Source of the DNA: an uncultured Gammaproteobacteria bacterium
GTDB lineage: Bacteria > Patescibacteriota > Microgenomatia > UBA12405
Length of the DNA: 47,697 bases
Direction: 5' to 3'
Assembly: GCA_964464785.1 (NCBI GenBank)
Contig: CAYXLS010000001.1
Location: 1 to 47,697, forward strand
Positions within the stretch are counted from its first letter, which is position 1, and every line of letters begins with the position of its first letter. The position numbers and the translations under genes are program-made. Positions 1 to 47,697 of the stretch are shown in pieces. Under the pieces are notes generated by a model. The model did no database searches. It saw nothing but the letters and a program-made list of their open reading frames with translations, and had not been told where the DNA came from.

Positions 1-73
1 TGTTACAATTTGAGTATTATTTATTATCTGGTTGCAATCAGATTTAGAATTCAGCATTCAAGAATTAGAACTT

Positions 74-101
74 TTGAAGATTATAATGCTGTTGATATAA
101 T
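74..101 (+). promoter_or_regulatory. Candidate sigma70-type promoter for the YvcK-like gene, with geometry that suggests a leaderless or near-leaderless mRNA
   Basis: TTGAAG at 74-79, a 16-nt spacer, then an extended -10 TGaTATAAT at 93-101. Only 6 nt separate the -10 from the ATG at 108. A second TATAAT at 82-87 is an alternative -10. No GGAGG-like motif lies before the ATG. Confidence 0.35.
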
Positions 102-107
102 AGAAAA

Positions 108-1085
108 ATGAAAAATAATTTAAAGATTTGTACGATTGGTGGGGGGTCGGGAATGCCAATTATAAATAAAGCGTTGGTTAGGGCTGGGTTTCAAAATATT
201 TATCCAATAGTAACGACTTTTGATAGTGGTGGTGATACGGGGAGAATGAGAACAGACGAGAGAGGAAGAATATTAGCATTTTCTGATTATTGGCGAGCTC
301 TGATATCGCTTTGGGATGATGGTAAGCAAAAAGAAATTTGGGAAGAAATGCTTCGTTATCGAGATGGTCGAGGTCGAAATTTTGGAAATACATTTTTTCA
401 GTTTTTATCGGAAAAAAATGTAAATTTAGGTAAAGTAGATAATTTGTTTTGTAAATTAACAGGAGCAAAAATAAAAGGAAAGGTTATTCCAATTTCACTT
501 GAAAGTTCGAATATTTGTTTTAAGACAATGAGTGGTAAATTTTATAAAGGTGAAAATTTTATTGATGAATTAAGAATGTCAAAAGATATAATAAATGAAA
601 TTTGGTTGGAACCTAAGGTCAAAGCTAATATAGATGCTATAAACATATTTAATACGGCTGATTTAATAATTTTGGGACCGGGAACAATTTTTGGATCAGT
701 GTTACCAAATTTTTTACCAAAAGGAATGGTCGAAGCTTTTAATAAAAGTAAAGCCAAAAAAATATTTATGGTAAATATTTTTTCACCGGCCAACGAAACT
801 AAAACAGCTTCACAGACCGAATACATAAAAATATTTGAAAAGTATCTTAACAACAATCATCCTTTTGACTTAGTATTAATGGCTGATTTATCGATATTGG
901 ATAAAAATAATTTGAAAAAAATTATTAATTTCTACAAATTAGAACAGGCAACTTTAGTTAGTAATATAGCAAATAAAAAATATATTACTAAGATTGTTGA
1001 TATGGCAGTAATAGATGAAAAAAATATGAGATTGAGACATAGTGAAAGAAAACTCCAAGTTTTCTTTAGGAATCTTGATTTATGA
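108..1085 (+). CDS. YvcK/CofD-family (UPF0052) protein, gluconeogenesis-factor-like
   Basis: 325-aa ORF. N-terminal ICTIGGGSGMP glycine loop and TTFDSGGDTGRMRTD motif, which match the GGGTG...DDGGSSGRLR signature pair of this family. Ends in TGA. Confidence 0.65.
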   Translation: MKNNLKICTIGGGSGMPIINKALVRAGFQNIYPIVTTFDSGGDTGRMRTDERGRILAFSDYWRALISLWDDGKQKEIWEEMLRYRDGRGRNFGNTFFQFLSEKNVNLGKVDNLFCKLTGAKIKGKVIPISLESSNICFKTMSGKFYKGENFIDELRMSKDIINEIWLEPKVKANIDAINIFNTADLIILGPGTIFGSVLPNFLPKGMVEAFNKSKAKKIFMVNIFSPANETKTASQTEYIKIFEKYLNNNHPFDLVLMADLSILDKNNLKKIINFYKLEQATLVSNIANKKYITKIVDMAVIDEKNMRLRHSERKLQVFFRNLDL

Positions 1086-1134
1086 TTTAAGATTTATGAA
1101 TAATATTTATAAATAGTTTTGATAGAATTGAAAT

Positions 1135-2901
1135 ATGTCGCAGAAGAAATTAAAAAAAAATAGAAAAGAACAGGCGGTTGTGTCAAACAATAATCAATTT
1201 TTTGAGAAAGTGTTGGGTGTAAGAGAAATATTAAAAAATAATTGGAAATTTTTGGTGTTATTGTGTTTGGGAGTAATTGTTTTATATTTTAACGCGATGA
1301 AAGGTGATTTTGTGTCTGATGATTATGCTTCTATTACACAAAATCCAGATATTTTAAGTGTTAAGTCAGCGATGTCAGCGTCTTTTTTTGCAAATTTTTA
1401 TAAAACTATTATTGCCATAATATTTGGAATAAAAAGTTCTATTCCTTACCATATAGGAAGTTTAGTGTTGTATTTGTTAATTTGTATTACAGGCTTTGTT
1501 TTTTTGAGTTTATTTTTTGATAATTTAGTAGTCAAAATAGCCTTGTTGATATTTGCAGTACTACCAGTTCATGTAGAGGCTGTTTCTTGGATTTCTGGGG
1601 AACCGTATCTATTAACATCTTTATATGTATTATTAGAATTAATAAATTTTGTTCTTTATATAAAAACTAAGAAAAAAAAGTATTTAATAACAATATTTTT
1701 AATTTTATTTATGTCTTTTTTTACAGATAGGTTTAGGGGTTTAAGTTTTGTCTTATTAGCAGGTTTAGTGTTAATTTCCTTTCAAGAAAAGTTGAAAATC
1801 AAAATTGATTTATGGAAAGTCTTAGTACTAGTCTTGTTTGCAGTAGGTTTGTTACTGTTGGTTGGTTGGCCATTAATAAAAAATAGAGTTGAAAGTGTTA
1901 ATTCTGGGGTAAATATGTCTGATAGTATATTTTATAATCCATTATTTCAGTATCCTACAGCTATTCCAAAATATTTACAGCTAATTGTTTTCCCGACAGA
2001 TTTAACTTTGTATCACACTATGTATATTATTCCTGTTTGGCTTAATTGGTTGATTTTATTAACTTATTTAGGTGCTGTGATTTGGTTTTGGTTTAAAAAT
2101 AAAAAAATCTTTTTCGCTTTGGCTTTTATATTTGTGGCAACTGCCCCGTCTATGGCTCCAGTAAAAGTTAGTTGGTTAGTAGCTGAAAGATATGTTTTTT
2201 TAGGATCATTAGGAATCACTCTATTGATGGCTATTTATTTTGAAAAATGGTGGCAAAAAAGAAAAGCTTTGGTAATAGCTAGTTTGTCTGTTTTATGTTT
2301 GGTTTATGGGGTTAGAGTTTTTTTGAGGAATATTGATTGGCAAACAAACCATAATTTATGGGTAAATACTTGTCAGGTATCTCCAAATAGTCATAACGCA
2401 TGGAATAATATTGGAGACGATTATGATAAATTAGCTGCTTTTGAAAGCACAGATGAGGGAAAAATGAGGCAGTATTACAATTCAATAAAAGGGTTTGGTC
2501 AGTCTTATGCAATTAAGCCAAATTATGCTGATGCTTATCATAATCAAGCAAATATTTTATATAAAATCGGAAGATTAGATTTGGCTAGAAATACCTATGA
2601 AACAGCAATAAAATATAACCCAAATTTGTATCAGACATACACAACATTGTTACAAATTGATTTTGTAGAAAAAAATCAACCAGAATTACTTAGACACTTA
2701 GGAATTATTCAACAGATGAAACCAAACGATTTGCAAGTAGCTTATATCTCGGCAGTAGCTTATGCTCAGATTGGAATGATTAAGGAAGCTAAACAATTGG
2801 CTGATATGATGTATAAACAATTTCCAAATGTGGCTGAAATAAAAAATCTTTATGATTCTTTAGATAAATTGGGAGAAAATACAATTGGGATAACTAAGTA
2901 A
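1135..2901 (+). CDS. Polytopic GT-C-like glycosyltransferase with C-terminal TPR repeats (TMTC / PMT_2-TPR type)
   Basis: 588 aa. About 400 aa of repeated hydrophobic helices, with the acidic first-loop motif FVSDDYASITQNP. The C-terminal roughly 180 aa shows TPR-like repeats (NAWNNIGDDYDKL..., YADAYHNQANILYKIGRLDLARNTYETAIKYNPN). Confidence 0.6.
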   Translation: MSQKKLKKNRKEQAVVSNNNQFFEKVLGVREILKNNWKFLVLLCLGVIVLYFNAMKGDFVSDDYASITQNPDILSVKSAMSASFFANFYKTIIAIIFGIKSSIPYHIGSLVLYLLICITGFVFLSLFFDNLVVKIALLIFAVLPVHVEAVSWISGEPYLLTSLYVLLELINFVLYIKTKKKKYLITIFLILFMSFFTDRFRGLSFVLLAGLVLISFQEKLKIKIDLWKVLVLVLFAVGLLLLVGWPLIKNRVESVNSGVNMSDSIFYNPLFQYPTAIPKYLQLIVFPTDLTLYHTMYIIPVWLNWLILLTYLGAVIWFWFKNKKIFFALAFIFVATAPSMAPVKVSWLVAERYVFLGSLGITLLMAIYFEKWWQKRKALVIASLSVLCLVYGVRVFLRNIDWQTNHNLWVNTCQVSPNSHNAWNNIGDDYDKLAAFESTDEGKMRQYYNSIKGFGQSYAIKPNYADAYHNQANILYKIGRLDLARNTYETAIKYNPNLYQTYTTLLQIDFVEKNQPELLRHLGIIQQMKPNDLQVAYISAVAYAQIGMIKEAKQLADMMYKQFPNVAEIKNLYDSLDKLGENTIGITK

Positions 2902-2911
2902 AATTTCGGTA

Positions 2912-4474
2912 TTATTTTATAATTTTATATTTATAAGCAGCTTTTAGGCGATGGGTTTTTAATTCGCCAAATTTAACGGTAGAAAAAAGCATGGTTGAAT
3001 AATTTTTAAAAATTTTGATTAAATACTTAAAGTCTTCAAAAGTTTTAATTTTTTTGAAAATTGTTGATGGTTTAATAAAAGGTCGGAAAAAGCGAGAAAT
3101 CATTAATTTGTTTTGAGCAATATTTCTTAGTTTTCGAATGTCGTTTACAGAAAGGTATTTGTTACCTAGCCCAACATATCCAGAAAAAGTTTTGCCAATA
3201 TTTTTACTATTAATATCAGTTTTTTTGAGCAAACCTTCTTTTTCTAATATTTTGGTAACATCAGTCTCTGGAAAAGGCATTAGTAATATAAAAACGACAA
3301 AATCTGAAAGTGATTTGATGGCATAATTAAAAGTAGTTTCAATGGCTTTTTTGGTTTCATAAGGGAATCCAATAATGTATGTTGAAAATGTCCAAAATCC
3401 GAGACTGTTGGCCAATTTGATAATTCTTTTAGCTTTTTTTAAGTTTAAATTTTTTCTAATAAATTTTTGAGTTGTGGGATGGCCTGATTCAATTCCAAAA
3501 GTTAGACGATAGCAACCACTTTTTTTCATTTTTAATAATAAATGTTTGTCTAGAGTCCATATCGCAATACCGTTTGGGCAAGTCCATTTTATGTCTAATT
3601 TTTTGGCAATTAGACCGTCACATATTTTCTCAAGCCGCTCTCGATTAACTGAAATATTGTCATCTAAAAAGTGAATTTCTCTAAAACCGTATCTTTTAAC
3701 TAAATGTTCAATTTCATTTACTATTCGTTCGGCACTAAAAGGTCGCCAACAACGTCCCCAAATAGTGGGAACTGCACAATAAATGCAATTATTGGGGCAA
3801 CCACGGCTAGTAACTACAGAGGTATAAGGGGTTCTCATAACATAAGTACCTTTGTTTTCTTTGCCTCCAGAAAGATAAATATCCATAGGTAAAAGATGGC
3901 GGGCTGGTAAGGGTAAAGAGTCTAACTTGGTAATAGGAAGTCTGGTTGGATTTAAAACAATTTGGCCTTGGTTATCTTTAACTGCTGTGCCTTTGATGTT
4001 TAGTAGATCGTGTTTGTTTACAAAATTTTTGACTATTTCTAAAATAGTATTTTCGCCTTCTCCAATAACTACAATGTCAACATTTTTATCAGTTAGTACA
4101 TCTTTGTAAAGGATAGATGCATGTGCGCCTCCAAAAACTACGAGAGTGTTGGAGTTGTGACTTTTGACAATTTTGGCAATATCGTGTGAATCAGAAGAAT
4201 AGGCAGTAAACATTGTACTAATTCCAACAATTTCGGGCTGATAATAGTTTAATTTTTCAACAATAGTTTCTTTTGATAGTCCAATGCGAGTGTGATTTTT
4301 GGTTTTTTTTATGGTGTTTATTCCTTCTGCAAGAGCGTCGATGATTGAAACATTGTATCCATTAGACTCCAAAATTGCCCCTATGTTGGCTAAACCAAGA
4401 GGAATATAAATACCCGGAGTGGTAGTATCGTTATTTCTAATTGTCATTGGCGGATAAAAAAGAAGAATTTTCAT
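2912..4474 (-). CDS. Class B (cobalamin-binding-domain) radical SAM enzyme
   Basis: 520 aa. N-terminus MKILLFYPP...IPLGLANIGAILESNGYNVSIIDA is typical of the B12-binding Rossmann domain in these enzymes. Canonical CX3CX2C in VTSRGCPNNCIYCAV. Confidence 0.8.
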   Translation of the reverse strand: MKILLFYPPMTIRNNDTTTPGIYIPLGLANIGAILESNGYNVSIIDALAEGINTIKKTKNHTRIGLSKETIVEKLNYYQPEIVGISTMFTAYSSDSHDIAKIVKSHNSNTLVVFGGAHASILYKDVLTDKNVDIVVIGEGENTILEIVKNFVNKHDLLNIKGTAVKDNQGQIVLNPTRLPITKLDSLPLPARHLLPMDIYLSGGKENKGTYVMRTPYTSVVTSRGCPNNCIYCAVPTIWGRCWRPFSAERIVNEIEHLVKRYGFREIHFLDDNISVNRERLEKICDGLIAKKLDIKWTCPNGIAIWTLDKHLLLKMKKSGCYRLTFGIESGHPTTQKFIRKNLNLKKAKRIIKLANSLGFWTFSTYIIGFPYETKKAIETTFNYAIKSLSDFVVFILLMPFPETDVTKILEKEGLLKKTDINSKNIGKTFSGYVGLGNKYLSVNDIRKLRNIAQNKLMISRFFRPFIKPSTIFKKIKTFEDFKYLIKIFKNYSTMLFSTVKFGELKTHRLKAAYKYKIIK

Positions 4475-4479
4475 TTTAG

Positions 4480-5934
4480 TTATTTTTTAGATTGAGAAAT
4501 TAAAAACATAAATATTTTGTTAATTAATTTGTTGTCGTACACTAATTTTCTAGTTAAATGAGCAAAAAGTGGAATACGGGTTAGTAAATAAAATATAGTT
4601 CCAAGTATTTTACCAAAACGAAATTGATAAAGTTTTCGTTCGTAAAGAGCAAAACCTTTTTTCATAACTCTAATTCTTTGATCTTTGGTAAACTCTTTGG
4701 TTTCAAATATAGGATTGATGTCACGATAGGAGATGTGTTTTAAATACTGGTTTTTGGGTATTAAAAAATGAGCATTTTTGATAGCCCAATCGTAAACTTC
4801 AGTACCTGGATATGGTACTAAATTATAAAAATTAACGTAATCACAATTTAAACTTTTTGCAAATGATAAAGTTTCCAGAGCTTCTGAATAGGTTTCTTCT
4901 TGATGTCCGATTATGAAATTAACGGCATGTTTAATCTTCGTTTGACTGGTTAATTTGACAGCTTGTCTAACTTGTTCAAGGGTAATGTTTTTTTTGATAC
5001 GGTTAAGTGTTTTTTGACTACCTGATTCACATCCATAAGCAATAAAGTAACAACCAGCTTTTTTGAGTTTTTTAAGTAATTTTAAGTTTATATTATTTAC
5101 TCTGATACCATTGTAAAGCTGAAATTTAATCTTTAATTTATTTTTGACTATAAGATCACAGATGTTTTGAGCTCGATTGATATCGAGAGTAAAACAATCA
5201 TCATTGATATCAAATCTCGAATATCCTTTTTTGTACCAATAAATTATTTCGTCAACAACATTTCTGGGACTTCGGGGTCGAAAACATTGCCCCATAGATA
5301 ATTTAACTGAACAATAATTACAACCGTAGGGGCAACCTCGAGAAGTGATTATAGGAATTATTTTTTCGTTATAGCAAGGATATTTTTTTATTTTAAAACT
5401 TTCATAATCTGGAAAAGAAAGATCGTCTAATTTATAAATAAGAGGTGCAGGGTTGTTAATGATTATTTTATTTTTATTTTTCCAAATTAAATTGGGAACA
5501 TGTGAATAATCTGGAATTTTTTGAGAAAAAACTTGTAAAAAATCTATAAAAGAATTTTCTGATTCACTATACATGGCAAAGTTAATTTTAGTTTCTTTTA
5601 AAATTGTTTCTTTTGTGGCGGAAACATGAGGACCTCCGAGAATAATGGGTATATTGGTGATAGTTTTAATCGTTTTAATGGTGGAATAGAGATAGTCATA
5701 GGCATAACTAAAACCAGTTACTCCGATAATGTTAGGAGAAAAATTCTTTATGGTAAGTTTTATTTTTTTTATATAATTTTTTTCAACACCACAATCTATT
5801 ATTTGAAATTGAAAATTATTTTTTTTAAGAACAGATACTAGATAGGCAATACCAACATGAGGGTGAATAGGTATTCCTTTTTCAGTACCAAACATCGATT
5901 TGATTTCGGGAATGATAAAAAGTACTTTCATCAA
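4480..5934 (-). CDS. Class B (cobalamin-binding-domain) radical SAM enzyme
   Basis: 484 aa. N-terminus VLFIIPE...HVGIAYLVSVLKKNNFQFQIIDC, then CX3CX2C in ITSRGCPYGCNYCSV. The first codon in the track is TTG at 5934; an ATG follows at 5931. Confidence 0.8.
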   Translation of the reverse strand: MMKVLFIIPEIKSMFGTEKGIPIHPHVGIAYLVSVLKKNNFQFQIIDCGVEKNYIKKIKLTIKNFSPNIIGVTGFSYAYDYLYSTIKTIKTITNIPIILGGPHVSATKETILKETKINFAMYSESENSFIDFLQVFSQKIPDYSHVPNLIWKNKNKIIINNPAPLIYKLDDLSFPDYESFKIKKYPCYNEKIIPIITSRGCPYGCNYCSVKLSMGQCFRPRSPRNVVDEIIYWYKKGYSRFDINDDCFTLDINRAQNICDLIVKNKLKIKFQLYNGIRVNNINLKLLKKLKKAGCYFIAYGCESGSQKTLNRIKKNITLEQVRQAVKLTSQTKIKHAVNFIIGHQEETYSEALETLSFAKSLNCDYVNFYNLVPYPGTEVYDWAIKNAHFLIPKNQYLKHISYRDINPIFETKEFTKDQRIRVMKKGFALYERKLYQFRFGKILGTIFYLLTRIPLFAHLTRKLVYDNKLINKIFMFLISQSKK

Positions 5935-5939
5935 ATAGA

Positions 5940-7019
5940 TTAATTTATTATTTCCATAGAAAAGTCTTTATTGAAAAATTTAGCGATTTTTTTGAAAATT
6001 CTAAAATAATTTTTTCCTAAAATATTACCAATAGTAGTGGCGATAACTCCTCTTAAACCAGAAGGCATTCCTAAAATTGTTTTTTCCCACAAACTATCAC
6101 AGTTTTGACAGTAAGAATTATATTTTAGATATGTTTTATCAATCATAGATTTTCTAAAATTAATCATTTTTCGATTATTCCAAATAGATTTTATAGTTTC
6201 TGTATTGACATTACCTAAAACATTTTGACCAAAAAAGTCTGAGCAACAAGCAACAACTCGACCATCCCAAAGTATTCCGAGTGACCCCCAAAGGTATGAG
6301 CATGGAGAAAAAATATTACTTAATTTTTTTGGGAAAAATTTTTTGGTGTTGTTAAATACACCTCCCCAGGTACTAGGTTTTCTAATTTGAATACTGTCAA
6401 GTGGTAAATTGGCAAAATTCATTTTAAATTTATCAATATTTTTTTGATAATCTAGGATTCCCTTTTGATTTAGTAAAAGAATTTGAAGTTCTGTTGTAAT
6501 ATTAGATTTAAGTTCTTTTTTAATCTTTAAAAATTCAACGACGTTTTTTAGTGTTGGTTCAAATTTACCGTTAATTCTAATTTTTTCATAAATTTTTTTG
6601 GTACAACCATCGAAAGAGAAATTGATCCAATCTAAACCAGATTTGATAATTTGTCGAGATAATTTTGGAGTTAAGATAGTTGCATTAGTTGATAAATAAG
6701 TTTTGATGCCATTATTTTTTGCATATTTAACCATTTGTGGGAATTTTGGATGTAAAAGAGACTCTCCAGAAATACAAAGAACTATATAAGATATATAGTT
6801 CTTACTTTGATCAATTATTTTTTTATACAGATTTAAGTCCATAAAACCGAGTTTATCTTGGCTTATAATAGAGTTAGGACACATAAGACATTTTAAATTG
6901 CATTTGTTTGTCGGTTCAATCCACAAAGCTAGTGGTTGGTAACAAAGTTTAATGATTTTGAGTTTATAACTAATAATTGAGCTTACGATTGCAATACTAT
7001 TTTTTATTTTTTTTATCAT
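5940..7019 (-). CDS. Radical SAM enzyme with a C-terminal SPASM/twitch-like Cys-rich extension
   Basis: 359 aa. CX3CX2C in EPTNKCNLKCLMCPN. C-terminal CSYLWGSLGILWDGRVVACC (CX12GX4C) followed by YCQNCD (CX2C). Confidence 0.75.
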   Translation of the reverse strand: MIKKIKNSIAIVSSIISYKLKIIKLCYQPLALWIEPTNKCNLKCLMCPNSIISQDKLGFMDLNLYKKIIDQSKNYISYIVLCISGESLLHPKFPQMVKYAKNNGIKTYLSTNATILTPKLSRQIIKSGLDWINFSFDGCTKKIYEKIRINGKFEPTLKNVVEFLKIKKELKSNITTELQILLLNQKGILDYQKNIDKFKMNFANLPLDSIQIRKPSTWGGVFNNTKKFFPKKLSNIFSPCSYLWGSLGILWDGRVVACCSDFFGQNVLGNVNTETIKSIWNNRKMINFRKSMIDKTYLKYNSYCQNCDSLWEKTILGMPSGLRGVIATTIGNILGKNYFRIFKKIAKFFNKDFSMEIIN

Positions 7020-7031
7020 AGTAGTTGAAAT

Positions 7032-8090
7032 TTAATTTTCAGGAGTACTGATATTACGTTGTGATTTAAAGAAATTAGCAATATATGAGAGAAGACTAGT
7101 TTTGACCATAAGGTGATTGGTTTTGAAAAGTGTAGTGTCTGTAATTTTTCTATTTTTTTGAATAATATATCTCTTTTTTAATATTTTAGATAGATTAGTT
7201 ATGTTCCAAATAATACCATGAAAAATATTTATAGAGGACTTAAACTTTCCAGTTATAAGAAGGAATAAACCTAGAGAAAACCACAAAACAAGATGTATCG
7301 GTAAAATTTTAATTAAATTTAAAATTGATAAGTTTTTGATTAATGTCTGGATATAATTCTTTGTACCGTGAAATCTGATTAAGTAATTATTAAAATCTTT
7401 ACTTACGATATTTTTAGTAGAAGAAAATTGATGATAAACGATGGATTTTGGACAAAAAAGATTGTGATAACCTGATAACCAAGTTCTCCAACCTAAATCA
7501 GTCTCTTCCATAAAGATAAAATAGTCTGGATCAAATTTACCCGCTTTTATAAAAGCATTTCTACTAATAAACATACCAGCAGATTTTGCTGCTAAAATAG
7601 GATAAATTTTGTTATATTGACCTTTATCAATGTTTCCATATGAGCTAATAGGTTTTAAAAATCCAAGATTTCCAAGAAATTCACCCACGTAATCAATACG
7701 TTTTTTTTGATTTAGAAGTAATAATTTGCATTGTATTACACCTATTTTTTCATTTATGTTAAAAAGGTTAACAGCTTTTAAAATCCAATTTTTATCAACT
7801 TCAGTATCATTGTCTAAAAATGCAATATATTTACCTTTACTGATTTTAAATCCTTCGTTACGTGCAAAAGCTGGACCATAATTTTTTGAAAGTTTTACAA
7901 ATTTAATCTTTGTTAAATATTTAATAAATTTTTTTTTAATAAAACCAATACTATTATCAGAAGAAGCATTGTCAGATACTATTATTTCGTAATTATGGTA
8001 ATTATTTTTTAGAATTGAAGAAATACAATTTTTTAAAAAGATTTTACCATTATAATTAATAATAATTACAGAAACTAATGGATATTTCAT
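7032..8090 (-). CDS. Family 2 glycosyltransferase (COG1216 / rhamnosyltransferase-like), with a C-terminal hydrophobic segment
   Basis: 352 aa. VSVIIINYNG, SDNASSDNS and the FLDNDTE DxD-type motif. C-terminal helix ILPIHLVLWFSLGLFLLITG. Confidence 0.8.
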   Translation of the reverse strand: MKYPLVSVIIINYNGKIFLKNCISSILKNNYHNYEIIVSDNASSDNSIGFIKKKFIKYLTKIKFVKLSKNYGPAFARNEGFKISKGKYIAFLDNDTEVDKNWILKAVNLFNINEKIGVIQCKLLLLNQKKRIDYVGEFLGNLGFLKPISSYGNIDKGQYNKIYPILAAKSAGMFISRNAFIKAGKFDPDYFIFMEETDLGWRTWLSGYHNLFCPKSIVYHQFSSTKNIVSKDFNNYLIRFHGTKNYIQTLIKNLSILNLIKILPIHLVLWFSLGLFLLITGKFKSSINIFHGIIWNITNLSKILKKRYIIQKNRKITDTTLFKTNHLMVKTSLLSYIANFFKSQRNISTPEN

Positions 8091-8746
8091 TTTATAATTT
8101 TAACAGCAAAAAGCCCAAAAGAATATTTTGGAGAATAATAATTTAAAATTTGAAATAAAGCATTGATCGCATAAAAAAAAGGACGTGGATAAAATTTAAT
8201 ATTTTGATAAAATTTTCCATTTATAAGGCTATCGACATTGTTTGATGGTTTATAAAAAATTTTTAAACCACTAACACCATAAACTTTAAAACCATTTTTT
8301 TTAAGTTCAGTAATTGACCATCCAGATAAATGTTTTTGATATTTATTGTTGTCAACTAAATCCATAGGAAAATAATTATTAGGAGTAGATAGAATAACTT
8401 TTTTGCTTGCCCATTTTTGAGCTAATTTTAATATTTTTAAACCATTTTTTTTAGAAAGATGTTCAAGGACTTCAATTAGAATTACGGCATCAAAACTTTT
8501 GGGTTTAAAATTTAAATTTAAAATATTTTTTTGAAGATATTTAGTATGAATGTTTTGTTTTTGAGAAATATCTAAATATGGTTTAAAAAGTTCAACCCCA
8601 ACGCTGTATTCAATATTTTTAATATTTTTCAATGGAGATGAAGGGCCACAACCAAGATCAAGTACAGTTTTACAATTAACTAATTCTTTTTGGAGACAAT
8701 AATCAATTTTATGAACGATTTTATAGATGATTTTTTTTATACTCAT
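8087..8746 (-). CDS. Class I SAM-dependent methyltransferase
   Basis: 219 aa. Motif I VLDLGCGPSS and motif II-like AVILIEVLEHL. 4-nt ATGA overlaps with both neighbours. Confidence 0.75.
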   Translation of the reverse strand: MSIKKIIYKIVHKIDYCLQKELVNCKTVLDLGCGPSSPLKNIKNIEYSVGVELFKPYLDISQKQNIHTKYLQKNILNLNFKPKSFDAVILIEVLEHLSKKNGLKILKLAQKWASKKVILSTPNNYFPMDLVDNNKYQKHLSGWSITELKKNGFKVYGVSGLKIFYKPSNNVDSLINGKFYQNIKFYPRPFFYAINALFQILNYYSPKYSFGLFAVKIIK

Positions 8747-10134
8747 TTGATCTTTTTTTTATAAGGAGCTCTTGAAGAAGAACCTCTTATTAAAACTGAT
8801 ATACCTTCGATAATATCGGTTTTAATTTTGTTAAAAGATGTTATATCACTTATAATGCGATTAAAAATATATTTTGGTCTTAAATAAAATTTTCTAAATA
8901 TATTTTTTCTTTGTAAATAAACCCAATCTTTATTTAAAGTTTTTGGTATGTAAATTGGATAAACGCCAGAATAACCTTTACCAAGTTTACCAAGTGCAAA
9001 ATTATCAATAAAATTTTCATTTACTATTCCTTCTTTTAAAGCATATAACCATAATTTTGATCCAGGGAAAGGGGTAGCGATTGAAACTCCAATTATTTTA
9101 AAATCATTTTTTAGAACAAAATCAATAGTTTTTTGGACATTTTTTGGTTTTTCGGTTGGATGTCCGAACATAAAAAAACCATTTGCTTCAATTTTATATT
9201 TGTTACAAAGTTTTATAGTATTAATAATTTTTTTGTTTGAAAAACGTTTTAAAACAATTTCATTTCTTATTCTCTCGTCTCCTGATTCAATCCCAAAAGT
9301 AAGGCTATAACAACCAGCTTGACTCATTAATTTTAATAGGTTATTGTCAACCAAGTCAACTCGAGTATAACCAGCCCAACGATATTTTTTATTTTGTTTT
9401 ATTAATTGATGGCAAAAATCAAATATAAATTTGCGATTGATAGTTAATGAATCATCTTGGAAAAGATAATCACCCCCACAATGTTGGGATAATGAATCCA
9501 TTTCTTTAATAACGTCTTCTACTTGTCGACATCTGACTAAATTGCTGATACATGGTCGACTACAATAATAACAATTAAAAGGACAACCTCGGGTAGCCAT
9601 AATTGAAGCTGTTCGATGATATTTTGAAAGATCTAACAAATGATATGCAGGCCATGGAATTAGTGATAAATCTTTTGGAGTTTCTCCAATTATAATTTTG
9701 TCTATTTTTTGATGATTAATGATTTTTTGATAAGCTTTTAGAAAACTATACTCAGCCTCTCCGGTAATCCCAAAATCAAAATATTTAATTCTAGAGATAA
9801 ATTTTGGATCAGCACTAATATGAGGACCTCCAAGACAAATTTTAATTTTTTTATTATTTTTTTTAATTTTTTTAGCTAAAGTAACGGTTCCTTGTAAAAG
9901 TGGAGTCATGGATGAAAAACCAACTATTAATGGATTTTCATTTTTAATAATTTTTAAAGTTTCTTTTAAATTTTGTTTTTGAGCTCCAATATCGATTACT
10001 TTGACAGAAATGTTATGTTTTTCTAAAACAGAAGCTAAATACAAAATACCTAAAGGAGGATAACTAACGTCAAGTACTTGAGGAATGTTATTTTGATAAT
10101 AAACTGGTGGATAAATTAATATTACTTGAGTCAT
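8743..10134 (-). CDS. Class B (cobalamin-binding-domain) radical SAM enzyme
   Basis: 463 aa. N-terminus VILIYPP...PPLGILYLASVLEKHNISVKVIDI. CX3CX2C in ATRGCPFNCYYCS. Confidence 0.8.
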   Translation of the reverse strand: MTQVILIYPPVYYQNNIPQVLDVSYPPLGILYLASVLEKHNISVKVIDIGAQKQNLKETLKIIKNENPLIVGFSSMTPLLQGTVTLAKKIKKNNKKIKICLGGPHISADPKFISRIKYFDFGITGEAEYSFLKAYQKIINHQKIDKIIIGETPKDLSLIPWPAYHLLDLSKYHRTASIMATRGCPFNCYYCSRPCISNLVRCRQVEDVIKEMDSLSQHCGGDYLFQDDSLTINRKFIFDFCHQLIKQNKKYRWAGYTRVDLVDNNLLKLMSQAGCYSLTFGIESGDERIRNEIVLKRFSNKKIINTIKLCNKYKIEANGFFMFGHPTEKPKNVQKTIDFVLKNDFKIIGVSIATPFPGSKLWLYALKEGIVNENFIDNFALGKLGKGYSGVYPIYIPKTLNKDWVYLQRKNIFRKFYLRPKYIFNRIISDITSFNKIKTDIIEGISVLIRGSSSRAPYKKKIK

Positions 10135-11273
10135 TAATTATCAAACTTAATATCTAAAGCACAACAACGAAAACATGCAGGGATTATTTTGGATTTTAAA
10201 AATATTTTTCTAAAGTTATTTACTTTATTACTATGCCAAATACCCATTAATGATTGTTGGTGAATATTACCAGCAATAAAACCATGACAAATTTCAACAT
10301 CACCATTACCACGAAGAAAAATTTGTCTAAACGGAGATACACATTTAGATTTTTTACTTGGAAAAACTCCAGTATAATATTTTTCTAAATCTACTTTATC
10401 GTTGATTGAAATTATTAGTTTTTTATTTTTTATTGAAGTGATTTTTTTAATTTTATCTTTAATGGTATTAATTTCTTGTTGATTAAAATAATTTTTTTGA
10501 AAACCTAAATCTTGACCCCAAATATCATTTCCAGTTTTGTATTTTTTATAAAATTTATTTTGGTTTGATTTAATATCATTGTAGTAATAAAAAAAATGAC
10601 TAATAGACCATTGATCAACTTTTATCTTCTTTGCCAAAAAGTATATTTTATTGAAATTTAAATAATTTGATTTGTTGATAACGGTAGCGATTCTGATATT
10701 AGGAAAATGATTTGTTCCTTTTAATTTAATTACTTTTTTTATTCCTTTTATTATTTTATTAAATGAACCCTTGACGTAACCTCGAAGATATTGCGTTTGT
10801 TCATCTGGACCATCAAGCGAAACAGCTAAGAAATCAAGGCCAGAGTTAACAATATTTGAGGCATATTTTTCTAAGAGTAAACCATTTGTAACTAAACCAG
10901 TTGGAATTTTTTTACTATGAAGATATTTAATAATTTTAAAAATTTCTGGATGTAATAATGGTTCACCTCCTGAAAGTTGAAAAGAAATACCTTTTTTATA
11001 GCCCTCTTGTGCAATTTTTTTTATATCTGAAAAAGTCAAAATATTGGTGTATTTTTGTCGAGAATTACCGACATGACACATAGGACATTTAAAATTACAT
11101 TGTTCGGTAATAAAACAATTTATTAATCTAGGAAAATTTGTTGCTTTTTTATTAAAAAAAAATGAATCTGTAAGAGTATTTATAGCAACCTTGGGGTATT
11201 TGATTGCAAGTTCTATTTTTTTAAATAAAGATATATTAATCATGGAAGTATGATTTAGTAATAATATTGGCAT
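10134..11273 (-). CDS. Radical SAM enzyme with a C-terminal SPASM/twitch-like Cys-rich extension
   Basis: 379 aa. CX3CX2C in ITEQCNFKCPMCHV. C-terminal CVSPFRQIFLRGNGDVEIC (CX12GX4C) and CFRCC. The internal ATG at 11243 (MINISLF) would cut the 38-nt overlap with the upstream gene to 8 nt, so the start is uncertain. Confidence 0.75.
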   Translation of the reverse strand: MPILLLNHTSMINISLFKKIELAIKYPKVAINTLTDSFFFNKKATNFPRLINCFITEQCNFKCPMCHVGNSRQKYTNILTFSDIKKIAQEGYKKGISFQLSGGEPLLHPEIFKIIKYLHSKKIPTGLVTNGLLLEKYASNIVNSGLDFLAVSLDGPDEQTQYLRGYVKGSFNKIIKGIKKVIKLKGTNHFPNIRIATVINKSNYLNFNKIYFLAKKIKVDQWSISHFFYYYNDIKSNQNKFYKKYKTGNDIWGQDLGFQKNYFNQQEINTIKDKIKKITSIKNKKLIISINDKVDLEKYYTGVFPSKKSKCVSPFRQIFLRGNGDVEICHGFIAGNIHQQSLMGIWHSNKVNNFRKIFLKSKIIPACFRCCALDIKFDN

Positions 11274-12372
11274 TTTGAGTACCGAATTTTTTTAGAGCAA
11301 AAGAACGACAATTTAATTTCATATCAGTAATGATATTAGGTTTTTGTATAAGTATGTTTATTATTTTTAATAGATTTACTTTGGTTGGATTTATTGAAAT
11401 TCCAACTTGTGGAGAATACATTTTGGAAACAGAACCTTTGTTAGTTGTAATTACAGGTGTTCCACACATTAATGATTCCATTACTATCATTGGTTGAGCT
11501 TCAGGAGCTAATGAAGGTAAAATTGTAAAATCATTGTATTGGTAATATTTTATAATTTCCAATGGTTGTTTTTTCCCTAATATTTTAAAGTTTTTTTGAT
11601 TAGTACTTGACTTTTTTAATTTTTTATAATCCGGGCCGTCACCGATGATAGTAATAACTATCTTTGGATTTTTTTTAGCTAAAAAAAGTAAATTGAATAC
11701 TCCTTTCATACTAATAATTCGACCGACAAATAACAAATTAAGAAGAAATTTAGAATTATTTTTTTTTAATATTGGTTTATAAACTTGAGGATCAAGCCAG
11801 TGATGATATTGACATATTTTTTCTTTATTTATACCTATTTTTTGTAATTGAATGCTTGATTTTTGGCTAACAGTAAGTATTTTATGAAATCCTTGGAAAG
11901 TCCATTTAAAGATTTTTGTAGATATTTTTGATATATCAAGATTTGGATATAAATAATGTGTACTGACAATTAATCTGATATTTTTAATATATAAACAAGA
12001 GATACGAGTGATAAAAGCTGCGGCAAATCCATGAGCATGAATGACATCAACATTTTTTTTATTTTTTAATAAATAAATAAAGCTATTTAAAAGAAGCCCA
12101 GGGATTATATAAATAAATTGTAATAAAGGATAAGAGGTAGTAATGTCGAATATTTTTTTACCAAACCACCAATATCGATGAATTGTTAAATTTTTAGATT
12201 TTTCAACTTTTAAATATTTTTTAACTTTGGTTGTTAGTGGTTTATATGTAAGAACAGTAGTATTATAATTAAGTTTGGTTAAGTGTTCAGTTAAAAGATT
12301 TAAGTGACTTTCAACTCCGCCAATATTAGGTCTGAAAAATGGACAAATAATTAATATGTTTTTTGTTTTCAT
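11236..12372 (-). CDS. GT-B fold glycosyltransferase, family 4 (GT1-superfamily) type
   Basis: 378 aa. N-terminus ILIICPFFRPNIGGVESH. C-terminal EX7E motif in APEAQPMIVMESLMCGTPVITT. Confidence 0.75.
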   Translation of the reverse strand: MKTKNILIICPFFRPNIGGVESHLNLLTEHLTKLNYNTTVLTYKPLTTKVKKYLKVEKSKNLTIHRYWWFGKKIFDITTSYPLLQFIYIIPGLLLNSFIYLLKNKKNVDVIHAHGFAAAFITRISCLYIKNIRLIVSTHYLYPNLDISKISTKIFKWTFQGFHKILTVSQKSSIQLQKIGINKEKICQYHHWLDPQVYKPILKKNNSKFLLNLLFVGRIISMKGVFNLLFLAKKNPKIVITIIGDGPDYKKLKKSSTNQKNFKILGKKQPLEIIKYYQYNDFTILPSLAPEAQPMIVMESLMCGTPVITTNKGSVSKMYSPQVGISINPTKVNLLKIINILIQKPNIITDMKLNCRSFALKKFGTQNANIITKSYFHD

Positions 12373-13392
12373 TTAGAAATTCCACCAAAAAGTTCTAAGT
12401 TTACAATTTTGGCATAATTTTAAATTATTAGTGTCAATATTTAAATGTTTTTTTCTAATATATTCAAAATTTTTATTTTTCCATATTGATGCAATAGAAT
12501 CTTTTTTGGCATTACCTAGTATAATTTCGCCTTCAATATCTTGACAACAAAGAGAAATGGTTCCATCCCAATTAATTAACATTTCAGTAAAAGGAAGTCG
12601 ACAGGGAGATCGACTAAAAGAAACATAATTGTTTATGGATAAGTCAAGATTTAATTTTTTTTTGTTTGACCAATCATGGATTTGTGAGATACAAACTTTA
12701 TCAACTAGTTTTTTCCATTTATTGAGAAATTTTTTAGTTTCTTTTTTATTAAGATTAAATTCTAAAAAGTCTATAATAATTTTCGGTTTATTTGTTTTTA
12801 GCTTTTTTTTAAGACTTATTAAATATTTTATATTTTTTTGAACTAAGTCATAATTTAATCCAATTCTTATTTTTTGATATGTTTTTTTGGTAAAAGCGTC
12901 AACACTGATAAAAATTTCGTCTAAACCGGAATTAATAATATCTTTAGCAATTTTTGGAGTTAATAGTGTACCGTTGGTATTGGTAGATACTCGTAAAATA
13001 TTTTTTGATTTAGCATATTTGACTTTCCAGGAAAAATTTTTATCTGTTAATGGTTCGCCAAAATTATGTAAATTTATATATTTTATATTTAATTTTTCTG
13101 TCTGATTTATAATATTTTTATATAATTTTTTTGACATTGTTCCTTTTTTCCTTTTCATCGTTGGATAAGGACACATAAAACATCGACCATTACAAATATT
13201 AGTGTTTTCGATTCTAAGGCTAAAAGGTTTATTTCTATATTTATTTATTACTAGGGCTATTTTCTTTTTTAAAAAAAATTGGTAGATGTTATTTTGTAAA
13301 AATATCTTTTTTGATAAAAACCAGTTAAACATTTTTTTTATAGGATAATTGTACAGAATAGTGTCTAGTATTATTTTGTTTATTGTCGCCAT
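12373..13392 (-). CDS. Radical SAM enzyme with a C-terminal SPASM/twitch-like Cys-rich extension
   Basis: 339 aa. CX3CX2C in ENTNICNGRCFMCPY. C-terminal CRLPFTEMLINWDGTISLCC (CX12GX4C) and LCQNCK (CX2C). Confidence 0.75.
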   Translation of the reverse strand: MATINKIILDTILYNYPIKKMFNWFLSKKIFLQNNIYQFFLKKKIALVINKYRNKPFSLRIENTNICNGRCFMCPYPTMKRKKGTMSKKLYKNIINQTEKLNIKYINLHNFGEPLTDKNFSWKVKYAKSKNILRVSTNTNGTLLTPKIAKDIINSGLDEIFISVDAFTKKTYQKIRIGLNYDLVQKNIKYLISLKKKLKTNKPKIIIDFLEFNLNKKETKKFLNKWKKLVDKVCISQIHDWSNKKKLNLDLSINNYVSFSRSPCRLPFTEMLINWDGTISLCCQDIEGEIILGNAKKDSIASIWKNKNFEYIRKKHLNIDTNNLKLCQNCKLRTFWWNF

Positions 13393-14396
13393 TGTTGTCG
13401 ATTTAATTGTTTTAATATTCCTAACTTATTTTTTATAGTGTTGATAGTATAAAGATAGAGAGTAATAAAACAAGCTACTGGATGTAAAAACCAAGCGACA
13501 TCAGGTTTGTTGTAAAAACCCCTAATACTATCGAATAAGGGGGGAAATAAAAAAATTGTGTACAAAGAAAATTTTATAACACCTGATTTATTGGTATTGT
13601 CCCAATTGTATTGCCTTAAATTTTGATAATAAAAATAATCAGTGATACGACGATTTTGTTTACGAATAAATTTTTTGAATGAACTTTCACAAAAAGTATG
13701 GATAATCCCCTGTTTTACTTTGGCAAAATAAATTGATTTTTTTGATTTGTTTAAATATTGACTGATAATGTCTATGTCAAAAAGATAATCAGATTTTAAA
13801 TTTTTTTTGAGAAAGTCAGCTCTAAAAATTGTGCCATTGGCACCAATAGTGGGAATTGGTAATTTTGGTTTCAGTTCTGCTTTAATATAATTTGGATAGT
13901 CTATTTGATTTATTTTTAAACCAGTCCATTTGAAATTTATAAAATTTTTCCGATCATAAACGCCAGTTACAAAAGCATAAGGATCATTGATGCCAAAAAG
14001 AGCTGAGTATCTTTCGATGTAACCGGCATTTTTTCGATAAGTAAAAAATAATGGTTCAGATCCGATTAAAGAGGTGTCTTTGTCTAGTATATCTAAATTG
14101 GTTTTCAACCAAGATTTTGTTGGCAATATATTGTCTGAATCAATTAAGGCAATGTATTTGCCTTTAGCGATTTTGACTCCAACTGCTTTGCCAGCTTCAG
14201 CGGTTTTGAGTAGGTTTGAGACTATTTGGGCATGATATTTTTGGGCTATTTGGAGGGTTTTGTCGGTGGAACCACCGTCAGATATTATTATTTCATAATC
14301 TTTAGAAATGATAGATTGTTTTTTGATGGATTTTAGACAAATTTCTAAAACCTTTTCAGCATTGAGAGTAGGGATAACAAATGAAACTTTTATCAT
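13380..14396 (-). CDS. Family 2 glycosyltransferase
   Basis: 338 aa. VSFVIPTLNAEKV, ISDGGSTDKT and LIDSDN (DxD). Hydrophobic C-terminal region. Confidence 0.8.
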   Translation of the reverse strand: MIKVSFVIPTLNAEKVLEICLKSIKKQSIISKDYEIIISDGGSTDKTLQIAQKYHAQIVSNLLKTAEAGKAVGVKIAKGKYIALIDSDNILPTKSWLKTNLDILDKDTSLIGSEPLFFTYRKNAGYIERYSALFGINDPYAFVTGVYDRKNFINFKWTGLKINQIDYPNYIKAELKPKLPIPTIGANGTIFRADFLKKNLKSDYLFDIDIISQYLNKSKKSIYFAKVKQGIIHTFCESSFKKFIRKQNRRITDYFYYQNLRQYNWDNTNKSGVIKFSLYTIFLFPPLFDSIRGFYNKPDVAWFLHPVACFITLYLYTINTIKNKLGILKQLNRQQWRQ

Positions 14397-15886
14397 GAGA
14401 AATCTTTTAATTTTTTAATATATTTAAAAGCATAATTTGTCAGATGCTTTATATCATCAAAGTTTCTAATTGAGATAATTTTTTTTATAATAAATTTTGG
14501 AGTAATTACACCTTTAAATAAATTTTGAATTAACTCTATTTGAGTTTGTGGTGGGATAGGTGATTTAATTATGGGTTGACGCATATCGTAATCATTCCAA
14601 TTAGTAGTCAAAAGTAAATTGTTTTTTTGACAATAGTTAAAAAGTGGAGTTCCGGGATAAGGAATAAGTAAAGTTGCTTGAAGACTGTCAGCTAAGTTGT
14701 TTTGAAAGATAAAACGAGCTAGATTTAAGGTTTTTTGAGATTCGCGAAGTGTTTCATTTGGATAACCAATCATAGTGGTGACATGTGGTTCAAGTTTAGC
14801 TTTTTTGGTCATTTTTAAAGTTTTTAGGGCAGCTGAAGTCTTTTCGTTTTTGTTGACAAATAAGAGGGTTTTTTGATTAGCAGATTCCAGGCCATATAGA
14901 ATAAATCTAAAGCCAGATTTTTTCATCAAAAAATATTCTTTTTGACTTAAGGCTCCAAAGCGCATATTACAGCCTAAAGCTACTTTTTTGTTTAGACCTC
15001 GGGTTATAAGTTGATTACATAAATCATTTAACCATTTACCAATAGGAAGTGTCCCAGAATCATCAAAAATTTCTTTAACACCAAAGTTATAAACTAAATT
15101 TTCAATTTCTTTAAGAGTGTGTTTAACTGAAAATGAGTGAAAATTTTTGCCTGGAAACAAGGTAACCCAGCTCCAAAAAGTGCATTTTCCCCACCAACAA
15201 TCTCGACCAGACATGATGTAACTACCGGGTTTGTATTTATAGTTAGTATTGTTATAAGCATAAAGTTGCCATTGAGTTAATTTTCTGTCAATTATAGGTA
15301 ATTTAGCTAAGTTAATTGATTTTTGGAGTTTATAAATTTTATCTTTAGGAGCATTGCCTTTATTAATAAGATCAATTAATTCTTCAAGTAAAAAATCATA
15401 ATGACCACCAATTAATACATAGTCTACTTTACAATTATCAATTGATTCTTGAGGAAGTGCCGTGACATGGTCACCCATAAGGACTACAAGTGGTTTCCAG
15501 CGACATTCTTTTTTAATTTGATTGATTATTTGCCAATGCTTTTTGACGACTGGAGTTTTAGTTTCAATAGCAATTAAATCTGGTTTATTTTTTTTAAGCT
15601 CTTTAAACCAAACTTTATAACTAAGATTTTTAGCAATGGCGTCATCCCAAAATATTTTTAAACCTTGTTTACTAAGTAAAGAAGCAGCATAAGCTGGAAC
15701 TATTGGGTAAATGACGTTGCCGGTATTAGTCCATTGGAATTGACGATTTTGAGATAAAAAGGCAGTTCCCTTTGGAGATTCTAGTGGTGGATAAGAAAAA
15801 GAAATAGATTTAACCACCAATGTATTTGCCAGTTTTTTGGTCAAACGAGTGGGGTTTAAATTTGACGTCTTTTTTGGATAAACCAT
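14393..15886 (-). CDS. Cobalamin-binding-domain radical-SAM-like protein with an incomplete Fe-S cysteine motif
   Basis: 497 aa. The layout matches the other class B enzymes (N-terminal Rossmann-like region, central barrel region). The cluster motif reads SGRDCWWGKCTFWSW, that is C-X4-C-X2-W, with TGG where a third Cys codon is expected. The 77-nt overlap with the upstream gene would shrink to 8-11 nt if GTG (15817) or TTG (15820) is the real start. Confidence 0.6.
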   Translation of the reverse strand: MVYPKKTSNLNPTRLTKKLANTLVVKSISFSYPPLESPKGTAFLSQNRQFQWTNTGNVIYPIVPAYAASLLSKQGLKIFWDDAIAKNLSYKVWFKELKKNKPDLIAIETKTPVVKKHWQIINQIKKECRWKPLVVLMGDHVTALPQESIDNCKVDYVLIGGHYDFLLEELIDLINKGNAPKDKIYKLQKSINLAKLPIIDRKLTQWQLYAYNNTNYKYKPGSYIMSGRDCWWGKCTFWSWVTLFPGKNFHSFSVKHTLKEIENLVYNFGVKEIFDDSGTLPIGKWLNDLCNQLITRGLNKKVALGCNMRFGALSQKEYFLMKKSGFRFILYGLESANQKTLLFVNKNEKTSAALKTLKMTKKAKLEPHVTTMIGYPNETLRESQKTLNLARFIFQNNLADSLQATLLIPYPGTPLFNYCQKNNLLLTTNWNDYDMRQPIIKSPIPPQTQIELIQNLFKGVITPKFIIKKIISIRNFDDIKHLTNYAFKYIKKLKDFS

Positions 15887-16787
15887 ACAGGAATAGTATA
15901 CCGTAATAAATATGAGTGATGGGAATTGTTAGAGTGGCTAAAAGAGAGGGCAAAAGCTTATTTTTCTTAATTAGAAATATTACTAAAGTTATAAGTAATA
16001 TTGATAAATATATATATAATGGAATATACAATAAAATATTGTTAAATATTAAAATATTTAAAATTAATAATAATAAGTAAAAGACAAAAAAAGAAGGTAA
16101 AAGATATCCGATTTTAAAAGAAGTTTCAGGGAATTTTTTAGCAAAAAATCCACGTTGAATGGCGTATCGAGTAATTTGTTGAAGGTGAGGCATAATAACT
16201 GAGCGACGATGATGGAAAACTACTAAAGATGGGTGATAATAAATTTTTAAATTAAATTTTTTAGTTAGATTTAGACAAAGAACAGTATCTTCTCCTGGCC
16301 AATATTGATTATCAAAAGAACCAGCTTTAAAAAAGTCTGTTTTTTTGACAATTAAATTAACACTGGGATAATCTTCAACAAATCTTGATGGTTTAATACT
16401 ATTTCGATAAACTCCAGCTCCACCACTACCAAGAAAACTAGACCAAACTAGACCAGAAGATTGTTGATAAAGATTGTCTTTAGGTGGAGTTAGACATGGA
16501 CCACAAAAAGAAGCGTAATTGGGGTGTTTAGTTACTAGTTTTTGGGCTTGTTTAAAATAATTTTTTGAAGGAAAAGAATCATCATCAAAAAAAACTAAGT
16601 AATCACCCTTAGCTTTTTTAGCACCTAGATTTCTTTTTTCTGATGGATTAGCAGAACCCGAAACCTTATCGGTAATAACTAAGATTTCAAAATTTTTAAT
16701 TGTTTGTTTTTTTAAGGCTATAATAGTTTCTTGGAGATAACTATTTTCCTTACGTATAGGTATAATTATAGAAAAGATAATTTTCAT
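15810..16787 (-). CDS. Family 2 glycosyltransferase with a C-terminal multi-helix membrane anchor
   Basis: 325 aa. FSIIIPIRKEN, the FFDDDS DxD motif and WPGEDTVLC. The last roughly 110 aa contain several hydrophobic helices (LLPSFFVFYLLLLILNILIF..., LSILLITLVIFLI...). Confidence 0.75.
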   Translation of the reverse strand: MKIIFSIIIPIRKENSYLQETIIALKKQTIKNFEILVITDKVSGSANPSEKRNLGAKKAKGDYLVFFDDDSFPSKNYFKQAQKLVTKHPNYASFCGPCLTPPKDNLYQQSSGLVWSSFLGSGGAGVYRNSIKPSRFVEDYPSVNLIVKKTDFFKAGSFDNQYWPGEDTVLCLNLTKKFNLKIYYHPSLVVFHHRRSVIMPHLQQITRYAIQRGFFAKKFPETSFKIGYLLPSFFVFYLLLLILNILIFNNILLYIPLYIYLSILLITLVIFLIKKNKLLPSLLATLTIPITHIYYGILFLYGLSKKDVKFKPHSFDQKTGKYIGG

Positions 16788-16794
16788 ATAGTGT

Positions 16795-16815
16795 TTATAT
16801 TATGTCATAATATAA
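16795..16815. promoter_or_regulatory. Perfect 21-bp palindrome centred in the 35-bp divergent gap. Candidate back-to-back extended -10 promoters and/or an operator
   Basis: TTATATTATG-T-CATAATATAA (10+1+10) is centred at 16805, which is also the midpoint of the 16788-16822 gap. It reads TGnCATAAT on both strands. Each copy lies 11 nt upstream of its start codon (ATG at 16823 on plus, ATG at 16787 on minus). Confidence 0.4.
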
Positions 16816-16822
16816 GTATTTA

Positions 16823-17626
16823 ATGAAATTAAAAGAAAAAGTTGAAAATATTTTCCGTACATTTGTAGAAAGTATCATTAATAATGATAATAATAATTAT
16901 CATGGATATTTAGAGGGAACCTTAGGAATAATTAACTCAAAAATATATATGATGGGTATTCACGAGGAGATTAATTTATGTAATAAATATTTTAAAAAAA
17001 ATGGAAATGTGTTAGATTTTGGAACTGGTGCTGGTTTACATAGTTGGATTTTATCTTTTAGAAATTTTCAAATAGATGGAATAGATATAGATAATTTTGG
17101 GAAAATTGATGGGAATACTAGAGCTACATTAAATATGGCAAGAGATCAAAAAGTATTATGGAATAAATTATCAAATTACAATTCAAATTTAAAATTTAAA
17201 CATTATTCCGGAAATATTCCTTATAAAGGAAATTATTTTGATGGAGTGATTGCGTCTGCAGTTTTAGAACACATACCAATAAAAATACGAAACAAGATAA
17301 TTAAAGAAATATATAGAGTTATTAAACCAGGCGGATATCTTTTAATATCAAGATTACCTAGAAAATATTCTTATACAGAAGCATTATGTCGAATATTCGG
17401 TTTAGGCCATCATCAAAATCTTTTTTTAAAAAGCGAATCGATAAAAATGATAACAGAAGTAGGATTTATTGTAGAAAAATTTTGGTTTACAGACTTATTC
17501 CCATCTTATCCTGTTTCTATTGCTAATAAATTATTCAAAATATTTAATTTTTTAGAGCCTATTTTAATTAAAACACCAATAAAACTTATTTCACACGATT
17601 TTAGAATTTTAGCAAAAAAATTATAA
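16823..17626 (+). CDS. Class I SAM-dependent methyltransferase
   Basis: 267 aa. Motif I VLDFGTGAGLHS, DGVIASAVLEHIP and IKPGGYLLIS. It is the only plus-strand gene inside the minus-strand array. Confidence 0.7.
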   Translation: MKLKEKVENIFRTFVESIINNDNNNYHGYLEGTLGIINSKIYMMGIHEEINLCNKYFKKNGNVLDFGTGAGLHSWILSFRNFQIDGIDIDNFGKIDGNTRATLNMARDQKVLWNKLSNYNSNLKFKHYSGNIPYKGNYFDGVIASAVLEHIPIKIRNKIIKEIYRVIKPGGYLLISRLPRKYSYTEALCRIFGLGHHQNLFLKSESIKMITEVGFIVEKFWFTDLFPSYPVSIANKLFKIFNFLEPILIKTPIKLISHDFRILAKKL

Positions 17627-18424
17627 GCCTGTATTAACTCTCATTTCTAATTCAGGATCATAGACCCATTTTCTTTTATTTTTATCATCGTAGTAATGAA
17701 GTATCCTAAGTCGGTAAAATACAGCAAGGGCATCAATTAAACATTGCCAGACGACTTTAAATCCAGTGGCGTGAGTTAGACTAGAAAAGTCATAAGTTAG
17801 TTTTATGGGTGATTCATAAATGTTTCTAAAGCCTAGATGGTTTGCCACGGATAACATTTCTAGGTCAAAAGCATAATTTTTTATAAGAAGACGAGGTAGG
17901 ACTTTGGTTAATACTTGTCTTTTAAAAATTTTAAGACCAGCTTGGGTGTCATAGATATTAATGCCTAATAAAAATCTAGCAATTAAATGCCCGCCAAAAC
18001 TAATTATCTTTCTATCTAGGGGGTAGTTTACTTTTGAGGCGGGATGTCGTTTTGAGCCAACAATAATATCGGCGTTATACCACTCCATGTGCTCTAGAAT
18101 CATCGAAATACCATTTGGTTCTATTTCCATCCCAGAATCGATAAAAGCAATATAATCCCCTTTTGTTTTGGCCATACCGTAACGGATGGCATAGCCTTTG
18201 CCGTGATTATTTTGATAACCAAAAACTTTTAGATTTTTTAATTTTAATTTTTTAATTAACTTATATGATTTATCGACATTGATACCATCGACAACGGCAA
18301 TGATTTCAAAGTCATATCGAACTTGTTCAAGTGAATGATAAATATTAGTAATGTCGTTTAAAATAGTTTTTTCTTGTTTGTAGACCGGGATAATAACAGA
18401 TAAGAAATGGGTGTTATTTTTCAT
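17621..18424 (-). CDS. Polyprenyl-phosphate glycosyltransferase (DPM1 / ALG5 / GtrB-CsbB-like GT2)
   Basis: 267 aa. LSVIIPVYKQEKT, NHGKGYAIRYGMAKTKGDYIAFIDSGMEIEP, DTQAGLKIFKR and FDLEML. These match the signature blocks of dolichyl/undecaprenyl-phosphate sugar synthases. Confidence 0.6.
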   Translation of the reverse strand: MKNNTHFLSVIIPVYKQEKTILNDITNIYHSLEQVRYDFEIIAVVDGINVDKSYKLIKKLKLKNLKVFGYQNNHGKGYAIRYGMAKTKGDYIAFIDSGMEIEPNGISMILEHMEWYNADIIVGSKRHPASKVNYPLDRKIISFGGHLIARFLLGINIYDTQAGLKIFKRQVLTKVLPRLLIKNYAFDLEMLSVANHLGFRNIYESPIKLTYDFSSLTHATGFKVVWQCLIDALAVFYRLRILHYYDDKNKRKWVYDPELEMRVNTGL

Positions 18425-19505
18425 TTGACAGAATTTTACTATAGACTGAAAGGGTTTGTCTGGCAGTGAATTTCCAATTAAAATTTTTCGATCTTTTTAT
18501 TCCCAAAGAGCGTTGGTTATCTTTTAATTTAGAATCGTTCCAATATTTTTTTAAGATTTCGGATATATGACTAACTGATCGGGGATTAAAACTTAAACCT
18601 ACATTTTCCATAATTTCGGGTAAACATGTGTCTTGACTGAAGGCTATGGGAGTACCTGATTGCATAGCTTGAACAAGAGGTAAACCAAAGCCTTCAGCAA
18701 AAGATGGCTGGCAATAGACGGTTGATAAATTATAAATTAAAGGAAGATCATTATCAGGAACAAAACCAGTTAGTATTAAAGCATTAGAATGTTTATACTT
18801 TTGAGCTTTGGCTTGAAGCCAACGTAAATCTTTTGTCCAAGGATGAATAGGAATGTCTTTTTTGACTGCTGTAGAACCAACAATCACTAAAGGATATTTA
18901 TTTTTTAAACAGGCTTTTACTAGGTTTGGAATGTTTTTGTTCCAATTTATATCACCAACATATAAAATAAATTTATTAGGTAATTTATATTTATTTTTGA
19001 TTTCTTCTAATTTTTTTGGATCGATATTTATTTTGAAACTATTGTCGGCAGCTAAATAGGTTACAGTTATTTTTGACAGAGGGAATTTTGTCAGTTGATG
19101 GATAATGTTTTTTGAATAATTGGAAACAGTAATAATTTGGGAAACTTTTTTTAATTTATTTTTTTGAATAAACCATTTTATTTCACCTTTTATACCCACT
19201 GGAAAATGAGATTTAAATTGACGAGGAATTAGATCATGAACAGTAATTACTGTAGGGGTGTTTTTGTTTGATAGGAGAGTAAGTTTGAAGGGATCGAAAT
19301 AAGGATAATGAATTAAGTTATAATTTCTAATATCTAAAGTAGAATTTTTGATTAAATCAATAGACAAGTCCTTGTAATTAGGATTGATATTGATTTCTTG
19401 ATGTAAAGCATCAACTAAATTTTTAGTATAGTAACCAATTCCCCTAACTGAATTAGCATCTTCTGTTGGAGAAATATCAATGGCTATTTTAATTTTTTTG
19501 GTCAT
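18414..19505 (-). CDS. GT-B fold glycosyltransferase, family 4 type
   Basis: 363 aa. C-terminal QPSFAEGFGLPLVQAMQSGTP. The usual EX7E reads EX7Q here. Confidence 0.7.
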   Translation of the reverse strand: MTKKIKIAIDISPTEDANSVRGIGYYTKNLVDALHQEININPNYKDLSIDLIKNSTLDIRNYNLIHYPYFDPFKLTLLSNKNTPTVITVHDLIPRQFKSHFPVGIKGEIKWFIQKNKLKKVSQIITVSNYSKNIIHQLTKFPLSKITVTYLAADNSFKINIDPKKLEEIKNKYKLPNKFILYVGDINWNKNIPNLVKACLKNKYPLVIVGSTAVKKDIPIHPWTKDLRWLQAKAQKYKHSNALILTGFVPDNDLPLIYNLSTVYCQPSFAEGFGLPLVQAMQSGTPIAFSQDTCLPEIMENVGLSFNPRSVSHISEILKKYWNDSKLKDNQRSLGIKRSKNFNWKFTARQTLSVYSKILSNEK

Positions 19506-20326
19506 TTTTTGTCCCAGTCTTGGGATAAATTTATATCTCGTTTAGTTTTAGATAATTCATAATATTTAGTATAAGCAATGGGATATCTAAGGGCTGAGAA
19601 AAAAGAGAAAACAAAACCAGAAAAACCATCAACATAGCCACGATGACGAAAAAATGTTTTGAAAAACCACCAACATGGCTTAAAAACATAATAATTTACT
19701 CCGCTTAAAAAATTAATTTTTACATTTTTTTCCTTTAATTCTTGAGACAATAAGGTTGTATAGCGATTAGCTCGAAGTAAATATAAAGAAAAAGAGGTAT
19801 CGGCATAATGCTCAAAATCATTTTTGAGATAACCTATTTTCCCATCAACTTTGGCTTGTTCGTGAACATCTTTACAAGGCAAATATCCTTTGTCTTTTTT
19901 GTATAAACGAATAGTGTAGTCTGGATATTGTCCACCTTTGGTAAGGAAACTACCTAAAAAATAATTTTTTCTGGGAATCCAATAACCGTTTTCTAAAATT
20001 GAACTGGGATCTTTTTCTAAAATTGAAACAATTTCTTTTTTAAGATTGGCAGTGACTATTTCGTCAGCATCAAGTTGGAGAATCCAATCAGATTTACATG
20101 CATCAATCCCCATTTGTTTATTGATATGGAACATGGGTTTGTTGGTAGTCGAGATAACTTTAGCTTGTTTAAATTTTTCAACTAATTTGGCTGTGTTATC
20201 TTGTGATTGACCATCGACAACGATAATCTCATTGGCGATATCTTTTATCGCCTCAAGACAACGAACAATATTTTTCGACTCATTGTAGGTTGCCAAAGTA
20301 ACCGAAAGTGTTGATTTATTTTTCAT
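19502..20326 (-). CDS. Family 2 glycosyltransferase (COG0463, WaaE/KdtX-like small GT2)
   Basis: 274 aa. LSVTLATYNESKNI, VVDGQSQDNT and LQLDADE. C-terminal block WIPRKNYFLGSFLTKGGQYPDYTIRLY is shared with the GT2s at 38752 and 40455. Confidence 0.75.
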   Translation of the reverse strand: MKNKSTLSVTLATYNESKNIVRCLEAIKDIANEIIVVDGQSQDNTAKLVEKFKQAKVISTTNKPMFHINKQMGIDACKSDWILQLDADEIVTANLKKEIVSILEKDPSSILENGYWIPRKNYFLGSFLTKGGQYPDYTIRLYKKDKGYLPCKDVHEQAKVDGKIGYLKNDFEHYADTSFSLYLLRANRYTTLLSQELKEKNVKINFLSGVNYYVFKPCWWFFKTFFRHRGYVDGFSGFVFSFFSALRYPIAYTKYYELSKTKRDINLSQDWDKK

Positions 20327-21935
20327 AAATTTTAAAGGCTGCTGTTTGATTTGAAAAATTAATAATATTTATGGGATTTGAAGGAATTTTTTCATCAGAA
20401 GCTACTATTAATGAATTGCTGGGAATGTTGTCCCAATCAATTTTACCAAAATGATAATTATCATAGCTATTAACAGTAGAAAAACCAAATTTGTCTGGTT
20501 GGGTTAATTTGATTTGTGATTGAATAAGTTTTGGATTGTAATGAGAATAGAATAAAAAAAGGATGTAAGGTTGGTCGTATTTATTGGTAATATAAATATT
20601 GTCATAGTCAAATTTTTTTGATTCCACATATGGTACTAATTGGTCAAATTGATATTGCCAAGCAAATGGATAACGTTTGGCATAATGAAAGAAATAACTA
20701 TCGAGATAATAAGCAACAAAGTAAAAGTATAAAACTAAAAATAAAATGGATACAAGATTTATGATTCTAGATTTATGAATAAGACTAAATAACCAATAAA
20801 TTCCACAGGAAATTAAAATTGAAAGAGGAATAACCATTGATAGAGATCGAAGAGCAGATGGGGCTTGGAAAGTTAGAGATGAAGCAATTGGTGATATTAA
20901 TAGAAATAATATAATAAAGATTTTAAATTTACGATTAATGATTAAAGATTTAAGAATAAAAATAAGACCTAAAATTAAAAGTGGTATTTCGATTAGGTGA
21001 ATTTGTCCCATTTCAGGTACTTTTGAACGAGGAACCTCATCTCCATTGATAGACAGAAAATTTAAATCAAAATGAGATGAATAATTATCGGCCCAGGAAA
21101 TAAGATAAAGAATTCTTTTATTATGCATTATGCGGTTTATTAGCTTGATATTGTTGTGATGATTTATAAGTTCATTAGCACGATTGATTGGACCCATATC
21201 AGCGGACAAACCCACTCCTCCAAGACGAGTAGTACCACCGTTATTTAAAAATGAAAATAATACTGGGAGTAAAAGTAAAATTCCAAGAATAATTGGAATA
21301 ATTAGTTGGGGTAATTTTTTAATTAAAAATTTAGAATATAAAATAAAAAGACTTAAAGCTAGCAACGGAGCTATCAGACGAGCTGAATGATATATATAGA
21401 GAGAAAGTATGAAGTTTAGTATGAAAAGGGAAAAATTAAATAAAAATTTTTGTTTGATTGATTTAAAGAAAAAATAAGAACCGATGACAATAAAAGATAG
21501 TGCAGCCGATGATTCCCAAGCACCACGACTAAAATGAATATGCCATGGTGATAATGATAGTACTATAGAGCTATAGAGTCCTAGTGTATTGGATTTTGTC
21601 AAAAGAAATATCAATTTATATAAAAAAATAATTGTTAATATTGATAGAATGAGATTAGGTAAGCGAACGGAAAGAGGATTTAATCCTAAAAATTTTATAA
21701 AAGGAAGGGCTAAATAGACATAACCACCAGGTTTATAATCCCCAAAAGATTTAAAATGGAGAGGCCAAGAAACACCATGTTCATCTTTGCCAGTAAGTAA
21801 TAAAGAATATGCATTGTATCCGAGAGAAGCTTCGTCTGGGTTTAAGGCAGGGGTGTTGCTTAAATCGATAAATCGAATTAGAAAAGCAAAAAAAATTATT
21901 ATTGGTAGAAATATTTTATGGATTTTCATAAGCAT
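20316..21935 (-). CDS. GT-C fold membrane glycosyltransferase, ArnT/PMT (GT39/GT83, COG1807) type, paralog 7
   Basis: 539 aa. NPDEASLGYNAYSLLLTGKDEHG, FKSFGDYKPGGYVY, SVRLPN and SPWHIHFSRGAWE. Many TM helices and a C-terminal soluble roughly 130 aa. Confidence 0.75.
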   Translation of the reverse strand: MLMKIHKIFLPIIIFFAFLIRFIDLSNTPALNPDEASLGYNAYSLLLTGKDEHGVSWPLHFKSFGDYKPGGYVYLALPFIKFLGLNPLSVRLPNLILSILTIIFLYKLIFLLTKSNTLGLYSSIVLSLSPWHIHFSRGAWESSAALSFIVIGSYFFFKSIKQKFLFNFSLFILNFILSLYIYHSARLIAPLLALSLFILYSKFLIKKLPQLIIPIILGILLLLPVLFSFLNNGGTTRLGGVGLSADMGPINRANELINHHNNIKLINRIMHNKRILYLISWADNYSSHFDLNFLSINGDEVPRSKVPEMGQIHLIEIPLLILGLIFILKSLIINRKFKIFIILFLLISPIASSLTFQAPSALRSLSMVIPLSILISCGIYWLFSLIHKSRIINLVSILFLVLYFYFVAYYLDSYFFHYAKRYPFAWQYQFDQLVPYVESKKFDYDNIYITNKYDQPYILFLFYSHYNPKLIQSQIKLTQPDKFGFSTVNSYDNYHFGKIDWDNIPSNSLIVASDEKIPSNPINIINFSNQTAAFKIYEK

Positions 21936-23568
21936 AGAATGTAGAAATATTACTTATTGGGCTAAGAAGAAAAAATTGATTAAATTCTGGTTTTTTGTCA
22001 ATAGCTTGACGATAAATTTCTTCTTGAGAAAAAATACCAAGAGAACCTGGATTATTTTTAATATATTCAAAACTTGGTGTAGAAAATTTTATTTTATCGA
22101 TTGACTCGACATTCCCAATATCAATTGAGTTATTTGTAAGTTTTGCTTGTTTTTGATAAATACTTGGAGAATATTTCGAATAAAATAAGTAATAAATGTA
22201 TGGTTGACCATAGAAATTTGTGAAAGTAATATTTTCAAATTTATTTTGGTTTTCTATTAAATATTTTATTGAAGACTTATATCCATATAAAAGATCATAG
22301 GGATTTTTTTTGGTAGTATGATTTAAGTATAAATCGGAATAATAAATAAAAGAAAATATATAAAGCAAAAAAAAGACAATATATAAAATTAAATTTTTAA
22401 ATTTAGTAAAAAATAAATATATACCCAAAGAAATAAAATATATCAAGGGAATTGAAAAAGACATCGATCTAACCGCGTGGACTGAATCACGAGTAAGTGC
22501 AGAAGGGATAGGGGCAACTAATAACCATAATAAAAAGAAAATATTTAATTTATCAATTTTTGGTTGACTAAGTGATCTAAATAAGCCAATTATAAAAAAA
22601 ATAAGACTAGGATATAAAATTACTCCTATGTAAGGAGCTGAATGCCGTGGGTTTTGCCAATCACCATCAAAAATTAAAAAACGAGGTGAAAAATGGTTAA
22701 AATAACGGGTTAAAAAATTTCTAACAAAAAATATGAATCGATTGTGAAAAATATTATAATCTAACTTATTTGTTTCACTTATTATTGTTTGAGTTTCTTG
22801 ACTGGAACGAGGATAGGAAAATAAGCTAACAACTTTAAGTCGATTTGAATTATTTTGGAATAATAGTCCATAAATAATTGGAATGGTAAATAGCCCAAGT
22901 GGAATTATAAAATTGAAAAATATTTGGGTATAGTTAATTTTTTTAAAATTAACAAAGAATAAAATAATTATTAAAAATAAACTAATCATTTTACCTGCTT
23001 GATAGGTATATAAAGACAAACCAAAAATTAAAGAAGAATAAAATATGTATTTACTTTTATGAAAATTTATATATTTAAAAAATAATAAAGCGGCGGCGAC
23101 TAATTCAAAAGTCAAAATATTAGCCTCCCAGGCTCCTCGACTAAAATGGATATTATAAGGATTGATAGCCATAATAAGGCTAGAAATTATTGCAGTTTTA
23201 TGGGCTTTGGGATTAATTTCTTTGATAAGAAAATAAAGAATTATAGGTAAAAGTGAACCTAAGATTATGGATGGAAAACGAACTGAAAATTCTGAAAGTC
23301 CAAAAAGATAGACAAATGGTATGGTTAAATATACATAAAATCCGGGTTTATAATCACCGAATGATTTAAAGATTATGGGGAAAAAAGTTCCATATTCATC
23401 TTTGCTTGTTTTTAAAATAGAATAAGCATTGTAGCCAAGAGCCGCCTCGTCCCAAAGTAATGGTATAGTTTGAATGTAAAGGGATCTAATTAAAAAACTT
23501 AAGATGAAAATAGAAAACAAAATTATTAATATTTTATTCTTTAACATTTTTAGGTATGGTTTCAACAA
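21916..23568 (-). CDS. GT-C fold membrane glycosyltransferase, ArnT/PMT type, paralog 6
   Basis: 550 aa. LWDEAALGYNAYSILKTSKDEYG, FKSFGDYKPGFYVY, SVRFPS and NPYNIHFSRGAWE. Confidence 0.75.
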   Translation of the reverse strand: MLKPYLKMLKNKILIILFSIFILSFLIRSLYIQTIPLLWDEAALGYNAYSILKTSKDEYGTFFPIIFKSFGDYKPGFYVYLTIPFVYLFGLSEFSVRFPSIILGSLLPIILYFLIKEINPKAHKTAIISSLIMAINPYNIHFSRGAWEANILTFELVAAALLFFKYINFHKSKYIFYSSLIFGLSLYTYQAGKMISLFLIIILFFVNFKKINYTQIFFNFIIPLGLFTIPIIYGLLFQNNSNRLKVVSLFSYPRSSQETQTIISETNKLDYNIFHNRFIFFVRNFLTRYFNHFSPRFLIFDGDWQNPRHSAPYIGVILYPSLIFFIIGLFRSLSQPKIDKLNIFFLLWLLVAPIPSALTRDSVHAVRSMSFSIPLIYFISLGIYLFFTKFKNLILYIVFFLLYIFSFIYYSDLYLNHTTKKNPYDLLYGYKSSIKYLIENQNKFENITFTNFYGQPYIYYLFYSKYSPSIYQKQAKLTNNSIDIGNVESIDKIKFSTPSFEYIKNNPGSLGIFSQEEIYRQAIDKKPEFNQFFLLSPISNISTFYAYENP

Positions 23569-25150
23569 ATAAGAATCCTGTTTTACCGTTTAAAAAGTCT
23601 ATTTTTTTTATTATTTGATTTTCTGGAATCTTGGTGTCTAAAAAGTCCCAAGGAGCAGCAATTAAAAGTCGATTAGGTTTTTCTGAATCGACCGACCAGG
23701 TAATTCGATGAAATGAAATTTTATCAATATTTCGAGTTTGATAATATGTTTTTGGATCAGATTGACAATAAAATAAAACATAAAGATAAGGTAACCCAGT
23801 ATTAAGGGGACCATAACTTCCAAAAGTTTCTGAAATTATAATTTCGTCATATTTATCTTTATGTTCACAAGCAAATTGGGCAATTTGCTTGTAACCATAT
23901 TGCCAATATTCTGAAAAATGTTTTGGGGATTGATATTTATATATATCAATAAAATAGATGATATTAATAAATAATAAAAGATAATAAACAAAAAATATTA
24001 TTTTTTTAAATTTAGATTTTGTTATAAATTCAAATCCATGTGCAATTATTAAGGCAAGTGCTGGTATCCAAACTAAGGCACGAAGTGGGTGTTGTTCGTT
24101 CATAGCAAAAGAAGCCGGTAGAGGTCCTAAAATTAACCAAATTAAAGTAATTTTAGAAAGATAGTAACTATTCTTTTTGAATAAATAGTAAATACCAATG
24201 AAAAATAATGGCAAATCAATAAAATACAATAGACCAACTCCTGGGTAACCTGGTTGAGTAAATTGCATACCATTCCAAAATATAAATTCAAAGTTAAAAT
24301 AATTTAGATATTTGCTTAGCCAATGTCGAAAAATGATATAGGCATCGTTATCAAATATAAATTCTTGAATATTTTGATAATTTCCATGATGAAGAGCTGA
24401 AATCAGAGTTGTTTCTCGAAAAATTGAAGTGACAGTGGCTCGAGTTTTTATGGCAGGTGTAAAAAATGATAATTTTAGAAATGGAACTGTGAAGATAGCT
24501 AAAACCAATAATGCCCAACATAGTTGTTTTTTGGTTTTATATAGATTTATTTTTGATCCATATAAAATAATCAAAGTTACTACAAAGATAGGGACAAGCA
24601 ATCGTTCGGCGTGATATGACCACACAGATAAACTAAAGGCAACGACTGAACTTATTAGTGTTGCTAATTTATTTTTTTCAACCCAGGAAATAAATAAATA
24701 GGTACCAAGGATTAAAAAAAATAAAGCGGTAACAGCTTCGAAACTCGCCCTGGAGAAATGAATATGCCAAGGTAAAATGCTTAGCCAGAGACCAGTAAGG
24801 TAAGATGCAGTTGGTTTAATTTTTAATTTTAATAGTAGTAAGACAATAAAAATTATAGTAAGTGATCCGATAAGAGCAGATGGTAATCTAGTGGCAAATT
24901 CAGTAAGTCCAAAAATTGCAATAAAAGGAACAGTAAGGTAGACGTTTACTGGTGGTTTATAATCCCCTACTGATTTGAAAGCTAAAGGAAGAAACTCTCC
25001 CCACTCATCACGTCCAGTTTTTAGAATTGAATAAGCATTGTAACCAATAGCAGTTTCATCCATCGATAGGCTTACTGGATATTTAGTTAATTGATAGAAT
25101 CGAAAGACTATTCCGATGATAAAAAGTAGAAGTAATAATTTTTTTTTCAT
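23534..25150 (-). CDS. GT-C fold membrane glycosyltransferase, ArnT/PMT type, paralog 5
   Basis: 538 aa. SMDETAIGYNAYSILKTGRDEWG, FKSVGDYKPPVNVY, ATRLPS and LPWHIHFSRASFE. Confidence 0.75.
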   Translation of the reverse strand: MKKKLLLLLFIIGIVFRFYQLTKYPVSLSMDETAIGYNAYSILKTGRDEWGEFLPLAFKSVGDYKPPVNVYLTVPFIAIFGLTEFATRLPSALIGSLTIIFIVLLLLKLKIKPTASYLTGLWLSILPWHIHFSRASFEAVTALFFLILGTYLFISWVEKNKLATLISSVVAFSLSVWSYHAERLLVPIFVVTLIILYGSKINLYKTKKQLCWALLVLAIFTVPFLKLSFFTPAIKTRATVTSIFRETTLISALHHGNYQNIQEFIFDNDAYIIFRHWLSKYLNYFNFEFIFWNGMQFTQPGYPGVGLLYFIDLPLFFIGIYYLFKKNSYYLSKITLIWLILGPLPASFAMNEQHPLRALVWIPALALIIAHGFEFITKSKFKKIIFFVYYLLLFINIIYFIDIYKYQSPKHFSEYWQYGYKQIAQFACEHKDKYDEIIISETFGSYGPLNTGLPYLYVLFYCQSDPKTYYQTRNIDKISFHRITWSVDSEKPNRLLIAAPWDFLDTKIPENQIIKKIDFLNGKTGFLFVETIPKNVKE

Positions 25151-25764
25151 AGTCTAGTTATTAGAAAAACTCTTAAAAAAAGATAGAGGGAATAAATAGA
25201 AAAAATTAACAAAAATATTTTTTTATTTTTTGGTTTCCAAAAAGATATTTCATAAGCACTGCAGTATAAATAAAATAATGCAGTAGGAAAAAGAAAATAT
25301 AAATTGTATTGGCCAGAAATATATCCAAGTAATACCGATAATAAGCCTATTAATAAGTATTTGAGTTTGTATTTAATTATTAATCTATATAAACCAATTA
25401 TTGTAACTGGTAATAATAAAATTGCGATTGGTTCGATTTTTGGAGGAGAATCTACTTGTCCAGTACCTGATTGGAAATAAAAACGAGGGTTTAGGTTATT
25501 TAAATAAATAATAGACTCGGAAACTAATAATTGAGATTTGTTATAAAAAAATCTACCCCAAAATGGTCGATTATCTTTGGTTACATCGTTCCAGCGAAAT
25601 TCATCAATATATTTTGTGTTTGTAAATATAGAGGTTACCTTTTTATTTATATATGAGGGAATCTTTTTATATTCAAATATTATTTTATTTTGATTTACCA
25701 AAAATTGCCACCAAAAAAATGGAGAAATCAAAAGTAATATTAAATAGATATTTTTAGTTTTCAT
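25147..25764 (-). CDS. Small membrane protein homologous only to the central loop-plus-helix region of the flanking GT-C paralogs (mini-paralog)
   Basis: 205 aa. N-terminal anchor helix, a roughly 90-aa loop, then 3-4 helices. IIYLNNLNPRFYFQSGTGQVDSPPKIEPIAILLLPVTIIGLYRLI aligns with FLTRYFNHFSPRFLIFDGDWQNPRHSAPYIGVILYPSLIFFIIGLFRSL of the 550-aa paralog. It lacks the DE-motif N-terminal third and the C-terminal soluble domain. Confidence 0.6.
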   Translation of the reverse strand: MKTKNIYLILLLISPFFWWQFLVNQNKIIFEYKKIPSYINKKVTSIFTNTKYIDEFRWNDVTKDNRPFWGRFFYNKSQLLVSESIIYLNNLNPRFYFQSGTGQVDSPPKIEPIAILLLPVTIIGLYRLIIKYKLKYLLIGLLSVLLGYISGQYNLYFLFPTALFYLYCSAYEISFWKPKNKKIFLLIFSIYSLYLFLRVFLITRL

Positions 25765-25765
25765 T

Positions 25766-27352
25766 TTAAATTTCTAAAATATCAAAAGCAGGTGTGTTGT
25801 CTAAAAATTTAATAGTATTAATTAAGTGATTCCCTTGATTGTAGTTGTTTGGAGAAGTAATTAAAAGGGTATTGTTTGTTGGATTGATATTTAAAATATA
25901 TTCTTTAATTTCCCAATCATTGACAAATTTAAATTTATCAAAACCATTAATCCAGTACCAATTGGCGTGAAAGTCCCAAATTTTATTAGAATCATTTTGA
26001 TATTTAGATGGATCCCAAGGCCAATAAAATAATAAAAATTCATGTGGTTCGCCGTATTTTTTGGTAACTATAAATTGATCATAATTTTGGTAATTTTTTT
26101 GAATAAAAGCAACCATATCTTGATATCCATATTGCCAGGACGATGAATATTGGGTGGCATATGATTTATAAGATGGCCAAAATAGTATTTGTCCAACTAT
26201 TAATACAAAAAAAACAAAGCAGGTAATAATTTTGGGGATTTTTTTATAAATAAAATTTATTCCAATTGTAATTAATATTACAATAACAGGTAAGATAGAG
26301 ATACTTCTAAGAACATGAGGGGCGTCTCTAGTAATACTTGAGGGTAGCGGTGCTATTAAGAGCCAAAATAGTAATATTTGATTATTTTTTTGCTGAATAT
26401 TTTTGATTAAGTAATATAAGCCAAAAATTGAGAAAGGTATAAAAAATGGTGATATTAAAAAGAAATTTGGAAGACTAAATTGATAATGAGATCCACCATT
26501 TAAAAATATAAAATTAGGAGTGAAATGACTTAAATAGTTTTTGGTGGCTGTATATGTAAAATAAGTAACTTTGTTGATTATTAATCTAGGGTAAGATTGT
26601 CTAAGTTCATTTATTTTGTTTATAGAACCTTGATCGAGTAAAGAAACCCATTGGTATCTTGCTTGACCTGATTGATTTAGTGTTTGGAAAACTGTTAATG
26701 CTGTCAAAAATATAAAAGGAATAAATTTGTAAAAGCTATTAAAAATTTTGACCTTATCTTTGACTAATAAATAAATAAGTAAAACAAAATAAAGAGGGAG
26801 TATAACTCGACTACTATTATAGGTGAATAATGTAACTCCATAAATAAAAGTACTTAAGGGATATTTTTTTTGAATTAGAAAATAAATACTAAGACAAAAT
26901 AATAATAGAAATAAATTTGCTTCAAGAGCTATTCTTGATAAAAATATAGTACCTGGAGAAAAGGAGATAATCGATGCTCCTAATAATGGTAACTTTAAAT
27001 TGTTTAAAAATATTTTTTTTAGTATTAGATAAACCACTAAAGGTATTAATGAACCAGCTAAAATAGAAACTAGGCGAACAGAAAAACTGTTTAGACCTAA
27101 TAATAAGACCGAAGGGACGGATAAATAAATATAAACAGGTAATTTGTAATCACCAAAACATCTAAAAATTGATGGCATAAAATTCCCCCATTCATCTCTC
27201 CCTGTTTTTAAGATGGAATATGCATTGTAGCCATGGGAAACTTCGTCCCAATTTAAACTTGGTGGAATTTTATCTAAATTAACAATCCTTAAAATAAAAG
27301 ATATTATTAAAATAATTATTAATAAATATTTGTCTTTTTTTAAAAAAATCAT
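25766..27352 (-). CDS. GT-C fold membrane glycosyltransferase, ArnT/PMT type, paralog 4
   Basis: 528 aa. NWDEVSHGYNAYSILKTGRDEWG, FRCFGDYKLPVYIY and SVRLVS. The SPW-HIH-SR block has diverged to SPGTIFLSR. Confidence 0.75.
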   Translation of the reverse strand: MIFLKKDKYLLIIILIISFILRIVNLDKIPPSLNWDEVSHGYNAYSILKTGRDEWGNFMPSIFRCFGDYKLPVYIYLSVPSVLLLGLNSFSVRLVSILAGSLIPLVVYLILKKIFLNNLKLPLLGASIISFSPGTIFLSRIALEANLFLLLFCLSIYFLIQKKYPLSTFIYGVTLFTYNSSRVILPLYFVLLIYLLVKDKVKIFNSFYKFIPFIFLTALTVFQTLNQSGQARYQWVSLLDQGSINKINELRQSYPRLIINKVTYFTYTATKNYLSHFTPNFIFLNGGSHYQFSLPNFFLISPFFIPFSIFGLYYLIKNIQQKNNQILLFWLLIAPLPSSITRDAPHVLRSISILPVIVILITIGINFIYKKIPKIITCFVFFVLIVGQILFWPSYKSYATQYSSSWQYGYQDMVAFIQKNYQNYDQFIVTKKYGEPHEFLLFYWPWDPSKYQNDSNKIWDFHANWYWINGFDKFKFVNDWEIKEYILNINPTNNTLLITSPNNYNQGNHLINTIKFLDNTPAFDILEI

Positions 27353-29043
27353 TTGAGAGTTATTAAATAATAAGACAAATTATCTTCAAAAATTGTTTTT
27401 TCAGTATCAATTACCTCTATATCTACGTTTTTATTATTTTTTATTAGTTCATATTCATTTTGGTTTATGACAAACAAACAACTGGAACAATTTTCTTTTA
27501 GAGAATTTATATTACTCCAATCAATTTGGCCAAAATAATATTTATCGTTGGCTTGTAATCCTGAAAAAAATGTTGAAGTTTCAGATATTAATGATTTTGT
27601 TGGTGCAGAATAATTTTTGGTAGATTTATATTGAGTGTAGTAAAGGAAAAAAGGAAGCATCGATTCATCTCGACTACTATAATAGATTTTTGAAAAATTA
27701 TTTTTTTGTTGTTGTGAAGACATAATTATCTCTTTTATACCAGTATGCCAATATCTGGCGGAAATTAGAGGATAGCGATAATTATAACTAAACCAAAAAT
27801 ATGAAAAATTAAAAATAAAAAAAAGAATTAAGAATAAAAATAAATACTTTGATAATTTAAAAATTTTTTCATATCCATAAGATAAAAAATAAATTAAACT
27901 TGGTAGCATTAAAATCAACCTGGTTGCGTGGGCAGAATTTGAGTCACGAGTTAAAGAATAAGGTATGGGTGCAAATAAAAGTAAAAGAATAAAAAAAGAT
28001 GAGAATTTAGAGTTTATTTTAAGTGAATAAATAATACCTAATAAAATAATAAATATATCAAAATAGAAAAAATATCCTTGTGTACCAAAACCTTGTCTTA
28101 GATTAGAATCACCTTTAAATACTAAAAAATCCATTGAAAATGAAGAAAAATAATTTTTTAAGAAAGTTCTAGATACTAAAGTTAATTTGTTATTAAAAAA
28201 TTTTGATAAAAAACTAGGAGAAACACCGATAGACCCATAATTAGTTATTAAAATATCGGAATATCGTTCATAATCAACTCTGGCTGAGAGTGTTGGATCG
28301 GAAAAAATATTTATATATGAAAAACGATTGTTAGATTTGGTAAATAAAGTACTGTGTATTAAGGGTAATAAGGTAACAAAACAAAATATAATTGGTAATA
28401 ATAGATTTTTAATAGGAATTTTGAATAAAGTTTTTTTCCATACTACTAAAATACTTAGAAAAATAAAAAATATAAAAAGTTTTGCCGTGCTATAAAAGTA
28501 TGGTGTTAGAGAAAAACTTATTAAAGACAAAGATAATAATTTATTATTTTTTGTTCTTAAAAATTTACTTAAAAATAATATTCCTAATATAAAAAATAAT
28601 AACATTCCAGTGATAGATTCAAAATTTGTTCGGCTATAATGAATGTGCCAGGGTGACAAACTAATAAATAAAAGTGAAATCAAAGATAATCTATTAGATT
28701 TAGTAATTTGTAAAATCGATAAATAAAAAAATATTAAGGAAAGTATTCCAAAAATTATTGAAGGCAATTTGAGGCTATAAATATTAATTCCTATTAGTTT
28801 TTGAAATAAAGATACCGGTAAGATTGAAAATGGGGTATGCCAGTCAGAATATGATTGAAAAAATATAGGAAATTTATTACCAAAATAATCAGTAAAAGTT
28901 CTATTGAAAGTTATTGCTTGATAGCCAATATCTACTTCGTCGGAAAATATTGATGGAGGTATTTTTGATAGGTTAGATAATCTTAAAAATATTGCTAGTA
29001 GAATAATTGATATAACAGTAATTATATGTATCTTGTTTTTCAT
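27349..29043 (-). CDS. GT-C fold membrane glycosyltransferase, ArnT/PMT type, paralog 3
   Basis: 564 aa. FSDEVDIGYQAITFNRTFTDYFG, FQSYSDWHTP, SLKLPS and SPWHIHYSRTNFE. Confidence 0.7.
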   Translation of the reverse strand: MKNKIHIITVISIILLAIFLRLSNLSKIPPSIFSDEVDIGYQAITFNRTFTDYFGNKFPIFFQSYSDWHTPFSILPVSLFQKLIGINIYSLKLPSIIFGILSLIFFYLSILQITKSNRLSLISLLFISLSPWHIHYSRTNFESITGMLLFFILGILFLSKFLRTKNNKLLSLSLISFSLTPYFYSTAKLFIFFIFLSILVVWKKTLFKIPIKNLLLPIIFCFVTLLPLIHSTLFTKSNNRFSYINIFSDPTLSARVDYERYSDILITNYGSIGVSPSFLSKFFNNKLTLVSRTFLKNYFSSFSMDFLVFKGDSNLRQGFGTQGYFFYFDIFIILLGIIYSLKINSKFSSFFILLLLFAPIPYSLTRDSNSAHATRLILMLPSLIYFLSYGYEKIFKLSKYLFLFLILFFIFNFSYFWFSYNYRYPLISARYWHTGIKEIIMSSQQQKNNFSKIYYSSRDESMLPFFLYYTQYKSTKNYSAPTKSLISETSTFFSGLQANDKYYFGQIDWSNINSLKENCSSCLFVINQNEYELIKNNKNVDIEVIDTEKTIFEDNLSYYLITLK

Positions 29044-29044
29044 T

Positions 29045-30694
29045 TTATTTGGTATGTAGTAGGTAAATAGCTGGTTCTGGTTTCGATTTATTAGGATAAT
29101 AAATAATATAGTCTGGTTTTATGTCTCTAAATTCATCAGGACGACCAATAATTAGTGTATTAGACAATTGACTGTCACTAGGGATATTAATTTCTCTAAA
29201 AATAAATTTATCTAATGAATATTCTCCGAGTTGGTCTAAAAAAGAAAGATTTTTTGATTCATATTCTAGCCAATTTACAGTATTCGATTGAGTAATTTTT
29301 GGATTTATTTTTTGAAAAAATGTGACATACGATTGAGGTTCAGAAAGTTTTCGGGAATAAATTATTTGATTAGATGATGTTTTTTTAATAATTTCATTGG
29401 CTTCACGATGGCCAAAAAGCATACCAGAGGCAAGTATCTGATTACCTTGATAAAAATATCTAATTAAAAAAGATAAATTAAAAAATAAAAATATTAATCC
29501 TAAAATTGTTAATAAATATGGTTTTAGATTAATCGATACATTATTTAAAAAAGTTACTAAACCATACGCAGAAATTATTTGTAAAAAAGGCATCATTAAA
29601 GAAACTCTATTACCAGAATACTGACCTTTAGCAATTGAGGCAATAAATGGTGGAATTAGAATGATGGAAAATAAAAAAAATAGATTATTAATATTTTTGG
29701 AATCTTTCTTTTGAAAAATATAAATAATGCTTAATAATAGACCTAAAGTTGGGATAATACCTAAGACTCCAAAACCAGGAATCATGCCATAAGTGGTTTC
29801 CCCAGCTCCTTGTGTTATTAAAAATTGAGGAGAAAAATAAGATAAATAACTTTGAGAAAAAATTTCATAGATATAAACAATTTTGTTATAAACAAGTCGA
29901 GTTATAATTTTTGGTAAACCATTTTGAGAAATTTCATATTGAGCGTTTGAGACTTGTTGCCAGTTATCAGTTGGGTTGAAAATGGCAATATCTTTTGTTC
30001 GATTTATTTTAATTTGATTATTTTGATAAAAATTTAATAATAAAAATAAACTAAAAAATATAGTTGGAAGTATAAAAACCTTTTTTGGTTGGTATTTTTT
30101 TTGAAAAAATATTAATAAGATTAATAATATAGGAGTGAATATTTTGGCACTATGATATGTAAAAAGGCTTAATCCAAAAAAAAGTGAAGAAAACACATAA
30201 AGTGTGATTGATTTGTTCTCGTTGGCTTTTAGATATAAGTATGTTGCTAATGCAATAATAAACACTACTAAATTAGCTTCTAGAGCAATTCTTGACATTG
30301 GAAGAGCCCATGGAGATATAGCCATAAAAAGTGTGCTTAAAAGAGAAATTGAATAATCTTTAAACAATTTTTGAGAAATGAGAAAAGTAAAAAGAAGTGT
30401 AAAAATAGATAATAATGCATTGGGGAAACGAACAGCAAATGGGGTTAGGCTAAAAATTTTTATTGAAGGAATTAAAAGTAGGGTTTGTAGTGGTGGTTTG
30501 TAGTCGCCAAATGAACGTAAATTTAACCAATTAGTGCTACCCCACTCATCGGCTCCAGTTGAGAGAATGGAATAAGCACTATATCCTTGGGCTAATTCAT
30601 CAGGTGTATATGAGTTTGGAATTGATCCAAGTTTGTATAACCTAAGGAAAGCCCCAAGAATAATGATTAAAATTAAAATTACTTTTGTTTTCAT
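29045..30694 (-). CDS. GT-C fold membrane glycosyltransferase, ArnT/PMT type, paralog 2
   Basis: 549 aa. TPDELAQGYSAYSILSTGADEWG, LRSFGDYKPPLQT, AVRFPN and SPWALPMSRIALE. Confidence 0.75.
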   Translation of the reverse strand: MKTKVILILIIILGAFLRLYKLGSIPNSYTPDELAQGYSAYSILSTGADEWGSTNWLNLRSFGDYKPPLQTLLLIPSIKIFSLTPFAVRFPNALLSIFTLLFTFLISQKLFKDYSISLLSTLFMAISPWALPMSRIALEANLVVFIIALATYLYLKANENKSITLYVFSSLFFGLSLFTYHSAKIFTPILLILLIFFQKKYQPKKVFILPTIFFSLFLLLNFYQNNQIKINRTKDIAIFNPTDNWQQVSNAQYEISQNGLPKIITRLVYNKIVYIYEIFSQSYLSYFSPQFLITQGAGETTYGMIPGFGVLGIIPTLGLLLSIIYIFQKKDSKNINNLFFLFSIILIPPFIASIAKGQYSGNRVSLMMPFLQIISAYGLVTFLNNVSINLKPYLLTILGLIFLFFNLSFLIRYFYQGNQILASGMLFGHREANEIIKKTSSNQIIYSRKLSEPQSYVTFFQKINPKITQSNTVNWLEYESKNLSFLDQLGEYSLDKFIFREINIPSDSQLSNTLIIGRPDEFRDIKPDYIIYYPNKSKPEPAIYLLHTK

Positions 30695-32364
30695 AATTTT
30701 TGAATTATTTGAGCCAAAATGGTGTTGTTGGGATTGTATACGGTTTTAATTGTTTTAAATCCATCTAAATATTTTTTTGTAAAATCCATGTCTCCTGGGA
30801 TATCAAAACCTTGAAATAATAAAAATATATCCCCGGGTTGAGCAATTTGATTAACTGCGGATAAATGATCATTTTGTTTATAGTCATTTATAAAAAATAT
30901 ATTTTTGTAAAGTTTAAATCCTGATAACCCTGAAATTATATTATTAATATTATTATCATCTAGAAAACCATTGTTGGTAGAATATTTTTGATAAAAAGTA
31001 AAAGGTAATAAAGAATTGTACAAAGCATTGCTAATATAAATGTTTTTGTTTGTTTTTGGAATATTTTGGAATAACTCTTTATAACCATAATTCCAGACTT
31101 CAAAAGAATCTTTAGGATAATGAATAAAATATTCATGTGAGTAGCCAATAATTTGAATAATTAAAAAAAGGCTTAAAATAAATAAAAAAAATTTAACAAA
31201 AATATTTTTTAATAAAAAGCTTTTTTGTAATCCAAGAGCAGTGAAATATGACAATGGAACAATCATAATAAATAGTCTAGTAGCATGGGTACTGCCATCG
31301 ATAGTTAGAGATGATGCTATTGGTGCAATTAAAAACCAAAAAAACATTAATTTATTTAATTTATCCTTAAAATCAAGCTGAAAAATACCATAGAGGAGGA
31401 ATGGTAAATAGGAAAGGAAAATTAGTCCAAAATTTGGAATAGTGTGTCGATAATTTATTTGATCACCATATATAAAAAGAAAAGATAAAGAAAAAGAAGA
31501 AATATAATTTTTTGTAAATTCTCCTCCCCAAGCAGTGGCTTTATTGTGGAAAATAACTTCTATTTTAGGAGAAATAGCTGAAAAAGAGGTCCTTTTTTCA
31601 ATAATTTGGTTAATAATATTTTGATTATTAAAAATACTGATAAGATTGAAACGATTAGCGGCAGTGCCAAAAAATATTTGTAACGATAAAGGTAATATTA
31701 ATAATAAAAATAAAATTAAAGATATCAAAAAATTTTTAAATTTAATTTTAGAAATAAAATTTTTTAAATTAGTAACAATAATAGTAATAATAATTAAAGG
31801 AACAAAAATATTAGCGATGTTGTAGGTATAAAAACTAAGACAAAATATAAATATAGATAAATAGAGATATTTATTTTTACCAAAGTTTAAAAATTTATAG
31901 AAGAAAAATATTCCAGTTAGAATTAGTGATAGAAGTAAAGTAACTTCAAAAGAGGTACGACTATAATGAAAATGCCAAGGAGTAAAAGATAAGGCTATAG
32001 AGCCATAAAAAGCGAGAGTGCTAGATTTTGATAATAGTGATACTAGTTTATAAAAAATATATATACTAAAAACACCAAATAATATTGAGGGAAAACGCAC
32101 CCCAACTTCATTTAATCCAAGTAAAGCTATACTTGGTACAGTAGTATAAATTAATAAAGGAGCGCGTGACTCAGATAAAGATTGAATATAGGTAGGTAAA
32201 AAATTACCTTTATAATCGTGACCATTTTGAAATAAAGAATAGGCTTGATAACCGACATCAATTTCGTCTCCAAACAAACTTAGAGTATCTATTTTATAAA
32301 TTCGTAAAAAAAAAGTGATTAAAAGAAGTATAATTAAAGGCCAGTTTAATTTTTTAAATTTCAC
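30691..32364 (-). CDS. GT-C fold membrane glycosyltransferase, ArnT/PMT type, paralog 1
   Basis: 557 aa. FGDEIDVGYQAYSLFQNGHDYKG, GVRFPS and TPWHFHYSRTSFE. Confidence 0.7.
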   Translation of the reverse strand: MKFKKLNWPLIILLLITFFLRIYKIDTLSLFGDEIDVGYQAYSLFQNGHDYKGNFLPTYIQSLSESRAPLLIYTTVPSIALLGLNEVGVRFPSILFGVFSIYIFYKLVSLLSKSSTLAFYGSIALSFTPWHFHYSRTSFEVTLLLSLILTGIFFFYKFLNFGKNKYLYLSIFIFCLSFYTYNIANIFVPLIIITIIVTNLKNFISKIKFKNFLISLILFLLLILPLSLQIFFGTAANRFNLISIFNNQNIINQIIEKRTSFSAISPKIEVIFHNKATAWGGEFTKNYISSFSLSFLFIYGDQINYRHTIPNFGLIFLSYLPFLLYGIFQLDFKDKLNKLMFFWFLIAPIASSLTIDGSTHATRLFIMIVPLSYFTALGLQKSFLLKNIFVKFFLFILSLFLIIQIIGYSHEYFIHYPKDSFEVWNYGYKELFQNIPKTNKNIYISNALYNSLLPFTFYQKYSTNNGFLDDNNINNIISGLSGFKLYKNIFFINDYKQNDHLSAVNQIAQPGDIFLLFQGFDIPGDMDFTKKYLDGFKTIKTVYNPNNTILAQIIQKL

Positions 32365-33652
32365 TTTTTAAAAATTTAAAATAATATTTAAAACACATTA
32401 CTATAAGTATAAATGATAATAAACGGCAGATGACGGAATTGTTCCAATTTAAAAAGTTTTGTAAAAAGATTATTGAGGGATAATACCATAAATTGTAAAG
32501 ATTTAAAAAGTGAATTGTTGACAATAAAATTAATTGTTTTATTTTAATTTTGGTTTTTGGTAAGAAAAGTAATATGGTAATTAGTGGTAATATAGGGTAA
32601 AGATATCTTTCGTGCATATTAGTTAAAAAAATAAAACAGCCAAAAGCGCTGATAGTTAAAGACATAAATAAATTTATTAAGGTTAATTTGTTTTTAATAA
32701 ATTTAATCCAAACAGGAACTAAAAAAATAACATAAAGTAATCTTCCCCACAATTGATAAGTTAAACCAAAAAATTTGATATATTCAGAGTTTGAAAGATT
32801 GATACTAAATATAAGAGACCATAGATTAAAGGCATTTCCGTTTAACATACTACCCTGTCTATTTAAAACTCTATTGGTATACATATACCAAATCCATTGC
32901 AAAGGATTAAAACCGTCTAATGTGAATGGAATTACTAAAAGATATATGAAAAGTAAAAAAATAAAGGTAGGTAAAATATATTTTTTCCAATCTTTAATTC
33001 TTTTTACAAAAATAAGTCCAAAAATTGGTAAATAAATTATTAATGAAAGTTTAAAAAGAAAAGTTGTTAAAAATAAAATAATTCCTAAGAAGTATTTTTT
33101 TTGAAAAACTAAATATAATCCTAAAATTGCTAATAAATTAATTAAAGAATCAGTCTGTCCCCAAATGGTAGAATTGTAAATTAGAACTGGATTAAATAAA
33201 AAAAGATTGGCAGCAAAAAGAGCTTTTTTTGGGTTTATTTTTAACACTATTTTGTAAATTAAAAAACCAAGACCGATATCGGAAAAAATAAAAGGAAGCT
33301 TAACCATCCATGCATGTATATTTGCTTCAATATAAGGGATAATGAATGAGGGGAAAAAGGAAAATGTTTGATTTAAGGTTTGGATAATATTAAAAACTAA
33401 GTTTTTAATTAGGGCAGAAAAAGCAAATAGTAATATTGTGCCAATCGGTTGATTAGGCCAAGAAACTGACCAAAAAATATTTTCATAGAACTTTTTAGGG
33501 CCTAAGTCTAAAAATCTAATACCCCAATCGATGTGATTAAGAAGATCTGGATGCCAATGAAAAAAAATAAGTAAAAAAAGACGTAATATAAAAGCGATGA
33601 GTAAAATATTAGTTATCTTTGAAAATGTTTTTGCCATTTTTGACCAGACCAA
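32354..33652 (-). CDS. Polytopic membrane protein, probable GT-C glycosyltransferase of the Gpi18/PIG-V / DUF2029-like (COG5542) type
   Basis: 432 aa and almost entirely hydrophobic helices. First-loop motif HPDLLNHIDWGIRFLDLGPKKFY...WPNQPIG resembles the D...W...G...FY...YPP pattern of these mannosyltransferase-like families. The specific family call is tentative. Confidence 0.45.
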   Translation of the reverse strand: MVWSKMAKTFSKITNILLIAFILRLFLLIFFHWHPDLLNHIDWGIRFLDLGPKKFYENIFWSVSWPNQPIGTILLFAFSALIKNLVFNIIQTLNQTFSFFPSFIIPYIEANIHAWMVKLPFIFSDIGLGFLIYKIVLKINPKKALFAANLFLFNPVLIYNSTIWGQTDSLINLLAILGLYLVFQKKYFLGIILFLTTFLFKLSLIIYLPIFGLIFVKRIKDWKKYILPTFIFLLFIYLLVIPFTLDGFNPLQWIWYMYTNRVLNRQGSMLNGNAFNLWSLIFSINLSNSEYIKFFGLTYQLWGRLLYVIFLVPVWIKFIKNKLTLINLFMSLTISAFGCFIFLTNMHERYLYPILPLITILLFLPKTKIKIKQLILLSTIHFLNLYNLWYYPSIIFLQNFLNWNNSVICRLLSFILIVMCFKYYFKFLKSEI

Positions 33653-34413
33653 ATAATAAAATATAAAAAATAATGTTTAAATAGGCCGTGAAATTTTTTA
33701 CTACTGGGGACGAGACGTCGCCATTGATTATTAGTATCAATTATGTTTTTTCCACTAGTACCATGATAATGAATAATTTGACATGTTGGATAGTAAACAA
33801 TTTTTTTACCGCTTTTAATTACTTGACGACAGAGATCCATATCTTCATAGTAAAAAAAATATTTTTCATTCCATTTACCGATATATTCAAAATATTTTTT
33901 ATTGATGGCAATACAACCTCCGGAAATAAAACTAACTAAGCTTGGTTTATCACTTTTTGGTATGTATTTTGAATAAGCATTTCTACAAAGCCAAAATTCT
34001 TTAAAAGCGTTTAGACAGGTTTGTGGAGGGAAAACTGATGCTTGAGGTGACATATCGGGATTTAGGAATTTGGGTCCGATTAAACCTATCTTTTTATTTT
34101 TTTTAAGATAATTAATCATTTCTAATAAAGTTTTGTCAATTAGTTCTATGTCAGAATTCATAAAAACAATATATTCTGATGTGGCTGATTTTAGACCAAT
34201 ATTATTAGCTTTAGCAAAACCGTAATTATTATCTAATAATACATATTTGATATTTGGTATTTTTAGATTTTTGAGAATGTCTATAGTTTCATCGCTTGAA
34301 CCATTGTCAACGATAATTATTTCATTATTTGGAATATATTTATCTATGGATTTGATACATTTTTGAGTGATTTTTGCGGTATTCCAGGTGGGAATTATAA
34401 TTGAAAATCTCAT
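33613..34413 (-). CDS. Family 2 glycosyltransferase (COG1216 type)
   Basis: 266 aa. FSIIIPTWNTAKIT, IVDNGSSDET, FMNSDIE and YEDMDLC. The 40-nt overlap with the next gene makes that gene's start uncertain. Confidence 0.8.
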   Translation of the reverse strand: MRFSIIIPTWNTAKITQKCIKSIDKYIPNNEIIIVDNGSSDETIDILKNLKIPNIKYVLLDNNYGFAKANNIGLKSATSEYIVFMNSDIELIDKTLLEMINYLKKNKKIGLIGPKFLNPDMSPQASVFPPQTCLNAFKEFWLCRNAYSKYIPKSDKPSLVSFISGGCIAINKKYFEYIGKWNEKYFFYYEDMDLCRQVIKSGKKIVYYPTCQIIHYHGTSGKNIIDTNNQWRRLVPSSKKFHGLFKHYFLYFIIWSGQKWQKHFQR

Positions 34414-34417
34414 GTTG

Positions 34418-36682
34418 TTATACTGATTTGTTTTTGTATTTTTTAAAAATAATTAACCAAACTAAAAAAGTAAAACTAGAAATATAAAAACCGATATAAA
34501 ATGGTTTTGGTTTGTAAATAAATTCTACATTATTTTCCCCTTTTGGAATGTTTATTAATCGATAAATGTTTAAATACTTATTTATTGGTATTTCTTTATT
34601 GTTGATATAAGCTTTCCACCCAGGATACCAGGTGTCTCTTAAAATAAGGGTAGATTCATTATCGGTAGTGTTGGTAATAAATTTTATTCTATTTGATGAA
34701 TAATTTAGGTTAGAATAAGAACCTTGACCAGATTTATTAATGATTTCAACTCTGGGTTTTAAATTTTTATTTTCTAAAATACTTGTACTTTTGTATCTAA
34801 ATACTTCATTCCAGTTATCAGTATTTACTTTATGATTAAAATGATCACCGTCAGGAGAGATTACGTCTTGCTTATTATAGTTTAAAACTAAAAGATATTT
34901 TACGTTCCCTTCTCCAAGTGAATTAGAATCATAATTATCTATTTCTGAATATCTTGAAGAACTACCTTTACCTTGCATATTTATTTTGTTTTGAAAGAAA
35001 ATAGAGTATTCTTTTAAGGCCATTGGATCATAGCCTGAGGTGCTCTGAAGTTCATAAAATGACCATACATTTGGAGTCATTAATGGACCTTTTTCTTTTT
35101 CAATACGAAAAATAGATTTATCTGTTTTTAAAAATTTAGTTATATTAGTTTCTGGGTAAAGATATTCTTTTGATGTAAAGGGAAGATATTTCCACCCAAA
35201 TCTAAATAAATCAATAATTATAATTAAAATTAATATAATATTTTTCGCCTTAAAATTTTTAACAAATACTAAAATAATAGAAATTGTTATAGAAATTAAT
35301 AATGGAATTACTAAATTTCTCATGGCTATATAATAATTATTTTGATATCTAATAAGAGCCGGCGAGTTTTTGTAATTTAAATAGGTAGAGATGATAATAA
35401 AAACAAAATAAAATATATATATCCAATAATATTTAATATATTTTTTTAAACTGTGTATAGCTAAATTTTTAAAAAAATAAGTCACAAGAATACTTATACT
35501 AAAAGTATAGATAAAAGCTAATCTACCGGCTGCACTAGTCGAAATTAATGGTAACTTTAATTTATATATTAATTTCCCAAAGAATGTATCATAAATAAAT
35601 AATAACGAAATAAGAGTGGTATAGAAAAAGAATTTTTCAATTTTTAGCTTTTTGAAGTTAAATATACAAAATAAAATAGCAAATACAGTCAAAACACCAG
35701 TATAGATTATGGTTTCGTGATAGTTAAAATTACCCCAAAAGTTAAATGTAGTCGGATTTCCAAAATAATCGGGAGCAAATAGGGTGACAATTCTATCTAA
35801 AGATAATAAACCGTAATTATATTCTGATATGTAATTTTCATCGAATCTTACAGAATATTTTCCCATTTCCATTGTAGGTAATAGTTGAATAGACATTAAT
35901 AAAATACCCAATAAAACTGTTATTGTATACCAAAATATAGTTATTAATTTTTTAAATGATTTTTGATTAAAGTATTTATATATAAAATAAATACCAGAAA
36001 TAATTAATCCATAAACTAATGCTTGTAAGTGTCCAGAAGTCATCATTAAAAAATATAATATTGAAAGATATAAAATATGTTTGATTTTTTTAGTTTTAAA
36101 AAAGTTTTCAATACATAAAAAAATTAATGGTAACCAAATCATTGCAAAACCAGCTGTAACAAACTGTGACCAAGTAATCATAAAACCACTAAAGGCATAT
36201 GTAATTGTTCCTGCCAAAGTGGCAAAAAAGCTATTTGGATATATTTTTTTTAAAAATAAATTCATTGTAAAACAGCTAAATAGAAATTGAGATATTACTA
36301 AAAGTGTCCAACCATTAGCATCTCCAAAAAATAACATTAATAAATTAAACGGGTTAAGTACTCCGGAATGAAAATTTGCAAATAGAGGGTATCCAGAATA
36401 AGAATAAATATTCCATAAAGGGAATCTTAAACTTTTAAAAGAATTAATAATTATTTTTTTCCATACAAAAAATTGTGAAAAAACGTCGGAAATCAGAGGG
36501 TTTTTAATTGGAACATCAGTAACAAATCCACCCCATCTATGATCCATCCAAGGGAAATAGGCGCCTACTAACATATCACCAGGGAAAGGTATTTGTCCAA
36601 AAAATAAAGATTTATAAAAGAAAATAAAAACCAAAAAAATAATTAAAATAATCGAAAAATATTTTTTAAAAAAAATTATCAT
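34418..36682 (-). CDS. YfhO-family polytopic membrane protein (GT-C-like glycosyltransferase)
   Basis: 754 aa. N-terminus FPGDMLVGAYFPWMDHRWGG, many TM helices and a large C-terminal extracytoplasmic domain. That domain ends in RDTWYPGWKAYINNKEIPINKYLNIYRLINIPKGENNVEFIYKP plus a final TM helix, which is the characteristic YfhO C-terminal signature. Confidence 0.65.
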   Translation of the reverse strand: MIIFFKKYFSIILIIFLVFIFFYKSLFFGQIPFPGDMLVGAYFPWMDHRWGGFVTDVPIKNPLISDVFSQFFVWKKIIINSFKSLRFPLWNIYSYSGYPLFANFHSGVLNPFNLLMLFFGDANGWTLLVISQFLFSCFTMNLFLKKIYPNSFFATLAGTITYAFSGFMITWSQFVTAGFAMIWLPLIFLCIENFFKTKKIKHILYLSILYFLMMTSGHLQALVYGLIISGIYFIYKYFNQKSFKKLITIFWYTITVLLGILLMSIQLLPTMEMGKYSVRFDENYISEYNYGLLSLDRIVTLFAPDYFGNPTTFNFWGNFNYHETIIYTGVLTVFAILFCIFNFKKLKIEKFFFYTTLISLLFIYDTFFGKLIYKLKLPLISTSAAGRLAFIYTFSISILVTYFFKNLAIHSLKKYIKYYWIYIFYFVFIIISTYLNYKNSPALIRYQNNYYIAMRNLVIPLLISITISIILVFVKNFKAKNIILILIIIIDLFRFGWKYLPFTSKEYLYPETNITKFLKTDKSIFRIEKEKGPLMTPNVWSFYELQSTSGYDPMALKEYSIFFQNKINMQGKGSSSRYSEIDNYDSNSLGEGNVKYLLVLNYNKQDVISPDGDHFNHKVNTDNWNEVFRYKSTSILENKNLKPRVEIINKSGQGSYSNLNYSSNRIKFITNTTDNESTLILRDTWYPGWKAYINNKEIPINKYLNIYRLINIPKGENNVEFIYKPKPFYIGFYISSFTFLVWLIIFKKYKNKSV

Positions 36683-37566
36683 TTCTCAAAAATTTTAAAA
36701 ATTTCTTTATCGGTTAGTGTGGGAAATATTATTGGAGGAGGAAATTTTTTTAGTTGCTTTTTGGCGGCACGTATTATTTTTATGTAATTAGGTCCGGTTA
36801 AGATTCGACCAATTGTAGCCAGTTTGTTTTGAAATAGCATATTGGGTGTATCAATAAGTCGCCAGGTGTTTAGAAGTCGATTACGTTCTTTAACATAGTT
36901 CAAAAGAGATTTTGAAAATTTTGACATAGTAATTTCATGGTGATGTTCAACAACACATTTTGGATCCCATAAACATATATAACCAGATTTCCATGCTCGA
37001 TAGCCAATGTCTAAATCTTCAGAATAAAAAGGTTTGTAGATAGGATCAAAACCTCCAAGTTTTTGAAATAAAGACTTTCGAATTATTGAACTTCCGCCGG
37101 AAACCCAACCAGAGATATGAGTTTTAGTAATTTTTTTTGTACCAGGTTCATGCTGAAGATAACCACCTTTGAACATAAATCTAGCCCAATTTTCATGGCC
37201 TTTTTCGGCAAAACCTACACCAAAAACATCTTTATTTTTAAAATGTTTAATTGATTGGTCTAAATAATTAGGATATGGAAATATGTCATTGTTTAACAAA
37301 ACGATCAAATCACCGTTTGATTTTTTTATAGCATCATTGGTATTGGCGCCAAAACCTAAATTTTTTTTGTGACTAAGAATTCTTAGTTTGGGATAATTTT
37401 GTTGGAGACTTTTTGTATATTTAATACTTTCATCGTGTGAGGAATCGTCAGCTAATATTATTTCTTGAGCCTGAGAACTGTTTTTAATTATTGTTTCTAA
37501 ATTTTTTTTAAGTAAATCTTGGCCATTCCAGTTCGTTATGATTACAGATATTTTCATATTAACCAA
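36679..37566 (-). CDS. Family 2 glycosyltransferase (COG1216 type)
   Basis: 295 aa. ISVIITNWNGQDLL, LADDSSHDES, LLNNDI and YSEDLDIGYR. The start could be the ATG of MKISVII, three codons in. Confidence 0.8.
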   Translation of the reverse strand: MVNMKISVIITNWNGQDLLKKNLETIIKNSSQAQEIILADDSSHDESIKYTKSLQQNYPKLRILSHKKNLGFGANTNDAIKKSNGDLIVLLNNDIFPYPNYLDQSIKHFKNKDVFGVGFAEKGHENWARFMFKGGYLQHEPGTKKITKTHISGWVSGGSSIIRKSLFQKLGGFDPIYKPFYSEDLDIGYRAWKSGYICLWDPKCVVEHHHEITMSKFSKSLLNYVKERNRLLNTWRLIDTPNMLFQNKLATIGRILTGPNYIKIIRAAKKQLKKFPPPIIFPTLTDKEIFKIFEK

Positions 37567-38737
37567 TTACATTTAACAATTTTTTTTCAAAATTACTTTT
37601 TGAAAATTGTTGACAATTTAAAATAGATTGCTGTGACATTAATTTTAAGGTATCAGGATTGTCAATTAAATTTTTTGTTTTTGAGATTAGATCGTCTGTG
37701 GTTTGCCAGAGATAACCATTGACGCCATTGTCGACAATTTCTGGAATGCCACCTTTTGAAATTACAATCGGTACCACCCCCGAAGCCATAGCTTCAACCA
37801 CGGTGATGCCAAAATGTTCGGTGTTTTCTGGATGGATTTTTTCATCGACATCGAAACCTGCAGCATGCCAATATATTTTTGATTTTGAATATTGGTCTTT
37901 TAGAACATTAAAAGGTGGATTAACAATAAAATCTATTGGTAAATTGGCTGCTTTATTTTCTAAATATTGTAAATAAAAATTATTTTTTGGATTCAAAAGA
38001 CTACCACCTATTAGAATTAACTTCCAATTATTTATTTTTTCTCTTACTACTAGCGACCTGAAAGCATCAATTAAAATGTCTTGTTTTTTGGCATTTAAAA
38101 TATTGTCAAATCTACCGACAGACAAAATTAGATTATCTTTTTTTTGATGTGAATCAAATTTTTCAATATCAACTGGAGGATATAAAACTAAAACTTTTTT
38201 ATTTGATATTTTCTTTTGAAAGCTGGCTGTAAATTGAGAATTGCAGATAATATTAGTATATAAATTATATTTAATTTTATTTAAAAGATCACTTAAAGGG
38301 TCATCCTTTTTAACTAATGGGACTTGAACATGAAGAAAATTTTTTTTACCAAATAAAAAAGGAAAGCTTCCGTCACTTAGGTAAAATATAATATCGTATT
38401 TTCTGTTATTCTTAAATTTTTGAAAAATATTTTTTAACTTAAAATTTATTTTTTGTGGTTTAACTACTTTATTGATTGATTGAACAAAATTTTCGTTTTC
38501 TTCTAATGTTGATAAATTAAGAGGTTTAACTTCAAAGATATCAGGAACAATGTTTAAGTTTGTCAAATCAAGTGAAAAACGAGTTTCGGCTTTTTGAATA
38601 AGTAATTGATCTCCAGACCAATATAAATCTACTTGATAATTGTTTTTTAGTAAAATTTCGGCGACAGTAAGACAATATCTTTCTCCTCCACCAAGTGTAT
38701 CTAAGTAAGGATCATAAATTGCTACTTTTTTTACCAT
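37559..38737 (-). CDS. GT-B fold glycosyltransferase, family 4 type
   Basis: 392 aa. EX7E motif in PENTEHFGITVVEAMASGVVPIV, followed by GGIPEIV. Confidence 0.75.
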   Translation of the reverse strand: MVKKVAIYDPYLDTLGGGERYCLTVAEILLKNNYQVDLYWSGDQLLIQKAETRFSLDLTNLNIVPDIFEVKPLNLSTLEENENFVQSINKVVKPQKINFKLKNIFQKFKNNRKYDIIFYLSDGSFPFLFGKKNFLHVQVPLVKKDDPLSDLLNKIKYNLYTNIICNSQFTASFQKKISNKKVLVLYPPVDIEKFDSHQKKDNLILSVGRFDNILNAKKQDILIDAFRSLVVREKINNWKLILIGGSLLNPKNNFYLQYLENKAANLPIDFIVNPPFNVLKDQYSKSKIYWHAAGFDVDEKIHPENTEHFGITVVEAMASGVVPIVISKGGIPEIVDNGVNGYLWQTTDDLISKTKNLIDNPDTLKLMSQQSILNCQQFSKSNFEKKLLNVIG

Positions 38738-38751
38738 TGATTAATGATACC

Positions 38752-39543
38752 TTATATTTTTTGATTTTGCTTCTGTTGAAGTTCCAAAAGACGAGCATAA
38801 ATTAAAAATGTATTATAACTTTCAAAAATTGCTGATATCCAACCTACTTGCCCATCTTTCCACATTTTTTGTTTAATTAGTCTTTCATATAATTTAGTAA
38901 ATATCATTCGAATAAAGCGCCACCAAACCACAGGAGGATGACCAGATTTAAACAAAGCCTGAGCCTCGATATCACTCCAGACTAAAGTTTTGTTAGTCAT
39001 TGATCTAAGATCGCGATGGGTGTAGTGAAATAAATCTGATTTTAAATAACCCATTTCTCCCGAAATGATGGGTTCTTCGTGAAGAATTCCTTTGTATCCA
39101 TTAAATTTTTCTTTTAAATATAGCCTTTTTACATAGTCTGGATAAGTTTGACCATATTTTACCCTTTGACCCAAAAAATAATTGGCCCTAGGAATAACAT
39201 AATAAGAGTATTTAGATTGGTTATTTATTTTTTTTATTATTTCTTTTTTAAGTTTGAGAGTAATTCTTTCATCAGCATCTATATATAATATCCATTTTTT
39301 AGTGGCTAATTTAAAACCTAAATTTCTCCATTTACTAAAATTTTTATTATATTCGTCATTTGTTTTAATAATTTTAATACTGGGAATTGTGTGTTTTGCT
39401 AGAGATATAGTGTTGTCAGTAGAATTGGCAGCAACTAAAATAATTTCTTCTACCCAGCTACAAGTTTTAAGACAATCAATTATCATTTTTTCTTCGTTGC
39501 CGGCTAAAATTATTATAGAAATATTTTTTTGTTTTATTGCCAT
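38752..39543 (-). CDS. Family 2 glycosyltransferase (COG0463, WaaE/KdtX-like small GT2)
   Basis: 263 aa. ISIIILAGNEEKMI and YIDADE. The block VIPRANYFLGQRVKYGQTYPDYVKRLY is shared with 19502 and 40455. Confidence 0.75.
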   Translation of the reverse strand: MAIKQKNISIIILAGNEEKMIIDCLKTCSWVEEIILVAANSTDNTISLAKHTIPSIKIIKTNDEYNKNFSKWRNLGFKLATKKWILYIDADERITLKLKKEIIKKINNQSKYSYYVIPRANYFLGQRVKYGQTYPDYVKRLYLKEKFNGYKGILHEEPIISGEMGYLKSDLFHYTHRDLRSMTNKTLVWSDIEAQALFKSGHPPVVWWRFIRMIFTKLYERLIKQKMWKDGQVGWISAIFESYNTFLIYARLLELQQKQNQKI

Positions 39544-40451
39544 GATCCTTTGTTTAATTTACCTAGATAAAAATCAATAATTCCTCTTTTTTTCCATTTA
39601 GATAAATTTGTGGAAAATAATTGTTTTATTGATTCTCTTAATAGAGCAAATTTACTTCTTAAAGAAGCATTTTTAATGCCAAAATATAGCCTATTTCTGG
39701 TCATGAAATAATCATGAAGATTTCCTCCACTTTTTGATGAGCCAGAATTCAAATGCCAGATAAAGGATTTATAAATATAAGCTAATTTAAAATTATTTTT
39801 TTTGGCTTTTTGACAAAAATCTAAATCTTCTAAATACATAAAGTAATTTTCATCTAATAAGCCTATTTTTTTAAAAACATTTGCATTTATCAACAAACAA
39901 CATCCTGTTAAGAAATCAACTTGGTCATTAATTTTATCGAATTGACCTTTGTCGACTTGATTAACTCCAATATTACTTCCATAAATATTATTCCAGTCAA
40001 TTTGACCACCAACAGACCAAATAACTTTTCCAAGTTCGTCTTTTGAATATCTGTCTTGGTGATATTCAAAACCTGGTGCAAAATAAATTTTAGGACCAAC
40101 AATGTCATACCCACTATTTGTCCCTTCAATAAGATATTTTAAAAAATTAGAATCAACGATTACATCGTTGTTTAACAATAAAATGTAATCATATTTTTCT
40201 TTTATTGCTTTTTTAATACCAATATTATTACCAACGTAACCAAGGTTTGAATCTGTCTGAATTAGATTTATATTTGGGTTTTTTGAATATTTTTTTTTAA
40301 ATATTTGAAATGATTTGTCAGAAGAATTATTGTCGATTAGAAAAATTTTATACTTAAAACCATTAGAAGTTATTTTTCTAAGCGAGTCAAGAGTATCGAG
40401 AGTCAATTGTGGTTGATTCCAGTTGAGTACTATAATGGAGATTTTGATCAT
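39534..40451 (-). CDS. Family 2 glycosyltransferase (COG1216 type)
   Basis: 305 aa. ISIIVLNWNQPQLT, IDNNSSDKS, LLNNDV and YLEDLDFC. Confidence 0.8.
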   Translation of the reverse strand: MIKISIIVLNWNQPQLTLDTLDSLRKITSNGFKYKIFLIDNNSSDKSFQIFKKKYSKNPNINLIQTDSNLGYVGNNIGIKKAIKEKYDYILLLNNDVIVDSNFLKYLIEGTNSGYDIVGPKIYFAPGFEYHQDRYSKDELGKVIWSVGGQIDWNNIYGSNIGVNQVDKGQFDKINDQVDFLTGCCLLINANVFKKIGLLDENYFMYLEDLDFCQKAKKNNFKLAYIYKSFIWHLNSGSSKSGGNLHDYFMTRNRLYFGIKNASLRSKFALLRESIKQLFSTNLSKWKKRGIIDFYLGKLNKGSWQ

Positions 40452-40454
40452 TAT

Positions 40455-41390
40455 TTAAAAATTTTTTGAAATCAGATTAAGCCAGTGACGAATTTTTATA
40501 ATAACTTTTTTAAAAATATTTGGAGAATATTCTTTTTGAAAATATTTTATAAACCAGTGATCATATTCATAATTGGCCTCAAGATTAGCTGAAACAAATG
40601 ATTCTTTTAGAAATTGTTTATCTGATGAACCTTCTTTTTCCCACAATTTTGCATATATTAATCCAATAGCAAAAGCTTGAAGCAAACAAAAAATTAGTCC
40701 AGGTAGTCCATCTTTGTAACCTTCAGAAAAATAAAAACGACTATTAAATTCTTGAATTGGTTTGAGTATAAAATCGCCAGTTTTTACTTTGTACTCCTTT
40801 GAGTGGAGTTCATCTGCTTGAATACTACTATACCTAATAGCTCGAGTAATAAATTGATTAATAGATTGATAGTTATCGTGTTTTATAGCTAATTTGTCTG
40901 AATCTAGAAGGGTTAGACAATTTCCTTTGGTAATTGGTTGGCTATGGATTTCTTTTTGCCAAGTAACACTACCTTTTTTAAAAAACCTAATTAAATAATC
41001 TGGCCAACAGTTTGCATGACGAATCCATTTACCAAAAATAAAATTTTGACGAGGAATTTTGACAAAATCAACGTCATTCCTTAAAGTAATTTTTTTCAAT
41101 TCCTTTTTTAATGTTTTTTGAAGATATTCGTCTGGATCTAATAATAAAATCCAACTTCCTGTTGCCTTTGATAGGGCAAAATTTCTTGCAGGTTCGACAT
41201 ATTTCATAGGTCGATAACTATATACTTTTGCTCCAAAAGTTTTGGCTATATTGACACTGTTATCGGTAGACCTCATGTCTACTATGATAATTTCGTCGGC
41301 AATATCTTTAATTGATTTTAAACATTTGGTTAAATGCTCTGATTCGTTTCTAACATTAATAACCACAGAGATACTATTTTTTGATTTCAT
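40455..41390 (-). CDS. Family 2 glycosyltransferase (COG0463, WaaE/KdtX-like) with an extra C-terminal region
   Basis: 311 aa. ISVVINVRNESEHL, VDMRSTDNS, LLDPDE and IPRQNFIFGKWIRHANCWPDYLIRFF. Confidence 0.75.
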   Translation of the reverse strand: MKSKNSISVVINVRNESEHLTKCLKSIKDIADEIIIVDMRSTDNSVNIAKTFGAKVYSYRPMKYVEPARNFALSKATGSWILLLDPDEYLQKTLKKELKKITLRNDVDFVKIPRQNFIFGKWIRHANCWPDYLIRFFKKGSVTWQKEIHSQPITKGNCLTLLDSDKLAIKHDNYQSINQFITRAIRYSSIQADELHSKEYKVKTGDFILKPIQEFNSRFYFSEGYKDGLPGLIFCLLQAFAIGLIYAKLWEKEGSSDKQFLKESFVSANLEANYEYDHWFIKYFQKEYSPNIFKKVIIKIRHWLNLISKNF

Positions 41391-41406
41391 AGATTAAATA
41401 AGTTTA

Positions 41407-43116
41407 TCATTTTTGAACCTTAAATATTTTAATTTCTTCATTGTTGTATATTTCATCAACCTGAAGATCACTTAAATTTGTTTTTATTTGTTGATCGGTA
41501 GTTAAATAAATATAGTCAATATTATTATTTATTAAAAAACCTCGATTATTATATTTATCGTTTTTTGAAAAAAAGTTTGTTGACTCAAGGCGCCTTTTTT
41601 GCCAGTCAAATCCAGTGATGTCTAGATTCATTTCATCTTCTAAATAAACTGTTTTTTGGCTAAATGCAGATACATAAGATGTGGTTTCATAAGCATAAAG
41701 AGGAATAGGAGTATTTAGGTTATTTTTTTTATACTTATCATAGGGATAGGTTAAAACAATACCTGAAGGTTGGTCTTTTAAAAAATTTAAAGCAATTATT
41801 TCATTATTAGGTAAACAACTAGGTGCTGGATTACCAAAATAATCTTTTAGCGTACCAACGCTTCCAATAGAGGCAAGAATTAATAGACATAATAATATTA
41901 TTTTATGTTTTTTATAAATATTAGATAAAAATTTTGCTAAATAAAAATTGGTAATAAATAAAAAATAATATAAAAATTGGATTGTATTCCAAGCTGTCCC
42001 CTTTTGAACAAAAAATATTGTAAACATGAAAGCAATTGACATTAATAATATAAATAAGATATCTATATTTTTTGTTTTATTTTTAATAAAATCGTTTATT
42101 AATTTAGCTATACCAAAGATACGAATTCCTAGGTTGCCAATTAAAAATATTCCAATCAGAAATAATTCGATAATTGTTGTAATAATAAAATTTGTTTGAT
42201 TGTAACGATACGAAGCCAATTTTGGCCAATATAACTTATCTATTGATTCAATCATTGAATGAGTAAACCAAAATGGCTTAAATTCTAATAAGTTGGCCTT
42301 ACCCAAAACACCTAAGTTTTTTAGAATTATCAATGAAATTATTCCCATTGATAAACAAATTGATAGATTGAATCGAGTAATTATTTTAGATTTTGAAGAA
42401 GAAATAATTAGATAAATTGAAAGAGACAAACCAATTAAGATAGCTGAATATACTTTTACATAACAAAGAAGACTTAGAATTAAACCAATGGATAGACCCC
42501 AAAAAATTGAACCGTTATCTTGGTGTTGAAACCAGAGAATCAATCCGATGAGTAAAATTATCAAAGATAAGGCATAGGGTGGGTTAAGTAGAGTTGAAGC
42601 TGACTGCATTGACCAAAATATAGATTCTCCAGCTATTTGACCTGACTTGATAAGGGTTATAATCCAACCAAAGGAAGAGGCAAAATAATTTAAAAAAACA
42701 AAGAATAGAGAGGTTAGATGATTTTTGGTTACTATTTTGGCAAATTTGTATGATAAAAAACCAATTATTATTGCAAAAATTATAGGTAATATTTGAAAAT
42801 ATAAAAATGAAGGATTAATTTGTGTAATTTTTGAAATTAAGGCTACAAACAAGTCGTAACCCCAATGGTAATTTGATAAAGAGGTTCCTGAATAAATTGG
42901 ATTATTGGGAGGGATATTTTGTTTCAATTGATTGATAAGACTTAGATGCCAAATGGCATCATGACCGTTAGGACCCCAGAAACCGATACCATACTCATAC
43001 TTTAAGCCACTTTTAAACATAGTTATGGATAATAGTAGACTCGATATTGTGATTAAAACTATCGTTTTTATTTTTTCTTTTGAGGTAGAAAACATAATAT
43101 TTGTTGCCAAAACCAA
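41407..43116 (-). CDS. Orphan polytopic membrane protein with a C-terminal extracytoplasmic domain. Possible polymerase, ligase or GT-C-like enzyme, family not recognised
   Basis: 569 aa. At least 10 hydrophobic helices. Early loop motif FWGPNGHDAIWHLSLINQL. C-terminal roughly 150 aa are hydrophilic (YPYDKYKKNNLNTPIPLYAYETTSYVSAFSQKTVYLEDE...). I recognise no signature. Confidence 0.35.
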   Translation of the reverse strand: MVLATNIMFSTSKEKIKTIVLITISSLLLSITMFKSGLKYEYGIGFWGPNGHDAIWHLSLINQLKQNIPPNNPIYSGTSLSNYHWGYDLFVALISKITQINPSFLYFQILPIIFAIIIGFLSYKFAKIVTKNHLTSLFFVFLNYFASSFGWIITLIKSGQIAGESIFWSMQSASTLLNPPYALSLIILLIGLILWFQHQDNGSIFWGLSIGLILSLLCYVKVYSAILIGLSLSIYLIISSSKSKIITRFNLSICLSMGIISLIILKNLGVLGKANLLEFKPFWFTHSMIESIDKLYWPKLASYRYNQTNFIITTIIELFLIGIFLIGNLGIRIFGIAKLINDFIKNKTKNIDILFILLMSIAFMFTIFFVQKGTAWNTIQFLYYFLFITNFYLAKFLSNIYKKHKIILLCLLILASIGSVGTLKDYFGNPAPSCLPNNEIIALNFLKDQPSGIVLTYPYDKYKKNNLNTPIPLYAYETTSYVSAFSQKTVYLEDEMNLDITGFDWQKRRLESTNFFSKNDKYNNRGFLINNNIDYIYLTTDQQIKTNLSDLQVDEIYNNEEIKIFKVQK

Positions 43117-44528
43117 TTAATCTGATGTTTAGATGTCATATAAGTGTATAGACAATAAAATAGAAGTCCAATAGCTATACTTCCTATTAAAGTCAATAGT
43201 GCTGAAAATGCTAAATGTTGGAACCCTAAAATTAGAATAATCATAATTAAAGAACCCAATAATGGCTGAAAAGTGATTTTTAAAACATTAATGTCAAATA
43301 GTTTTTTGGCGACAATCCAAACTATCACCGAACTTAATCCTACTAATAAAGTAGCTACTGAGGTACCGATATATCCATATTTTATGGTAAGATAAGGATA
43401 AAGAATCCAAGTTAGTACTGTCCACATAACCATAAATTTGGTGGTGAGAGTGATTTTTCCAACTGCATTAAATGCATTTGTTAAAGGACTGGTTACTGAG
43501 GCAATAGCAATATTGATGCTATAAAAATATAAAGGAATAATGGCTGGTAACCATTTGGTGTATTTTGGAATTAGATTAATTAGACTTGGAGCAATAAGAG
43601 CAATACCAGCTGATGTAGGAAATACAAATAGGGCTATAAAATACAGACTTTTTTCTAATGATTTTTTAAGATACTCTGGGTTATCTTGAAGTCGGGAAAA
43701 TGTGGGGAAAGTTACTTTCATTATGGCATCCATAAAACTTAGAGGAATACGTGGTCCTTTTTGAGCCCATGACAAAATTCCAAAACCATCACGGCCTAAA
43801 AGCCCGGCTACAAAAATATTTGATAATTTATCCTTAGCCATTGAGATAAATGAGTTTAACTGATAAGGAATACCATATTTAAAAAGAGATTTAGCACTTT
43901 GATAGGAAAAAGAAAAACCAATCGGCCATGGACTGAAACGATAAATAATAACTAATCCTAAAAAGCTACGGATAAAAGTTGCGATGGCATAGGAATATGC
44001 TCCAAAACCTAAAAAAGCAAATAAGACCGCTATTGTATAAAAACTAATATTTTCAATAATATCGACAGTAGATATTAATTTAAAATTTAGTTTTCTTTCT
44101 AATAATACCGATGGAATTGTTTTGAGAGATGCGGCAAAAAAAGAAAAACATAAGGAAGCAAATATTAAACTTTCTTTTGGCCCATAAGATCTAGATATTT
44201 TAAGTTTCTGAAAAATAAATGAAATTACAATTAAAGATAAAATTACTAAAATTTGTTGAATTAAGAATGTGCTCTGAAGATCTTTTTTCTCGACTTCTTC
44301 TTTTTTTTGAATAAGAGCACCAGCTAAACCAATATCTGAAAAATACCCTAAAATTCCAACTGATTCAGCAACAATTGCAAATAAACCCACTTCTCCGGTT
44401 CCCAAAAGAATTGTTAAAATAAAAAATCCAAGAGTTGAAACTGCCTGAATTCCAATATTTCTGAATGATAAAAATAATACGTTTTTGGTAGTTTTTTGTT
44501 TTATTTCTTGTAAATCAAGCGAAGCCAT
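43068..44528 (-). CDS. wzx: MOP-superfamily oligosaccharide/polysaccharide flippase (Wzx/RfbX type)
   Basis: 486 aa with about 12-14 helices. N-terminus VLFLSFRNIGIQAVSTLGFFILTILLGTGEVGLFAIV is typical of Polysacc_synt family flippases. The 49-nt overlap with the next gene makes that gene's start uncertain. Confidence 0.6.
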   Translation of the reverse strand: MASLDLQEIKQKTTKNVLFLSFRNIGIQAVSTLGFFILTILLGTGEVGLFAIVAESVGILGYFSDIGLAGALIQKKEEVEKKDLQSTFLIQQILVILSLIVISFIFQKLKISRSYGPKESLIFASLCFSFFAASLKTIPSVLLERKLNFKLISTVDIIENISFYTIAVLFAFLGFGAYSYAIATFIRSFLGLVIIYRFSPWPIGFSFSYQSAKSLFKYGIPYQLNSFISMAKDKLSNIFVAGLLGRDGFGILSWAQKGPRIPLSFMDAIMKVTFPTFSRLQDNPEYLKKSLEKSLYFIALFVFPTSAGIALIAPSLINLIPKYTKWLPAIIPLYFYSINIAIASVTSPLTNAFNAVGKITLTTKFMVMWTVLTWILYPYLTIKYGYIGTSVATLLVGLSSVIVWIVAKKLFDINVLKITFQPLLGSLIMIILILGFQHLAFSALLTLIGSIAIGLLFYCLYTYMTSKHQINWFWQQILCFLPQKKK

Positions 44529-46258
44529 AAAGGTTTAGATAGATACAATATTAAAATAATCCAAGTAACTAATGAAATATAATTTGAAATACTACGAACT
44601 TTAGTATTTCGAAGTTTTACCATAATTTGATGATCACCTGAAGGTAAATTTATAATTAAACGGCCTAATTCTGGTTCAATTTCGGTTGGAACTAATTTAC
44701 CATTTGAAGTAACTTCAAATTCTGGAAAAGCTAATTGAGCCAAAATAACTTTTGAGTCACGACTAAGATGAAGATCAAATATCATCCAATCGGTCCCTTT
44801 TTTACCATTTGAAACTGTATAAAAACTTTCAGATGGATCAATTTCGTCAACATAATCTTTGGCAGGCTTCTGGGCGGCAATACGAGCAGTTTTGGGAAGA
44901 TAGTCATAAATTCCTGATGTTACTTGATTTGTCCAGGCTTTACCTGAAAATTTCTGTTCATCAGTAATGGGTCCATAAGTAATAGGAGTAAAATATTTTA
45001 TATTAATTAATAATATAAATAATCCTAAAATTAACACTAAAATTTCTTTATTTTTTGAAAAAAACTTATTGATAATAAAAATTAAACCGCCAGCGCTAAA
45101 AGAAAATAAAAATATAGTATGGTTTAAAAATCTCCAAGGAAATTGGATTTTTTGAATGATTGGTATTAAAAACCAAATATTTGTTGATTTGTTGTGGGTC
45201 ATAAAAACTGTACCAAGACCCATCAAAATTATTATTAATAATAAAACATATTGAGAATCAATTTTAGAAATTTTTTTGTTTCTAACATTTCTATAAATTA
45301 TTATTAAAACATATATAATAATTATTAGAGGGATAATCCAGTGAAAATAACCAATATTAAACGACATATCATCATTTGGCCCCCAAACAGAAGCACCATC
45401 ACCCCAAAAATTACTGATAAATAATTGATAAAGTCCGGCAAAATGAACTGAAAAATGATAGTAACCTTCAAACATAGTATTAATCTTGACAAGTTTAGTT
45501 TCTAATAGAACTGGAAAAGTATAAAAAGCAGCTAAAGCTGTAGTTAATAAGCCAGAAAAAAATAATTTTAGTATAATTTCAGTTTGTTTTTTTATAAAAG
45601 CCCAAAAAGGTTTTTTGTATTTTTCAAAAATCCAAAATAATATCCAAATAAATAAAATTGGAGTAAAAGTCAAAGCCATAGGGTTATGAGATAAAAGTAA
45701 TCCAGTAAATGACAAACTAAGTCCAATAATACTTTTTATTTTTTTGTCTAATATAACCTTTTTTGAGAAATAAAAAATTAGAGGGAAAAATACTGCTGCC
45801 CAAGCTTCGTTCATGGCACCACGAACAAATATATTTAATGCGTGGTATGGGGCATAGGTATAAAAAAGAGATGACAAAAATCCACCAATAGGACCAAATA
45901 TTGAGCTGGCCAATAGATACATAAAAAATGAAGATAATAAAATTTGGAAAATTGCAGTTGCCTTGATAGAAGCAACGAAAGATAAACCAAAAGTTCTAAA
46001 AACTTGACCTACTATATAAGGCATTGGAGGATAAAAATTAAACAAAGGGTAACCGTAACCGTAACCAAGGTCTGGTGTCCATCTGCAGGGAATCTGACCG
46101 TCTTGAATACATTTTTCAAATTCCAATTGACGAATCATTTGCATATCATCGTGCATATTAAAATAAATATTTGGGCGAAGTAAAAATAAGATTGCCGGAA
46201 AACTAAAAAAAAATGTTGCAATTGGCCAAAAATATTTACGTTTTATTAATTTTCCCAT
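44501..46258 (-). CDS. Polytopic membrane protein of the PTPS-related (COG5617 / PF10131-like) family, a predicted GT-C-like glycosyltransferase
   Basis: 585 aa. Early motif NMHDDMQMIRQLEFEKCIQDGQIPCRWTPDLGYGYGYPLFNFYPPMPY matches my memory of the HD...H...R...G.IP.RW....G.GYP.F.FY.P signature. C-terminal soluble domain plus a final TM helix. Confidence 0.5.
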   Translation of the reverse strand: MGKLIKRKYFWPIATFFFSFPAILFLLRPNIYFNMHDDMQMIRQLEFEKCIQDGQIPCRWTPDLGYGYGYPLFNFYPPMPYIVGQVFRTFGLSFVASIKATAIFQILLSSFFMYLLASSIFGPIGGFLSSLFYTYAPYHALNIFVRGAMNEAWAAVFFPLIFYFSKKVILDKKIKSIIGLSLSFTGLLLSHNPMALTFTPILFIWILFWIFEKYKKPFWAFIKKQTEIILKLFFSGLLTTALAAFYTFPVLLETKLVKINTMFEGYYHFSVHFAGLYQLFISNFWGDGASVWGPNDDMSFNIGYFHWIIPLIIIIYVLIIIYRNVRNKKISKIDSQYVLLLIIILMGLGTVFMTHNKSTNIWFLIPIIQKIQFPWRFLNHTIFLFSFSAGGLIFIINKFFSKNKEILVLILGLFILLINIKYFTPITYGPITDEQKFSGKAWTNQVTSGIYDYLPKTARIAAQKPAKDYVDEIDPSESFYTVSNGKKGTDWMIFDLHLSRDSKVILAQLAFPEFEVTSNGKLVPTEIEPELGRLIINLPSGDHQIMVKLRNTKVRSISNYISLVTWIILILYLSKPLWLRLIYKK

Positions 46259-46279
46259 TTTTATATTTTAACAAGCTAT

Positions 46280-47697
46280 TTAATTAAGTTGATAAAGTAG
46301 TAGTTTATCAAAATCTGGTTTATCAAAAGAATCTATAAGACTTAAGCCGTCTTGTTCCAAACTAACAGTATTAAAACGTGATTTATTGATTAATAGATAA
46401 ACTTCATCACCATATTCTTTGGCTTCTATCAAATTTTCGGGAACCGTAGCGAACCCTAACCCCTGACCTATTATGGTAAATTGTTTGGCTTTGTTGGCAT
46501 ATATTTGAAGTCCGTTGGGTAAAGTACCAAAGGATCCTTCGGTACCAACAATTATGTTTGATACTAAAGATCTTTGTTTTAGATAATTAAATGATTCTTT
46601 GATACCCCAACCTGAAGTCCAGTCGACTAAATATCCAGTTTCGGATGATGGTAGTTTTTGGTTAAAAGGATCGGTGGACAATTTATAGATAAAATTAATA
46701 TTGACTAGAAAAATAAATAAAATTAAAATTAATTTAAAATAATTATTTTTTATTTTGATAATTAAATTGTAAAAAATAATTGAGATTAACGCTAAAAATG
46801 GTGGTAAAGTAAATAAAATATAACGGGCAGTAAACACTTTTGCCAGAGCAGAATTGACGATAAGAGGTAGAAGCCACCAAGTTGCTAGAATTAAATATCT
46901 AATATTTAGTATTTGGTATGTATTTTTCTTATAAAGCGAATATAACAAACCAACTATAAAAATAATTAGAACTGGCAATGATATATAATGAAGATAAATT
47001 TCTAAGGCATTAGCCAGATGAGGTTTGAGAGGGTCTAACGGATGTTTTAAAATTTCTGAAAACGTCCAAACATAATCTTTGTTCCTTAAAGTAATTTGAT
47101 GGAACTGAGGGCCAAGACGAAGTAGGTTGTAGATTAGAAAACCGATGGAAGCTGAAATTAACGGATATGTAAAAGATAATATTTTTTTGTAGTTGATAGC
47201 CAAATAAGTAGTGAGTGATAAAACGACAAAATAGATTGCTGGTGATTTGGTTAGCCAGGCTAGACCTAGGGAGAGACCTAAAAAAAGTGAATTGGTAATA
47301 TTTGGATACTTAGCTAATAAAAGTGATAAAAATAATGACATTACACCAAATAATGACAAAAGATTGTCGGTTAAAGCTAAGCGATCAAAGAAAAAAGTAA
47401 AGGGAATCAAGCAATAAACCATAAAAACAAAAATAAATAAATAGTAGTGTTTAGAGATATTCTTTTTTAAGTAAGTAGATATATTTTTTTGACTATCTTG
47501 AAAACTTACTATAACTACAGAAATTAATGAAATCAAAATAGCAATACCAAAACCAGAAAAAATAGAGATAATTCTGCCTGAGACTAAAGGATCAGAAAAT
47601 ATTTTTAGAGTAATAGCGTTTAACCACATAAATAAAGGCTGTTTGCCATCTGTTTGAGGGATAAACCGTAAATTTTCTTCTGATTGGATAATTTGAG
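46280..47697 (-). CDS. GT-C fold membrane glycosyltransferase, ArnT/PMT (COG1807) type, with the N-terminus truncated by the window edge
   Basis: The reading frame stays open upstream of the track's ATG (47629) to the last base of the window (...QIIQSEENLRFIPQTDGKQPLFMWLNAITLKIF). The expected DE-motif first loop is missing, so the true start lies beyond 47697. Multiple TM helices and a C-terminal soluble domain. Confidence 0.65.
   Translation of the reverse strand, partial: QIIQSEENLRFIPQTDGKQPLFMWLNAITLKIFSDPLVSGRIISIFSGFGIAILISLISVVIVSFQDSQKNISTYLKKNISKHYYLFIFVFMVYCLIPFTFFFDRLALTDNLLSLFGVMSLFLSLLLAKYPNITNSLFLGLSLGLAWLTKSPAIYFVVLSLTTYLAINYKKILSFTYPLISASIGFLIYNLLRLGPQFHQITLRNKDYVWTFSEILKHPLDPLKPHLANALEIYLHYISLPVLIIFIVGLLYSLYKKNTYQILNIRYLILATWWLLPLIVNSALAKVFTARYILFTLPPFLALISIIFYNLIIKIKNNYFKLILILFIFLVNINFIYKLSTDPFNQKLPSSETGYLVDWTSGWGIKESFNYLKQRSLVSNIIVGTEGSFGTLPNGLQIYANKAKQFTIIGQGLGFATVPENLIEAKEYGDEVYLLINKSRFNTVSLEQDGLSLIDSFDKPDFDKLLLYQLN

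Follow-up and report, generated by a model that had tools for sequence, protein, structure and literature searches.

What do seven radical SAM (rSAM) enzymes do when they are encoded in close succession among glycosyltransferases (GTs)? The window, that is, the whole 47,697-nt stretch of DNA analyzed, contains at positions 2912-16787 a block of 12 tightly packed minus-strand genes, whose content, coordinates, and order as given by the first-pass annotation were reproduced with the ORF list and Pfam (Table 1). The block comprises seven rSAM family genes (three with a cobalamin-type domain, three SPASM/twitch, and one, rSAM*, from a CX4CX2C family), three membrane-anchored family 2 GTs, one GT4, and one class I methyltransferase (MT), transcribed in the order GT2a, rSAM*, GT2b, SPASM1, GT4, SPASM2, B12-2, MT, GT2c, SPASM3, B12-3, and B12-4. 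Since the spacing between them is only -77 to +12 nt, the genes are stop/start coupled, and the intergenic space is too small for a small precursor ORF. Seven rSAM-family genes in 12 is far above expectation for a superfamily roughly estimated at about 1% of genes, and the pairwise identity of only 25-37% among the paralogues excludes recent tandem duplication. The GT/rSAM order is by itself statistically unremarkable, a GT being first and no GTs adjacent in 56 of the 495 arrangements possible with this composition (p = 0.11), and what supports it is its recurrence elsewhere, in the genomes of relatives. Both the GC content (0.28-0.32, falling to 0.23-0.27) and the identity to relatives (from about 80% at the block ends to 36-58%) drop toward the block center, as in serotype-type glycan loci.

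Table 1 Features of the window, with Pfam matches (scores in bits) and transmembrane (TM) segments
Feature	Positions	Strand	Assignment	Pfam	Remarks
CofD-fold protein	108..1085	plus		CofD 132	
7-TM + TPR protein	1135..2901	plus	TMTC-like membrane protein	TPR only	convergent with B12-4
B12-4	2912..4474	minus	class B radical SAM	B12-binding 75.8, Radical_SAM 83.9	CxxxCxxC at C226; best conserved block gene
B12-3	4480..5934	minus	class B radical SAM	B12-binding 48, Radical_SAM 63.9	CxxxCxxC at C201; conserved core gene
SPASM3	5940..7019	minus	second BtrN-like twitch radical SAM	yes	accessory, variable slot 3
GT2c	7032..8090	minus	family 2 GT	PF00535 97.6	one C-terminal TM, 254-281
MT	8087..8746	minus	class I SAM-dependent methyltransferase	Methyltransf_11/25/23	accessory
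B12-2	8743..10134	minus	cobalamin-domain (class B) radical SAM	B12-binding 71.1, Radical_SAM 68.3	CxxxCxxC at C184; accessory, variable slot 2
SPASM2	10134..11273	minus	radical SAM, short SPASM/twitch C-terminus	yes	
GT4	11236..12372	minus	GT4	PF00534, PF13439	
SPASM1	12373..13392	minus	BtrN-like twitch radical SAM	Radical_SAM, SPASM	CxxxCxxC at C67; accessory, variable slot 1
GT2b	13380..14396	minus	family 2 GT	PF00535 73.1	one C-terminal TM, 300-318
rSAM*	14393..15844	minus	class-B-like radical SAM, CX4CX2C family	Radical_SAM 36.6; B12-binding 18.6, below cut-off	public gene call, 483 aa; ORF reaches 15886
GT2a	15810..16787	minus	family 2 GT	PF00535 54.6	first block gene; two C-terminal TMs, 223-261 and 282-300
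Methyltransferase	16823..17626	plus	class I	Methyltransf_23/11/25	
GT2, GT4, GT2	17621..20326	minus	soluble; end of upstream glycan block	yes	
Seven tandem GT-C paralogues	20316..32364	minus	PMT_2/ArnT-like	PMT_2/PMT	528-564 aa, 7-9 TM, pairwise identity 27-38%
Fragment in GT-C array	25147-25764			 	205 aa, 3 TM
Remaining glycan locus	32354..47629	minus	from Pfam and TM counts		YfhO, 34418-36682; Wzx-type flippase, 43068-44528

The canonical CxxxCxxC motif is present in six of the seven rSAMs, five of which have the carbohydrate enzymes AprD4, BtrN, and BlsE as nearest solved relatives and not, as the first-pass annotation had considered, housekeeping rSAMs. AprD4 is the best solved relative of both B12-2 (E = 1.1e-18) and B12-4 (E = 1.6e-23); the exception is B12-3, for which the peptide methylase QCMT/MgmA (9ccb, 5.9e-21) comes first and AprD4 (1.5e-13) second. 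The AprD4 structure (PDB entry 6fd2) is paromamine-bound. GenK, GenD1, and MoeK5 are also named among the class B sugar enzymes, and AprD4, the top match of B12-4 and B12-2, does not bind cobalamin (PMC12931638); for the class B-type rSAMs of the block, cobalamin binding cannot be read from the sequence and is putative. The predicted AF2 models confirm the class B fold for rSAM* (pLDDT 78.9; Foldseek matches to TsrM, MgmA, AprD4 with TM 0.69/0.73, and OxsB) and for B12-4 (pLDDT 89.8; MgmA, AprD4, OxsB, TsrM, TokK, and CysS). The deviant motif marked earlier in rSAM* holds for the copy in this assembly, C-x4-C-x2-W with Trp in place of the third Cys (codon TGG at 15173-15175), but not for the family: CWWGxCxFC, with all three Cys, is retained in 119 of the 120 closest homologues, the Trp occurring in the window copy only, so that degeneracy of the family was rejected. 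HpnJ is the top NCBIfam match of rSAM* and B12-2 and the second of B12-4, with near full-length alignments that score far below the cut-off (98-171 bits in the block vs 578). None of the seven rSAMs reaches a curated NCBIfam cut-off, and their reaction types therefore rest on distant similarity; the best matches include non-sugar enzymes (Sden_1168 P-methylase, BchE, a tungsten-cofactor maturase, and the RiPP enzyme ApyD).

SPASM1 and SPASM3, 37% identical to each other, both have BtrN as the best solved relative (E = 8.6e-16 and 6e-13, respectively). In SPASM1, which has one auxiliary cluster, C264, C283, C327, and C330 align opposite BtrN C169, C188, C232, and C235, which we take to be the auxiliary-cluster ligands, and the spacing of C240/C259/C304/C307 in SPASM3 is also that of BtrN. 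SPASM2 (C-terminal cysteines C311, C329, C367, and C370) resembles BlsE cytosylglucuronate decarboxylase (2.9e-13), MoaA, and viperin, and hence probably acts on a nucleotide-linked sugar. With only 5-6 C-terminal Cys, the twitch enzymes have room for one auxiliary cluster, as in BtrN and in contrast to the seven-Cys SPASM motif of typical peptide maturases.

The block sits within a roughly 45-kb glycan locus containing about 10 further GT2/GT4 genes (about 14 in total), the seven tandem PMT_2-type GT-C paralogues and several other membrane proteins resembling GT-C, as well as YfhO and Wzx, all of which support the glycan or glycoconjugate setting proposed at first sight. The remaining part of the locus comprises an 8-TM protein without family, GT2, YfhO, GT2, GT4, three GT2, a 9-TM protein without family, the flippase, a PTPS_related-like 9-TM protein, and one more PMT_2-like protein. 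On the other side, the CofD-fold protein best matches the CofD_related/YvcK-type (UDP-GlcNAc-binding) subfamily at 156 bits, below the cut-off of 196, and its gene is a conserved cluster neighbor in Patescibacteria, adjoining the 7-TM + TPR gene. The N-terminal membrane part of the latter's product, which has seven TM segments, matches no Pfam family; several homologues carry the JGI name "protein O-mannosyl-transferase," and in five related loci (L045, L051, L056, L057, and L061) the homologue adjoins a B12-4-like gene on the same strand. The plus-strand methyltransferase gene begins 35 nt from the start codon of GT2a and shares 6 nt with the 3' end of the minus-strand GT2 gene upstream; for the MT of the block, the NCBIfam search gave no family-level match. 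The window contains no precursor peptide and no lipid-pathway or cofactor-pathway genes, as had been claimed, nor an initiating phosphoglycosyltransferase, a nucleotidyltransferase, or a cobalamin uptake gene.

The GT-then-rSAM order recurs in relatives, as the core GT2a-rSAM*-GT2b-[slot]-GT4-SPASM2-[slot]-GT2c-[slot]-B12-3-B12-4 is found in L001, L003, L009, L010, L012, L042, L089, and L090, whereas strict alternation is limited to Shapirobacteria/Woesebacteria-like genomes. The variable slots are filled by rSAMs, NAD-dependent SDR epimerase/dehydratases, or methyltransferases; in slot 1, L001 has two SDR epimerase/dehydratases and L003 a methyltransferase. Orthologues of SPASM1 occur in L089/L090 and those of B12-2 only in L010 (48%) and L090 (59%), and no SPASM3 orthologue is present in the nearest related loci. 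Among the core genes, B12-3 is 78-81% identical to its orthologues, SPASM2, kept after GT4, has 53-56% orthologues in L001, L003, L009, L010, and L090, GT4 keeps its position with a divergent sequence (36-50%), and the GT2c orthologue lies upstream of B12-3/B12-4. The only module conserved more widely is GT2a - CX4CX2C rSAM - GT2b, found in Elusimicrobia, one Parvarchaeota archaeon, and Deltaproteobacteria; GT2a orthologues adjoin the CX4CX2C rSAM there as in CPR loci, and GT2b orthologues come after rSAM* in every related locus. The B12-4 family, with 243 relatives among GTDB species representatives, spans bacteria and archaea (Patescibacteria, Omnitrophota, Methanoperedens, Bathyarchaeota, DPANN, Nitrospina, and Planctomycetes in the survey). 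As raw counts with no matched random-locus control, and annotated by phmmer searches from seed proteins in place of curated HMMs (some B12-4 loci being Pfam-annotated as examples), its loci of at least 15 kb contain a GT in 41 of 54, a GT or nucleotide-sugar gene in 47 of 54, and at least three rSAMs in 28 of 54; on the same footing, an independent survey of the twitch family found a GT or nucleotide-sugar gene in 33 of 41 metagenome loci of at least 8 kb, the rSAM frequently adjoining an SDR gene directly. Homologues of two rSAM families are thus encoded beside GT or nucleotide-sugar genes in most of the loci surveyed, and not consistently beside the peptide precursor, lipid, or cofactor genes that the first-pass annotation had named as the contrary case. 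At distant loci, where alternation is absent, the rSAMs stand beside DegT, SDR, AsnB-like, and hexapeptide-transferase genes, whose products use nucleotide sugars.

From the gene content, motifs, folds, synteny, and neighborhood statistics observed directly, we infer the substrates, reaction types, and stage of action of each enzyme as follows. The block is probably a sub-operon for radical tailoring within a large and hypervariable locus for a cell-surface glycan or glycoconjugate of an anaerobic Shapirobacteria-like CPR bacterium, its enzymes acting at mixed stages. A sugar chain would be built on a membrane carrier by the four cytoplasm-facing GTs, including the three membrane-anchored GT2, and its sugars would be remodeled by the rSAM enzymes. 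B12-2, B12-3, B12-4, and rSAM* would most likely C-methylate sugar carbons or catalyze an AprD4-/HpnJ-/OxsB-like rearrangement or deoxygenation, and SPASM1 and SPASM3 may oxidize or epimerize a secondary alcohol. In the GT2a→rSAM* and GT2c→B12-3+B12-4 couples, which parallel HpnI→HpnJ, the rSAM may work on the lipid-anchored glycoside made by the preceding GT2. The twitch enzymes would act at the nucleotide-sugar stage, where we place them because their slots are filled by NAD-dependent epimerase/dehydratases in sister genomes. Wzx would then flip the finished unit, which GT-C, YfhO, and TMTC-like enzymes from neighboring genes would hand on. Counting against this reading are the missing phosphoglycosyltransferase, nucleotidyltransferase, and cobalamin uptake genes, the Trp in the third Cys position of the rSAM* copy, and the match of B12-3 to QCMT.

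A strictly co-linear assembly line, with each rSAM acting on the growing lipid-linked glycan right after the GT encoded upstream and gene order equal to reaction order, would explain the conserved couples (GT2a-rSAM* across phyla; GT4-SPASM2 and GT2c-B12-3-B12-4 in CPR relatives) and the absence of nucleotide-sugar modifying genes from the Pfam annotation of the window. Among class B enzymes already characterized on sugars, GenK, GenD1, MoeK5, and AprD4 reportedly also use glycosides rather than nucleotide sugars. Further precedents are HpnI→HpnK→HpnJ and calditol synthase, in which a GT is followed by an rSAM on lipid-linked sugars (PMC13459092) and which the earlier statement that known carbohydrate rSAMs act singly had overlooked. 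However, SDR epimerase/dehydratases working on nucleotide sugars take over the slots in relatives, L001 has adjacent GT2 genes and three B12 rSAMs in succession, the distant loci lack alternation, and the order pattern could arise by chance, making strict co-linearity unlikely. Of the proposal that each sugar is radically modified once it has been added, the glycan setting stands, but the order of addition and modification is unproven, and the nucleotide-sugar stage, to which the SDR swaps and the distant-locus neighbors point, is equally likely. The HpnI→HpnJ-type precedent also fits tailoring of a glycolipid head group, in which the GT2s would glycosylate a membrane lipid instead of a polyprenyl carrier, with class B rSAMs turning its sugar into a carbocycle or methylated head group on the model of HpnJ (hopanoid cyclitol ether) and calditol synthase (PMC13459092). 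The HpnJ matches and the membrane anchoring of the neighboring GT2 products agree with this, but the matches are far below the cut-off, lipid biosynthesis genes are absent, and four block GTs with Wzx, YfhO, and many GT-C fit export or transfer of an oligo- or polysaccharide better than a monosaccharide head group. CPR bacteria are also not known to have hopanoid or GDGT pathways, and this reading is improbable.

Still less probable is that the rSAMs modify a RiPP or surface protein encoded elsewhere that the GTs glycosylate (a glycosylated RiPP, or a modified S-layer protein or pilin), even though RiPP maturases are very often SPASM/twitch or class B rSAMs, the best solved relative of B12-3 is a protein methylase, ApyD and RiPP C-methylase models match the three canonical class B proteins (E 1e-16 to 1e-44), and two GT2s outside the block in the window weakly match the SunS S-glycosyltransferase model. 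No precursor ORF fits into gaps of at most 12 nt, the Pfam annotation of the window includes no PqqD/RRE domain, peptidase, or ABC exporter, the twitch enzymes have a single BtrN-like auxiliary cluster, and GT and nucleotide-sugar genes dominate the neighborhoods of both surveyed families. That AprD4, BtrN, BlsE, and the GenK-type enzymes all come from antibiotic pathways (PMC12931638) might suggest that the product is not a surface glycan but a small molecule for secretion, either an oligosaccharide or a natural product of the aminoglycoside type. This appears very improbable, as aminocyclitol synthase, aminotransferase, resistance, and regulatory genes are not present, GT-C, Wzx, and YfhO envelope machinery surrounds the block, in many Patescibacteria the block likewise adjoins the conserved CofD/YvcK-like and TMTC-like genes, and the genome is probably about 1 Mb or less, judging from a relative's 735-kb contig.

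Returning to the mixed-stage surface-glycan reading, we found no published description of such a radical-SAM glycan-tailoring cluster in the literature. The locus points to sugars being remodeled by radical chemistry, not yet described for polysaccharides, and radical-SAM glycan tailoring is a real, uncharacterized, and widespread theme.

The 12 consecutive minus-strand ORFs spanning 2912-16787 were recovered by the ORF list and Pfam assignments in the content and order first described, with seven radical SAM (rSAM) genes lying between glycosyltransferase (GT) genes and separations of only -77 to +12 nt between neighbors. Six of the seven rSAMs contain CxxxCxxC, the canonical motif whose three Cys hold the SAM-cleaving [4Fe-4S] cluster within a partial TIM barrel, with 63-84 bits for Pfam Radical_SAM (PF04055). 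Each of the three family 2 glycosyltransferases (GT2a, GT2b, and GT2c) ends in one or two hydrophobic segments. Pairwise identity among the rSAM paralogues is just 25-37%, indicating separate old lineages and ruling out recent tandem duplication as their origin. Assignment of the three GT2s to the ArnC/GtrB/DPM1-type polyprenyl-phosphate GTs was considered and set aside because the NCBIfam scores are non-discriminating (25-34 bits for ArnC, with similar values for MftF, EpsD, and TuaG); the NCBIfam search gave a family-level assignment for none of the block rSAMs and GTs.

Features of the rSAM block and the surrounding glycan locus (block genes and the GTs directly upstream assigned with Pfam; order, position in transcription order within the block)
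Feature	Coordinates	Strand	Order	Remarks
CofD-fold protein	108-1085	+		Best NCBIfam match YvcK subfamily, under cut-off
7-TM + TPR protein	1135-2901	+		Membrane part without Pfam family; homologues repeatedly named 'protein O-mannosyl-transferase' by JGI
Cobalamin-domain rSAM (B12-4)	2912-4474	-	12
Cobalamin-domain rSAM (B12-3)	4480-5934	-	11
rSAM + SPASM (SPASM3)	5940-7019	-	10
GT2 (GT2c)	7032-8090	-	9
Class I methyltransferase	8087-8746	-	8
Cobalamin-domain rSAM (B12-2)	8743-10134	-	7
rSAM + SPASM (SPASM2)	10134-11273	-	6
GT4	11236-12372	-	5
rSAM + SPASM (SPASM1)	12373-13392	-	4
GT2 (GT2b)	13380-14396	-	3
B12-like rSAM (rSAM*)	14393-15886	-	2	497-aa ORF
GT2 (GT2a)	15810-16787	-	1
Class I methyltransferase	16823-17626	+		Sole plus-strand gene inside the locus
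GT2, GT4, GT2	17621-20326	-		Upstream of the block
Seven tandem PMT_2/ArnT-like GT-C paralogues	20316-32364	-		528-564 aa, 7-9 TM, pairwise identity 27-38%
GT-C gene within the array	20316-21935	-		Just sub-threshold (22.4 vs 22.7 bits)
GT-C gene within the array	25766-27352	-		Just sub-threshold (22.8 vs 26.1 bits)
205-aa 3-TM ORF inside the GT-C array	25147-25764	-		Weak resemblance to PMT_2 C-terminal part
Next in order: 8-TM protein without family, GT2, YfhO, GT2, GT4, three GT2, 9-TM protein without family		-
Wzx-type flippase	43068-44528	-		PF13440, 153.6 bits
PTPS_related-like membrane protein		-		Beyond the flippase
PMT_2-like protein	46280-47629	-		Next after the PTPS_related-like protein; sub-threshold, 20.6 bits

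The window (47.7 kb, 27% GC) is occupied nearly throughout by one minus-strand glycan locus, which holds about 14 GT2/GT4 genes and extends past the window end at 47.6 kb. The tandem GT-C paralogues are multi-pass proteins with a PMT_2/PMT domain, as in GT-C transferases that draw on polyprenyl-phosphate sugars, the cut-off for this domain being passed by five of the seven (30-42 bits); the short ORF inside the array may be a GT-C remnant, and a seven-gene GT-C array is in itself unusual in a very small genome. Pfam returned nothing significant for the membrane regions 1135-2400, 32354-33652, 41407-43116, and 25147-25764, and the three multi-TM proteins without a family could be a polymerase or ligase. 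Within the window we found no initiating phosphoglycosyltransferase (PF00953 WecA/MraY or PF02397 WbaP type), no nucleotidyltransferase or nucleotide-sugar enzyme, and no recognizable Wzy, and the Rfam and tRNA scans gave no match. A gap of 35 nt (16788-16822) separates the start of the plus-strand methyltransferase from that of the divergent GT2a, and its last 6 nt (17621-17626) overlap the upstream GT2 of the minus strand at the 3' end of the latter, so that the rSAM block is probably a transcription unit separate from the upstream GT/GT-C block. At the opposite end, the CofD-fold gene best matches the YvcK-type subfamily, although below the cut-off, and a cofactor (F420) role for it was rejected on this basis. 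The CofD/YvcK-like gene and the TPR membrane protein form a conserved pair, which in five other loci (L045, L051, L056, L057, and L061) adjoins a B12-4-like rSAM on the same strand; its recurrence beside a B12-4-like gene in several Patescibacteria suggests a functional link.

Three of the rSAMs (B12-4, B12-3, and B12-2) combine an N-terminal, Rossmann-like B12-binding domain (PF02310; 75.8, 48.0, and 71.1 bits, respectively; cut-off 32.1) with an rSAM core and are thus predicted members of class B; cobalamin binding itself has no diagnostic sequence motif. AprD4, which has the class B fold and yet binds no cobalamin (PMC12931638), is the best solved-structure match by sequence of both B12-4 (1.6e-23) and B12-2 (1.1e-18), followed by QCMT/MgmA and by TokK or TsrM, while B12-3 matches QCMT best (5.9e-21; 9ccb, identified as QCMT/MgmA in PMC12931638), followed by AprD4, CysS, TokK, and OxsB. 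The AF2 model of B12-4 (pLDDT 89.8, pTM 0.90) gave Foldseek matches to MgmA, AprD4, OxsB, TsrM, TokK, and CysS, and that of the B12-like gene rSAM* (pLDDT 78.9) displays a two-domain class B architecture with matches to TsrM, MgmA, AprD4 (TM 0.69/0.73), and OxsB. Both models superpose on MgmA, OxsB, TsrM, TokK, and AprD4, confirming at the level of predicted structure that the two proteins share the class B two-domain fold; methylase, dehydratase, and rearrangement chemistries are, however, not separable by Foldseek for these models, so that the structural comparison proposed in the first-pass annotation settled the fold but not the reaction. The proposed HMM searches matched the rSAM, B12, and SPASM Pfam domains, but none of the seven rSAMs reached a curated NCBIfam whole-protein cut-off. 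The best scores against cut-offs were 215/575 bits for the Sden_1168 P-methylase, 171/578 for HpnJ, 169/481 for BchE, 122/380 for the tungsten-cofactor maturase W_rSAM_matur, 98/500 for AprD4, 84/180 for viperin, and 70/400 for BlsE; membership in the HpnJ, BchE, Sden_1168/PhpK, AprD4, BlsE, tungsten-cofactor maturase, MoaA, and viperin families is therefore not assigned at these cut-offs. No cobalamin uptake, transport, or salvage gene was found in the 47.7-kb window.

The rSAM* gene, starred in the first-pass annotation, has a deviating cluster motif, which reads C230-WWGK-C235-TF-W238 in the window, with 36.6 bits for Pfam Radical_SAM and 18.6 bits for PF02310 (under the 32.1 cut-off). The Trp occupies the place of the third Cys in the window copy, but the family is not degenerate: a database search retrieved thousands of homologues, including a public protein (P0121; 483 aa, on a 90,915-bp NCBI contig) 100% identical to rSAM*, and 119 of the 120 best contain C-W-W/H-G-x-C-x-F-C (CX4CX2C), Trp occurring at the third position only in the window sequence. 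The retention of three Cys rules out a pseudo-enzyme family and marks rSAM* as belonging to a family of rSAMs with a non-canonical motif. The W238 codon (TGG at 15173-15175, minus strand) is a single base from a Cys codon, and the Trp could stem from an error in sequencing, be a variant within the population, or mark a recently inactivated copy. One homologue, a 700-aa JGI protein 80% identical to rSAM* (P0133), also contains N-terminal class I methyltransferase domains and is either a natural methyltransferase-rSAM fusion or a merged gene call.

The best solved-structure match by sequence is BtrN for SPASM1 (8.6e-16) and SPASM3 (6e-13), followed in both by BlsE, and is BlsE for SPASM2 (2.9e-13), followed by MoaA and viperins. 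C264/C283/C327/C330 of SPASM1 align opposite four Cys of BtrN, which we take to be the auxiliary-cluster ligands C169/C188/C232/C235; the corresponding residues are C240/C259/C304/C307 in SPASM3, spaced as in SPASM1, and C311/C329/C367/C370 in SPASM2. All three proteins (38-58 bits for the Pfam SPASM model) have five or six Cys C-terminal to the core, and none has the full seven-Cys SPASM motif for two auxiliary clusters of the anSME/PqqE/peptide-maturase type, which often comes with an RRE/PqqD domain and a neighboring precursor peptide. The short Cys pattern thus marks SPASM1-3 as twitch-type enzymes with four predicted C-terminal ligands to one auxiliary [4Fe-4S] cluster, like small-molecule enzymes rather than the seven-Cys peptide maturases. 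The block rSAMs have superfamily domains in common with the RiPP maturases (such as QCMT/MgmA, ApyD, and PqqE-type), and QCMT is the top solved match of B12-3. In contrast to those systems, the block is devoid of precursor, RRE, protease, and exporter, its twitch enzymes have a single predicted auxiliary cluster, and its relatives reside in glycan-gene neighborhoods. No PqqD/RRE Pfam domain was detected in the block and the intergenic regions leave no room for a precursor; the window as a whole likewise has no precursor-sized gap, no RRE domain, and no gene of a lipid or cofactor pathway, in agreement with the original observation that peptide precursor, lipid-synthesis, and cofactor-pathway genes are lacking from the block.

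The layout was compared with homologous loci in other genomes and contigs (denoted by L numbers), the closest named relatives being Candidatus Shapirobacteria and Woesebacteria. A common core, GT2a-rSAM*-GT2b-[slot 1]-GT4-SPASM2-[slot 2]-GT2c-[slot 3]-B12-3-B12-4-[slot 4], is found in L001/L042, L003/L012, L009, and L010, where it likewise adjoins the TPR membrane protein and CofD. Slot 1 is filled by SPASM1 in the window, by two SDR epimerase/dehydratases in L001, and by a methyltransferase in L003; slot 2 by B12-2 and the methyltransferase, by an SDR and a GT2, and by a methyltransferase, respectively; slot 3 holds SPASM3 in the window and is empty elsewhere; and slot 4 is empty in the window, whereas L001 has a third B12-rSAM and L003 a protein without a family there. 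The strongest single argument for sugar tailoring by these rSAMs is that the slot of a BtrN-like, dehydrogenase-type rSAM can be taken instead by NAD-dependent sugar epimerase/dehydratases. The version present in the window recurs on two metagenome contigs, as rSAM*-GT2b-SPASM1-GT4 at 73-87% identity (L089) and as GT2b-SPASM1-GT4-SPASM2-B12-2-GT2c-B12-3 at 47-61% (L090). Identity to the relatives is about 80% at the block ends (2912-5934 and 13380-16787) and falls to 36-58% in the center (5940-13392), with the GC content decreasing from 0.28-0.32 to 0.23-0.27; such a divergent, low-GC center between conserved ends is a signature of a hypervariable (serotype-type) glycan cassette. The proposed conservation of the alternation accordingly holds for the core in the CPR relatives, but no strict GT/rSAM alternation was seen beyond them. 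Several TPA MAG records (L008 and L009, also L013, L025, L028, L029, L031, and others) are titled 'uncultured Gammaproteobacteria/Pseudomonadales bacterium' while containing genes 84-87% identical to those of the CPR locus in the window and the same CofD-TPR-B12 synteny; these titles look taxonomically wrong.

An alignment scan with the B12-4 family, using one genome per GTDB species, yielded 243 relatives, and the best 80 were annotated by phmmer with the window proteins and SDR, DegT, AsnB-like, and hexapeptide sequences as seeds. Among these 80, 54 loci are at least 15 kb long, and of them 41 contain a GT and 47 a GT or nucleotide-sugar gene, an enrichment judged, as in the second survey below, against general expectation rather than against matched random loci. 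Two or more rSAMs occur in 39 of the 54 loci, three or more in 28, four or more in 20, and five or more in 9, the maximum being eight to nine matches (nine comprising eight B12-type and one SPASM-type) in a 21-kb Omnitrophota locus (L021). Among the hosts are Patescibacteria, Omnitrophota, Methanoperedens, Bathyarchaeota, DPANN archaea, Nitrospina, Planctomycetes, and Elusimicrobia, and loci annotated with Pfam give the same picture (Methanoperedens, L005; an actinobacterial MAG, L006; Omnitrophota, L007). GT2a-rSAM*-GT2b, often with GT4 next, is found together with a relative of B12-4 in one MAG each of Elusimicrobia and Deltaproteobacteria, in a Parvarchaeota archaeon, and in Nitrospina. In an independent survey of metagenome contigs with a SPASM1/SPASM3 alignment (41 loci, each 8 kb or longer), 25 loci contain a GT and 33 a GT or nucleotide-sugar gene, and an SDR gene very often directly adjoins the rSAM. 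Five loci (L021, JBAZLB010000001.1; L046; L047; L053; and L062) contain five to nine rSAMs within 21 kb beside AsnB-like, SDR, and hexapeptide-transferase genes, with no GT match by the seed proteins; they may represent a related nucleotide-sugar pathway richer still in rSAMs.

The block is worth comparing with the known systems in which rSAMs act on sugars. Sequence comparison places AprD4 (a 1,2-diol dehydratase), BtrN (a twitch dehydrogenase), and BlsE (a decarboxylase) nearest among solved structures, but the NCBIfam AprD4 and BlsE models give the block only 36-98 bits against cut-offs of 400-500. GenK, GenD1, MoeK5, and Fom3 of antibiotic sugar pathways are class B methylases, whose two-domain fold is predicted for B12-4 and rSAM*, although class B enzymes are only about 14-20% identical to these two in the Foldseek alignments. 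Moreover, the aminoglycoside and nucleoside-antibiotic pathways use one or two rSAMs to make small secreted antibiotics, whereas the block places seven in a CPR cell-envelope glycan locus. Tailoring of a lipid-linked sugar before GT-C transfer is known, for instance, from ArnC-ArnD-ArnT and from the DPR-to-DPA step that supplies the GT-C enzymes of the Emb/Aft type. Like the Wzx-dependent O-antigen/capsule-type loci, the window contains many GT2/GT4 genes, a Wzx-like flippase, and GT-C and YfhO transferases, along with conserved flanks, a divergent low-GC center, and cassette-like swapping of tailoring genes. Those loci tailor with SDRs, aminotransferases, and acyltransferases, whereas the tailoring set of the window is mostly rSAM; its seven tandem GT-C paralogues are also unusual, and it contains no initiating phosphoglycosyltransferase and no recognizable Wzy. 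In the hopanoid HpnI/HpnK/HpnJ pathway, which converts BHT-glucosamine to a cyclitol ether (PMC13459092), and in the calditol synthase (Cds) system, the hexose that a GT2 has added to a membrane-bound acceptor is then remodeled by a co-encoded rSAM, as would be the case in the block. Among the NCBIfam models, HpnJ, itself a class B member (PMC12931638), ranks first or second for three of the four class B proteins, but at 98-171 bits, far under its cut-off. Each of these systems has one rSAM and one GT against seven and four in the block, where hopanoid and GDGT genes are absent and the context is Wzx- and GT-C-based glycan export.

From the gene content, motifs, folds, synteny, and neighborhoods, we propose that the block is responsible for making and editing surface-glycan sugars, and carbohydrate is the probable substrate class of its rSAMs. 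The stage at which they act may differ between the two types. Action on nucleotide sugars is favored by the swapping of slots with SDRs, by the DegT, SDR, AsnB-like, and hexapeptide genes that neighbor rSAMs in distant loci, and by the resemblance of SPASM2 to the nucleotide-handling BlsE, MoaA, and viperin. Action on a lipid-linked glycoside is favored by the GT2a-rSAM* adjacency conserved across domains, by the lack of any nucleotide-sugar enzyme in the window, and by the glycoside substrates of AprD4 and of the known class B sugar enzymes; HpnI-HpnK-HpnJ and calditol synthase provide precedents (PMC13459092). In the mixed model that we favor, the class B enzymes would take as substrate the membrane-anchored sugar made by the preceding GT2, and the twitch enzymes would work at the nucleotide-sugar level, with export by Wzx and transfer by the GT-C, YfhO, and TMTC-like proteins.

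The gene order by itself is no evidence, since 'GT first, GTs never adjacent' arises by chance in 56 of 495 arrangements, and a strict assembly line, in which each rSAM acts directly after the GT encoded upstream, appears unlikely. A more far-reaching version, which we regard as unlikely, is that each membrane-anchored GT2 and the following rSAM(s) would produce a distinct radically edited polyprenyl-phosphate sugar (e.g., C-methylated, deoxygenated, epimerized, or ring-contracted), to be used by the GT-C, YfhO, and TMTC-like proteins as a dedicated donor for decorating surface proteins or the cell wall. Such an oxygen- and NAD-independent 'radical glycan-editing' system would be new, would be common to CPR bacteria, DPANN archaea, Omnitrophota, Methanoperedens, and further lineages, and would give rise to surface diversity of a serotype-like kind.

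To our knowledge, rSAM chemistry acting on sugars has so far been described in a few antibiotic pathways and for the head groups of two lipids. The literature searched contained no case of an rSAM in a cell-surface polysaccharide or glycoprotein glycan, nor a published description of such rSAM/GT glycan loci, and a 2026 review of class B enzymes covers only antibiotic, lipid, cofactor, and peptide substrates, the words polysaccharide and glycan being absent (PMC12931638). The superfamily class of every enzyme and the envelope-glycan nature of the locus are recognizable from known systems; what is new is the combination, in which the tailoring of a surface glycan would fall mainly to many divergent rSAMs, and this combination is conserved, in modular form, in many uncultivated lineages of anaerobes. 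The block supplies compact, co-linear GT-rSAM pairs amenable to in vitro work. If the proposal is true, it would provide a functional context for a large group of class B and twitch rSAMs that lack annotation, and sugars new to glycans (C-methyl, deoxy, and carbocyclic) would be predicted on the cell surfaces of CPR and DPANN, whose lifestyle depends on host attachment; a genome-reduced symbiont would then need scavenged cobalamin for its surface.

Follow-up and report, generated by a model that had tools for sequence, protein, structure and literature searches.

Three radical SAM genes in a 12-gene block

The window, i.e. the whole stretch of 47,697 nucleotides that we analysed, contains a block of 12 genes spanning 13,876 nt (13.9 kb) in the order GT2, B12-radical SAM, GT2, R3, GT4, R2, B12-radical SAM, methyltransferase, GT2, R1, B12-radical SAM, B12-radical SAM, where R1, R2 and R3 are the three genes studied here. 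The intergenic sequence in the block amounts to 22 nt, with gaps of -77 to +12 nt between adjacent genes. This operon is part of a surface-glycan locus of ~45 kb, and the host is an ultra-small CPR bacterium, probably Candidatus Shapirobacteria. The features are as follows:

2912-4474 and 4480-5934, minus strand: two B12-binding radical SAM enzymes (PF02310 + PF04055), directly downstream of R1
5940..7019, minus strand: R1, radical SAM protein with a BtrN-like twitch domain, 359 aa (PF04055 + PF13186)
6099..6302, minus strand: R1 twitch domain, residues 240-307, with C240, G253, C258, C259, C304 and C307 (regex)
7032-8090, minus strand: GT2 glycosyltransferase (PF00535), between R1 and the third B12 enzyme
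8087-8746, minus strand: class-I SAM methyltransferase (PF08241), between R1 and the third B12 enzyme
8743..10134, minus strand: B12-binding radical SAM enzyme, directly downstream of R2
10134..11273, minus strand: R2, radical SAM protein with a BlsE/MoaA-like core and a four-Cys twitch domain (PF04055, PF13186, PF13353)
10164..10343, minus strand: R2 twitch domain, residues 311-370, with C311, G324, C329, C367 and C370 (family alignment)
11236..12372, minus strand: GT4 glycosyltransferase (PF00534 + PF13439), between R3 and R2
12373..13392, minus strand: R3, radical SAM protein with a BtrN-like twitch domain, 339 aa (family alignment)
12403..12603, minus strand: R3 twitch domain, residues 264-330, with C264, G277, C282, C283, C327 and C330
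13380-14396, minus strand: GT2, part of the block head
14393-15886, minus strand: B12-type radical SAM protein of the block head, carrying CWWGKCTFW as its version of a CX4CX2C-type motif
15810-16787, minus strand: GT2 at the head of the 12-gene block

The coordinates, the minus strand and the motif strings given for R1, R2 and R3 in the original prediction were exact on re-check. For R2, database gene calls give a protein of 369 aa, so that translation probably begins at Met11 (11243). Neither of the B12-radical SAM genes at 2912-4474 and 4480-5934 reached an NCBIfam cut-off.

Each of the three ORFs has the CX3CX2C radical SAM motif (CNLKCLMC in R1, CNFKCPMC and CNGRCFMC in the other two), formed by Cys40/44/47 in R1, Cys59/63/66 in R2 and Cys67/71/74 in R3. 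They match PF04055 with E-values of 5e-17 to 5e-23, and a GGE-type motif is conserved in the family alignments. The C-terminal motif C240-X12-G-X4-C258 of R1 reads CSYLWGSLGILWDGRVVAC and is followed by C304QNC307; the corresponding motifs are C311...C329 (CVSPFRQIFLRGNGDVEIC) and C367FRC370 in R2, and C264...C282 (CRLPFTEMLINWDGTISLC) and C327QNC330 in R3. After the CX2C, 9 residues remain in R3, 9 in R2 and 52 in R1, and the 52-residue tail of R1 contains no Cys. A fifth C-terminal cysteine is present in each protein, as the second residue of a CC doublet in R1 (C259) and R3 (C283) and as C371 in R2. The doublet is invariant in a 24-sequence alignment of the R1/R3 family and was found in 94 of 101 homologs, whereas C371 is not conserved in the R2 family alignment, where C311, G324, C329, C367 and C370 are invariant. 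In the family alignments, homologs down to 36% identity all keep the five cysteines and the glycine. The signature is retained by 94/101 homologs and CX2CX5CX3C occurs in 0/101. Judged from the sequences, the twitch motifs of R1, R2 and R3 are not a product of chance.

In the AF2 model of R3 (pLDDT 90), four helices make up an N-terminal extension of 55 residues; a C-terminal FWW tail is conserved in the family alignment. The hairpin and the helix of the twitch domain occupy residues 270-280 and 307-317 of the R3 model and 317-327 and 349-361 of the R2 model, where a helical insert (about residues 232-300) separates the core from the twitch domain.

Auxiliary-cluster domain and kinship of the three proteins

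The auxiliary domain had been proposed to be a reduced, twitch-type one, and this agrees with the profile searches. TIGR04085, the full-SPASM model (93 positions, curated cut-off 27 bits), gave 26 bits with R3 over positions 1-68 and 25.8 bits with R1 over positions 1-66, and did not match R2. The end-to-end matches to PF13186 'SPASM' arise because the first half of the SPASM domain is shared: the PF13186 model itself ends at the CX2C. With N_Twi_rSAM, the stretches listed cover the twitch region in R1 and R3 and the core in R2. The SPASM maturases anSME, PqqE, SuiB and CteB carry the seven-Cys motif CX9-15GX4C-gap-CX2CX5CX3C-gap-C; R1, R2 and R3 share with them the first half of the domain and related folds, but lack the CX5CX3C and the last Cys, an RRE, and a peptide or sulfatase gene. 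The absence of CX2CX5CX3C noted earlier was reproduced by a regex search, which was blank in all 12 block proteins, and the concern that a seven-Cys domain had been misread can be laid aside, as the HMM alignment shows none. We therefore rejected the assignment to SPASM-domain radical SAM enzymes with two auxiliary clusters (TIGR04085), given the missing second-half motif and scores below 27 bits. On sequence criteria, the three are twitch-domain proteins, with a CX3CX2C, a SAM-binding core and a truncated SPASM domain, in which a Cys precedes the beta-hairpin, G-X4-C follows it, and the remaining ligands of a single cluster come after the helix. From these motifs we infer that each should hold one SAM-cleaving and one four-Cys auxiliary [4Fe-4S] cluster.

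The three proteins had also been described as paralogs of one architecture. This applies to R1 and R3, which share 37% identity over 292 aa and are, by sequence, true but ancient paralogs. R2 aligns to them only locally (26-34% identity) and sits in the tree as a separate, long-branched clade; its sequence places it in a separate family that is not BtrN-like and has a BlsE/MoaA-like core. Both the R1/R3 and the R2 families are large. R1 has an orthologous group of its own, with members in CPR, Planctomycetota and Magnetobacterium at 40-82% identity. Our literature search found no paper describing either family.

Nearest characterised enzymes

The best PDB match of R1 (6e-13) and R3 (9e-16) was BtrN, the founding twitch enzyme and the 2-deoxy-scyllo-inosamine dehydrogenase of the butirosin pathway (PDB 4M7T/4M7S). 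With the R1/R3 family profile BtrN was matched at 2.3e-25 and the next structure at 1.6e-10, 15 orders of magnitude behind. BtrN (4m7t) was also the top Foldseek match of the R3 AF2 model (E 5.6e-14, TM 0.72), and C264, C282, C327 and C330 of R3 align gap-free to the BtrN twitch cysteines 169, 187, 232 and 235 (4m7s numbering). BtrN is thus the closest characterised homolog of R1/R3, with all four auxiliary ligands aligned. Like them, it has the CX3CX2C, the C-X-G-X4-C hairpin and the late CX2C, and no second auxiliary cluster motif. The differences are also clear: identity is only about 20-25%, R1/R3 have the additional ~55-residue helical N-terminal extension and the FWW tail (R3) or the 52-residue tail (R1), and the invariant second Cys of their CC doublet has no counterpart in BtrN, which has Phe there. 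Furthermore, BtrN belongs to a 2-deoxystreptamine antibiotic cluster, whereas R1/R3 belong to a cell-surface glycan operon with glycosyltransferases and B12-radical SAM enzymes. They are relatives of BtrN and not orthologs (DOIA dehydrogenases), since no aminoglycoside core genes were seen in the operon or in related loci.

For R2 the best PDB match was BlsE (3e-13; 1e-21 with the R2 family profile), the cytosylglucuronate C5-decarboxylase of the blasticidin S pathway (PDB 7VOB; TIGR04466). BlsE (7vob) was also the top fold match of the R2 model, with the peptide enzyme SuiB ranking almost level. BtrN matched the R2 family profile in the twitch part only (1.5e-10). The proposal that the proteins are closer to BtrN than to peptide maturases therefore holds for R1/R3, by sequence and fold, and not for R2, the nearest relative of which is also a sugar enzyme. 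None of the three is BlsE proper: against the TIGR04466 equivalog cut-off of 400 bits, R2 scored 70, R1 36 and R3 36.5 bits. Moreover, R2 has four invariant twitch cysteines, whereas BlsE, whose substrate is a sugar, was described with a single [4Fe-4S] cluster (PMC3715490), and the helical insert between core and twitch domain is a feature of R2.

The gene order was followed through related loci. A relative with an 81%-identical R1 ortholog keeps the order of the 12 genes except for the methyltransferase 8087-8746. The order R3...R2-B12-R1 recurs in a locus whose R1 ortholog NCBI names Candidatus Falkowbacteria, R3-GT4-R2-B12 in loci of CPR and Auribacterota, and the R2-B12 pair in other lineages (loci L004-L006, L090, L091). 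More distant homologs, in Omnitrophota and others, lie among GT2/GT4, RmlA/B/D-type and DegT genes and methyltransferases. In a set of 32 loci with 128 neighbours, the most frequent Pfams were Radical_SAM, GT4, LptF/G, GT9, Methyltransf_11 and GT2, and none of the 25 commonest families listed was a RiPP family. Glycosyltransferase, B12-radical SAM, methyltransferase, sugar-nucleotide or LPS genes were present within 6 kb in 64 of the 82 related loci, from many phyla; the 18 loci with no glycan genes within this distance count against a role in glycan tailoring. One R1-type homolog lies between KsgA and FtsK, a position that likewise does not point to glycans. Fusions of a BtrN-like radical SAM protein to Methyltransf_11/23 were seen twice, and a tandem radical SAM protein also occurs.

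Substrate and reaction of the twitch enzymes

A twitch domain is not in itself an argument against a peptide substrate: it is also found in the RiPP maturase SkfB (PMC6231123), besides MoaA (PMC6231123, PMC9012708). The case for sugar enzymes rests on homology and gene context and not on the number of cysteines. We consider it the best explanation, with a probability of roughly 0.6, that R1, R2 and R3 are twitch radical SAM enzymes tailoring a carbohydrate and not a peptide, R1 and R3 by a BtrN-like oxidation or epimerisation and R2 in a separate sugar step. In BtrN itself, a dehydrogenase, the cluster has its full set of ligands (PMC9012708). In aminoglycoside pathways, the twitch radical SAM epimerases and dehydrogenases NeoN, HygY and SpeY abstract the hydrogen of a sugar carbinol, and the epimerases among such enzymes return hydrogen from a cysteine, Cys249 in NeoN (PMC10991966). 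Against our reading, the BtrN substrate is a free aminocyclitol of an antibiotic pathway and not a glycan, and the operon contains no aminotransferase or reductase that could use a keto product.

A first alternative, which we regard as unlikely, is that R1/R3 act on carbohydrates with another chemistry, i.e. dehydration, C-C bond formation, 5'-deoxyadenosyl addition or preparation of a methylation site. The sugar radical SAM enzymes among the fold matches (BtrN, BlsE, DesII) do differ in reaction type, the frequent pairing or fusion with class-I methyltransferases and B12-radical SAM enzymes suggests coupled methylation, and the extra invariant Cys might donate a hydrogen or form a thiyl. Nevertheless, the dehydrogenase BtrN is far closer to R1/R3 than any other characterised enzyme, and they keep all four of its cluster ligands.

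It seems similarly improbable that the substrate is a lipid or polyol part, such as the head group of a membrane lipid, the polyprenyl carrier or a unit derived from a CDP-alcohol (cyclitol, glycerol phosphate). One R1-type protein is indeed fused to a CDP-alcohol phosphotransferase domain, but such a fusion was seen only once, on one 3-kb contig. The substrate of BtrN is a cyclitol, the B12 partners resemble HpnJ and lipid B12-radical SAM models (below cut-offs), and contact with a membrane surface is conceivable for the FWW tail and for the N-terminal helices, which are amphipathic and conserved. The radical SAM cores also match the lipid enzyme GDGT-MAS below cut-offs, yet this match spans only the generic radical SAM core, and the neighbours are dominated by glycosyltransferases and sugar-nucleotide enzymes.

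That the three are RiPP or protein maturases (SkfB-type sactisynthases or anSME-like) with a precursor elsewhere in the genome is highly improbable: the PF13186 matches, the best NCBIfam matches of R1, R2 and R3 (metalloenzyme or peptide maturase models, all far under cut-offs), SuiB, SkfB and anSME among the fold matches and the ability of SkfB to act on peptides (PMC6231123) speak for it, but the family profile scores peptide enzymes 15 orders of magnitude below BtrN and glycan genes are the neighbours across many phyla. No RRE is fused to R1, R2 or R3, whose N-terminal extensions are only helical in the models, and none was detected in the genome, where the best match to PqqD/RRE (PF05402) had an E-value of 0.19. 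Since a distant RiPP-type relative gave a weak PqqD match (E 8.8e-4, under Pfam's cut-off), an RRE might have been detected here if present. The earlier statement that there is no cognate peptide and no room for a small ORF holds for the block: all ORFs of 25-120 aa in the block lie 61-100% inside a gene, and none stands in an intergenic gap. Nor is there a conserved small precursor gene near the homologs, where no small-ORF family occurred in more than 5 of 84 loci; where small ORFs do cluster across these loci, they overlap one another in different frames of a non-coding stretch that is conserved. We thus rejected an identity as RiPP radical SAM maturases, with no RRE and no adjacent conserved precursor gene in the 84 loci, and as anSME, since there is one cluster motif instead of two and no match to sulfatase PF00884 in the genome (89.5% complete).

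Returning to carbohydrate tailoring, R1 and R3 probably act on a sugar carbinol, by oxidation or epimerisation in analogy with BtrN; the substrate, the reaction type and the order of steps we infer would be the following. A 5'-deoxyadenosyl radical would take the hydrogen off the carbinol carbon, as in BtrN, and the hydroxyalkyl radical would lose a proton and give one electron to the twitch cluster, resulting in a keto-sugar; alternatively, the radical may be re-quenched from the other face to form an epimer. The keto- or epimerised sugar could then serve as a substrate for the adjoining methyltransferase, the B12-radical SAM enzymes or the next glycosyltransferase. R2 would probably catalyse a different radical sugar step, e.g. 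the decarboxylation of a uronic acid as in BlsE, in a protein that would have an additional auxiliary cluster, one with no counterpart reported for BlsE (PMC3715490). Given one predicted extra Fe-S site instead of two and the likeness to BtrN and BlsE, R1, R2 and R3 probably edit a cell-surface glycan and not a peptide.

A 12-gene block within a glycosylation locus

The window opens a 90.9-kb contig, of which it covers 47.7 kb (genome of 0.98 Mb in 233 contigs, 89.5% complete). It has a G+C content of about 27% and carries nearly all of its genes on the minus strand. It contains a glycosylation locus of about 45 kb with many GT2, GT4 and PMT-type GT-C glycosyltransferase genes that also encodes a YfhO-like protein and class-I methyltransferases; close homologs bear the source name Candidatus Shapirobacteria. 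Twelve genes at 2912-16787, all on the minus strand, form a block transcribed in the order GT2, B12-type radical SAM, GT2, R3, GT4, R2, B12-binding radical SAM, methyltransferase, GT2, R1 and two further B12-binding radical SAM genes. The genes of interest are as follows:

5940-7019, minus strand: R1, radical SAM protein with CX3CX2C, C-X12-G-X4-C and a single CX2C
10134-11273, minus strand: R2, radical SAM protein with CX3CX2C, C-X12-G-X4-C and a single CX2C
11236-12372, minus strand: GT4 gene directly upstream of R2
12373-13392, minus strand: R3, radical SAM protein with CX3CX2C, C-X12-G-X4-C and a single CX2C

The coordinates and motif strings originally predicted for R1, R2 and R3 were exact on re-checking. 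Genes in the block are spaced by -77 to +12 nt with only 22 intergenic nt in 13,876, leaving, as had been proposed, no room for a co-directional small ORF; no ORF of 25-120 amino acids was found in the intergenic gaps of the block, and all those present lay mostly inside genes. With the longest-ORF start, R2 overlaps the upstream GT4 gene by 38 nt. This is probably an artefact of that start, as database gene calls begin R2 and its orthologs at Met11 (369 amino acids), which would reduce the overlap to 8 nt. No RNA element was detected in the window at Rfam gathering scores.

The fourth "B12-type" radical SAM gene (14393-15886, minus strand) has its cluster motif at residues 230-238. In this family the motif is CX4CX2C (CWWG[KRS]C[TS]FC; 9 of 10 orthologs) and not CX3CX2C, and in this genome its third cysteine is replaced by tryptophan (TGG, codon 15173-15175), giving CWWGKCTFW. 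Either this substitution inactivates the protein or one base was misread in sequencing.

Auxiliary domains and closest relatives of R1, R2 and R3

The full CX2CX5CX3C motif, claimed to be absent, was indeed found by regular expression in none of the three proteins. Beyond the CX2C, 9 residues are left in R3, 9 in R2 and 52, free of cysteine, in R1. The SPASM model PF13186 matched all three end to end, but its 67 positions stop at the CX2C, so it is unable to separate the twitch domain (a reduced SPASM domain with one auxiliary cluster) from SPASM. TIGR04085 (93 positions, cut-off 27 bits) stayed below its cut-off for R3 (26 bits, positions 1-68) and for R1 (25.8 bits, positions 1-66), in neither case reaching the end of the model, and gave no match to R2. 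Judged by these sequence features, the auxiliary domains are twitch domains, and a misread full SPASM domain was ruled out by the motif search and TIGR04085. AF2 models (pLDDT 90 and 88) showed the expected hairpin around the conserved glycine, followed by a helix preceding the CX2C. Membership in a curated NCBIfam equivalog family was rejected, since no model came near its cut-off (the best, a tungsten-cofactor maturase, scored 106-122 versus 380 bits).

A fifth C-terminal cysteine, overlooked by the original prediction, is present in each protein. R1 and R3 have it as the second residue of a CC doublet, which shows no variation across a 24-sequence alignment down to 36% identity and is kept by 94 of the 101 homologs taken from other loci. 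In R2, the fifth cysteine (C371) is not conserved, whereas C311, G324, C329, C367 and C370 are invariant in the family alignment.

The proposal of three paralogs with one architecture and a likeness to BtrN held for R1 and R3 but not fully for R2. R1 and R3 are 37% identical across 292 residues, and R2 aligns with them only locally. In a maximum likelihood tree, the R1 group (87/87) and the R2 group (100/100, on a long branch) were both apart from the R3 group, indicating ancient paralogs with their own orthologs rather than recent copies; BtrN entered this tree only as fragments from alignment output, and its placement is unreliable (branch 4.85). BtrN was the best solved relative of R1 (6e-13) and R3 (9e-16), and the family profile matched it at 2.3e-25, followed by BlsE at 1.6e-10. 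Foldseek with the R3 model also gave BtrN as top match (E 5.6e-14, TM 0.72 on the target). In the aligned twitch stretch, Cys 169, 187, 232 and 235 of BtrN (numbering of chain 4m7s, from the PDB chain alignment) correspond without gaps to C264, C282, C327 and C330 of R3; in BtrN, four cysteines ligate the auxiliary cluster (PMC9012708). The second cysteine of the CC doublet aligns with a phenylalanine of BtrN. The closest relative of R2 was instead BlsE (3e-13 alone, 1e-21 with a profile), a cytosylglucuronate decarboxylase (PMC3715490), which was also its top fold match, with SuiB ranked almost level.

Gene context and the nature of the substrate

A peptide substrate was considered and rejected: there was no free small ORF in the block, no small-ORF family common to more than 5 of 84 related loci, and no PqqD or sulfatase in the genome. 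The small-ORF result comes from clustering 957 small ORFs from the surroundings of homologs. Those that recurred came from a few Planctomycetota loci, where a conserved non-coding stretch is read in overlapping frames on both strands. In the AF2 models the N-terminal extensions consist of helices alone, so they hold no winged-helix or beta-sheet RRE. Across the genome (89.5% complete) we found neither a PqqD-like domain (best E 0.19) nor a sulfatase; a distant RiPP-type relative gave a weak PqqD match (E 8.8e-4, below the Pfam cut-off), suggesting that an RRE, if present, might have been detected. No RiPP family was among the 25 commonest neighbour families listed for 32 loci. That the three proteins are peptide maturases whose precursor is encoded far off in the genome is thus a highly improbable explanation.

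The non-coding stretch lies just upstream of R3-type genes (about 9500-9920 in locus L039; also in L043, L050 and L058; Planctomycetota/Phycisphaerae). It matched nothing in Rfam and may be an undescribed leader or RNA element.

The surroundings of homologs consist largely of glycan genes. A relative with an 81%-identical R1 ortholog has the same gene order without the methyltransferase, and a locus whose R1 ortholog is named Candidatus Falkowbacteria at NCBI reads B12, GT2-GT4 fusion, R3-type, methyltransferase, R2-type, B12, R1-type. The order R3-GT4-R2-B12 is kept in CPR and Auribacterota loci. Homologs of 39-52% identity from Omnitrophota and other lineages neighbour GT2/GT4, AftD-like GT-C, RmlA/B/D-type, DegT and methyltransferase genes. 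Across species-representative genomes, a scan yielded 285 loci in a wide range of phyla, archaeal as well as bacterial (Patescibacteria, Omnitrophota, Planctomycetota, Desulfobacterota-type, Nitrospirota, Chloroflexi, Bathyarchaeota and others), and the R1/R3 family comprises 8,741 clusters at 50% identity (E <= 1e-30). Among 128 genes within two positions of a homolog (32 loci), the commonest Pfam families were Radical_SAM (16), GT4 (12-13), LptF/LptG (12), SPASM (9), GT9 heptosyltransferase (8), Methyltransf_11 (7) and GT2 (6). When all neighbours within 6 kb were clustered, GT2/GT4 turned up in 42 loci, B12-binding radical SAM in 21, methyltransferase and sugar-nucleotide SDR in 15 each, GT9 in 13, LptFG in 12, AftD-like in 8 and DegT in 5; at least one such glycan, B12-binding radical SAM, methyltransferase or LPS-type gene was present in 64 of 82 loci.

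In diderm phyla (Planctomycetota, Desulfobacterota-type), R3-type homologs of about 32-37% identity adjoin LptF/LptG permease and GT9 heptosyltransferase genes (L030, L032, L035, L039, L043, L050, L052 and other loci), which hints at radical modification of the LPS core.

Among 30 related genomes, R1-type matches (E <= 1e-20) were found in 8, including 5 of 18 from the same genus, all at 33% identity or less. Therefore, in this lineage the radical SAM block is a variable accessory part of an otherwise conserved glycan locus.

A fourth twitch-like radical SAM gene of this genome (contig C16, 4287-8529 region of locus L093) overlaps the start of a DegT aminotransferase gene, followed downstream by a PIG-L deacetylase, a xylose-isomerase-like TIM barrel and an SDR. 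The BtrN, BtrS and BtrD steps in 2-deoxystreptamine pathways use enzymes of the radical SAM, aminotransferase and PIG-L types, and by this analogy a CPR genome may hold a route to an amino sugar or aminocyclitol.

Proposed chemistry and its meaning

We place R1, R2 and R3, as new and so far uncharacterised proteins, in the twitch class already known for radical SAM enzymes that act on sugars, and estimate the probability of a carbohydrate substrate at about 80%. Carbinol oxidation or epimerisation specifically has, in our view, slightly less than an even chance. By analogy, R1 and R3 most likely act as BtrN does: a 5'-deoxyadenosyl radical would take a hydrogen off the carbinol carbon of a sugar, leaving a substrate radical that one-electron oxidation via the fully ligated twitch cluster would convert to a ketone. 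Alternatively, a hydrogen would be given back to yield the epimer, for which the invariant extra cysteine is a candidate donor, comparable to Cys249 of NeoN (PMC10991966). R2 probably carries out a different step.

Among the top matches, the BtrN-like module occurred in two C-terminal class-I methyltransferase fusions and one tandem radical SAM protein, and one R1-type protein carries a fused CDP-alcohol phosphotransferase domain (database proteins P0419, P0494, P0382 and P0320). Because adjacency or fusion to methyltransferases and B12-binding radical SAM proteins is frequent, the radical step may be coupled to methylation.

A broader model, which we regard as rather doubtful, is that the block is a glycan assembly line with radical editing of each sugar. 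A glycosyltransferase would add a sugar to a lipid-linked chain and that sugar's own radical enzyme would then edit it. R3, R2 and R1 would oxidise, epimerise or decarboxylate sugars and the B12 enzymes would C-methylate them, giving a surface glycan with heavy carbon modification. In the same model, the roughly 8,700 clusters (50% identity) of the R1/R3 family would be general envelope-sugar editors of anaerobes, acting on sugars after incorporation, LPS cores included, by a route that needs neither oxygen nor NAD.

In the literature we found no account of twitch or BtrN-like enzymes from loci for polysaccharide, LPS or CPR glycans. Such proteins are labelled "radical SAM/SPASM domain protein" in databases, and genome-mining pipelines read this label as a RiPP marker. 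Our results show that the label is too broad, and they reveal that BtrN-like proteins form a very large family whose genes lie in the envelope-glycan and LPS loci of anaerobes, most of them uncultured. The conserved R3-GT4-R2-B12 cassette provides a small, defined gene set open to testing. If the enzymes edit sugars, they would represent undescribed surface-glycan chemistry (keto, epimerised or branched sugars), and in CPR bacteria the glycan surface may be the face that contacts the host.

Follow-up and report, generated by a model that had tools for sequence, protein, structure and literature searches.

A conserved dyad in a 35-bp divergent gap as a probable two-way promoter for a reversed methyltransferase cassette in a Shapirobacteria glycan operon

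The perfect palindrome in the middle of a 35-bp gap between two divergent genes is a real, conserved and functionally constrained element, and the gap as a whole probably acts as a minimal bidirectional sigma-70-type promoter of an accessory methyltransferase cassette, judging from the sequence comparisons described below. The window (the whole stretch of DNA that was analysed, 47,697 nucleotides) covers the opening 47.7 kb of a contig of 90.9 kb in assembly G000, a 0.98-Mb MAG of 233 contigs that is 89.5% complete and whose genus relatives measure 0.4–1.3 Mb. The closest named record to the GT2 protein encoded beside the gap is from Candidatus Shapirobacteria bacterium S2_F12 (85% identity). 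The genome contains three instances of sigma-70 region 2, and a search for a TBP came up empty; it is therefore bacterial, and a reading of the boxes in the gap as archaeal TATA boxes was rejected on these grounds. About 85 kb of the bin, carried on 59 contigs of at least 60% GC (for example C85, C95, C106, C114 and C186), has a GC content of 65–75% as against 30–35% in the main genome. These high-GC contigs are likely binning contamination, and contigs above 42% GC were left out of the statistics.

The gap between the two start codons was read directly from the window sequence. The minus-strand gene starts at 16787 (CAT at 16785–16787) and the plus-strand gene at 16823, so that positions 16780–16830 read ...ttttCAT ATAGTGTTTATATTATGTCATAATATAAGTATTTA ATGaaa.... 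The gap and the features around it are as follows.

16788–16822: gap of 35 bp between the divergent start codons
16795–16815, no strand: perfect 10+1+10 palindrome TTATATTATG-T-CATAATATAA, with arms at 16795–16804 and 16806–16815 and the T at 16805
2912–16787, minus strand: 12 tightly coupled glycosyltransferase/radical-SAM genes downstream of the gap, separated by at most 12 nt or overlapping
15810–16787, minus strand: GT2 glycosyltransferase GT2-325 (325 aa), first gene of this 12-gene rSAM/GT block and a genus core gene (65–86% identity)
16823–17626, plus strand: class I SAM-dependent methyltransferase (267 aa), with Pfam Methyltransf_23/11/25 and generic methyltransferase matches in PDB
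17621–18424, minus strand: GT2-267 (267 aa), polyprenyl-phosphate sugar synthase-like, last gene of the upstream array and convergent with the methyltransferase gene
16788–17620, plus strand: accessory cassette of 833 bp (the 35-bp gap plus the methyltransferase gene), absent from all same-genus loci examined (14 of 14)

The centre of the palindrome at 16805 is also the midpoint of the gap, and the next pair outwards (T16794/G16816) is mismatched. Within the palindrome, TGTCATAAT on the plus strand (16803–16811) and TGACATAAT on the minus strand (16807–16799) each end 11 nt upstream of their respective ATG. The sequence-only reading had described this palindrome, its exact centring and the symmetric elements 11 nt from the two ATGs, and every coordinate that it gave is correct. 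Self-complementarity of the gap is 24/35, compared with 2–16 in the other short divergent gaps of the genome, and in no other short divergent gap of this genome do the two boxes merge to form a long perfect palindrome.

The cassette interrupts a very long operon-like array. Between positions 2912 and 50817 of the contig (C1) lie 39 minus-strand genes, spanning about 48 kb with gaps of at most 27 nt and broken only by the methyltransferase gene, which is the only plus-strand gene of the array; 27 of them form the upstream array from 50817 to 17621, again with gaps of at most 27 nt. In relatives without the methyltransferase the same genes would form one uninterrupted array. In all 14 same-genus loci (L020–L033) the GT2-267 orthologue lies directly upstream of the GT2-325 orthologue on the same strand, neither the methyltransferase nor the gap is present, and the stop codon of the first gene touches or overlaps the start codon of the second, for example ...ACTGGAAAATAATTATG or ...GGTGCATGACC; three further loci (L043–L045) have the same arrangement and are possible duplicates of some of those genomes. 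This direct junction in the relatives identifies the 833 bp as a reversed accessory cassette in an otherwise roughly 48-kb operon. The stop codons of the methyltransferase gene and GT2-267 share TTATAA (17621–17626), leaving no spacer or terminator between them, and according to the gene calls the tight convergent overlap is kept in all orthologous loci that bear the methyltransferase. As for the enzyme itself, the protein scored below every cut-off when compared with the NCBIfam equivalogs. The idea that it is a DNA-methyltransferase with the palindrome as its methylation target was rejected, its domains pointing to class I methyltransferases of the small-molecule type.

Of the 132 species representatives in the order, G000 alone encodes a close homologue of the enzyme; the other 131 lack it and hold only paralogues of 32–36% identity in other contexts. 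A protein search yielded eight methyltransferases of at least 43% identity, and the orthologous gaps were taken from metagenome contigs by exact-protein look-ups. All methyltransferases in this identity range that have readable flanks are found in the order GT2-325 (leftward), gap, methyltransferase (rightward) and GT2-267 (leftward), and the gap measures 34–35 bp in six of the seven lineages with such homologues. Homologues of 41% identity or less, including those from a metagenome scan with the methyltransferase alignment, sit in other, unrelated gene contexts, as do the homologues P0009 and P0012. The methyltransferases are 43–65% identical to one another and the flanking glycosyltransferase genes 69–94%. 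In trees of the flanking proteins from both sides, the methyltransferase-bearing loci are scattered so that at least three gains or losses are forced, and the sister of the window is G003, which is without the cassette (support 100/99).

The orthologous gaps, written so that the shared core stands in the middle where there is one, compare as follows.

Window, 35 bp: ATAGTGTTTAT ATTATGTCATAAT ATAAGTATTTA
L034, 34 bp: TTGTAATTGAT ATTATGTCATAAT GTGTCTAGAA
L036, 34 bp: TTATTATTAGT ATTATGTCATAAT ATTTTTATAA
L035, 45 bp, before a GTG start: ATTTAAACTTAAGAT ATTATA cgaattatttgc CATAAT ATAAGA
L038, L039 and L042 (group B), 34 bp: AGTGTAGATTATCAGTTTTATTGTAAAATATCTA
L040 and L041 (group B), 34 bp: two changes relative to L038
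16799–16811 of the window, no strand: conserved core ATTATG-T-CATAAT, invariant in the window, L034 and L036

The palindrome arms are 10 bp long in the window, 6 bp in L034 and 7 bp in L036, which makes the 13-bp dyad, not the 21-bp palindrome, the conserved unit; the outer four pairs are found in this genome only. The sequence-only reading had tied its case to conservation of the palindrome in orthologous loci, and this expectation is borne out for the 13-bp core in the window, L034 and L036, but not for the full 21 bp, which vary. In these three lineages 13 of 13 core columns are invariant compared with 7 of 21 flank columns (P about 6e-7), while the third codon positions of their methyltransferase genes are 51–54% identical. 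Such conservation of the core argues for function. In L035 both boxes are retained and have been pushed apart by extra bases, so that TGcCATAAT lies exactly at -12 to -7 of the GTG start, and the minus strand retains a consensus TATAAT after the halves have split. The deeper group B (L038–L042) shows the same arrangement and gap length and has no dyad; its gap matches at 34 of 34 positions between lineages with 55% identity at the third codon positions of their methyltransferase genes, and its minus-strand box is ambiguous. The box facing the methyltransferase gene begins at -17 in the window, -16 in L034 and L036, -12 in L035 and -11 in group B. On this comparative evidence the gap is clearly under purifying selection in both groups.

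Palindrome length by itself says less. With a perfect arm of at least 10 and a loop of up to 4 as the criterion, shuffled versions of the 35-bp gap contain such a palindrome with P = 0.0013 (mononucleotide shuffling) or 0.0003 (dinucleotide shuffling), and 297 intergenic regions on low-GC contigs (58 kb) contain 15 of them compared with 1.4 ± 1.0 after shuffling. The majority of these 15 resemble terminators and are located between convergent or co-directional genes, and just two occur in divergent gaps. Viewed across the genome, a palindrome of this length stands out less. As about one chance palindrome per genome is to be expected, length alone is no proof of function and the case must rest on conservation and on the sequence that the palindrome encodes. 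Elsewhere in the genome, a 30-bp perfect palindrome, TGTAGAGACGCCATATATGGCGTCTCTACA, is present in two identical copies 4.5 kb apart (C14:6665–6694 and C14:11142–11171), and another at C157:1268–1328 has 29-bp arms; these may be mobile-element ends or repeat elements.

It could be argued from these numbers that the palindrome is a chance outcome of AT-rich DNA and that the true promoters are to be sought in other places, such as the coding regions on either side. Chance alone would supply some 1.4 perfect palindromes with arms of 10 or more in the intergenic DNA of this genome, the outer four pairs are without conservation, and a near-perfect E. coli-type promoter (TTGACA-16-TG-GATAAT, 11/12 matches) is present on the plus strand at 16345–16372, antisense inside GT2-325. 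We regard such an origin as very improbable, since the core has stayed invariant although neutral sites are near saturation and the 34–35 bp gap length has been kept across lineages down to 43% methyltransferase identity. The internal match counts for little in a genome without -35 usage, where it is probably meaningless, and it could be a source of antisense RNA.

What the core encodes becomes clear from the promoters of the genome as a whole. Upstream regions of 653 long ORFs, called crudely, show a sharp peak of TATAAT/TAAAAT starting 14–11 nt upstream of start codons and nearly no GGAG, GAGG or AGGA. De novo expectation maximization (EM) on 319 upstream regions gave the motif tGnTAwAAT (logo taTGnTAwAAT), in which G-14 is the most informative column (60% compared with 12% in the background) and the start of the hexamer peaks at -12, followed by -11 and by -13 to -15. 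In 159 aligned promoters there is zero information from -40 to -18, which supports, on statistical grounds, promoters that work without a -35 element; the earlier proposal that -35 elements fall on the opposite gene's start codon thus has no genome-wide support, although the sequence in question (TTCATA) is present at 16783–16788. Sites of at least 5 bits are found at -16 to -10 upstream of 40% of divergently oriented genes, compared with 3–6% at control positions. Shine-Dalgarno-like 4-mers are at background (4–9% versus 3–8%), although the 16S rRNA 3' ends of four genus relatives read CACCTCCTTT and keep CACCUCCUUU; the relatives were used because a 16S rRNA gene was sought in this MAG and not found. 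The default of the lineage thus looks like an extended -10 promoter with predicted mRNAs that begin at or next to the start codon, which suggests that translation in this Shapirobacteria genus is as a rule leaderless or coupled. Divergent gaps cluster at 29–38 bp (11 cases), most of them with back-to-back -10 boxes facing each way, for example C6:12524–12559, C1:62201–62239, C58:2407–2440 and C8:3554, and this looks like the minimal spacing for two such divergent promoters.

Searching the genome's own motif in the window gap gave TGnCATAAT as the best match on each strand, in agreement with the sequence-only reading, which had singled out the same element. The predicted promoter features of the gap are as follows.

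16803–16811, plus strand: predicted extended -10 element TGTCATAAT of the methyltransferase gene, best PWM site (6.3 bits), with CATAAT at -17 to -12 from the ATG
16799–16807, minus strand: predicted extended -10 element TGACATAAT of the GT2 gene and the 12-gene block, best PWM site (6.4 bits), with the hexamer at -17 to -12
A16818, plus strand: predicted transcription start 7 nt after the hexamer, giving a 5-nt leader AUUUA, from the sequence and the usual -10-to-start spacing
A16792, minus strand: predicted transcription start (A on the minus strand), giving a 5-nt leader ACUAU, from the sequence

The two scores of 6.3 and 6.4 bits compare with a median of 4.8 for real genes and with a 95th percentile of 6.4 for shuffled sequence. 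The plus-strand element was also picked up, with its TG, by a generic sigma-70 scan, which over the region as a whole returned 20 promoter-like matches compared with 17.9 in shuffles and so no enrichment. On both strands TG stands at -15/-14, one base before the hexamer, as in extended -10 promoters, and the two -10-like elements overlap within one pseudo-symmetric sequence, sharing the self-complementary TGnCA at 16803–16807. The symmetry can be traced to the motif itself, because T-15 G-14 n-13 C-12 A-11 is its own reverse complement with the symmetry axis at -13.

We propose that each strand carries an extended -10 element TGnCATAAT and that the pair interlocks around position -13. The TG of one element would be the complement of the CA that opens the hexamer of the other, with A-11 paired to T-15, so that interlocking would cost each promoter only a T-to-C change at -12 and would yield the 13-bp dyad ATTATG-T-CATAAT. 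That C-12 partners the more informative G-14 of the other strand would explain both the non-consensus C and the dyad, and the outer four pairs would be A/T-rich discriminator sequence that matches by coincidence in this genome. Transcripts would begin at A16818 on the plus strand and A16792 on the minus strand, 26 bp apart and with 5-nt leaders. The methyltransferase gene has no plausible driver other than the plus-strand promoter, and the minus-strand promoter would restart transcription, and hence translation, of the GT2 gene and the 11 genes coupled to it, all of which would have lost their upstream coupling where the reversed cassette sits. Given the 5-bp overlap of the elements, a polymerase bound in one direction is proposed to exclude one facing the other way. 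Mutual exclusion of the two polymerases is a reasonable expectation from this overlap, and activity in both directions and polymerase competition are likewise predicted from the sequence. A shared bidirectional promoter with symmetric extended -10 elements and very short leaders had been suggested before, and the suggestion fits the PWM sites, the conservation of the core and the common architecture of the genome. A new start at GT2-325 is favoured by the fact that this gene is here without upstream coupling and without a Shine-Dalgarno sequence. Against the two-way promoter, the hexamers start at -17, outside the main genome peak of -15 to -11, and position -17 holds about 7.7 of 214 expected sites where the background is about 4; few sites have C as the first base of the hexamer (5% in the EM model); and the same AT-rich gap contains other -10-like hexamers (TAATAT, TATAAG/TATAAA and TATATT).

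Alternatively, the core may drive the methyltransferase gene only, most transcription of the block coming from the 27-gene array by read-through over the antisense methyltransferase gene, and the symmetric half being a by-product of -10 symmetry or supporting weak incidental transcription only. In the 14 relatives the block continues the upstream operon, its stop and start codons abutting or overlapping where no promoter is needed, and here the convergent stops share TTATAA without a spacer and no terminator-like site is present on the minus strand from 17621 to 16787. As no terminator separates the upstream array from the block, read-through is possible, and the sequence-only claim that the gap is the only DNA able to drive the 12-gene block goes too far. 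One-way use of the core is nonetheless unlikely, if not negligibly so: its left half is as invariant as its right half in three lineages, the minus strand of L035 keeps its consensus TATAAT after separation of the halves, and GT2-325 has neither a Shine-Dalgarno sequence nor coupling in a genome whose uncoupled genes typically have their own -10 near the start. Head-on polymerase traffic through the methyltransferase gene would also, on general grounds, make read-through inefficient. We see still less reason to read the dyad, alone or in addition, as the operator through which a dimeric DNA-binding protein would control one or both of the divergent promoters, although it is a perfect 6-1-6 dyad with a central base that is also invariant in three lineages, and although its overlap with both predicted -10 elements places it where repressors classically bind. 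The earlier suggestion of an operator finds neither a regulon nor a regulator: the 13-mer has a single exact occurrence in the genome, similar sequences show no tendency to lie upstream of genes, and no regulator gene is found among the neighbours. The spacing of the half-sites is not conserved, for L035 keeps both boxes at a greater distance, which fits independent promoters and not a protein site of fixed spacing, and group B has the same arrangement and gap length without the dyad. Two copies of the genome's promoter motif fully explain the dyad.

The palindrome might instead form an RNA hairpin for processing, stability or attenuation, or be a recombination site that mobilises the cassette, both of which we consider highly unlikely. 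The predicted folds of -5.4 (plus strand) and -3.6 kcal/mol (minus strand) do stand out from shuffles (z = -2.1 and -3.4), but the hairpin is weak and AU-only, has neither a GC stem nor a U tract, and is lost in the orthologues (-1.1 to -2.6 kcal/mol). An intrinsic terminator was ruled out, the element having an AU-only stem and no T run and sitting between start codons, not after a stop. Recombination would account for the presence/absence polymorphism of the cassette and its three or more changes on the flanking-gene trees, but no integrase or transposase is encoded in the window, and the way in which the methyltransferases group by identity and by gap type (A and B) appears to mirror the tree of the flanking genes, a pattern that would suggest vertical descent with losses rather than mobility of the cassette.

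The two-way promoter that we favour for this gap belongs to a known kind. Bidirectional promoters based on -10 symmetry are established in E. coli and Salmonella, where divergent starts are mostly 18 bp apart and also 7, 10, 12, 23 or 29 bp (bioRxiv 10.1101/2020.01.31.928960; PMC10268837; PMC12825309), and polymerases compete at them only if one direction is strongly activated (PMC12825309). Such symmetric promoters often go with mRNA pairs (Warman, Forrest, Wade, Grainger and colleagues), and in M. tuberculosis closely juxtaposed divergent promoters and leaderless mRNAs are common (PMC3898074). The gap resembles the promoters described by Warman et al. in being a short pseudo-symmetric sequence with a -10 element on both strands, predicted divergent transcripts and proposed binding in one direction that excludes the other. 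E. coli promoters of the commonest class have hexamers that overlap one another (-7T pairs with -11A) and starts 18 bp apart, whereas in the window the hexamers are adjacent, the TG extension overlaps the first two hexamer bases and the axis is at -13. The predicted starts of the window, 26 bp apart, fall just outside the working definition of 7–25 bp and between reported classes of 23 and 29 bp. As in extended -10 (TGn) promoters, TG stands at -15/-14 before the hexamer, and the genome at large has G-14 as its top column and no -35 signal; such promoters are a minority class in model bacteria but the apparent default here, and the hexamer in the gap is CATAAT, not TATAAT. Leaderless architecture, with a -10 element about 12 nt before the start codon, occurs in Actinobacteria, Deinococcus-Thermus and others. 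This genome shares with it the -12 peak and the missing Shine-Dalgarno sequence, and the plus-strand boxes of L035 (-12) and group B (-11) have the leaderless position of the hexamer at about -12 to -7. The boxes of the window lie 5 nt further out, outside that position, and would give 5-nt leaders that are not strictly leaderless. In the collection of papers searched, none describes leaderless architecture in CPR/Patescibacteria. The present case is thus the established -10-symmetry principle in a different register and in a CPR genome.

The mechanism is already known from model bacteria, and as a single locus the gap is an illustration of it. The two-way promoter would explain how a surface-glycan operon of about 48 kb tolerates a reversed accessory gene. 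Of somewhat more interest is the lineage-wide architecture of promoters and translation, for which the analysis offers a concrete model in an uncultured CPR lineage: tGnTAwAAT, no -35 element, no Shine-Dalgarno sequence, and starts at or a few bases from the start codon. Such a model would better the calling of start codons and operons in these genomes. We put forward tentatively, as a possibility and together with its consequences, that in this Shapirobacteria lineage the start of translation is tied to the start of transcription, genes being either (near-)leaderless from a -35-less TGnTAwAAT or translationally coupled. If this were true, any gene entering an operon in reverse would need to carry a two-way promoter so that the genes behind it could be restarted, the interlocked TGnCA dyad would be the minimal form of such a promoter, and mutual exclusion of the polymerases would set a fixed ratio of expression between the methyltransferase and the 12-gene glycan-modification block.

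Follow-up and report, generated by a model that had tools for sequence, protein, structure and literature searches.

Multi-component transmembrane glycosylation in Gram-positive bacteria relies on a GT-A enzyme that synthesises the lipid-phosphate sugar (CsbB/GtlA-type), a flippase of the GtrA or Wzx type, and at least one GT-C enzyme (YfhO/GtlB/GacL-type) (PMC8035078). Lactococcus lactis holds three GT-A/GT-C pairs, CsdAB/CD/EF, with one common flippase (PMC8035078). Such systems have one GT-C per modification and usually occur as scattered pairs. In Rhizobium leguminosarum, RgtA/RgtB (and RgtC/RgtD) are ArnT-like GalA transferases (PMC4402001). Several ArnT-like GT-C paralogs of this species attach one kind of sugar at distinct positions of the acceptor, which is the LPS core or lipid A of a diderm. 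These paralogs share a single polyprenyl-phosphate sugar donor. The mycobacterial and corynebacterial sets comprise the embCAB tandem paralogs, AftA-D, MptA/B and PimE. Their tandem GT-C paralogs synthesise a wall polysaccharide stepwise outside the membrane, again from lipid-phosphate sugar donors.

The window analysed here (the whole stretch of DNA, 47,697 nucleotides) belongs to a tiny-genome bacterium of Candidatus Shapirobacteria, a CPR lineage. As in the Gram-positive systems, GT2 and GT-C genes are neighbours and share their cluster with Wzx- and YfhO-type genes, and the GT-C enzymes would use lipid-phosphate sugars on the external side of the membrane; there is precedent for several such enzymes depending on common upstream components. 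In contrast to these systems, 5-7 paralogs of one GT-C subfamily form a conserved row together with a truncated paralog, a GtrA-type flippase is missing from the window, and the genome is the reduced one of a CPR bacterium. By analogy, the Rgt set is the closest functional precedent for a division of labour among paralogs, and homologs of a gene next to the array are named “RgtA/B/C/D-like”. Still, it has 2-4 paralogs and no truncated partner, and shows no detectable specific sequence relationship to the array proteins. Parallels to the mycobacterial sets are an MptA_B-like GT-C adjoining the array and Emb and Aft structures among the fold matches (see below), whereas those sets have three tandem copies at most, compared to seven here, and the Emb proteins, members of other GT-C families, are larger (~1,050-1,100 aa) and equipped with large carbohydrate-binding domains.

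Layout of the array

Seven GT-C open reading frames of 528-564 aa occupy positions 20316-32364 on the minus strand, exactly where the first-pass annotation had placed them, as borne out by the ORF list. The first gene is c7 (30691-32364, 557 aa, GTG start), followed by c6 (29045-30694, 549 aa), c5 (27349-29043, 564 aa), c4 (25766-27352, 528 aa), a 205-aa ORF denoted x205 (25147-25764), c3 (23534-25150, 538 aa), c2 (21916-23568, 550 aa from a TTG start) and c1 (20316-21935, 539 aa), the last gene of the array. The true start of c2 is likely the ATG seven codons downstream, at 23547, which yields 543 aa, the length at which the c2 ortholog in the related locus L010 is called. All twelve-residue N-terminal strings quoted in the earlier description are present, as are the blocks SFGDYKP, VRFPS and SPWHIHxSR and the two altered versions, SPGTIFLSR in c4 and SPWALPMSR in c6. 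The description of a head-to-tail, back-to-back row needs correction in that the genes lie on the minus strand and x205, which had been overlooked, separates c3 from c4; the reported junctions hold only with x205 counted (overlaps of 20, 35, 4, 4 and 4 nt, gaps of 1 and 1 nt), strict contiguity of the seven does not. Co-orientation together with overlapping or abutting reading frames is what suggests co-transcription of the array; promoter and terminator scans returned background level only.

Family, fold and catalytic residues

All 21 paralog pairs are detected by BLASTP at E 1e-22 to 1e-82, with 27-38% identity over most of their length. This similarity is far above chance and identifies c1-c7 as paralogs at the sequence level. 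The closest paralog of c2 is c1 (37.8% identity, E 3e-82), and c4 matches c1-c3 at E 1e-59 to 1e-64. In Pfam, PMT_2 is assigned to c2 (41.1 bits, next to PMT at 37.8 bits), c3 (41.4 bits), c5 (30.0 bits), c6 (39.2 bits) and c7 (42.5 bits); c4 remains under the PMT_2 cut-off (22.8 versus 26.1 bits) and c1 slightly below that of PMT (22.4 versus 22.7 bits). None of the paralogs reaches the cut-off of a named curated enzyme model (ArnT 29 versus 567 bits, a weak match of c6; Agl23 40 versus 126 bits), and the score with the Pmt equivalog model is ~20 bits (19.6) for a cut-off of 800. Donor and acceptor are not readable from homology. A sequence search of the PDB gave STT3 as the sole match, and no solved ArnT or PMT chain matched c1-c7 at the sequence level.

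The AF2 model of c1 (pLDDT 89.5, pTM 0.90) places the first TM helix at residues 6-22, followed by an external helix beginning at D34-E35, ~11 further TM helices and a C-terminal alpha/beta domain (440-539). The top Foldseek matches of this model are PglB, STT3, AglB, ArnT, ALG9, DPY19, Pmt4 and Emb, the latter weak at E 4e-3 or worse; the TM-scores with the PglB/STT3-type matches are ~0.5. In agreement with the earlier assignment to an ArnT/PMT-like family, c1-c7 are an uncharacterised subfamily of Pfam PMT_2 with the GT-C fold and distant relatives of ArnT, PMT and STT3/PglB. They share their size with ArnT (GT83, ~540-550 aa) and, with both ArnT and PMT (GT39), the PMT/PMT_2 N-terminal module, an acidic D-E pair immediately preceding the first external helix, and an Arg-plus-acid motif in the second loop; they differ in missing the curated models widely and in lacking PMT_4TMC and MIR domains.

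Two motifs are described as the catalytic and donor-phosphate elements of GT-C enzymes: DE/DxD, which closely precedes the first external helix, and R/D-x4-6-D, which lies within the second loop (PMC12331936). The alignment of c1-c7 contains 23 invariant columns, all of which are kept in c4, and D34, E35, D51, R137, E141, R237 and R363 (c1 numbering) are among the residues invariant in 7/7 copies. The second-loop motif reads R-x3-E, accompanied by two further invariant Arg, and in an alignment with STT3 E141 falls on the acidic residue of the STT3 second-loop motif. Conservation of the same seven residues is 95-100% across 150 diverse family representatives and 87-98% across 55 copies from related loci. 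The catalytic D-E pair noted in the first pass is likewise retained beyond the array: D in 147/150 and E in 150/150 representatives, both in 54/55 related-locus copies.

These data bear on two further readings: the copies could be duplicates undergoing decay, or they could be oligosaccharyltransferases, which hand over a preassembled glycan en bloc. The latter would agree with the oligosaccharyltransferases heading the Foldseek results and with STT3 as sole PDB match, yet the WWDxG motif occurs in 0/7 copies, the C-terminal domain comprises just ~100 aa, and a TM-score of ~0.5 reflects a shared GT-C fold rather than family membership. Decay is contradicted by seven full-length copies with every family-invariant residue in place (D-E, D51, R-x3-E and the two Arg), and by dN/dS well below 1. 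Both readings are largely refuted and have next to no probability. The c1-c7 proteins are best explained as putatively competent and functionally diverged glycosyltransferases, an explanation that we hold to be probable as a whole.

Age and selection

Six of the copies (c1, c2, c4, c5, c6 and c7) each group with orthologs of other genomes at 84-100% bootstrap (c2, c5 and c7 100%, c4 86%, c6 100% with orthologs from L003 and L007), c5 being sister to c7 at 99%. These six orthogroups are common to other Microgenomates, including Amesbacteria, and their gene order is conserved. Orthologs of c1 form >100 clusters at 64-81% identity; those with a name are mostly Candidatus Shapirobacteria proteins annotated “GT family 39” or “phospholipid carrier-dependent GT”. 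Relative to a 97.7%-identical strain, dN/dS ranges from 0.05 to 0.35 (c1 0.07, c2 0.14, c4 0.15, c5 0.06), the upper value for c3 deriving from 11 synonymous and 14 non-synonymous differences. Such low ratios indicate purifying selection, with no sign of the diversifying selection that the first pass had proposed to look for. The six separate shared orthogroups, the conserved order and the low dN/dS support an old, maintained expansion, in line with the first-pass annotation, which had set it against recent amplification.

The array is typical of the lineage, as each related locus of sufficient length for a judgement contained 3-7 copies. The notion of an unusual seven-gene array therefore holds in comparison to characterised bacteria and fails within Microgenomates, where such arrays are ubiquitous; no publication was found that describes the array or assigns a function to it. 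Since similar GT-C rows occur in every related locus examined, Shapirobacteria and relatives seem to commit substantial resources to a sugar coat of the cell surface that is as yet uncharacterised.

Copy number and composition vary between related genomes, in which c3/x205, c5, c6 or c7 may be absent. Moreover, a sharp recombination boundary between the two 97.7%-identical strains lies just downstream of the array, at a 267-aa GT2 with a dS of 1.7 compared to ~0.03 elsewhere. Both observations would suit a stock of exchangeable enzymes with which the surface glycan is varied (e.g., for phage or host evasion), shaped by gain, loss and recombination more than by a fixed pathway. Still, orthogroups and gene order persist over deep lineages, c1 orthologs remain 64-81% identical across their many clusters, and the dN/dS values are low, so that we regard this explanation as very improbable.

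Truncated paralog x205

The x205 protein has a membrane anchor at its N-terminus, followed by a region homologous to the long external loop and by approximately four helices; it lacks both the D-E catalytic loop and the C-terminal domain. With hhalign, it aligns to columns 248-392 of the seven-paralog profile (probability 95.7%, E 8.6e-9), which identifies it by profile as a paralog cut down to the central module of loop and helices. Its AF2 model (pLDDT 79.7) gave no significant match to PDB folds. Homologs form 39 clusters (196-210 aa, 36-99% identity), and dN/dS relative to the same strain is 0.05. The gene is always found directly 5' of a c3-type gene, with homolog pairs in L023, L024 and L025 (c3 orthologs at 55-69% identity); in L023 the two genes occur as a pair on their own. 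Being conserved, under purifying selection and invariably paired, x205 probably serves the copy-3-type enzyme as its specific, non-catalytic partner.

The strict x205/c3 pairing, the c2-c1 adjacency with overlapping frames in every locus examined, and the heteromeric GT-C enzymes among the structural matches (Pmt1-Pmt2, 6p25; EmbA-EmbB, 7bvc) would also be consistent with obligate hetero-oligomers, i.e. one or few multi-subunit machines with x205 as small subunit instead of seven steps. Conversely, all copies hold a complete catalytic residue set, and the variable copy number, with some members absent, is hard to reconcile with a single complex that contains all seven at fixed stoichiometry. 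Hetero-oligomers are considered rather unlikely.

Surrounding cluster and proposed function

The co-directional cluster around the array holds 10 GT2, 3 GT4, Wzx, YfhO and other GT-C genes, and probably represents an envelope-glycan cluster of 45 kb or larger, in which the most likely role of the array is polyprenyl-phosphate-sugar-dependent glycosylation outside the cytoplasm. Immediately 5' lies u432 (32354-33652, minus strand), a GT-C of a different family (Gpi18/MptA_B-like) whose window copy has no Pfam match; homologs are named “Gpi18-like mannosyltransferase” or, as above, after Rgt, and some carry PF26314. A gene of 427-437 aa heads the array, directly or one gene off, in L006, L007, L009 and L025. 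Directly 3', Pfam identifies GT2 (274 aa), GT4 (363 aa) and GT2 (267 aa) genes (17621-20326, minus strand), a trio that also follows the array in L006-L010, L024 and L025. The 267-aa GT2 has no predicted TM helix. Its sub-threshold matches extend over most of the PpgS model and, in the case of PgfS, ArnC and AglJ, over the catalytic part at the N-terminus, with every score far short of the cut-off; it is a candidate polyprenyl-phosphate sugar synthase. Further upstream on the minus strand are a 754-aa YfhO-family GT-C membrane protein (34418-36682, Pfam YfhO 63.9 bits), a candidate Wzx-type (MOP) flippase (43068-44528, Polysacc_synt_3, E 9e-45) and two more GT-C-like membrane proteins, u585 and p449 (44501-47629). 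For u585, a weak PTPS_related match (E 0.027) and weak YfhO similarity were found, with orthologs inside the arrays of L004, L005, L006, L017 and L018; p449 remains under the PMT_2 cut-off (20.6 bits). The window revealed neither a GtrA-type flippase nor a priming phosphoglycosyltransferase, nor any gene for an acceptor.

Modelled on multi-component transmembrane glycosylation systems, we propose that a cytoplasmic GT2, best represented by the conserved 267-aa GT2 two genes downstream, loads polyprenyl phosphate with a monosaccharide, and that the lipid-linked sugar is flipped over the membrane, for which the cluster offers the Wzx-type flippase. Each paralog would then move the sugar onto an acceptor on the outside of the membrane, with the first-loop Asp-Glu as base or metal site and R-x3-E plus the two invariant Arg gripping the donor phosphate. 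The ancient separate orthogroups, their conserved order and the divergence in the long loop and C-terminal domain (mean paralog identity 25% and 23%, compared to 41% for TM1 and loop 1) suggest a different acceptor position, linkage or donor for each paralog. As a search for orthogroup-specific residues gave seven positions only, not clustered in one loop, it is orthogroup age and regional divergence that carry this suggestion. Jointly, the paralogs may assemble or modify a complex glycopolymer at the cell surface; surface glycoproteins are a further possibility. Extracytoplasmic glycosylation by seven diverged enzymes with x205 as non-catalytic partner is the reading that we favour, with moderate confidence; the first-pass idea of stepwise glycan construction outside the cytoplasm, or of many acceptors, stays plausible.

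PMT-like protein O-glycosyltransferases, each serving one class of secreted or surface proteins (S-layer, pilins, adhesins) and none building a glycopolymer, are possible albeit unlikely. Pfam PMT covers the N-terminal catalytic module in 6/7 copies (four above cut-off), the D-E motif is as in PMTs, protein acceptors could be recognised by the long loop and by the extracytoplasmic C-terminal domain, both of which are variable, and the donor-candidate GT2 resembles, below threshold, PgfS, which is named for a streptococcal glycosyltransferase and is part of an adhesin-glycosylation system. Against this stand the Pmt equivalog score cited above, the GT2, GT4, Wzx, YfhO and MptA_B/Gpi18-like neighbours, which resemble polysaccharide assembly, and a window that encodes no candidate acceptor protein.

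The cluster extends co-directionally beyond the trio into a downstream block (2912-16787, minus strand) with, according to Pfam, three GT2, one GT4, one methyltransferase and seven radical SAM enzymes, four of the latter with a B12-binding domain (one weakly matched) and three of the SPASM type. Radical SAM genes also follow the array in L006-L009, L024 and L025.

Layout of the array and catalytic residues

The window is AT-rich (24–31% GC) and carries, from 2912 to its right end, a single co-directional gene cluster on the minus strand. Within this cluster, seven ORFs of 528–564 aa (c1–c7, with c7 as the first gene and c1 as the last) span 20316–32364, with limits exactly as given in the first-pass annotation, and the N-terminal motifs and secondary blocks quoted there were all found in the ORFs. 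Their paralogy is evident from pairwise comparison, as 21 of 21 pairs are homologous over nearly the full length (27–38% identity, BLASTP E-values of 1e-22 to 1e-82), and the alignment of c1–c7 contains 23 invariant columns. The genes were described as lying back to back, and the junctions are indeed tight (overlaps of 4–35 nt or gaps of 1 nt). Still, c3 and c4 are not adjacent but separated by a previously missed ORF of 205 aa, denoted x205 (25147–25764, minus strand). Promoter and terminator scans of the window gave no signal above shuffled background, and no Shine–Dalgarno-like motifs were found upstream of the genes. It is from gene packing only that we infer transcription as one operon.

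The retention of a catalytic D-E pair in all seven copies is borne out by the alignment and by the wider family. D34, E35, D51, R137, E141, R237 and R363 (c1 numbering) are invariant across c1–c7, and the same residues are 95–100% conserved in 150 diverse family representatives and 87–98% conserved in 55 copies from related loci. In PMTs and most GT-C enzymes, experiments have established a D-E or DxD motif directly before the first external helix as the catalytic element, and the donor phosphate is held by a distal Arg together with an R/D-x4-6-D motif in the second loop (PMC12331936). D-E occupies this position in seven out of seven copies, located directly after TM1 in the c1 model, and the second-loop motif reads R-x3-E, a close analogue of R/D-x4-6-D. 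In c4 and c6, previously singled out for altered secondary blocks, the differences are confined to non-invariant positions. As family-invariant residues are kept in all seven copies and dN/dS is low (see below), an interpretation as decaying duplicates was rejected, and decay is effectively excluded.

Protein family and fold

The PMT_2 (PF13231) gathering threshold of 26.1 bits is passed by c2, c3, c5, c6 and c7 (30.0–42.5 bits), placing the array in the GT-C superfamily by the Pfam PMT_2/PMT thresholds. The remaining two fall just short, c1 of PMT (PF02366; 22.4 vs. 22.7 bits) and c4 of PMT_2 (22.8 vs. 26.1 bits), and match the other copies with E-values of 1e-41 to 1e-82. Among the seven copies, c1 alone was modelled with AlphaFold2, based on 126 homologs (pLDDT 89.5, pTM 0.90). 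The model opens with TM1 (6–22), followed by an external helix (33–48) that starts with D34–E35 and a beta-hairpin. About eleven further helices follow, with a long helical external loop (ca. 233–315) and a C-terminal alpha/beta domain (ca. 440–539). The multi-spanning core and the first external loop with juxtamembrane helices are those of a GT-C fold. A Foldseek search of the PDB returned 20 matches at E ≤ 1e-3, all of them GT-C enzymes; PglB, STT3, AglB, ArnT, ALG9, DPY19 and Pmt4 were significant, with Emb and Aft weaker. TM-scores near 0.5 thus indicate a shared fold without a close solved relative. When the PDB was searched by sequence, using c2, c6 and profiles of the seven copies and of 126 sequences as queries, the only matches were a weak one to STT3 (E 0.006) and spurious ones. 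In the STT3 alignment, the invariant S-R-x3-E block falls on the second-loop acidic motif of STT3.

Only c6 matched the ArnT equivalog (NF009784), scoring 29.2 bits where the cut-off is 567, and the best score for the Pmt equivalog (GT39; NF058602) was 19.6 bits against 800. NCBIfam models for ArnT, bacterial Pmt and Agl23 gave only matches far below cut-offs, and neither a PMT_4TMC nor a MIR domain was detected in the seven copies by Pfam at E ≤ 0.01. An identity as oligosaccharyltransferases (STT3/PglB/AglB, GT66) is effectively excluded because WW[DE]xG is absent from every copy; the C-terminal domain measures about 100 aa, and the likeness is one of fold only. With 6,358 clusters at 50% identity (E ≤ 1e-30), the family is large, with no characterised member or sequence-detectable solved structure.

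Age, selection and distribution of the array

For c1, more than 100 ortholog clusters were found at 64–81% identity, the named ones mostly from Candidatus Shapirobacteria and annotated as "glycosyltransferase family 39", "phospholipid carrier-dependent glycosyltransferase" or "ArnT-like". These names place the window in a genome of the Shapirobacteria (Microgenomates, CPR). In a neighbour-joining tree (100 bootstraps), c1, c2, c4, c5, c6 and c7 each cluster with homologs from further genomes, one of them an Amesbacteria MAG, at 84–100% support. None of these six groups with another copy from the window, and c5 and c7 form sister groups. Gene order is likewise kept across related loci: c7, c6, [c5], c4, [x205, c3], c2, c1, GT2, GT4, GT2. 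Selection was assessed relative to a 97.7% identical strain (L010) with few substitutions per gene, as locus L001 is 100% identical to the window and of no use for this purpose. With the caveat of these small counts, dN/dS amounts to 0.06–0.15 for c1, c2, c4 and c5, 0.35 for c3, and 0.05 for x205. Separate orthogroups, conserved order and low dN/dS argue for ancient duplications whose copies have been maintained, in agreement with the earlier proposal of an old, maintained expansion. Recent amplification was rejected, as six of the seven copies sit in ancient cross-genome orthogroups. Set beside this conserved order and these dN/dS values, the idea that the array serves as a reservoir of glycan variation appears highly improbable.

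The array had also been considered unusual as a contiguous set of one family. Single-protein scans with c4 identified three genome loci and 11 metagenome loci, and wherever a related locus was long enough for a judgement, three to seven tandem family members were present. Such arrays are thus a hallmark of the lineage and not a peculiarity of this genome. Our search of the literature on CPR, Patescibacteria, Microgenomates and Shapirobacteria glycosyltransferases found no paper describing such an array or giving it a function. Two of the MAG records (L003, CAYSTF010000025.1; L004, CAZSQT010000014.1) are titled "uncultured Gammaproteobacteria", yet they carry a Microgenomates-type array whose copies are 40–75% identical to those of the window; these taxonomic labels look wrong. 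In another locus (L009, 10612–14712), genes of the c3, c2 and c1 types are broken into pieces of 283, 352, 133 and 289 aa, for which a frameshift error in the long-read assembly is a more likely cause than pseudogenisation.

The x205 mini-paralog

The ORF between c3 and c4 belongs to a family of conserved 196–210 aa proteins (39 clusters, 36–99% identity). Its homology to the paralogs was detected by profile–profile comparison only, in which x205 aligns with columns 248–392 of the seven-copy profile (probability 95.7%, E 8.6e-9), i.e. the long external loop and the helices after it. The loop motif N-K ... Y ... P-x-F-x-F ... G is kept. Conversely, the whole N-terminal catalytic module and the C-terminal domain are missing, and R363 and P349 are replaced in the profile alignment. 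The AlphaFold2 model of x205 (pLDDT 79.7) gave no significant Foldseek match in the PDB, the best being PglB at E 3.3. Counterparts are present in L009, L010 and three further loci (L023–L025), always directly 5' of a c3-type paralog and overlapping it by 4–16 nt; where scored (L023–L025), the c3-type genes are 55–69% identical to c3. In L023, the pair occurs alone, outside any array. Being conserved, devoid of the catalytic module and always accompanied by a c3-type gene, x205 can be described as a selected, non-catalytic derivative co-inherited with one specific paralog. This pattern suggests a role as partner or subunit. We know of no precedent for such a pseudo-enzyme partner among GT-C enzymes; if x205 is a subunit, it would represent a new way to regulate or scaffold one. 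A reading of the paralogs themselves as hetero-oligomeric machines is considered quite improbable.

Membrane ORFs of 221–225 aa were observed in L009 (2349–3014), L024 (2483–3160) and L025 (2352–3023; all minus strand, locus coordinates), immediately 5' of a divergent PMT_2 gene of 530 aa. They align collinearly, if weakly, to the central part of the paralog profile that x205 also covers (hhalign probability 27%, E 6.5e-4), and may constitute a second pair of mini-paralog and full-length enzyme.

Proposed function and cluster context

Multi-component transmembrane glycosylation systems have been reviewed (PMC8035078), and the best-supported interpretation, by analogy, is that the array represents a multi-paralog version of these. 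In such a scheme, a cytoplasmic GT-A enzyme would load polyprenyl phosphate with sugar, a flippase would move the lipid-linked sugar outward, and each GT-C paralog would add it to a surface polymer or protein at an acceptor site of its own. That the paralogs are specifically protein O-glycosylation enzymes is possible, if unlikely. Among the paralogs, the catalytic N-terminal module is most conserved (41% identity), the long loop (25%) and the C-terminal domain (23%) least. Together with the old orthogroups kept in order, this contrast leads us to infer a division of labour. Orthogroup-specific conserved residues occur at seven positions only (32, 69, 183, 186, 297, 301 and 447) with no regional clustering, and this screen locates no specificity determinants.

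Besides the array, the cluster contains ten GT2, three GT4, two methyltransferases, a YfhO protein, two further GT-C-like membrane proteins and seven radical SAM enzymes. A Gpi18/MptA_B-like GT-C (32354–33652) lies directly upstream of the array. Orthologs of the cluster components recur in related loci in shuffled order. A Wzx-type flippase (43068–44528, minus strand) is a candidate for the lipid-linked sugar; the window yielded no GtrA-like ORF. A 267-aa GT2 (17621–18424, minus strand) keeps its place in related loci, two genes downstream of c1. It has no predicted TM helix and matches the polyprenyl-phosphate sugar synthase models PgfS, ArnC, PpgS and AglJ far below their cut-offs. Compared with L010 (10894–11697), this gene shows a dS of 1.7 vs. 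about 0.03 elsewhere (dN/dS 0.05), in two strains that are about 98–99% identical across the array. The jump places a recombination boundary at this gene, the candidate donor synthase, and the L010 contig stops soon after it.

The seven radical SAM genes (2912–15886, minus strand) lie interspersed among genes for GT2, GT4 and methyltransferase enzymes. Four have a B12-binding domain (one weakly matched) and three have SPASM domains, and radical SAM genes also follow the array in L006–L009, L024 and L025. The enzymes may tailor sugars, with a peptide substrate as the alternative. Three GT2 genes (19502–20326, 38752–39543 and 40455–41390, minus strand) match the SunS-family model for peptide S-glycosyltransferases over its N-terminal part, at 49–53 bits and thus far below the cut-off of 350; it is the best NCBIfam match for two of them and the second for the third.

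In summary, the array is real and its original interpretation is sound, corrected for the overlooked mini-paralog and for such arrays being the rule in the lineage; stepwise extracytoplasmic glycan construction or glycosylation of many acceptors is its putative role. The array is a novel architecture of a known system type, and the GT-C subfamily that makes it up is uncharacterised. Although genomes of CPR/Patescibacteria are about 1 Mb in size, seven GT-C paralogs are kept here. They take up about 11.4 kb of a glycan cluster that spans at least 45 kb and is conserved across Shapirobacteria, Amesbacteria and relatives. This suggests that a complex glycan on the cell surface is a core trait of these bacteria, whose presumed lifestyle is attachment to hosts. 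Much more speculatively, and doubtful in its entirety, the locus could be a lineage-specific extracytoplasmic glycan assembly line of Microgenomates. Five to seven ancient GT-C orthogroups would then work one after another in a set order, and at least one of the enzymes would have a non-catalytic mini-paralog as its dedicated subunit (x205 for c3). The neighbouring radical SAM enzymes (B12-dependent and SPASM types) would tailor the sugars that serve as substrates, and the outcome would be an unusual surface polymer of central importance to the episymbiotic way of life of these bacteria, whose genomes are reduced. For heterologous expression, structural studies and glycomics, the orthogroups and the x205/c3 pair offer well-defined targets.

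Three membrane proteins deserve further mention. The first, u585 (44501–46258, minus strand), is YfhO/PTPS_related-like with no Pfam assignment above threshold; its orthologs (31–36% identity) are ORFs of 505–559 aa that interrupt PMT_2 arrays elsewhere (L004, 8497–10014; L005, 8451–10022; L006, 3338–6654; L017, 8368; L018, 3603). A multi-spanning protein of 569 aa (41407–43116, minus strand) has no family assignment and has orthologs in the related clusters L005 and L014; conceivably, this is the missing polymerase or ligase. Beside the cluster, a 588-aa protein (1135–2901, plus strand) combines about seven to eight predicted TM helices with C-terminal TPR repeats, a layout that recalls TMTC-type or O-antigen-ligase-plus-TPR proteins, and a TPR protein likewise flanks the cluster in L007.

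Follow-up and report, generated by a model that had tools for sequence, protein, structure and literature searches.

Surface glycans, glycolipids and glycoproteins are assembled by GT-C enzymes in every domain of life. How these enzymes select their acceptors, which is the task of the variable module, is only now becoming clear from structures. In enzymes of the GT-C_A type, for which ArnT (5ezm/5f15), PglB (5ogl), STT3 and Pmt4 (9i5k) are solved relatives, variable modules supply most of the acceptor contacts (PMC13503287). In GPI mannosyltransferase I, the GT-C enzyme PIG-M/Gpi14 requires a small non-catalytic subunit, PIG-X/Pbn1, with which it is paired 1:1. The TM helix of Pbn1 packs against TM8 and TM12 of the variable module of Gpi14 and against external loop 4 (EL4) (PMC12653191). 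PIG-U of the GPI transamidase is a GT-C-fold protein that acts as a non-catalytic, lipid-binding scaffold subunit (PMC6056205, PMC12653191). In the case of Pmt1-Pmt2 and EmbA-EmbB, paralogous GT-C enzymes form hetero-oligomers in which both members are full-length. Our literature searches for a stand-alone GT-C module or for work on GT-C enzymes of CPR bacteria found no description, and, to our knowledge, a split, two-polypeptide design is undescribed for this enzyme class.

The small gene studied here, which we call the mini, is not a decaying fragment. It encodes a small membrane protein that is conserved in ultrasmall bacteria of the CPR (Microgenomates). It shares helix order and membrane orientation with the variable module of GT-C_A enzymes of the PMT_2/ArnT/PMT type (CAZy GT39/GT83-like), but differs from these enzymes in being a separate polypeptide of about 205 aa that lacks the conserved module, the Asp/Glu of EL1 and the C-terminal outer domain; its GT-C neighbours, and not the mini itself, match ArnT, STT3 and PglB by fold. 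The role proposed for the mini is of the same kind as that of Pbn1 toward Gpi14. However, Pbn1/PIG-X spans the membrane once, carries a beta-rich luminal domain and has no relationship to GT-C, whereas the mini is a 5-TM GT-C fragment, and the Pbn1-Gpi14 interaction has been demonstrated, whereas that of the mini with its partner is one that we infer. The likeness to PIG-U is that of a GT-C relative serving without catalysis inside a membrane complex, but PIG-U keeps the whole GT-C fold, while the mini corresponds only to the rear third of the membrane part, and PIG-U partners a transamidase and not, as proposed for the mini, a GT-C paralog. In contrast to the members of Pmt1-Pmt2 and EmbA-EmbB, the mini is truncated and catalytically empty.

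Results

Within the window, i.e., the whole stretch of 47,697 nucleotides that was analysed, the mini gene (25147..25764, minus strand), as defined by its ORF and translation, starts with ATG and encodes a protein of 205 aa with five TM helices. In transcription order, its place is between the fourth and the fifth of seven GT-C paralogs, as described in the initial annotation, and the peptide stretches quoted there are found in the translation. The ORF coordinates also bear out the overlap and the gap that had been reported. The TGA of the mini and the ATG of the downstream GT-C share 4 nt (ATGA, 25147..25150, minus strand), an arrangement that suggests translational coupling, and a gap of 1 nt separates the end of the upstream GT-C from the ATG of the mini; no flanking non-coding DNA was found around the gene. 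The upstream paralog (25766..27352, minus strand; 528 aa) ends with a TAA stop and is read in a frame different from that of the mini. The downstream GT-C (23534..25150, minus strand), a full-length, catalytically equipped protein of 538 aa with a D31-E32 loop, is a member of the single orthogroup that invariably follows the mini and is called its partner here.

The library search for the mini family gave 112 hits. Relatives of the mini were obtained in 39 clusters of 196-210 aa with 36-99% identity, and when short family members were clustered at 50% identity about 98 representative clusters with a median length of 205 aa resulted. Sixteen columns are invariant across the family. Against close orthologs (73-78% identity), the NG86 dN/dS of the mini was 0.12-0.17, comparable to that of its neighbours (partner 0.08, upstream paralog 0.10-0.16); these values are approximate at a dS of 0.7-1.7, which is near saturation. 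The mini is under purifying selection, and the signature of relaxed selection that would have marked a gene remnant was not detected. Conservation of the position and stop/start overlap of the mini extends over several GTDB families and to proteins with the labels Shapirobacteria and Woesebacteria. The earlier view that the gene is not a remnant is supported by the conserved length of about 200 aa, the invariant columns and the dN/dS values.

The mini can be aligned only to the middle of the paralogs, i.e., to TM7, external loop 4 and TM8-11. With hhalign, the single mini sequence matched the seven paralogs with an E-value of 2.6e-6 (mini 42-189 on columns 249-405) and the family profile matched them with a probability of 95.8% and an E-value of 7.1e-9 (mini 11-183 on columns 230-399). 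An hmmsearch of 1.84 billion proteins matched full-length GT-Cs of 517-573 aa at residues ~200-415 only (E-values from 1.9e-10 to 7e-4), and in a genome search with the mini the centre of GT-C frames of 500-600 aa was matched with E-values down to 2e-10. By these scores, the similarity between the mini and GT-C enzymes is far beyond chance; both the profile-profile comparison proposed earlier and the claim that only the conserved mid-protein block is shared are borne out. Columns N75, Y87, F95 and G100 are invariant in all eight proteins, the mini and the seven paralogs. The motif said to be common to them is indeed present, but its spacing is Y-x3-[F/L]-x3-F-x4-G and not Y-x3-F-x3-F-x3-G.

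Residues 1-200 of the paralogs, among them the invariant D31-E32, have no counterpart in the mini. It begins at the helix equivalent to TM7 without the seven-TM N-terminal conserved module, and both the catalytic DE loop (EL1) and the C-terminal outer domain are missing. Arg357 (partner numbering), which is invariant in the seven paralogs and in 45 aligned enzymes and which, by analogy to PglB and ArnT, may bind the carrier phosphate, is replaced by Tyr/Phe in the mini, and the paralog-invariant Pro343 is likewise lost. PF13231 (PMT_2), which the initial annotation had suggested for comparison, proved to be the wrong model, since it covers TM2-6 and its weak match to the mini was out of register (10.8 bits vs a cutoff of 26.1; E-value 0.59). 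The mini is below the gathering scores of PMT_2 and PMT (PF02366), and among 39 family members a PMT_2 match of any kind was obtained in two cases (best E-value 0.019). PMT_4TMC (PF16192) matched no member of the family (39 tested) at E ≤ 10 and no paralog (seven tested) at E ≤ 1, and the mini resembles PMT_4TMC solely by its place in the fold. Pfam and NCBIfam scans of the mini and the 39 family members gave no family model that describes the mini, and a PDB sequence search with the family profile yielded nothing (best E-value 1.7, for a proteasome subunit).

TM1 of the mini (residues 6-23, IYLILLLISPFFWWQFLV; 25696..25749, minus strand) is judged homologous to TM7 of the full-length enzymes from invariant columns and the hhalign register. 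In this helix, P15, F17 and W18 are invariant in the family and W19 and Q20 nearly so. The idea that the N-terminal helix is a new anchor was not sustained, as it aligns with TM7 of the paralogs including the conserved Pro (P15 of the mini corresponds to P223 of the partner). In the alignments, TM1 is followed by an external loop of about 89 aa (residues 24-112; 25429..25695, minus strand) that is the counterpart of external loop 4 in the paralogs and is closed by the most conserved block of the protein, YLNNLNPRFYFQSG(S/T)GQxDSPPxIEP (residues 87-112; 25429..25506, minus strand). Loop motifs of the mini's own, such as EFRWND and PRFYFQSGSGQxDSPP, are strongly conserved and absent from the paralogs. 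The four C-terminal TM helices (residues 113-203; 25156..25428, minus strand) correspond to TM8-11, which in the paralogs make up the variable module. Loops 131-136 and 174-182, both short, are rich in K/R and hence predicted to be cytoplasmic, and the charge of +2 at the N-terminus places this end in the cytoplasm as well. The positive-inside pattern thus predicts an N-in, C-out topology with the 89-aa loop outside, in which the segments of the mini are oriented in the membrane as the corresponding segments of the full enzyme. The AF2 model of the mini alone (pLDDT 82.3) had no significant Foldseek match in the PDB, the best being PglB with an E-value of 2.4; its external-loop helices 68-89 and 94-98 correspond to partner helices 269-283 and 287-292.

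Similar short genes at the same position in related loci, which the initial annotation had recommended looking for, were found: in 15 of 15 loci a mini lies directly 5' of a full-length GT-C, and at most of the 15 junctions stop and start codons overlap or abut. The partners of the 12 typical minis form a single clade (SH-aLRT 100) with no non-partner inside. Among 401 genomes of the class, the 11 that carry the partner clade (≥600 bits with the partner profile, the next score being 514 bits) are exactly the 11 with a mini (E ≤ 4.5e-21), and in this one sample no discordant genome, i.e., a partner-clade gene without mini or the reverse, was encountered. A small ORF is present upstream of each of three distant partner orthologs (46-50% identity, one with the label Woesebacteria), and these ORFs match the mini HMM with E-values of 6e-46, 1e-31 and 2e-10. 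At some loci the pair occurs without any array. The mini is thus tied to one GT-C orthogroup, that of the gene downstream, and not to the whole array. The pair has a scattered distribution: a search of seven further genomes from this genus did not reveal it in six, and it is therefore dispensable for the lineage.

The partner GT-C matches PMT_2 (E-value 2.2e-10) and PMT (5.1e-6). Its AF2 model (pLDDT 91.5) matches STT3, ArnT and PglB in Foldseek with E-values of about 4e-7 to 1e-6, with the solved complexes of the Pmt1-Pmt2/EmbA-EmbB type 6p25 and 7bvf also among its fold matches and the GPI transamidase entry 9ub7_B among the weak ones. The model is that of a GT-C_A enzyme in which TM7 is followed by a long loop, four TMs and a C-terminal domain, in agreement with the scheme of a conserved plus a variable module (PMC13503287). 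On the stem of the partner clade, the central module accumulated 1.80 substitutions per site vs 0.38 for the N-module, and the central-module stems of other clades range from 0.31 to 0.91; these branch lengths indicate that the variable module of the partner itself was heavily remodelled. A DPM1-like synthase is also encoded in the locus.

When the mini profile was compared with the seven clade profiles by hhalign, the upstream clade was closest (E-value 3.1e-12) and the partner clade least similar (1.7e-4). Since its central module is most like the mini, the clade of the upstream paralog is the likely source lineage. In the central-module tree the mini is nested in none of the clades. An origin as a partial tandem duplicate of the partner is discarded on the basis of the low similarity to the partner clade and of this tree. 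We also rejected a fusion or read-through product with a neighbour, as the upstream gene is in another frame and closed by its TAA, no mini-GT-C fusion of ~750 aa occurs among the 112 library hits, and the joining of an N-in/C-out mini to an N-in partner is topologically implausible.

Discussion

We regard it as practically certain that the mini is a genuine and conserved gene, derived from a GT-C and paired with a single GT-C lineage. On balance, it is probably a dedicated non-catalytic subunit bound to the partner GT-C; our overall claim is limited, as the function of the mini and its physical interaction are both inferred. The protein is an independent copy of the rear membrane portion of a PMT_2/ArnT-like GT-C_A and comprises TM7, with which the conserved module ends, the long external loop 4 and the four variable-module helices TM8-11. 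Inherited and presumably translated jointly with the one full-length orthogroup encoded immediately downstream, it would join this GT-C in the membrane and serve it as a dedicated accessory subunit. Since acceptor contacts are made mostly by variable modules (PMC13503287), the mini would probably add or reshape a binding surface for the acceptor or the lipid carrier, or stabilise the remodelled partner. Of the features of a GT-C_A enzyme, the mini has the homology to the variable module (EL4 and TM8-11) and lacks the seven-helix module with the catalytic acidic residue, the Pfam score and Arg357, while the strict co-occurrence and coupling with one catalytic GT-C that characterise an accessory subunit are found throughout (15/15 loci, one clade, 11/11 genomes). 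The original suggestion of a domesticated fragment acting as a non-catalytic subunit is thus the reading best supported, the similarity to the paralogs being significant and the short gene conserved under purifying selection; a link to the GT-C enzymes of the array in general did not stand, because the distribution follows the downstream orthogroup only. A simple pseudo-homodimer model is unsupported, since the mini is least similar to the central module of its own partner. More tentatively, and with some doubt, Microgenomates may have turned the acceptor-binding GT-C variable module into a free-standing, exchangeable specificity subunit, so that the partner, with its remodelled module, would borrow a second one in trans for recognising or holding its acceptor.

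Co-inheritance and coupling also fit proteins that share a step without binding each other. The mini might act in the pathway step of its partner on its own, by holding or presenting a polyprenyl-linked acceptor or donor, by recycling or flipping polyprenyl phosphate, or by chaperoning a lipid-linked intermediate, and would then reuse the surface for lipid and glycan binding that it owes to the variable module. Derivation from the acceptor-contacting module of GT-C_A enzymes (PMC13503287), conservation and coupling with one GT-C, and the conserved loop motifs of its own are consistent with such a role. We nevertheless consider it unlikely, as the distribution tracks one GT-C orthogroup exactly and not a donor synthase or the array, Arg357 with its proposed carrier-phosphate role is missing, and the remodelled module of the partner is better explained by co-adaptation. 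In addition, no match to GtrA-like or Wzx-type flippase models of Pfam and NCBIfam, nor similarity to another flippase family, was obtained for the mini or its relatives.

Truncated paralogs that act as inhibitors are a known general theme, and a fragment that has lost all catalytic parts but kept the fold of an interaction or substrate module could bind the partner or its substrate as a regulatory decoy and limit or time the activity of the partner. This is improbable to a greater degree, because co-expression fixed by translational coupling is more in keeping with a structural subunit than with a regulator, and the absence of any partner-clade gene without mini from the searched genomes would be odd for a mere brake. 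A functionless remnant of a paralog that lost both ends, as might be suspected from the partial alignment inside a paralog array and from one relative (G299) with an in-frame TGA and an ORF on a long branch, is rejected as extremely improbable in view of the length kept over about 98 clusters, the invariant columns, the low dN/dS, the junction retained across families and the lack of flanking non-coding DNA.

If a second module is indeed borrowed in trans, the mini and its partner would constitute a split, two-polypeptide GT-C. The pair is possibly the first bacterial case of a GT-C with a dedicated paralog-derived subunit. As a variable module that nature has excised and selection maintains in a fixed link with a single catalytic paralog, the mini provides a natural experiment on the module alone. 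Annotation is mended as well, as genes that are named hypothetical proteins and can be mistaken for pseudogene fragments mark a specific two-gene unit in the surface-glycan loci of CPR bacteria, which are large and unexplored. Other GT-C clades are paired with at least two more short subfamilies, of the L044 and L043 types; for a split design, this would mean that it arose or was re-paired repeatedly.

A short gene of the GT-C array resembles the middle of its neighbours

Seven GT-C genes (528-564 aa each) are arranged head-to-tail on the minus strand of the window from 20316 to 32364. Six of the seven paralogs match Pfam PMT_2 (E 1e-10 to 1.2e-4), five of those six also PMT (PF02366), and the seventh, 20316-21935, matches PMT only (E 9.9e-5). 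Each paralog belongs to an orthologous clade common to other GTDB families and the gene order is mostly preserved in the arrays of five compared loci (L033, L034, L035, L040, and L044), so that the array is ancient and not a recent amplification. The minus-strand ORF 25147-25764, encoding the 205-aa protein here called mini, lies between the fourth and fifth GT-C in transcription order. Its stop codon (TGA) shares the sequence ATGA with the start codon (ATG) of the downstream GT-C (the partner, 23534-25150, minus strand), and the upstream paralog (25766-27352, minus strand) ends 1 nt ahead of the mini ATG, as the initial annotation described; no flanking spare non-coding DNA was found around mini.

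In a multiple alignment, mini aligned with the middle of the paralogs only, and N75, Y87, F95, and G100 were invariant across all eight proteins. Comparison by hhalign with the seven paralogs gave an E value of 2.6e-6 for the single mini sequence and, for a profile of 39 members of the mini family, a probability of 95.8% and an E value of 7.1e-9, placing mini residues 11-183 on columns 230-399. When 1.84 billion representative proteins were searched with the family profile using hmmsearch, the top matches were short proteins, followed by full-length GT-Cs (517-573 aa, E 1.9e-10 to 7e-4) that always matched at residues ~200-415, and in 401 genomes of the class the profile matched within 500-600-aa frames (E down to 2e-10). 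The initial observation that mini resembles only the conserved mid-protein block of the paralogs is therefore real. The shared motif reported with it also exists, with slightly different spacing (Y-x3-[F/L]-x3-F-x4-G). The sole Pfam match of mini itself, to PMT_2 (E 0.59), was insignificant and out of register.

Fold and missing parts

The AF2 model of the partner (pLDDT 91.5, pTM 0.90) matched STT3, ArnT, PglB, and Pmt4 in Foldseek (E 4e-7 to 4e-5), which assigns it to the GT-C_A fold. Enzymes of this fold combine a conserved module of seven transmembrane helices (TMs), whose first luminal loop holds the catalytic base, with a subsequent variable module that makes most acceptor contacts and that in ALG9 and ALG12 comprises four TMs and a luminal domain (PMC13503287). 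The partner model shows a helix at 203-230, a helical external loop at 232-311, four TMs at 312-412, and a C-terminal mixed alpha/beta domain at 420-538. Separately, the N-terminal 250 residues of the partner gave a sub-threshold NCBIfam match to TIGR03663, "flippase activity-associated protein Agl23" (E 2e-9, 37 bits vs a cutoff of 126).

The mini model (pLDDT 82.3) has the same helix order as the corresponding partner stretch, namely one TM, loop helices (27-55, 68-89, and 94-98), and four TMs (117-203), and its first helix aligns with TM7 of the paralogs, conserved Pro included. Family-wide charge counts predict an N-in, C-out topology with an 89-aa loop outside. A sequence search of the PDB found no solved relative of the family. 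The D-E loop and the C-terminal domain are absent from mini, which also does not retain the paralog-invariant Arg357 (partner numbering) and Pro343; the known transferase mechanism is not available to it.

Mini is a conserved gene

A word-indexed search yielded 39 family clusters (196-210 aa, 36-99% identity), several of them annotated as hypothetical proteins of Candidatus Shapirobacteria, and an exhaustive search 98 short clusters at 50% identity with a median length of 205 aa. In the family alignment, 16 columns are invariant and about 40 nearly so, and the conserved blocks ISPFFWWQ, EFRWND, and PRFYFQSGSGQxDSPP are absent from the enzymes. Compared with orthologs of 73-78% identity, NG86 dN/dS was 0.12-0.17 for mini, 0.08 for the partner, and 0.10-0.16 for the upstream paralog, figures that are rough because dS is high (0.7-1.4) and saturated; despite this, mini is clearly under constraint. 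Length, cluster number, invariant columns, and dN/dS thus reject a gene remnant, and mini is, as initially proposed, not the surviving piece of a decayed gene. Scans of mini and its relatives found no Pfam or NCBIfam model for it, and no paper describing it was found in the literature. A resemblance to the Pfam family PMT_4TMC likewise found no support in the sequences. At one locus from the GTDB family of the window (L042, 8950-9555, minus strand, genome G299), one in-frame TGA falls within the mini match, and the branch of this ORF is very long (2.28); decay of the copy, an error in sequencing, or use of TGA as a sense codon may account for this.

Mini is paired with one GT-C lineage

At 15/15 mini loci (in the window, on metagenome contigs, and in 12 genomes that span several GTDB families), mini lies directly 5' of a full-length GT-C on the same strand, usually with overlapping stop and start. 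Since the pair stands without an array in one GTDB family (f20) and at locus L048, the downstream neighbour is conserved and the upstream one is not. When 54 full-length GT-Cs from mini loci were placed in a tree, the 12 partners of typical minis grouped into a single clade (SH-aLRT 100, stem 0.85) that contained no further GT-C. As a test of the pairing, three more remote orthologs of the partner were fetched (46-50% identity, one of them with a Woesebacteria label), and all had a small ORF directly upstream that matched the mini HMM (E 6e-46, 1e-31, and 2e-10). Both profiles were also run on the same 401 genomes, a sample of the larger class: a partner of at least 600 bits and a mini at E <= 4.5e-21 occurred in exactly the same 11 genomes, the next-best partner score was 514 bits, and no discordant genome occurred among the 401. 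Mini and partner were both unfound in six of the seven other searched genomes of the window's genus, which marks the pair as an accessory unit. On the metagenome contig carrying P0034 (L001, 10612-15004), mini is intact, three frameshifts (frames 1, 2, 3, 1) disrupt the collinear partner, and both paralogs after it are likewise split into pieces; these breaks may be long-read assembly errors or real decay.

Origin and proposed role of mini

In a central-module tree, minis formed one group (support 94/94) with a long stem, nested within no enzyme clade. Clade profiles with equal taxon sampling, named here by the start coordinate of the window member, were compared with the mini profile by hhalign. 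The upstream-paralog clade (25766) was closest (E 3.1e-12), followed by clades 30691 (4.7e-9), 29045 (2.5e-7), 21916 (7e-7), 20316 (1.1e-5), and 27349 (1.5e-4), and the partner clade (23534) was least similar (1.7e-4). With the topology fixed and branch lengths fitted anew for each region, the central module gave the partner clade a stem of 1.80 substitutions per site, compared with 0.38 for the N-terminal module and 0.56 for the C-terminal domain; central-module stems of five other clades measured 0.31-0.91. We infer that a canonical paralog near the upstream clade was probably the ancestor of mini, and that the partner's own variable module was probably rebuilt around when the pairing arose and conserved afterwards. 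In two genomes without mini (G127:C6:675-1208 and G210:C21:5911-6405), the mini profile fits best to the middle of a full-length GT-C whose next gene downstream is the most partner-like one of that genome (506-514 bits), an arrangement consistent with an origin of mini from the upstream paralog lineage.

The most economical explanation of the sequence data is that mini would be a dedicated non-catalytic subunit of the partner. Exact co-occurrence, translational coupling that would fix co-expression, sub-clades that agree between the mini tree and the partner tree, and the remodelled partner module all argue for it. Less economically, mini might be an unbound protein handling lipid or acceptor, or an inhibitory decoy. 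As a subunit, mini would be positioned next to the partner within the membrane, supplying a second variable-module surface, which might serve acceptor or lipid-carrier binding, or stability. Among GT-C enzymes, precedents for non-catalytic helpers are Pbn1/PIG-X, which assists Gpi14/PIG-M through a helix packed against EL4 and helices of the variable module (PMC12653191), and the GT-C-fold scaffold PIG-U (PMC12653191, PMC6056205); in neither case is the helper a truncated paralog of the protein it accompanies.

Other short ORFs preceding GT-Cs

A 212-aa ORF (L044, 8365-9003, plus strand, genome G047) and a 237-aa ORF (L043, 8564-9277, minus strand, genome G191) each immediately precede a full-length GT-C that does not belong to the main partner clade. 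For the L044 type, the match to the enzyme profile (E 3e-21) is stronger than that to the mini profile (E 4e-10), and this type has short relatives of its own (P0257, P0262, P0259, and P0268; 156-225 aa, E 1e-27 to 1e-44), and the L043 type has the relative P0264 (238 aa). These ORFs suggest further, possibly independent, subfamilies of stand-alone variable modules.
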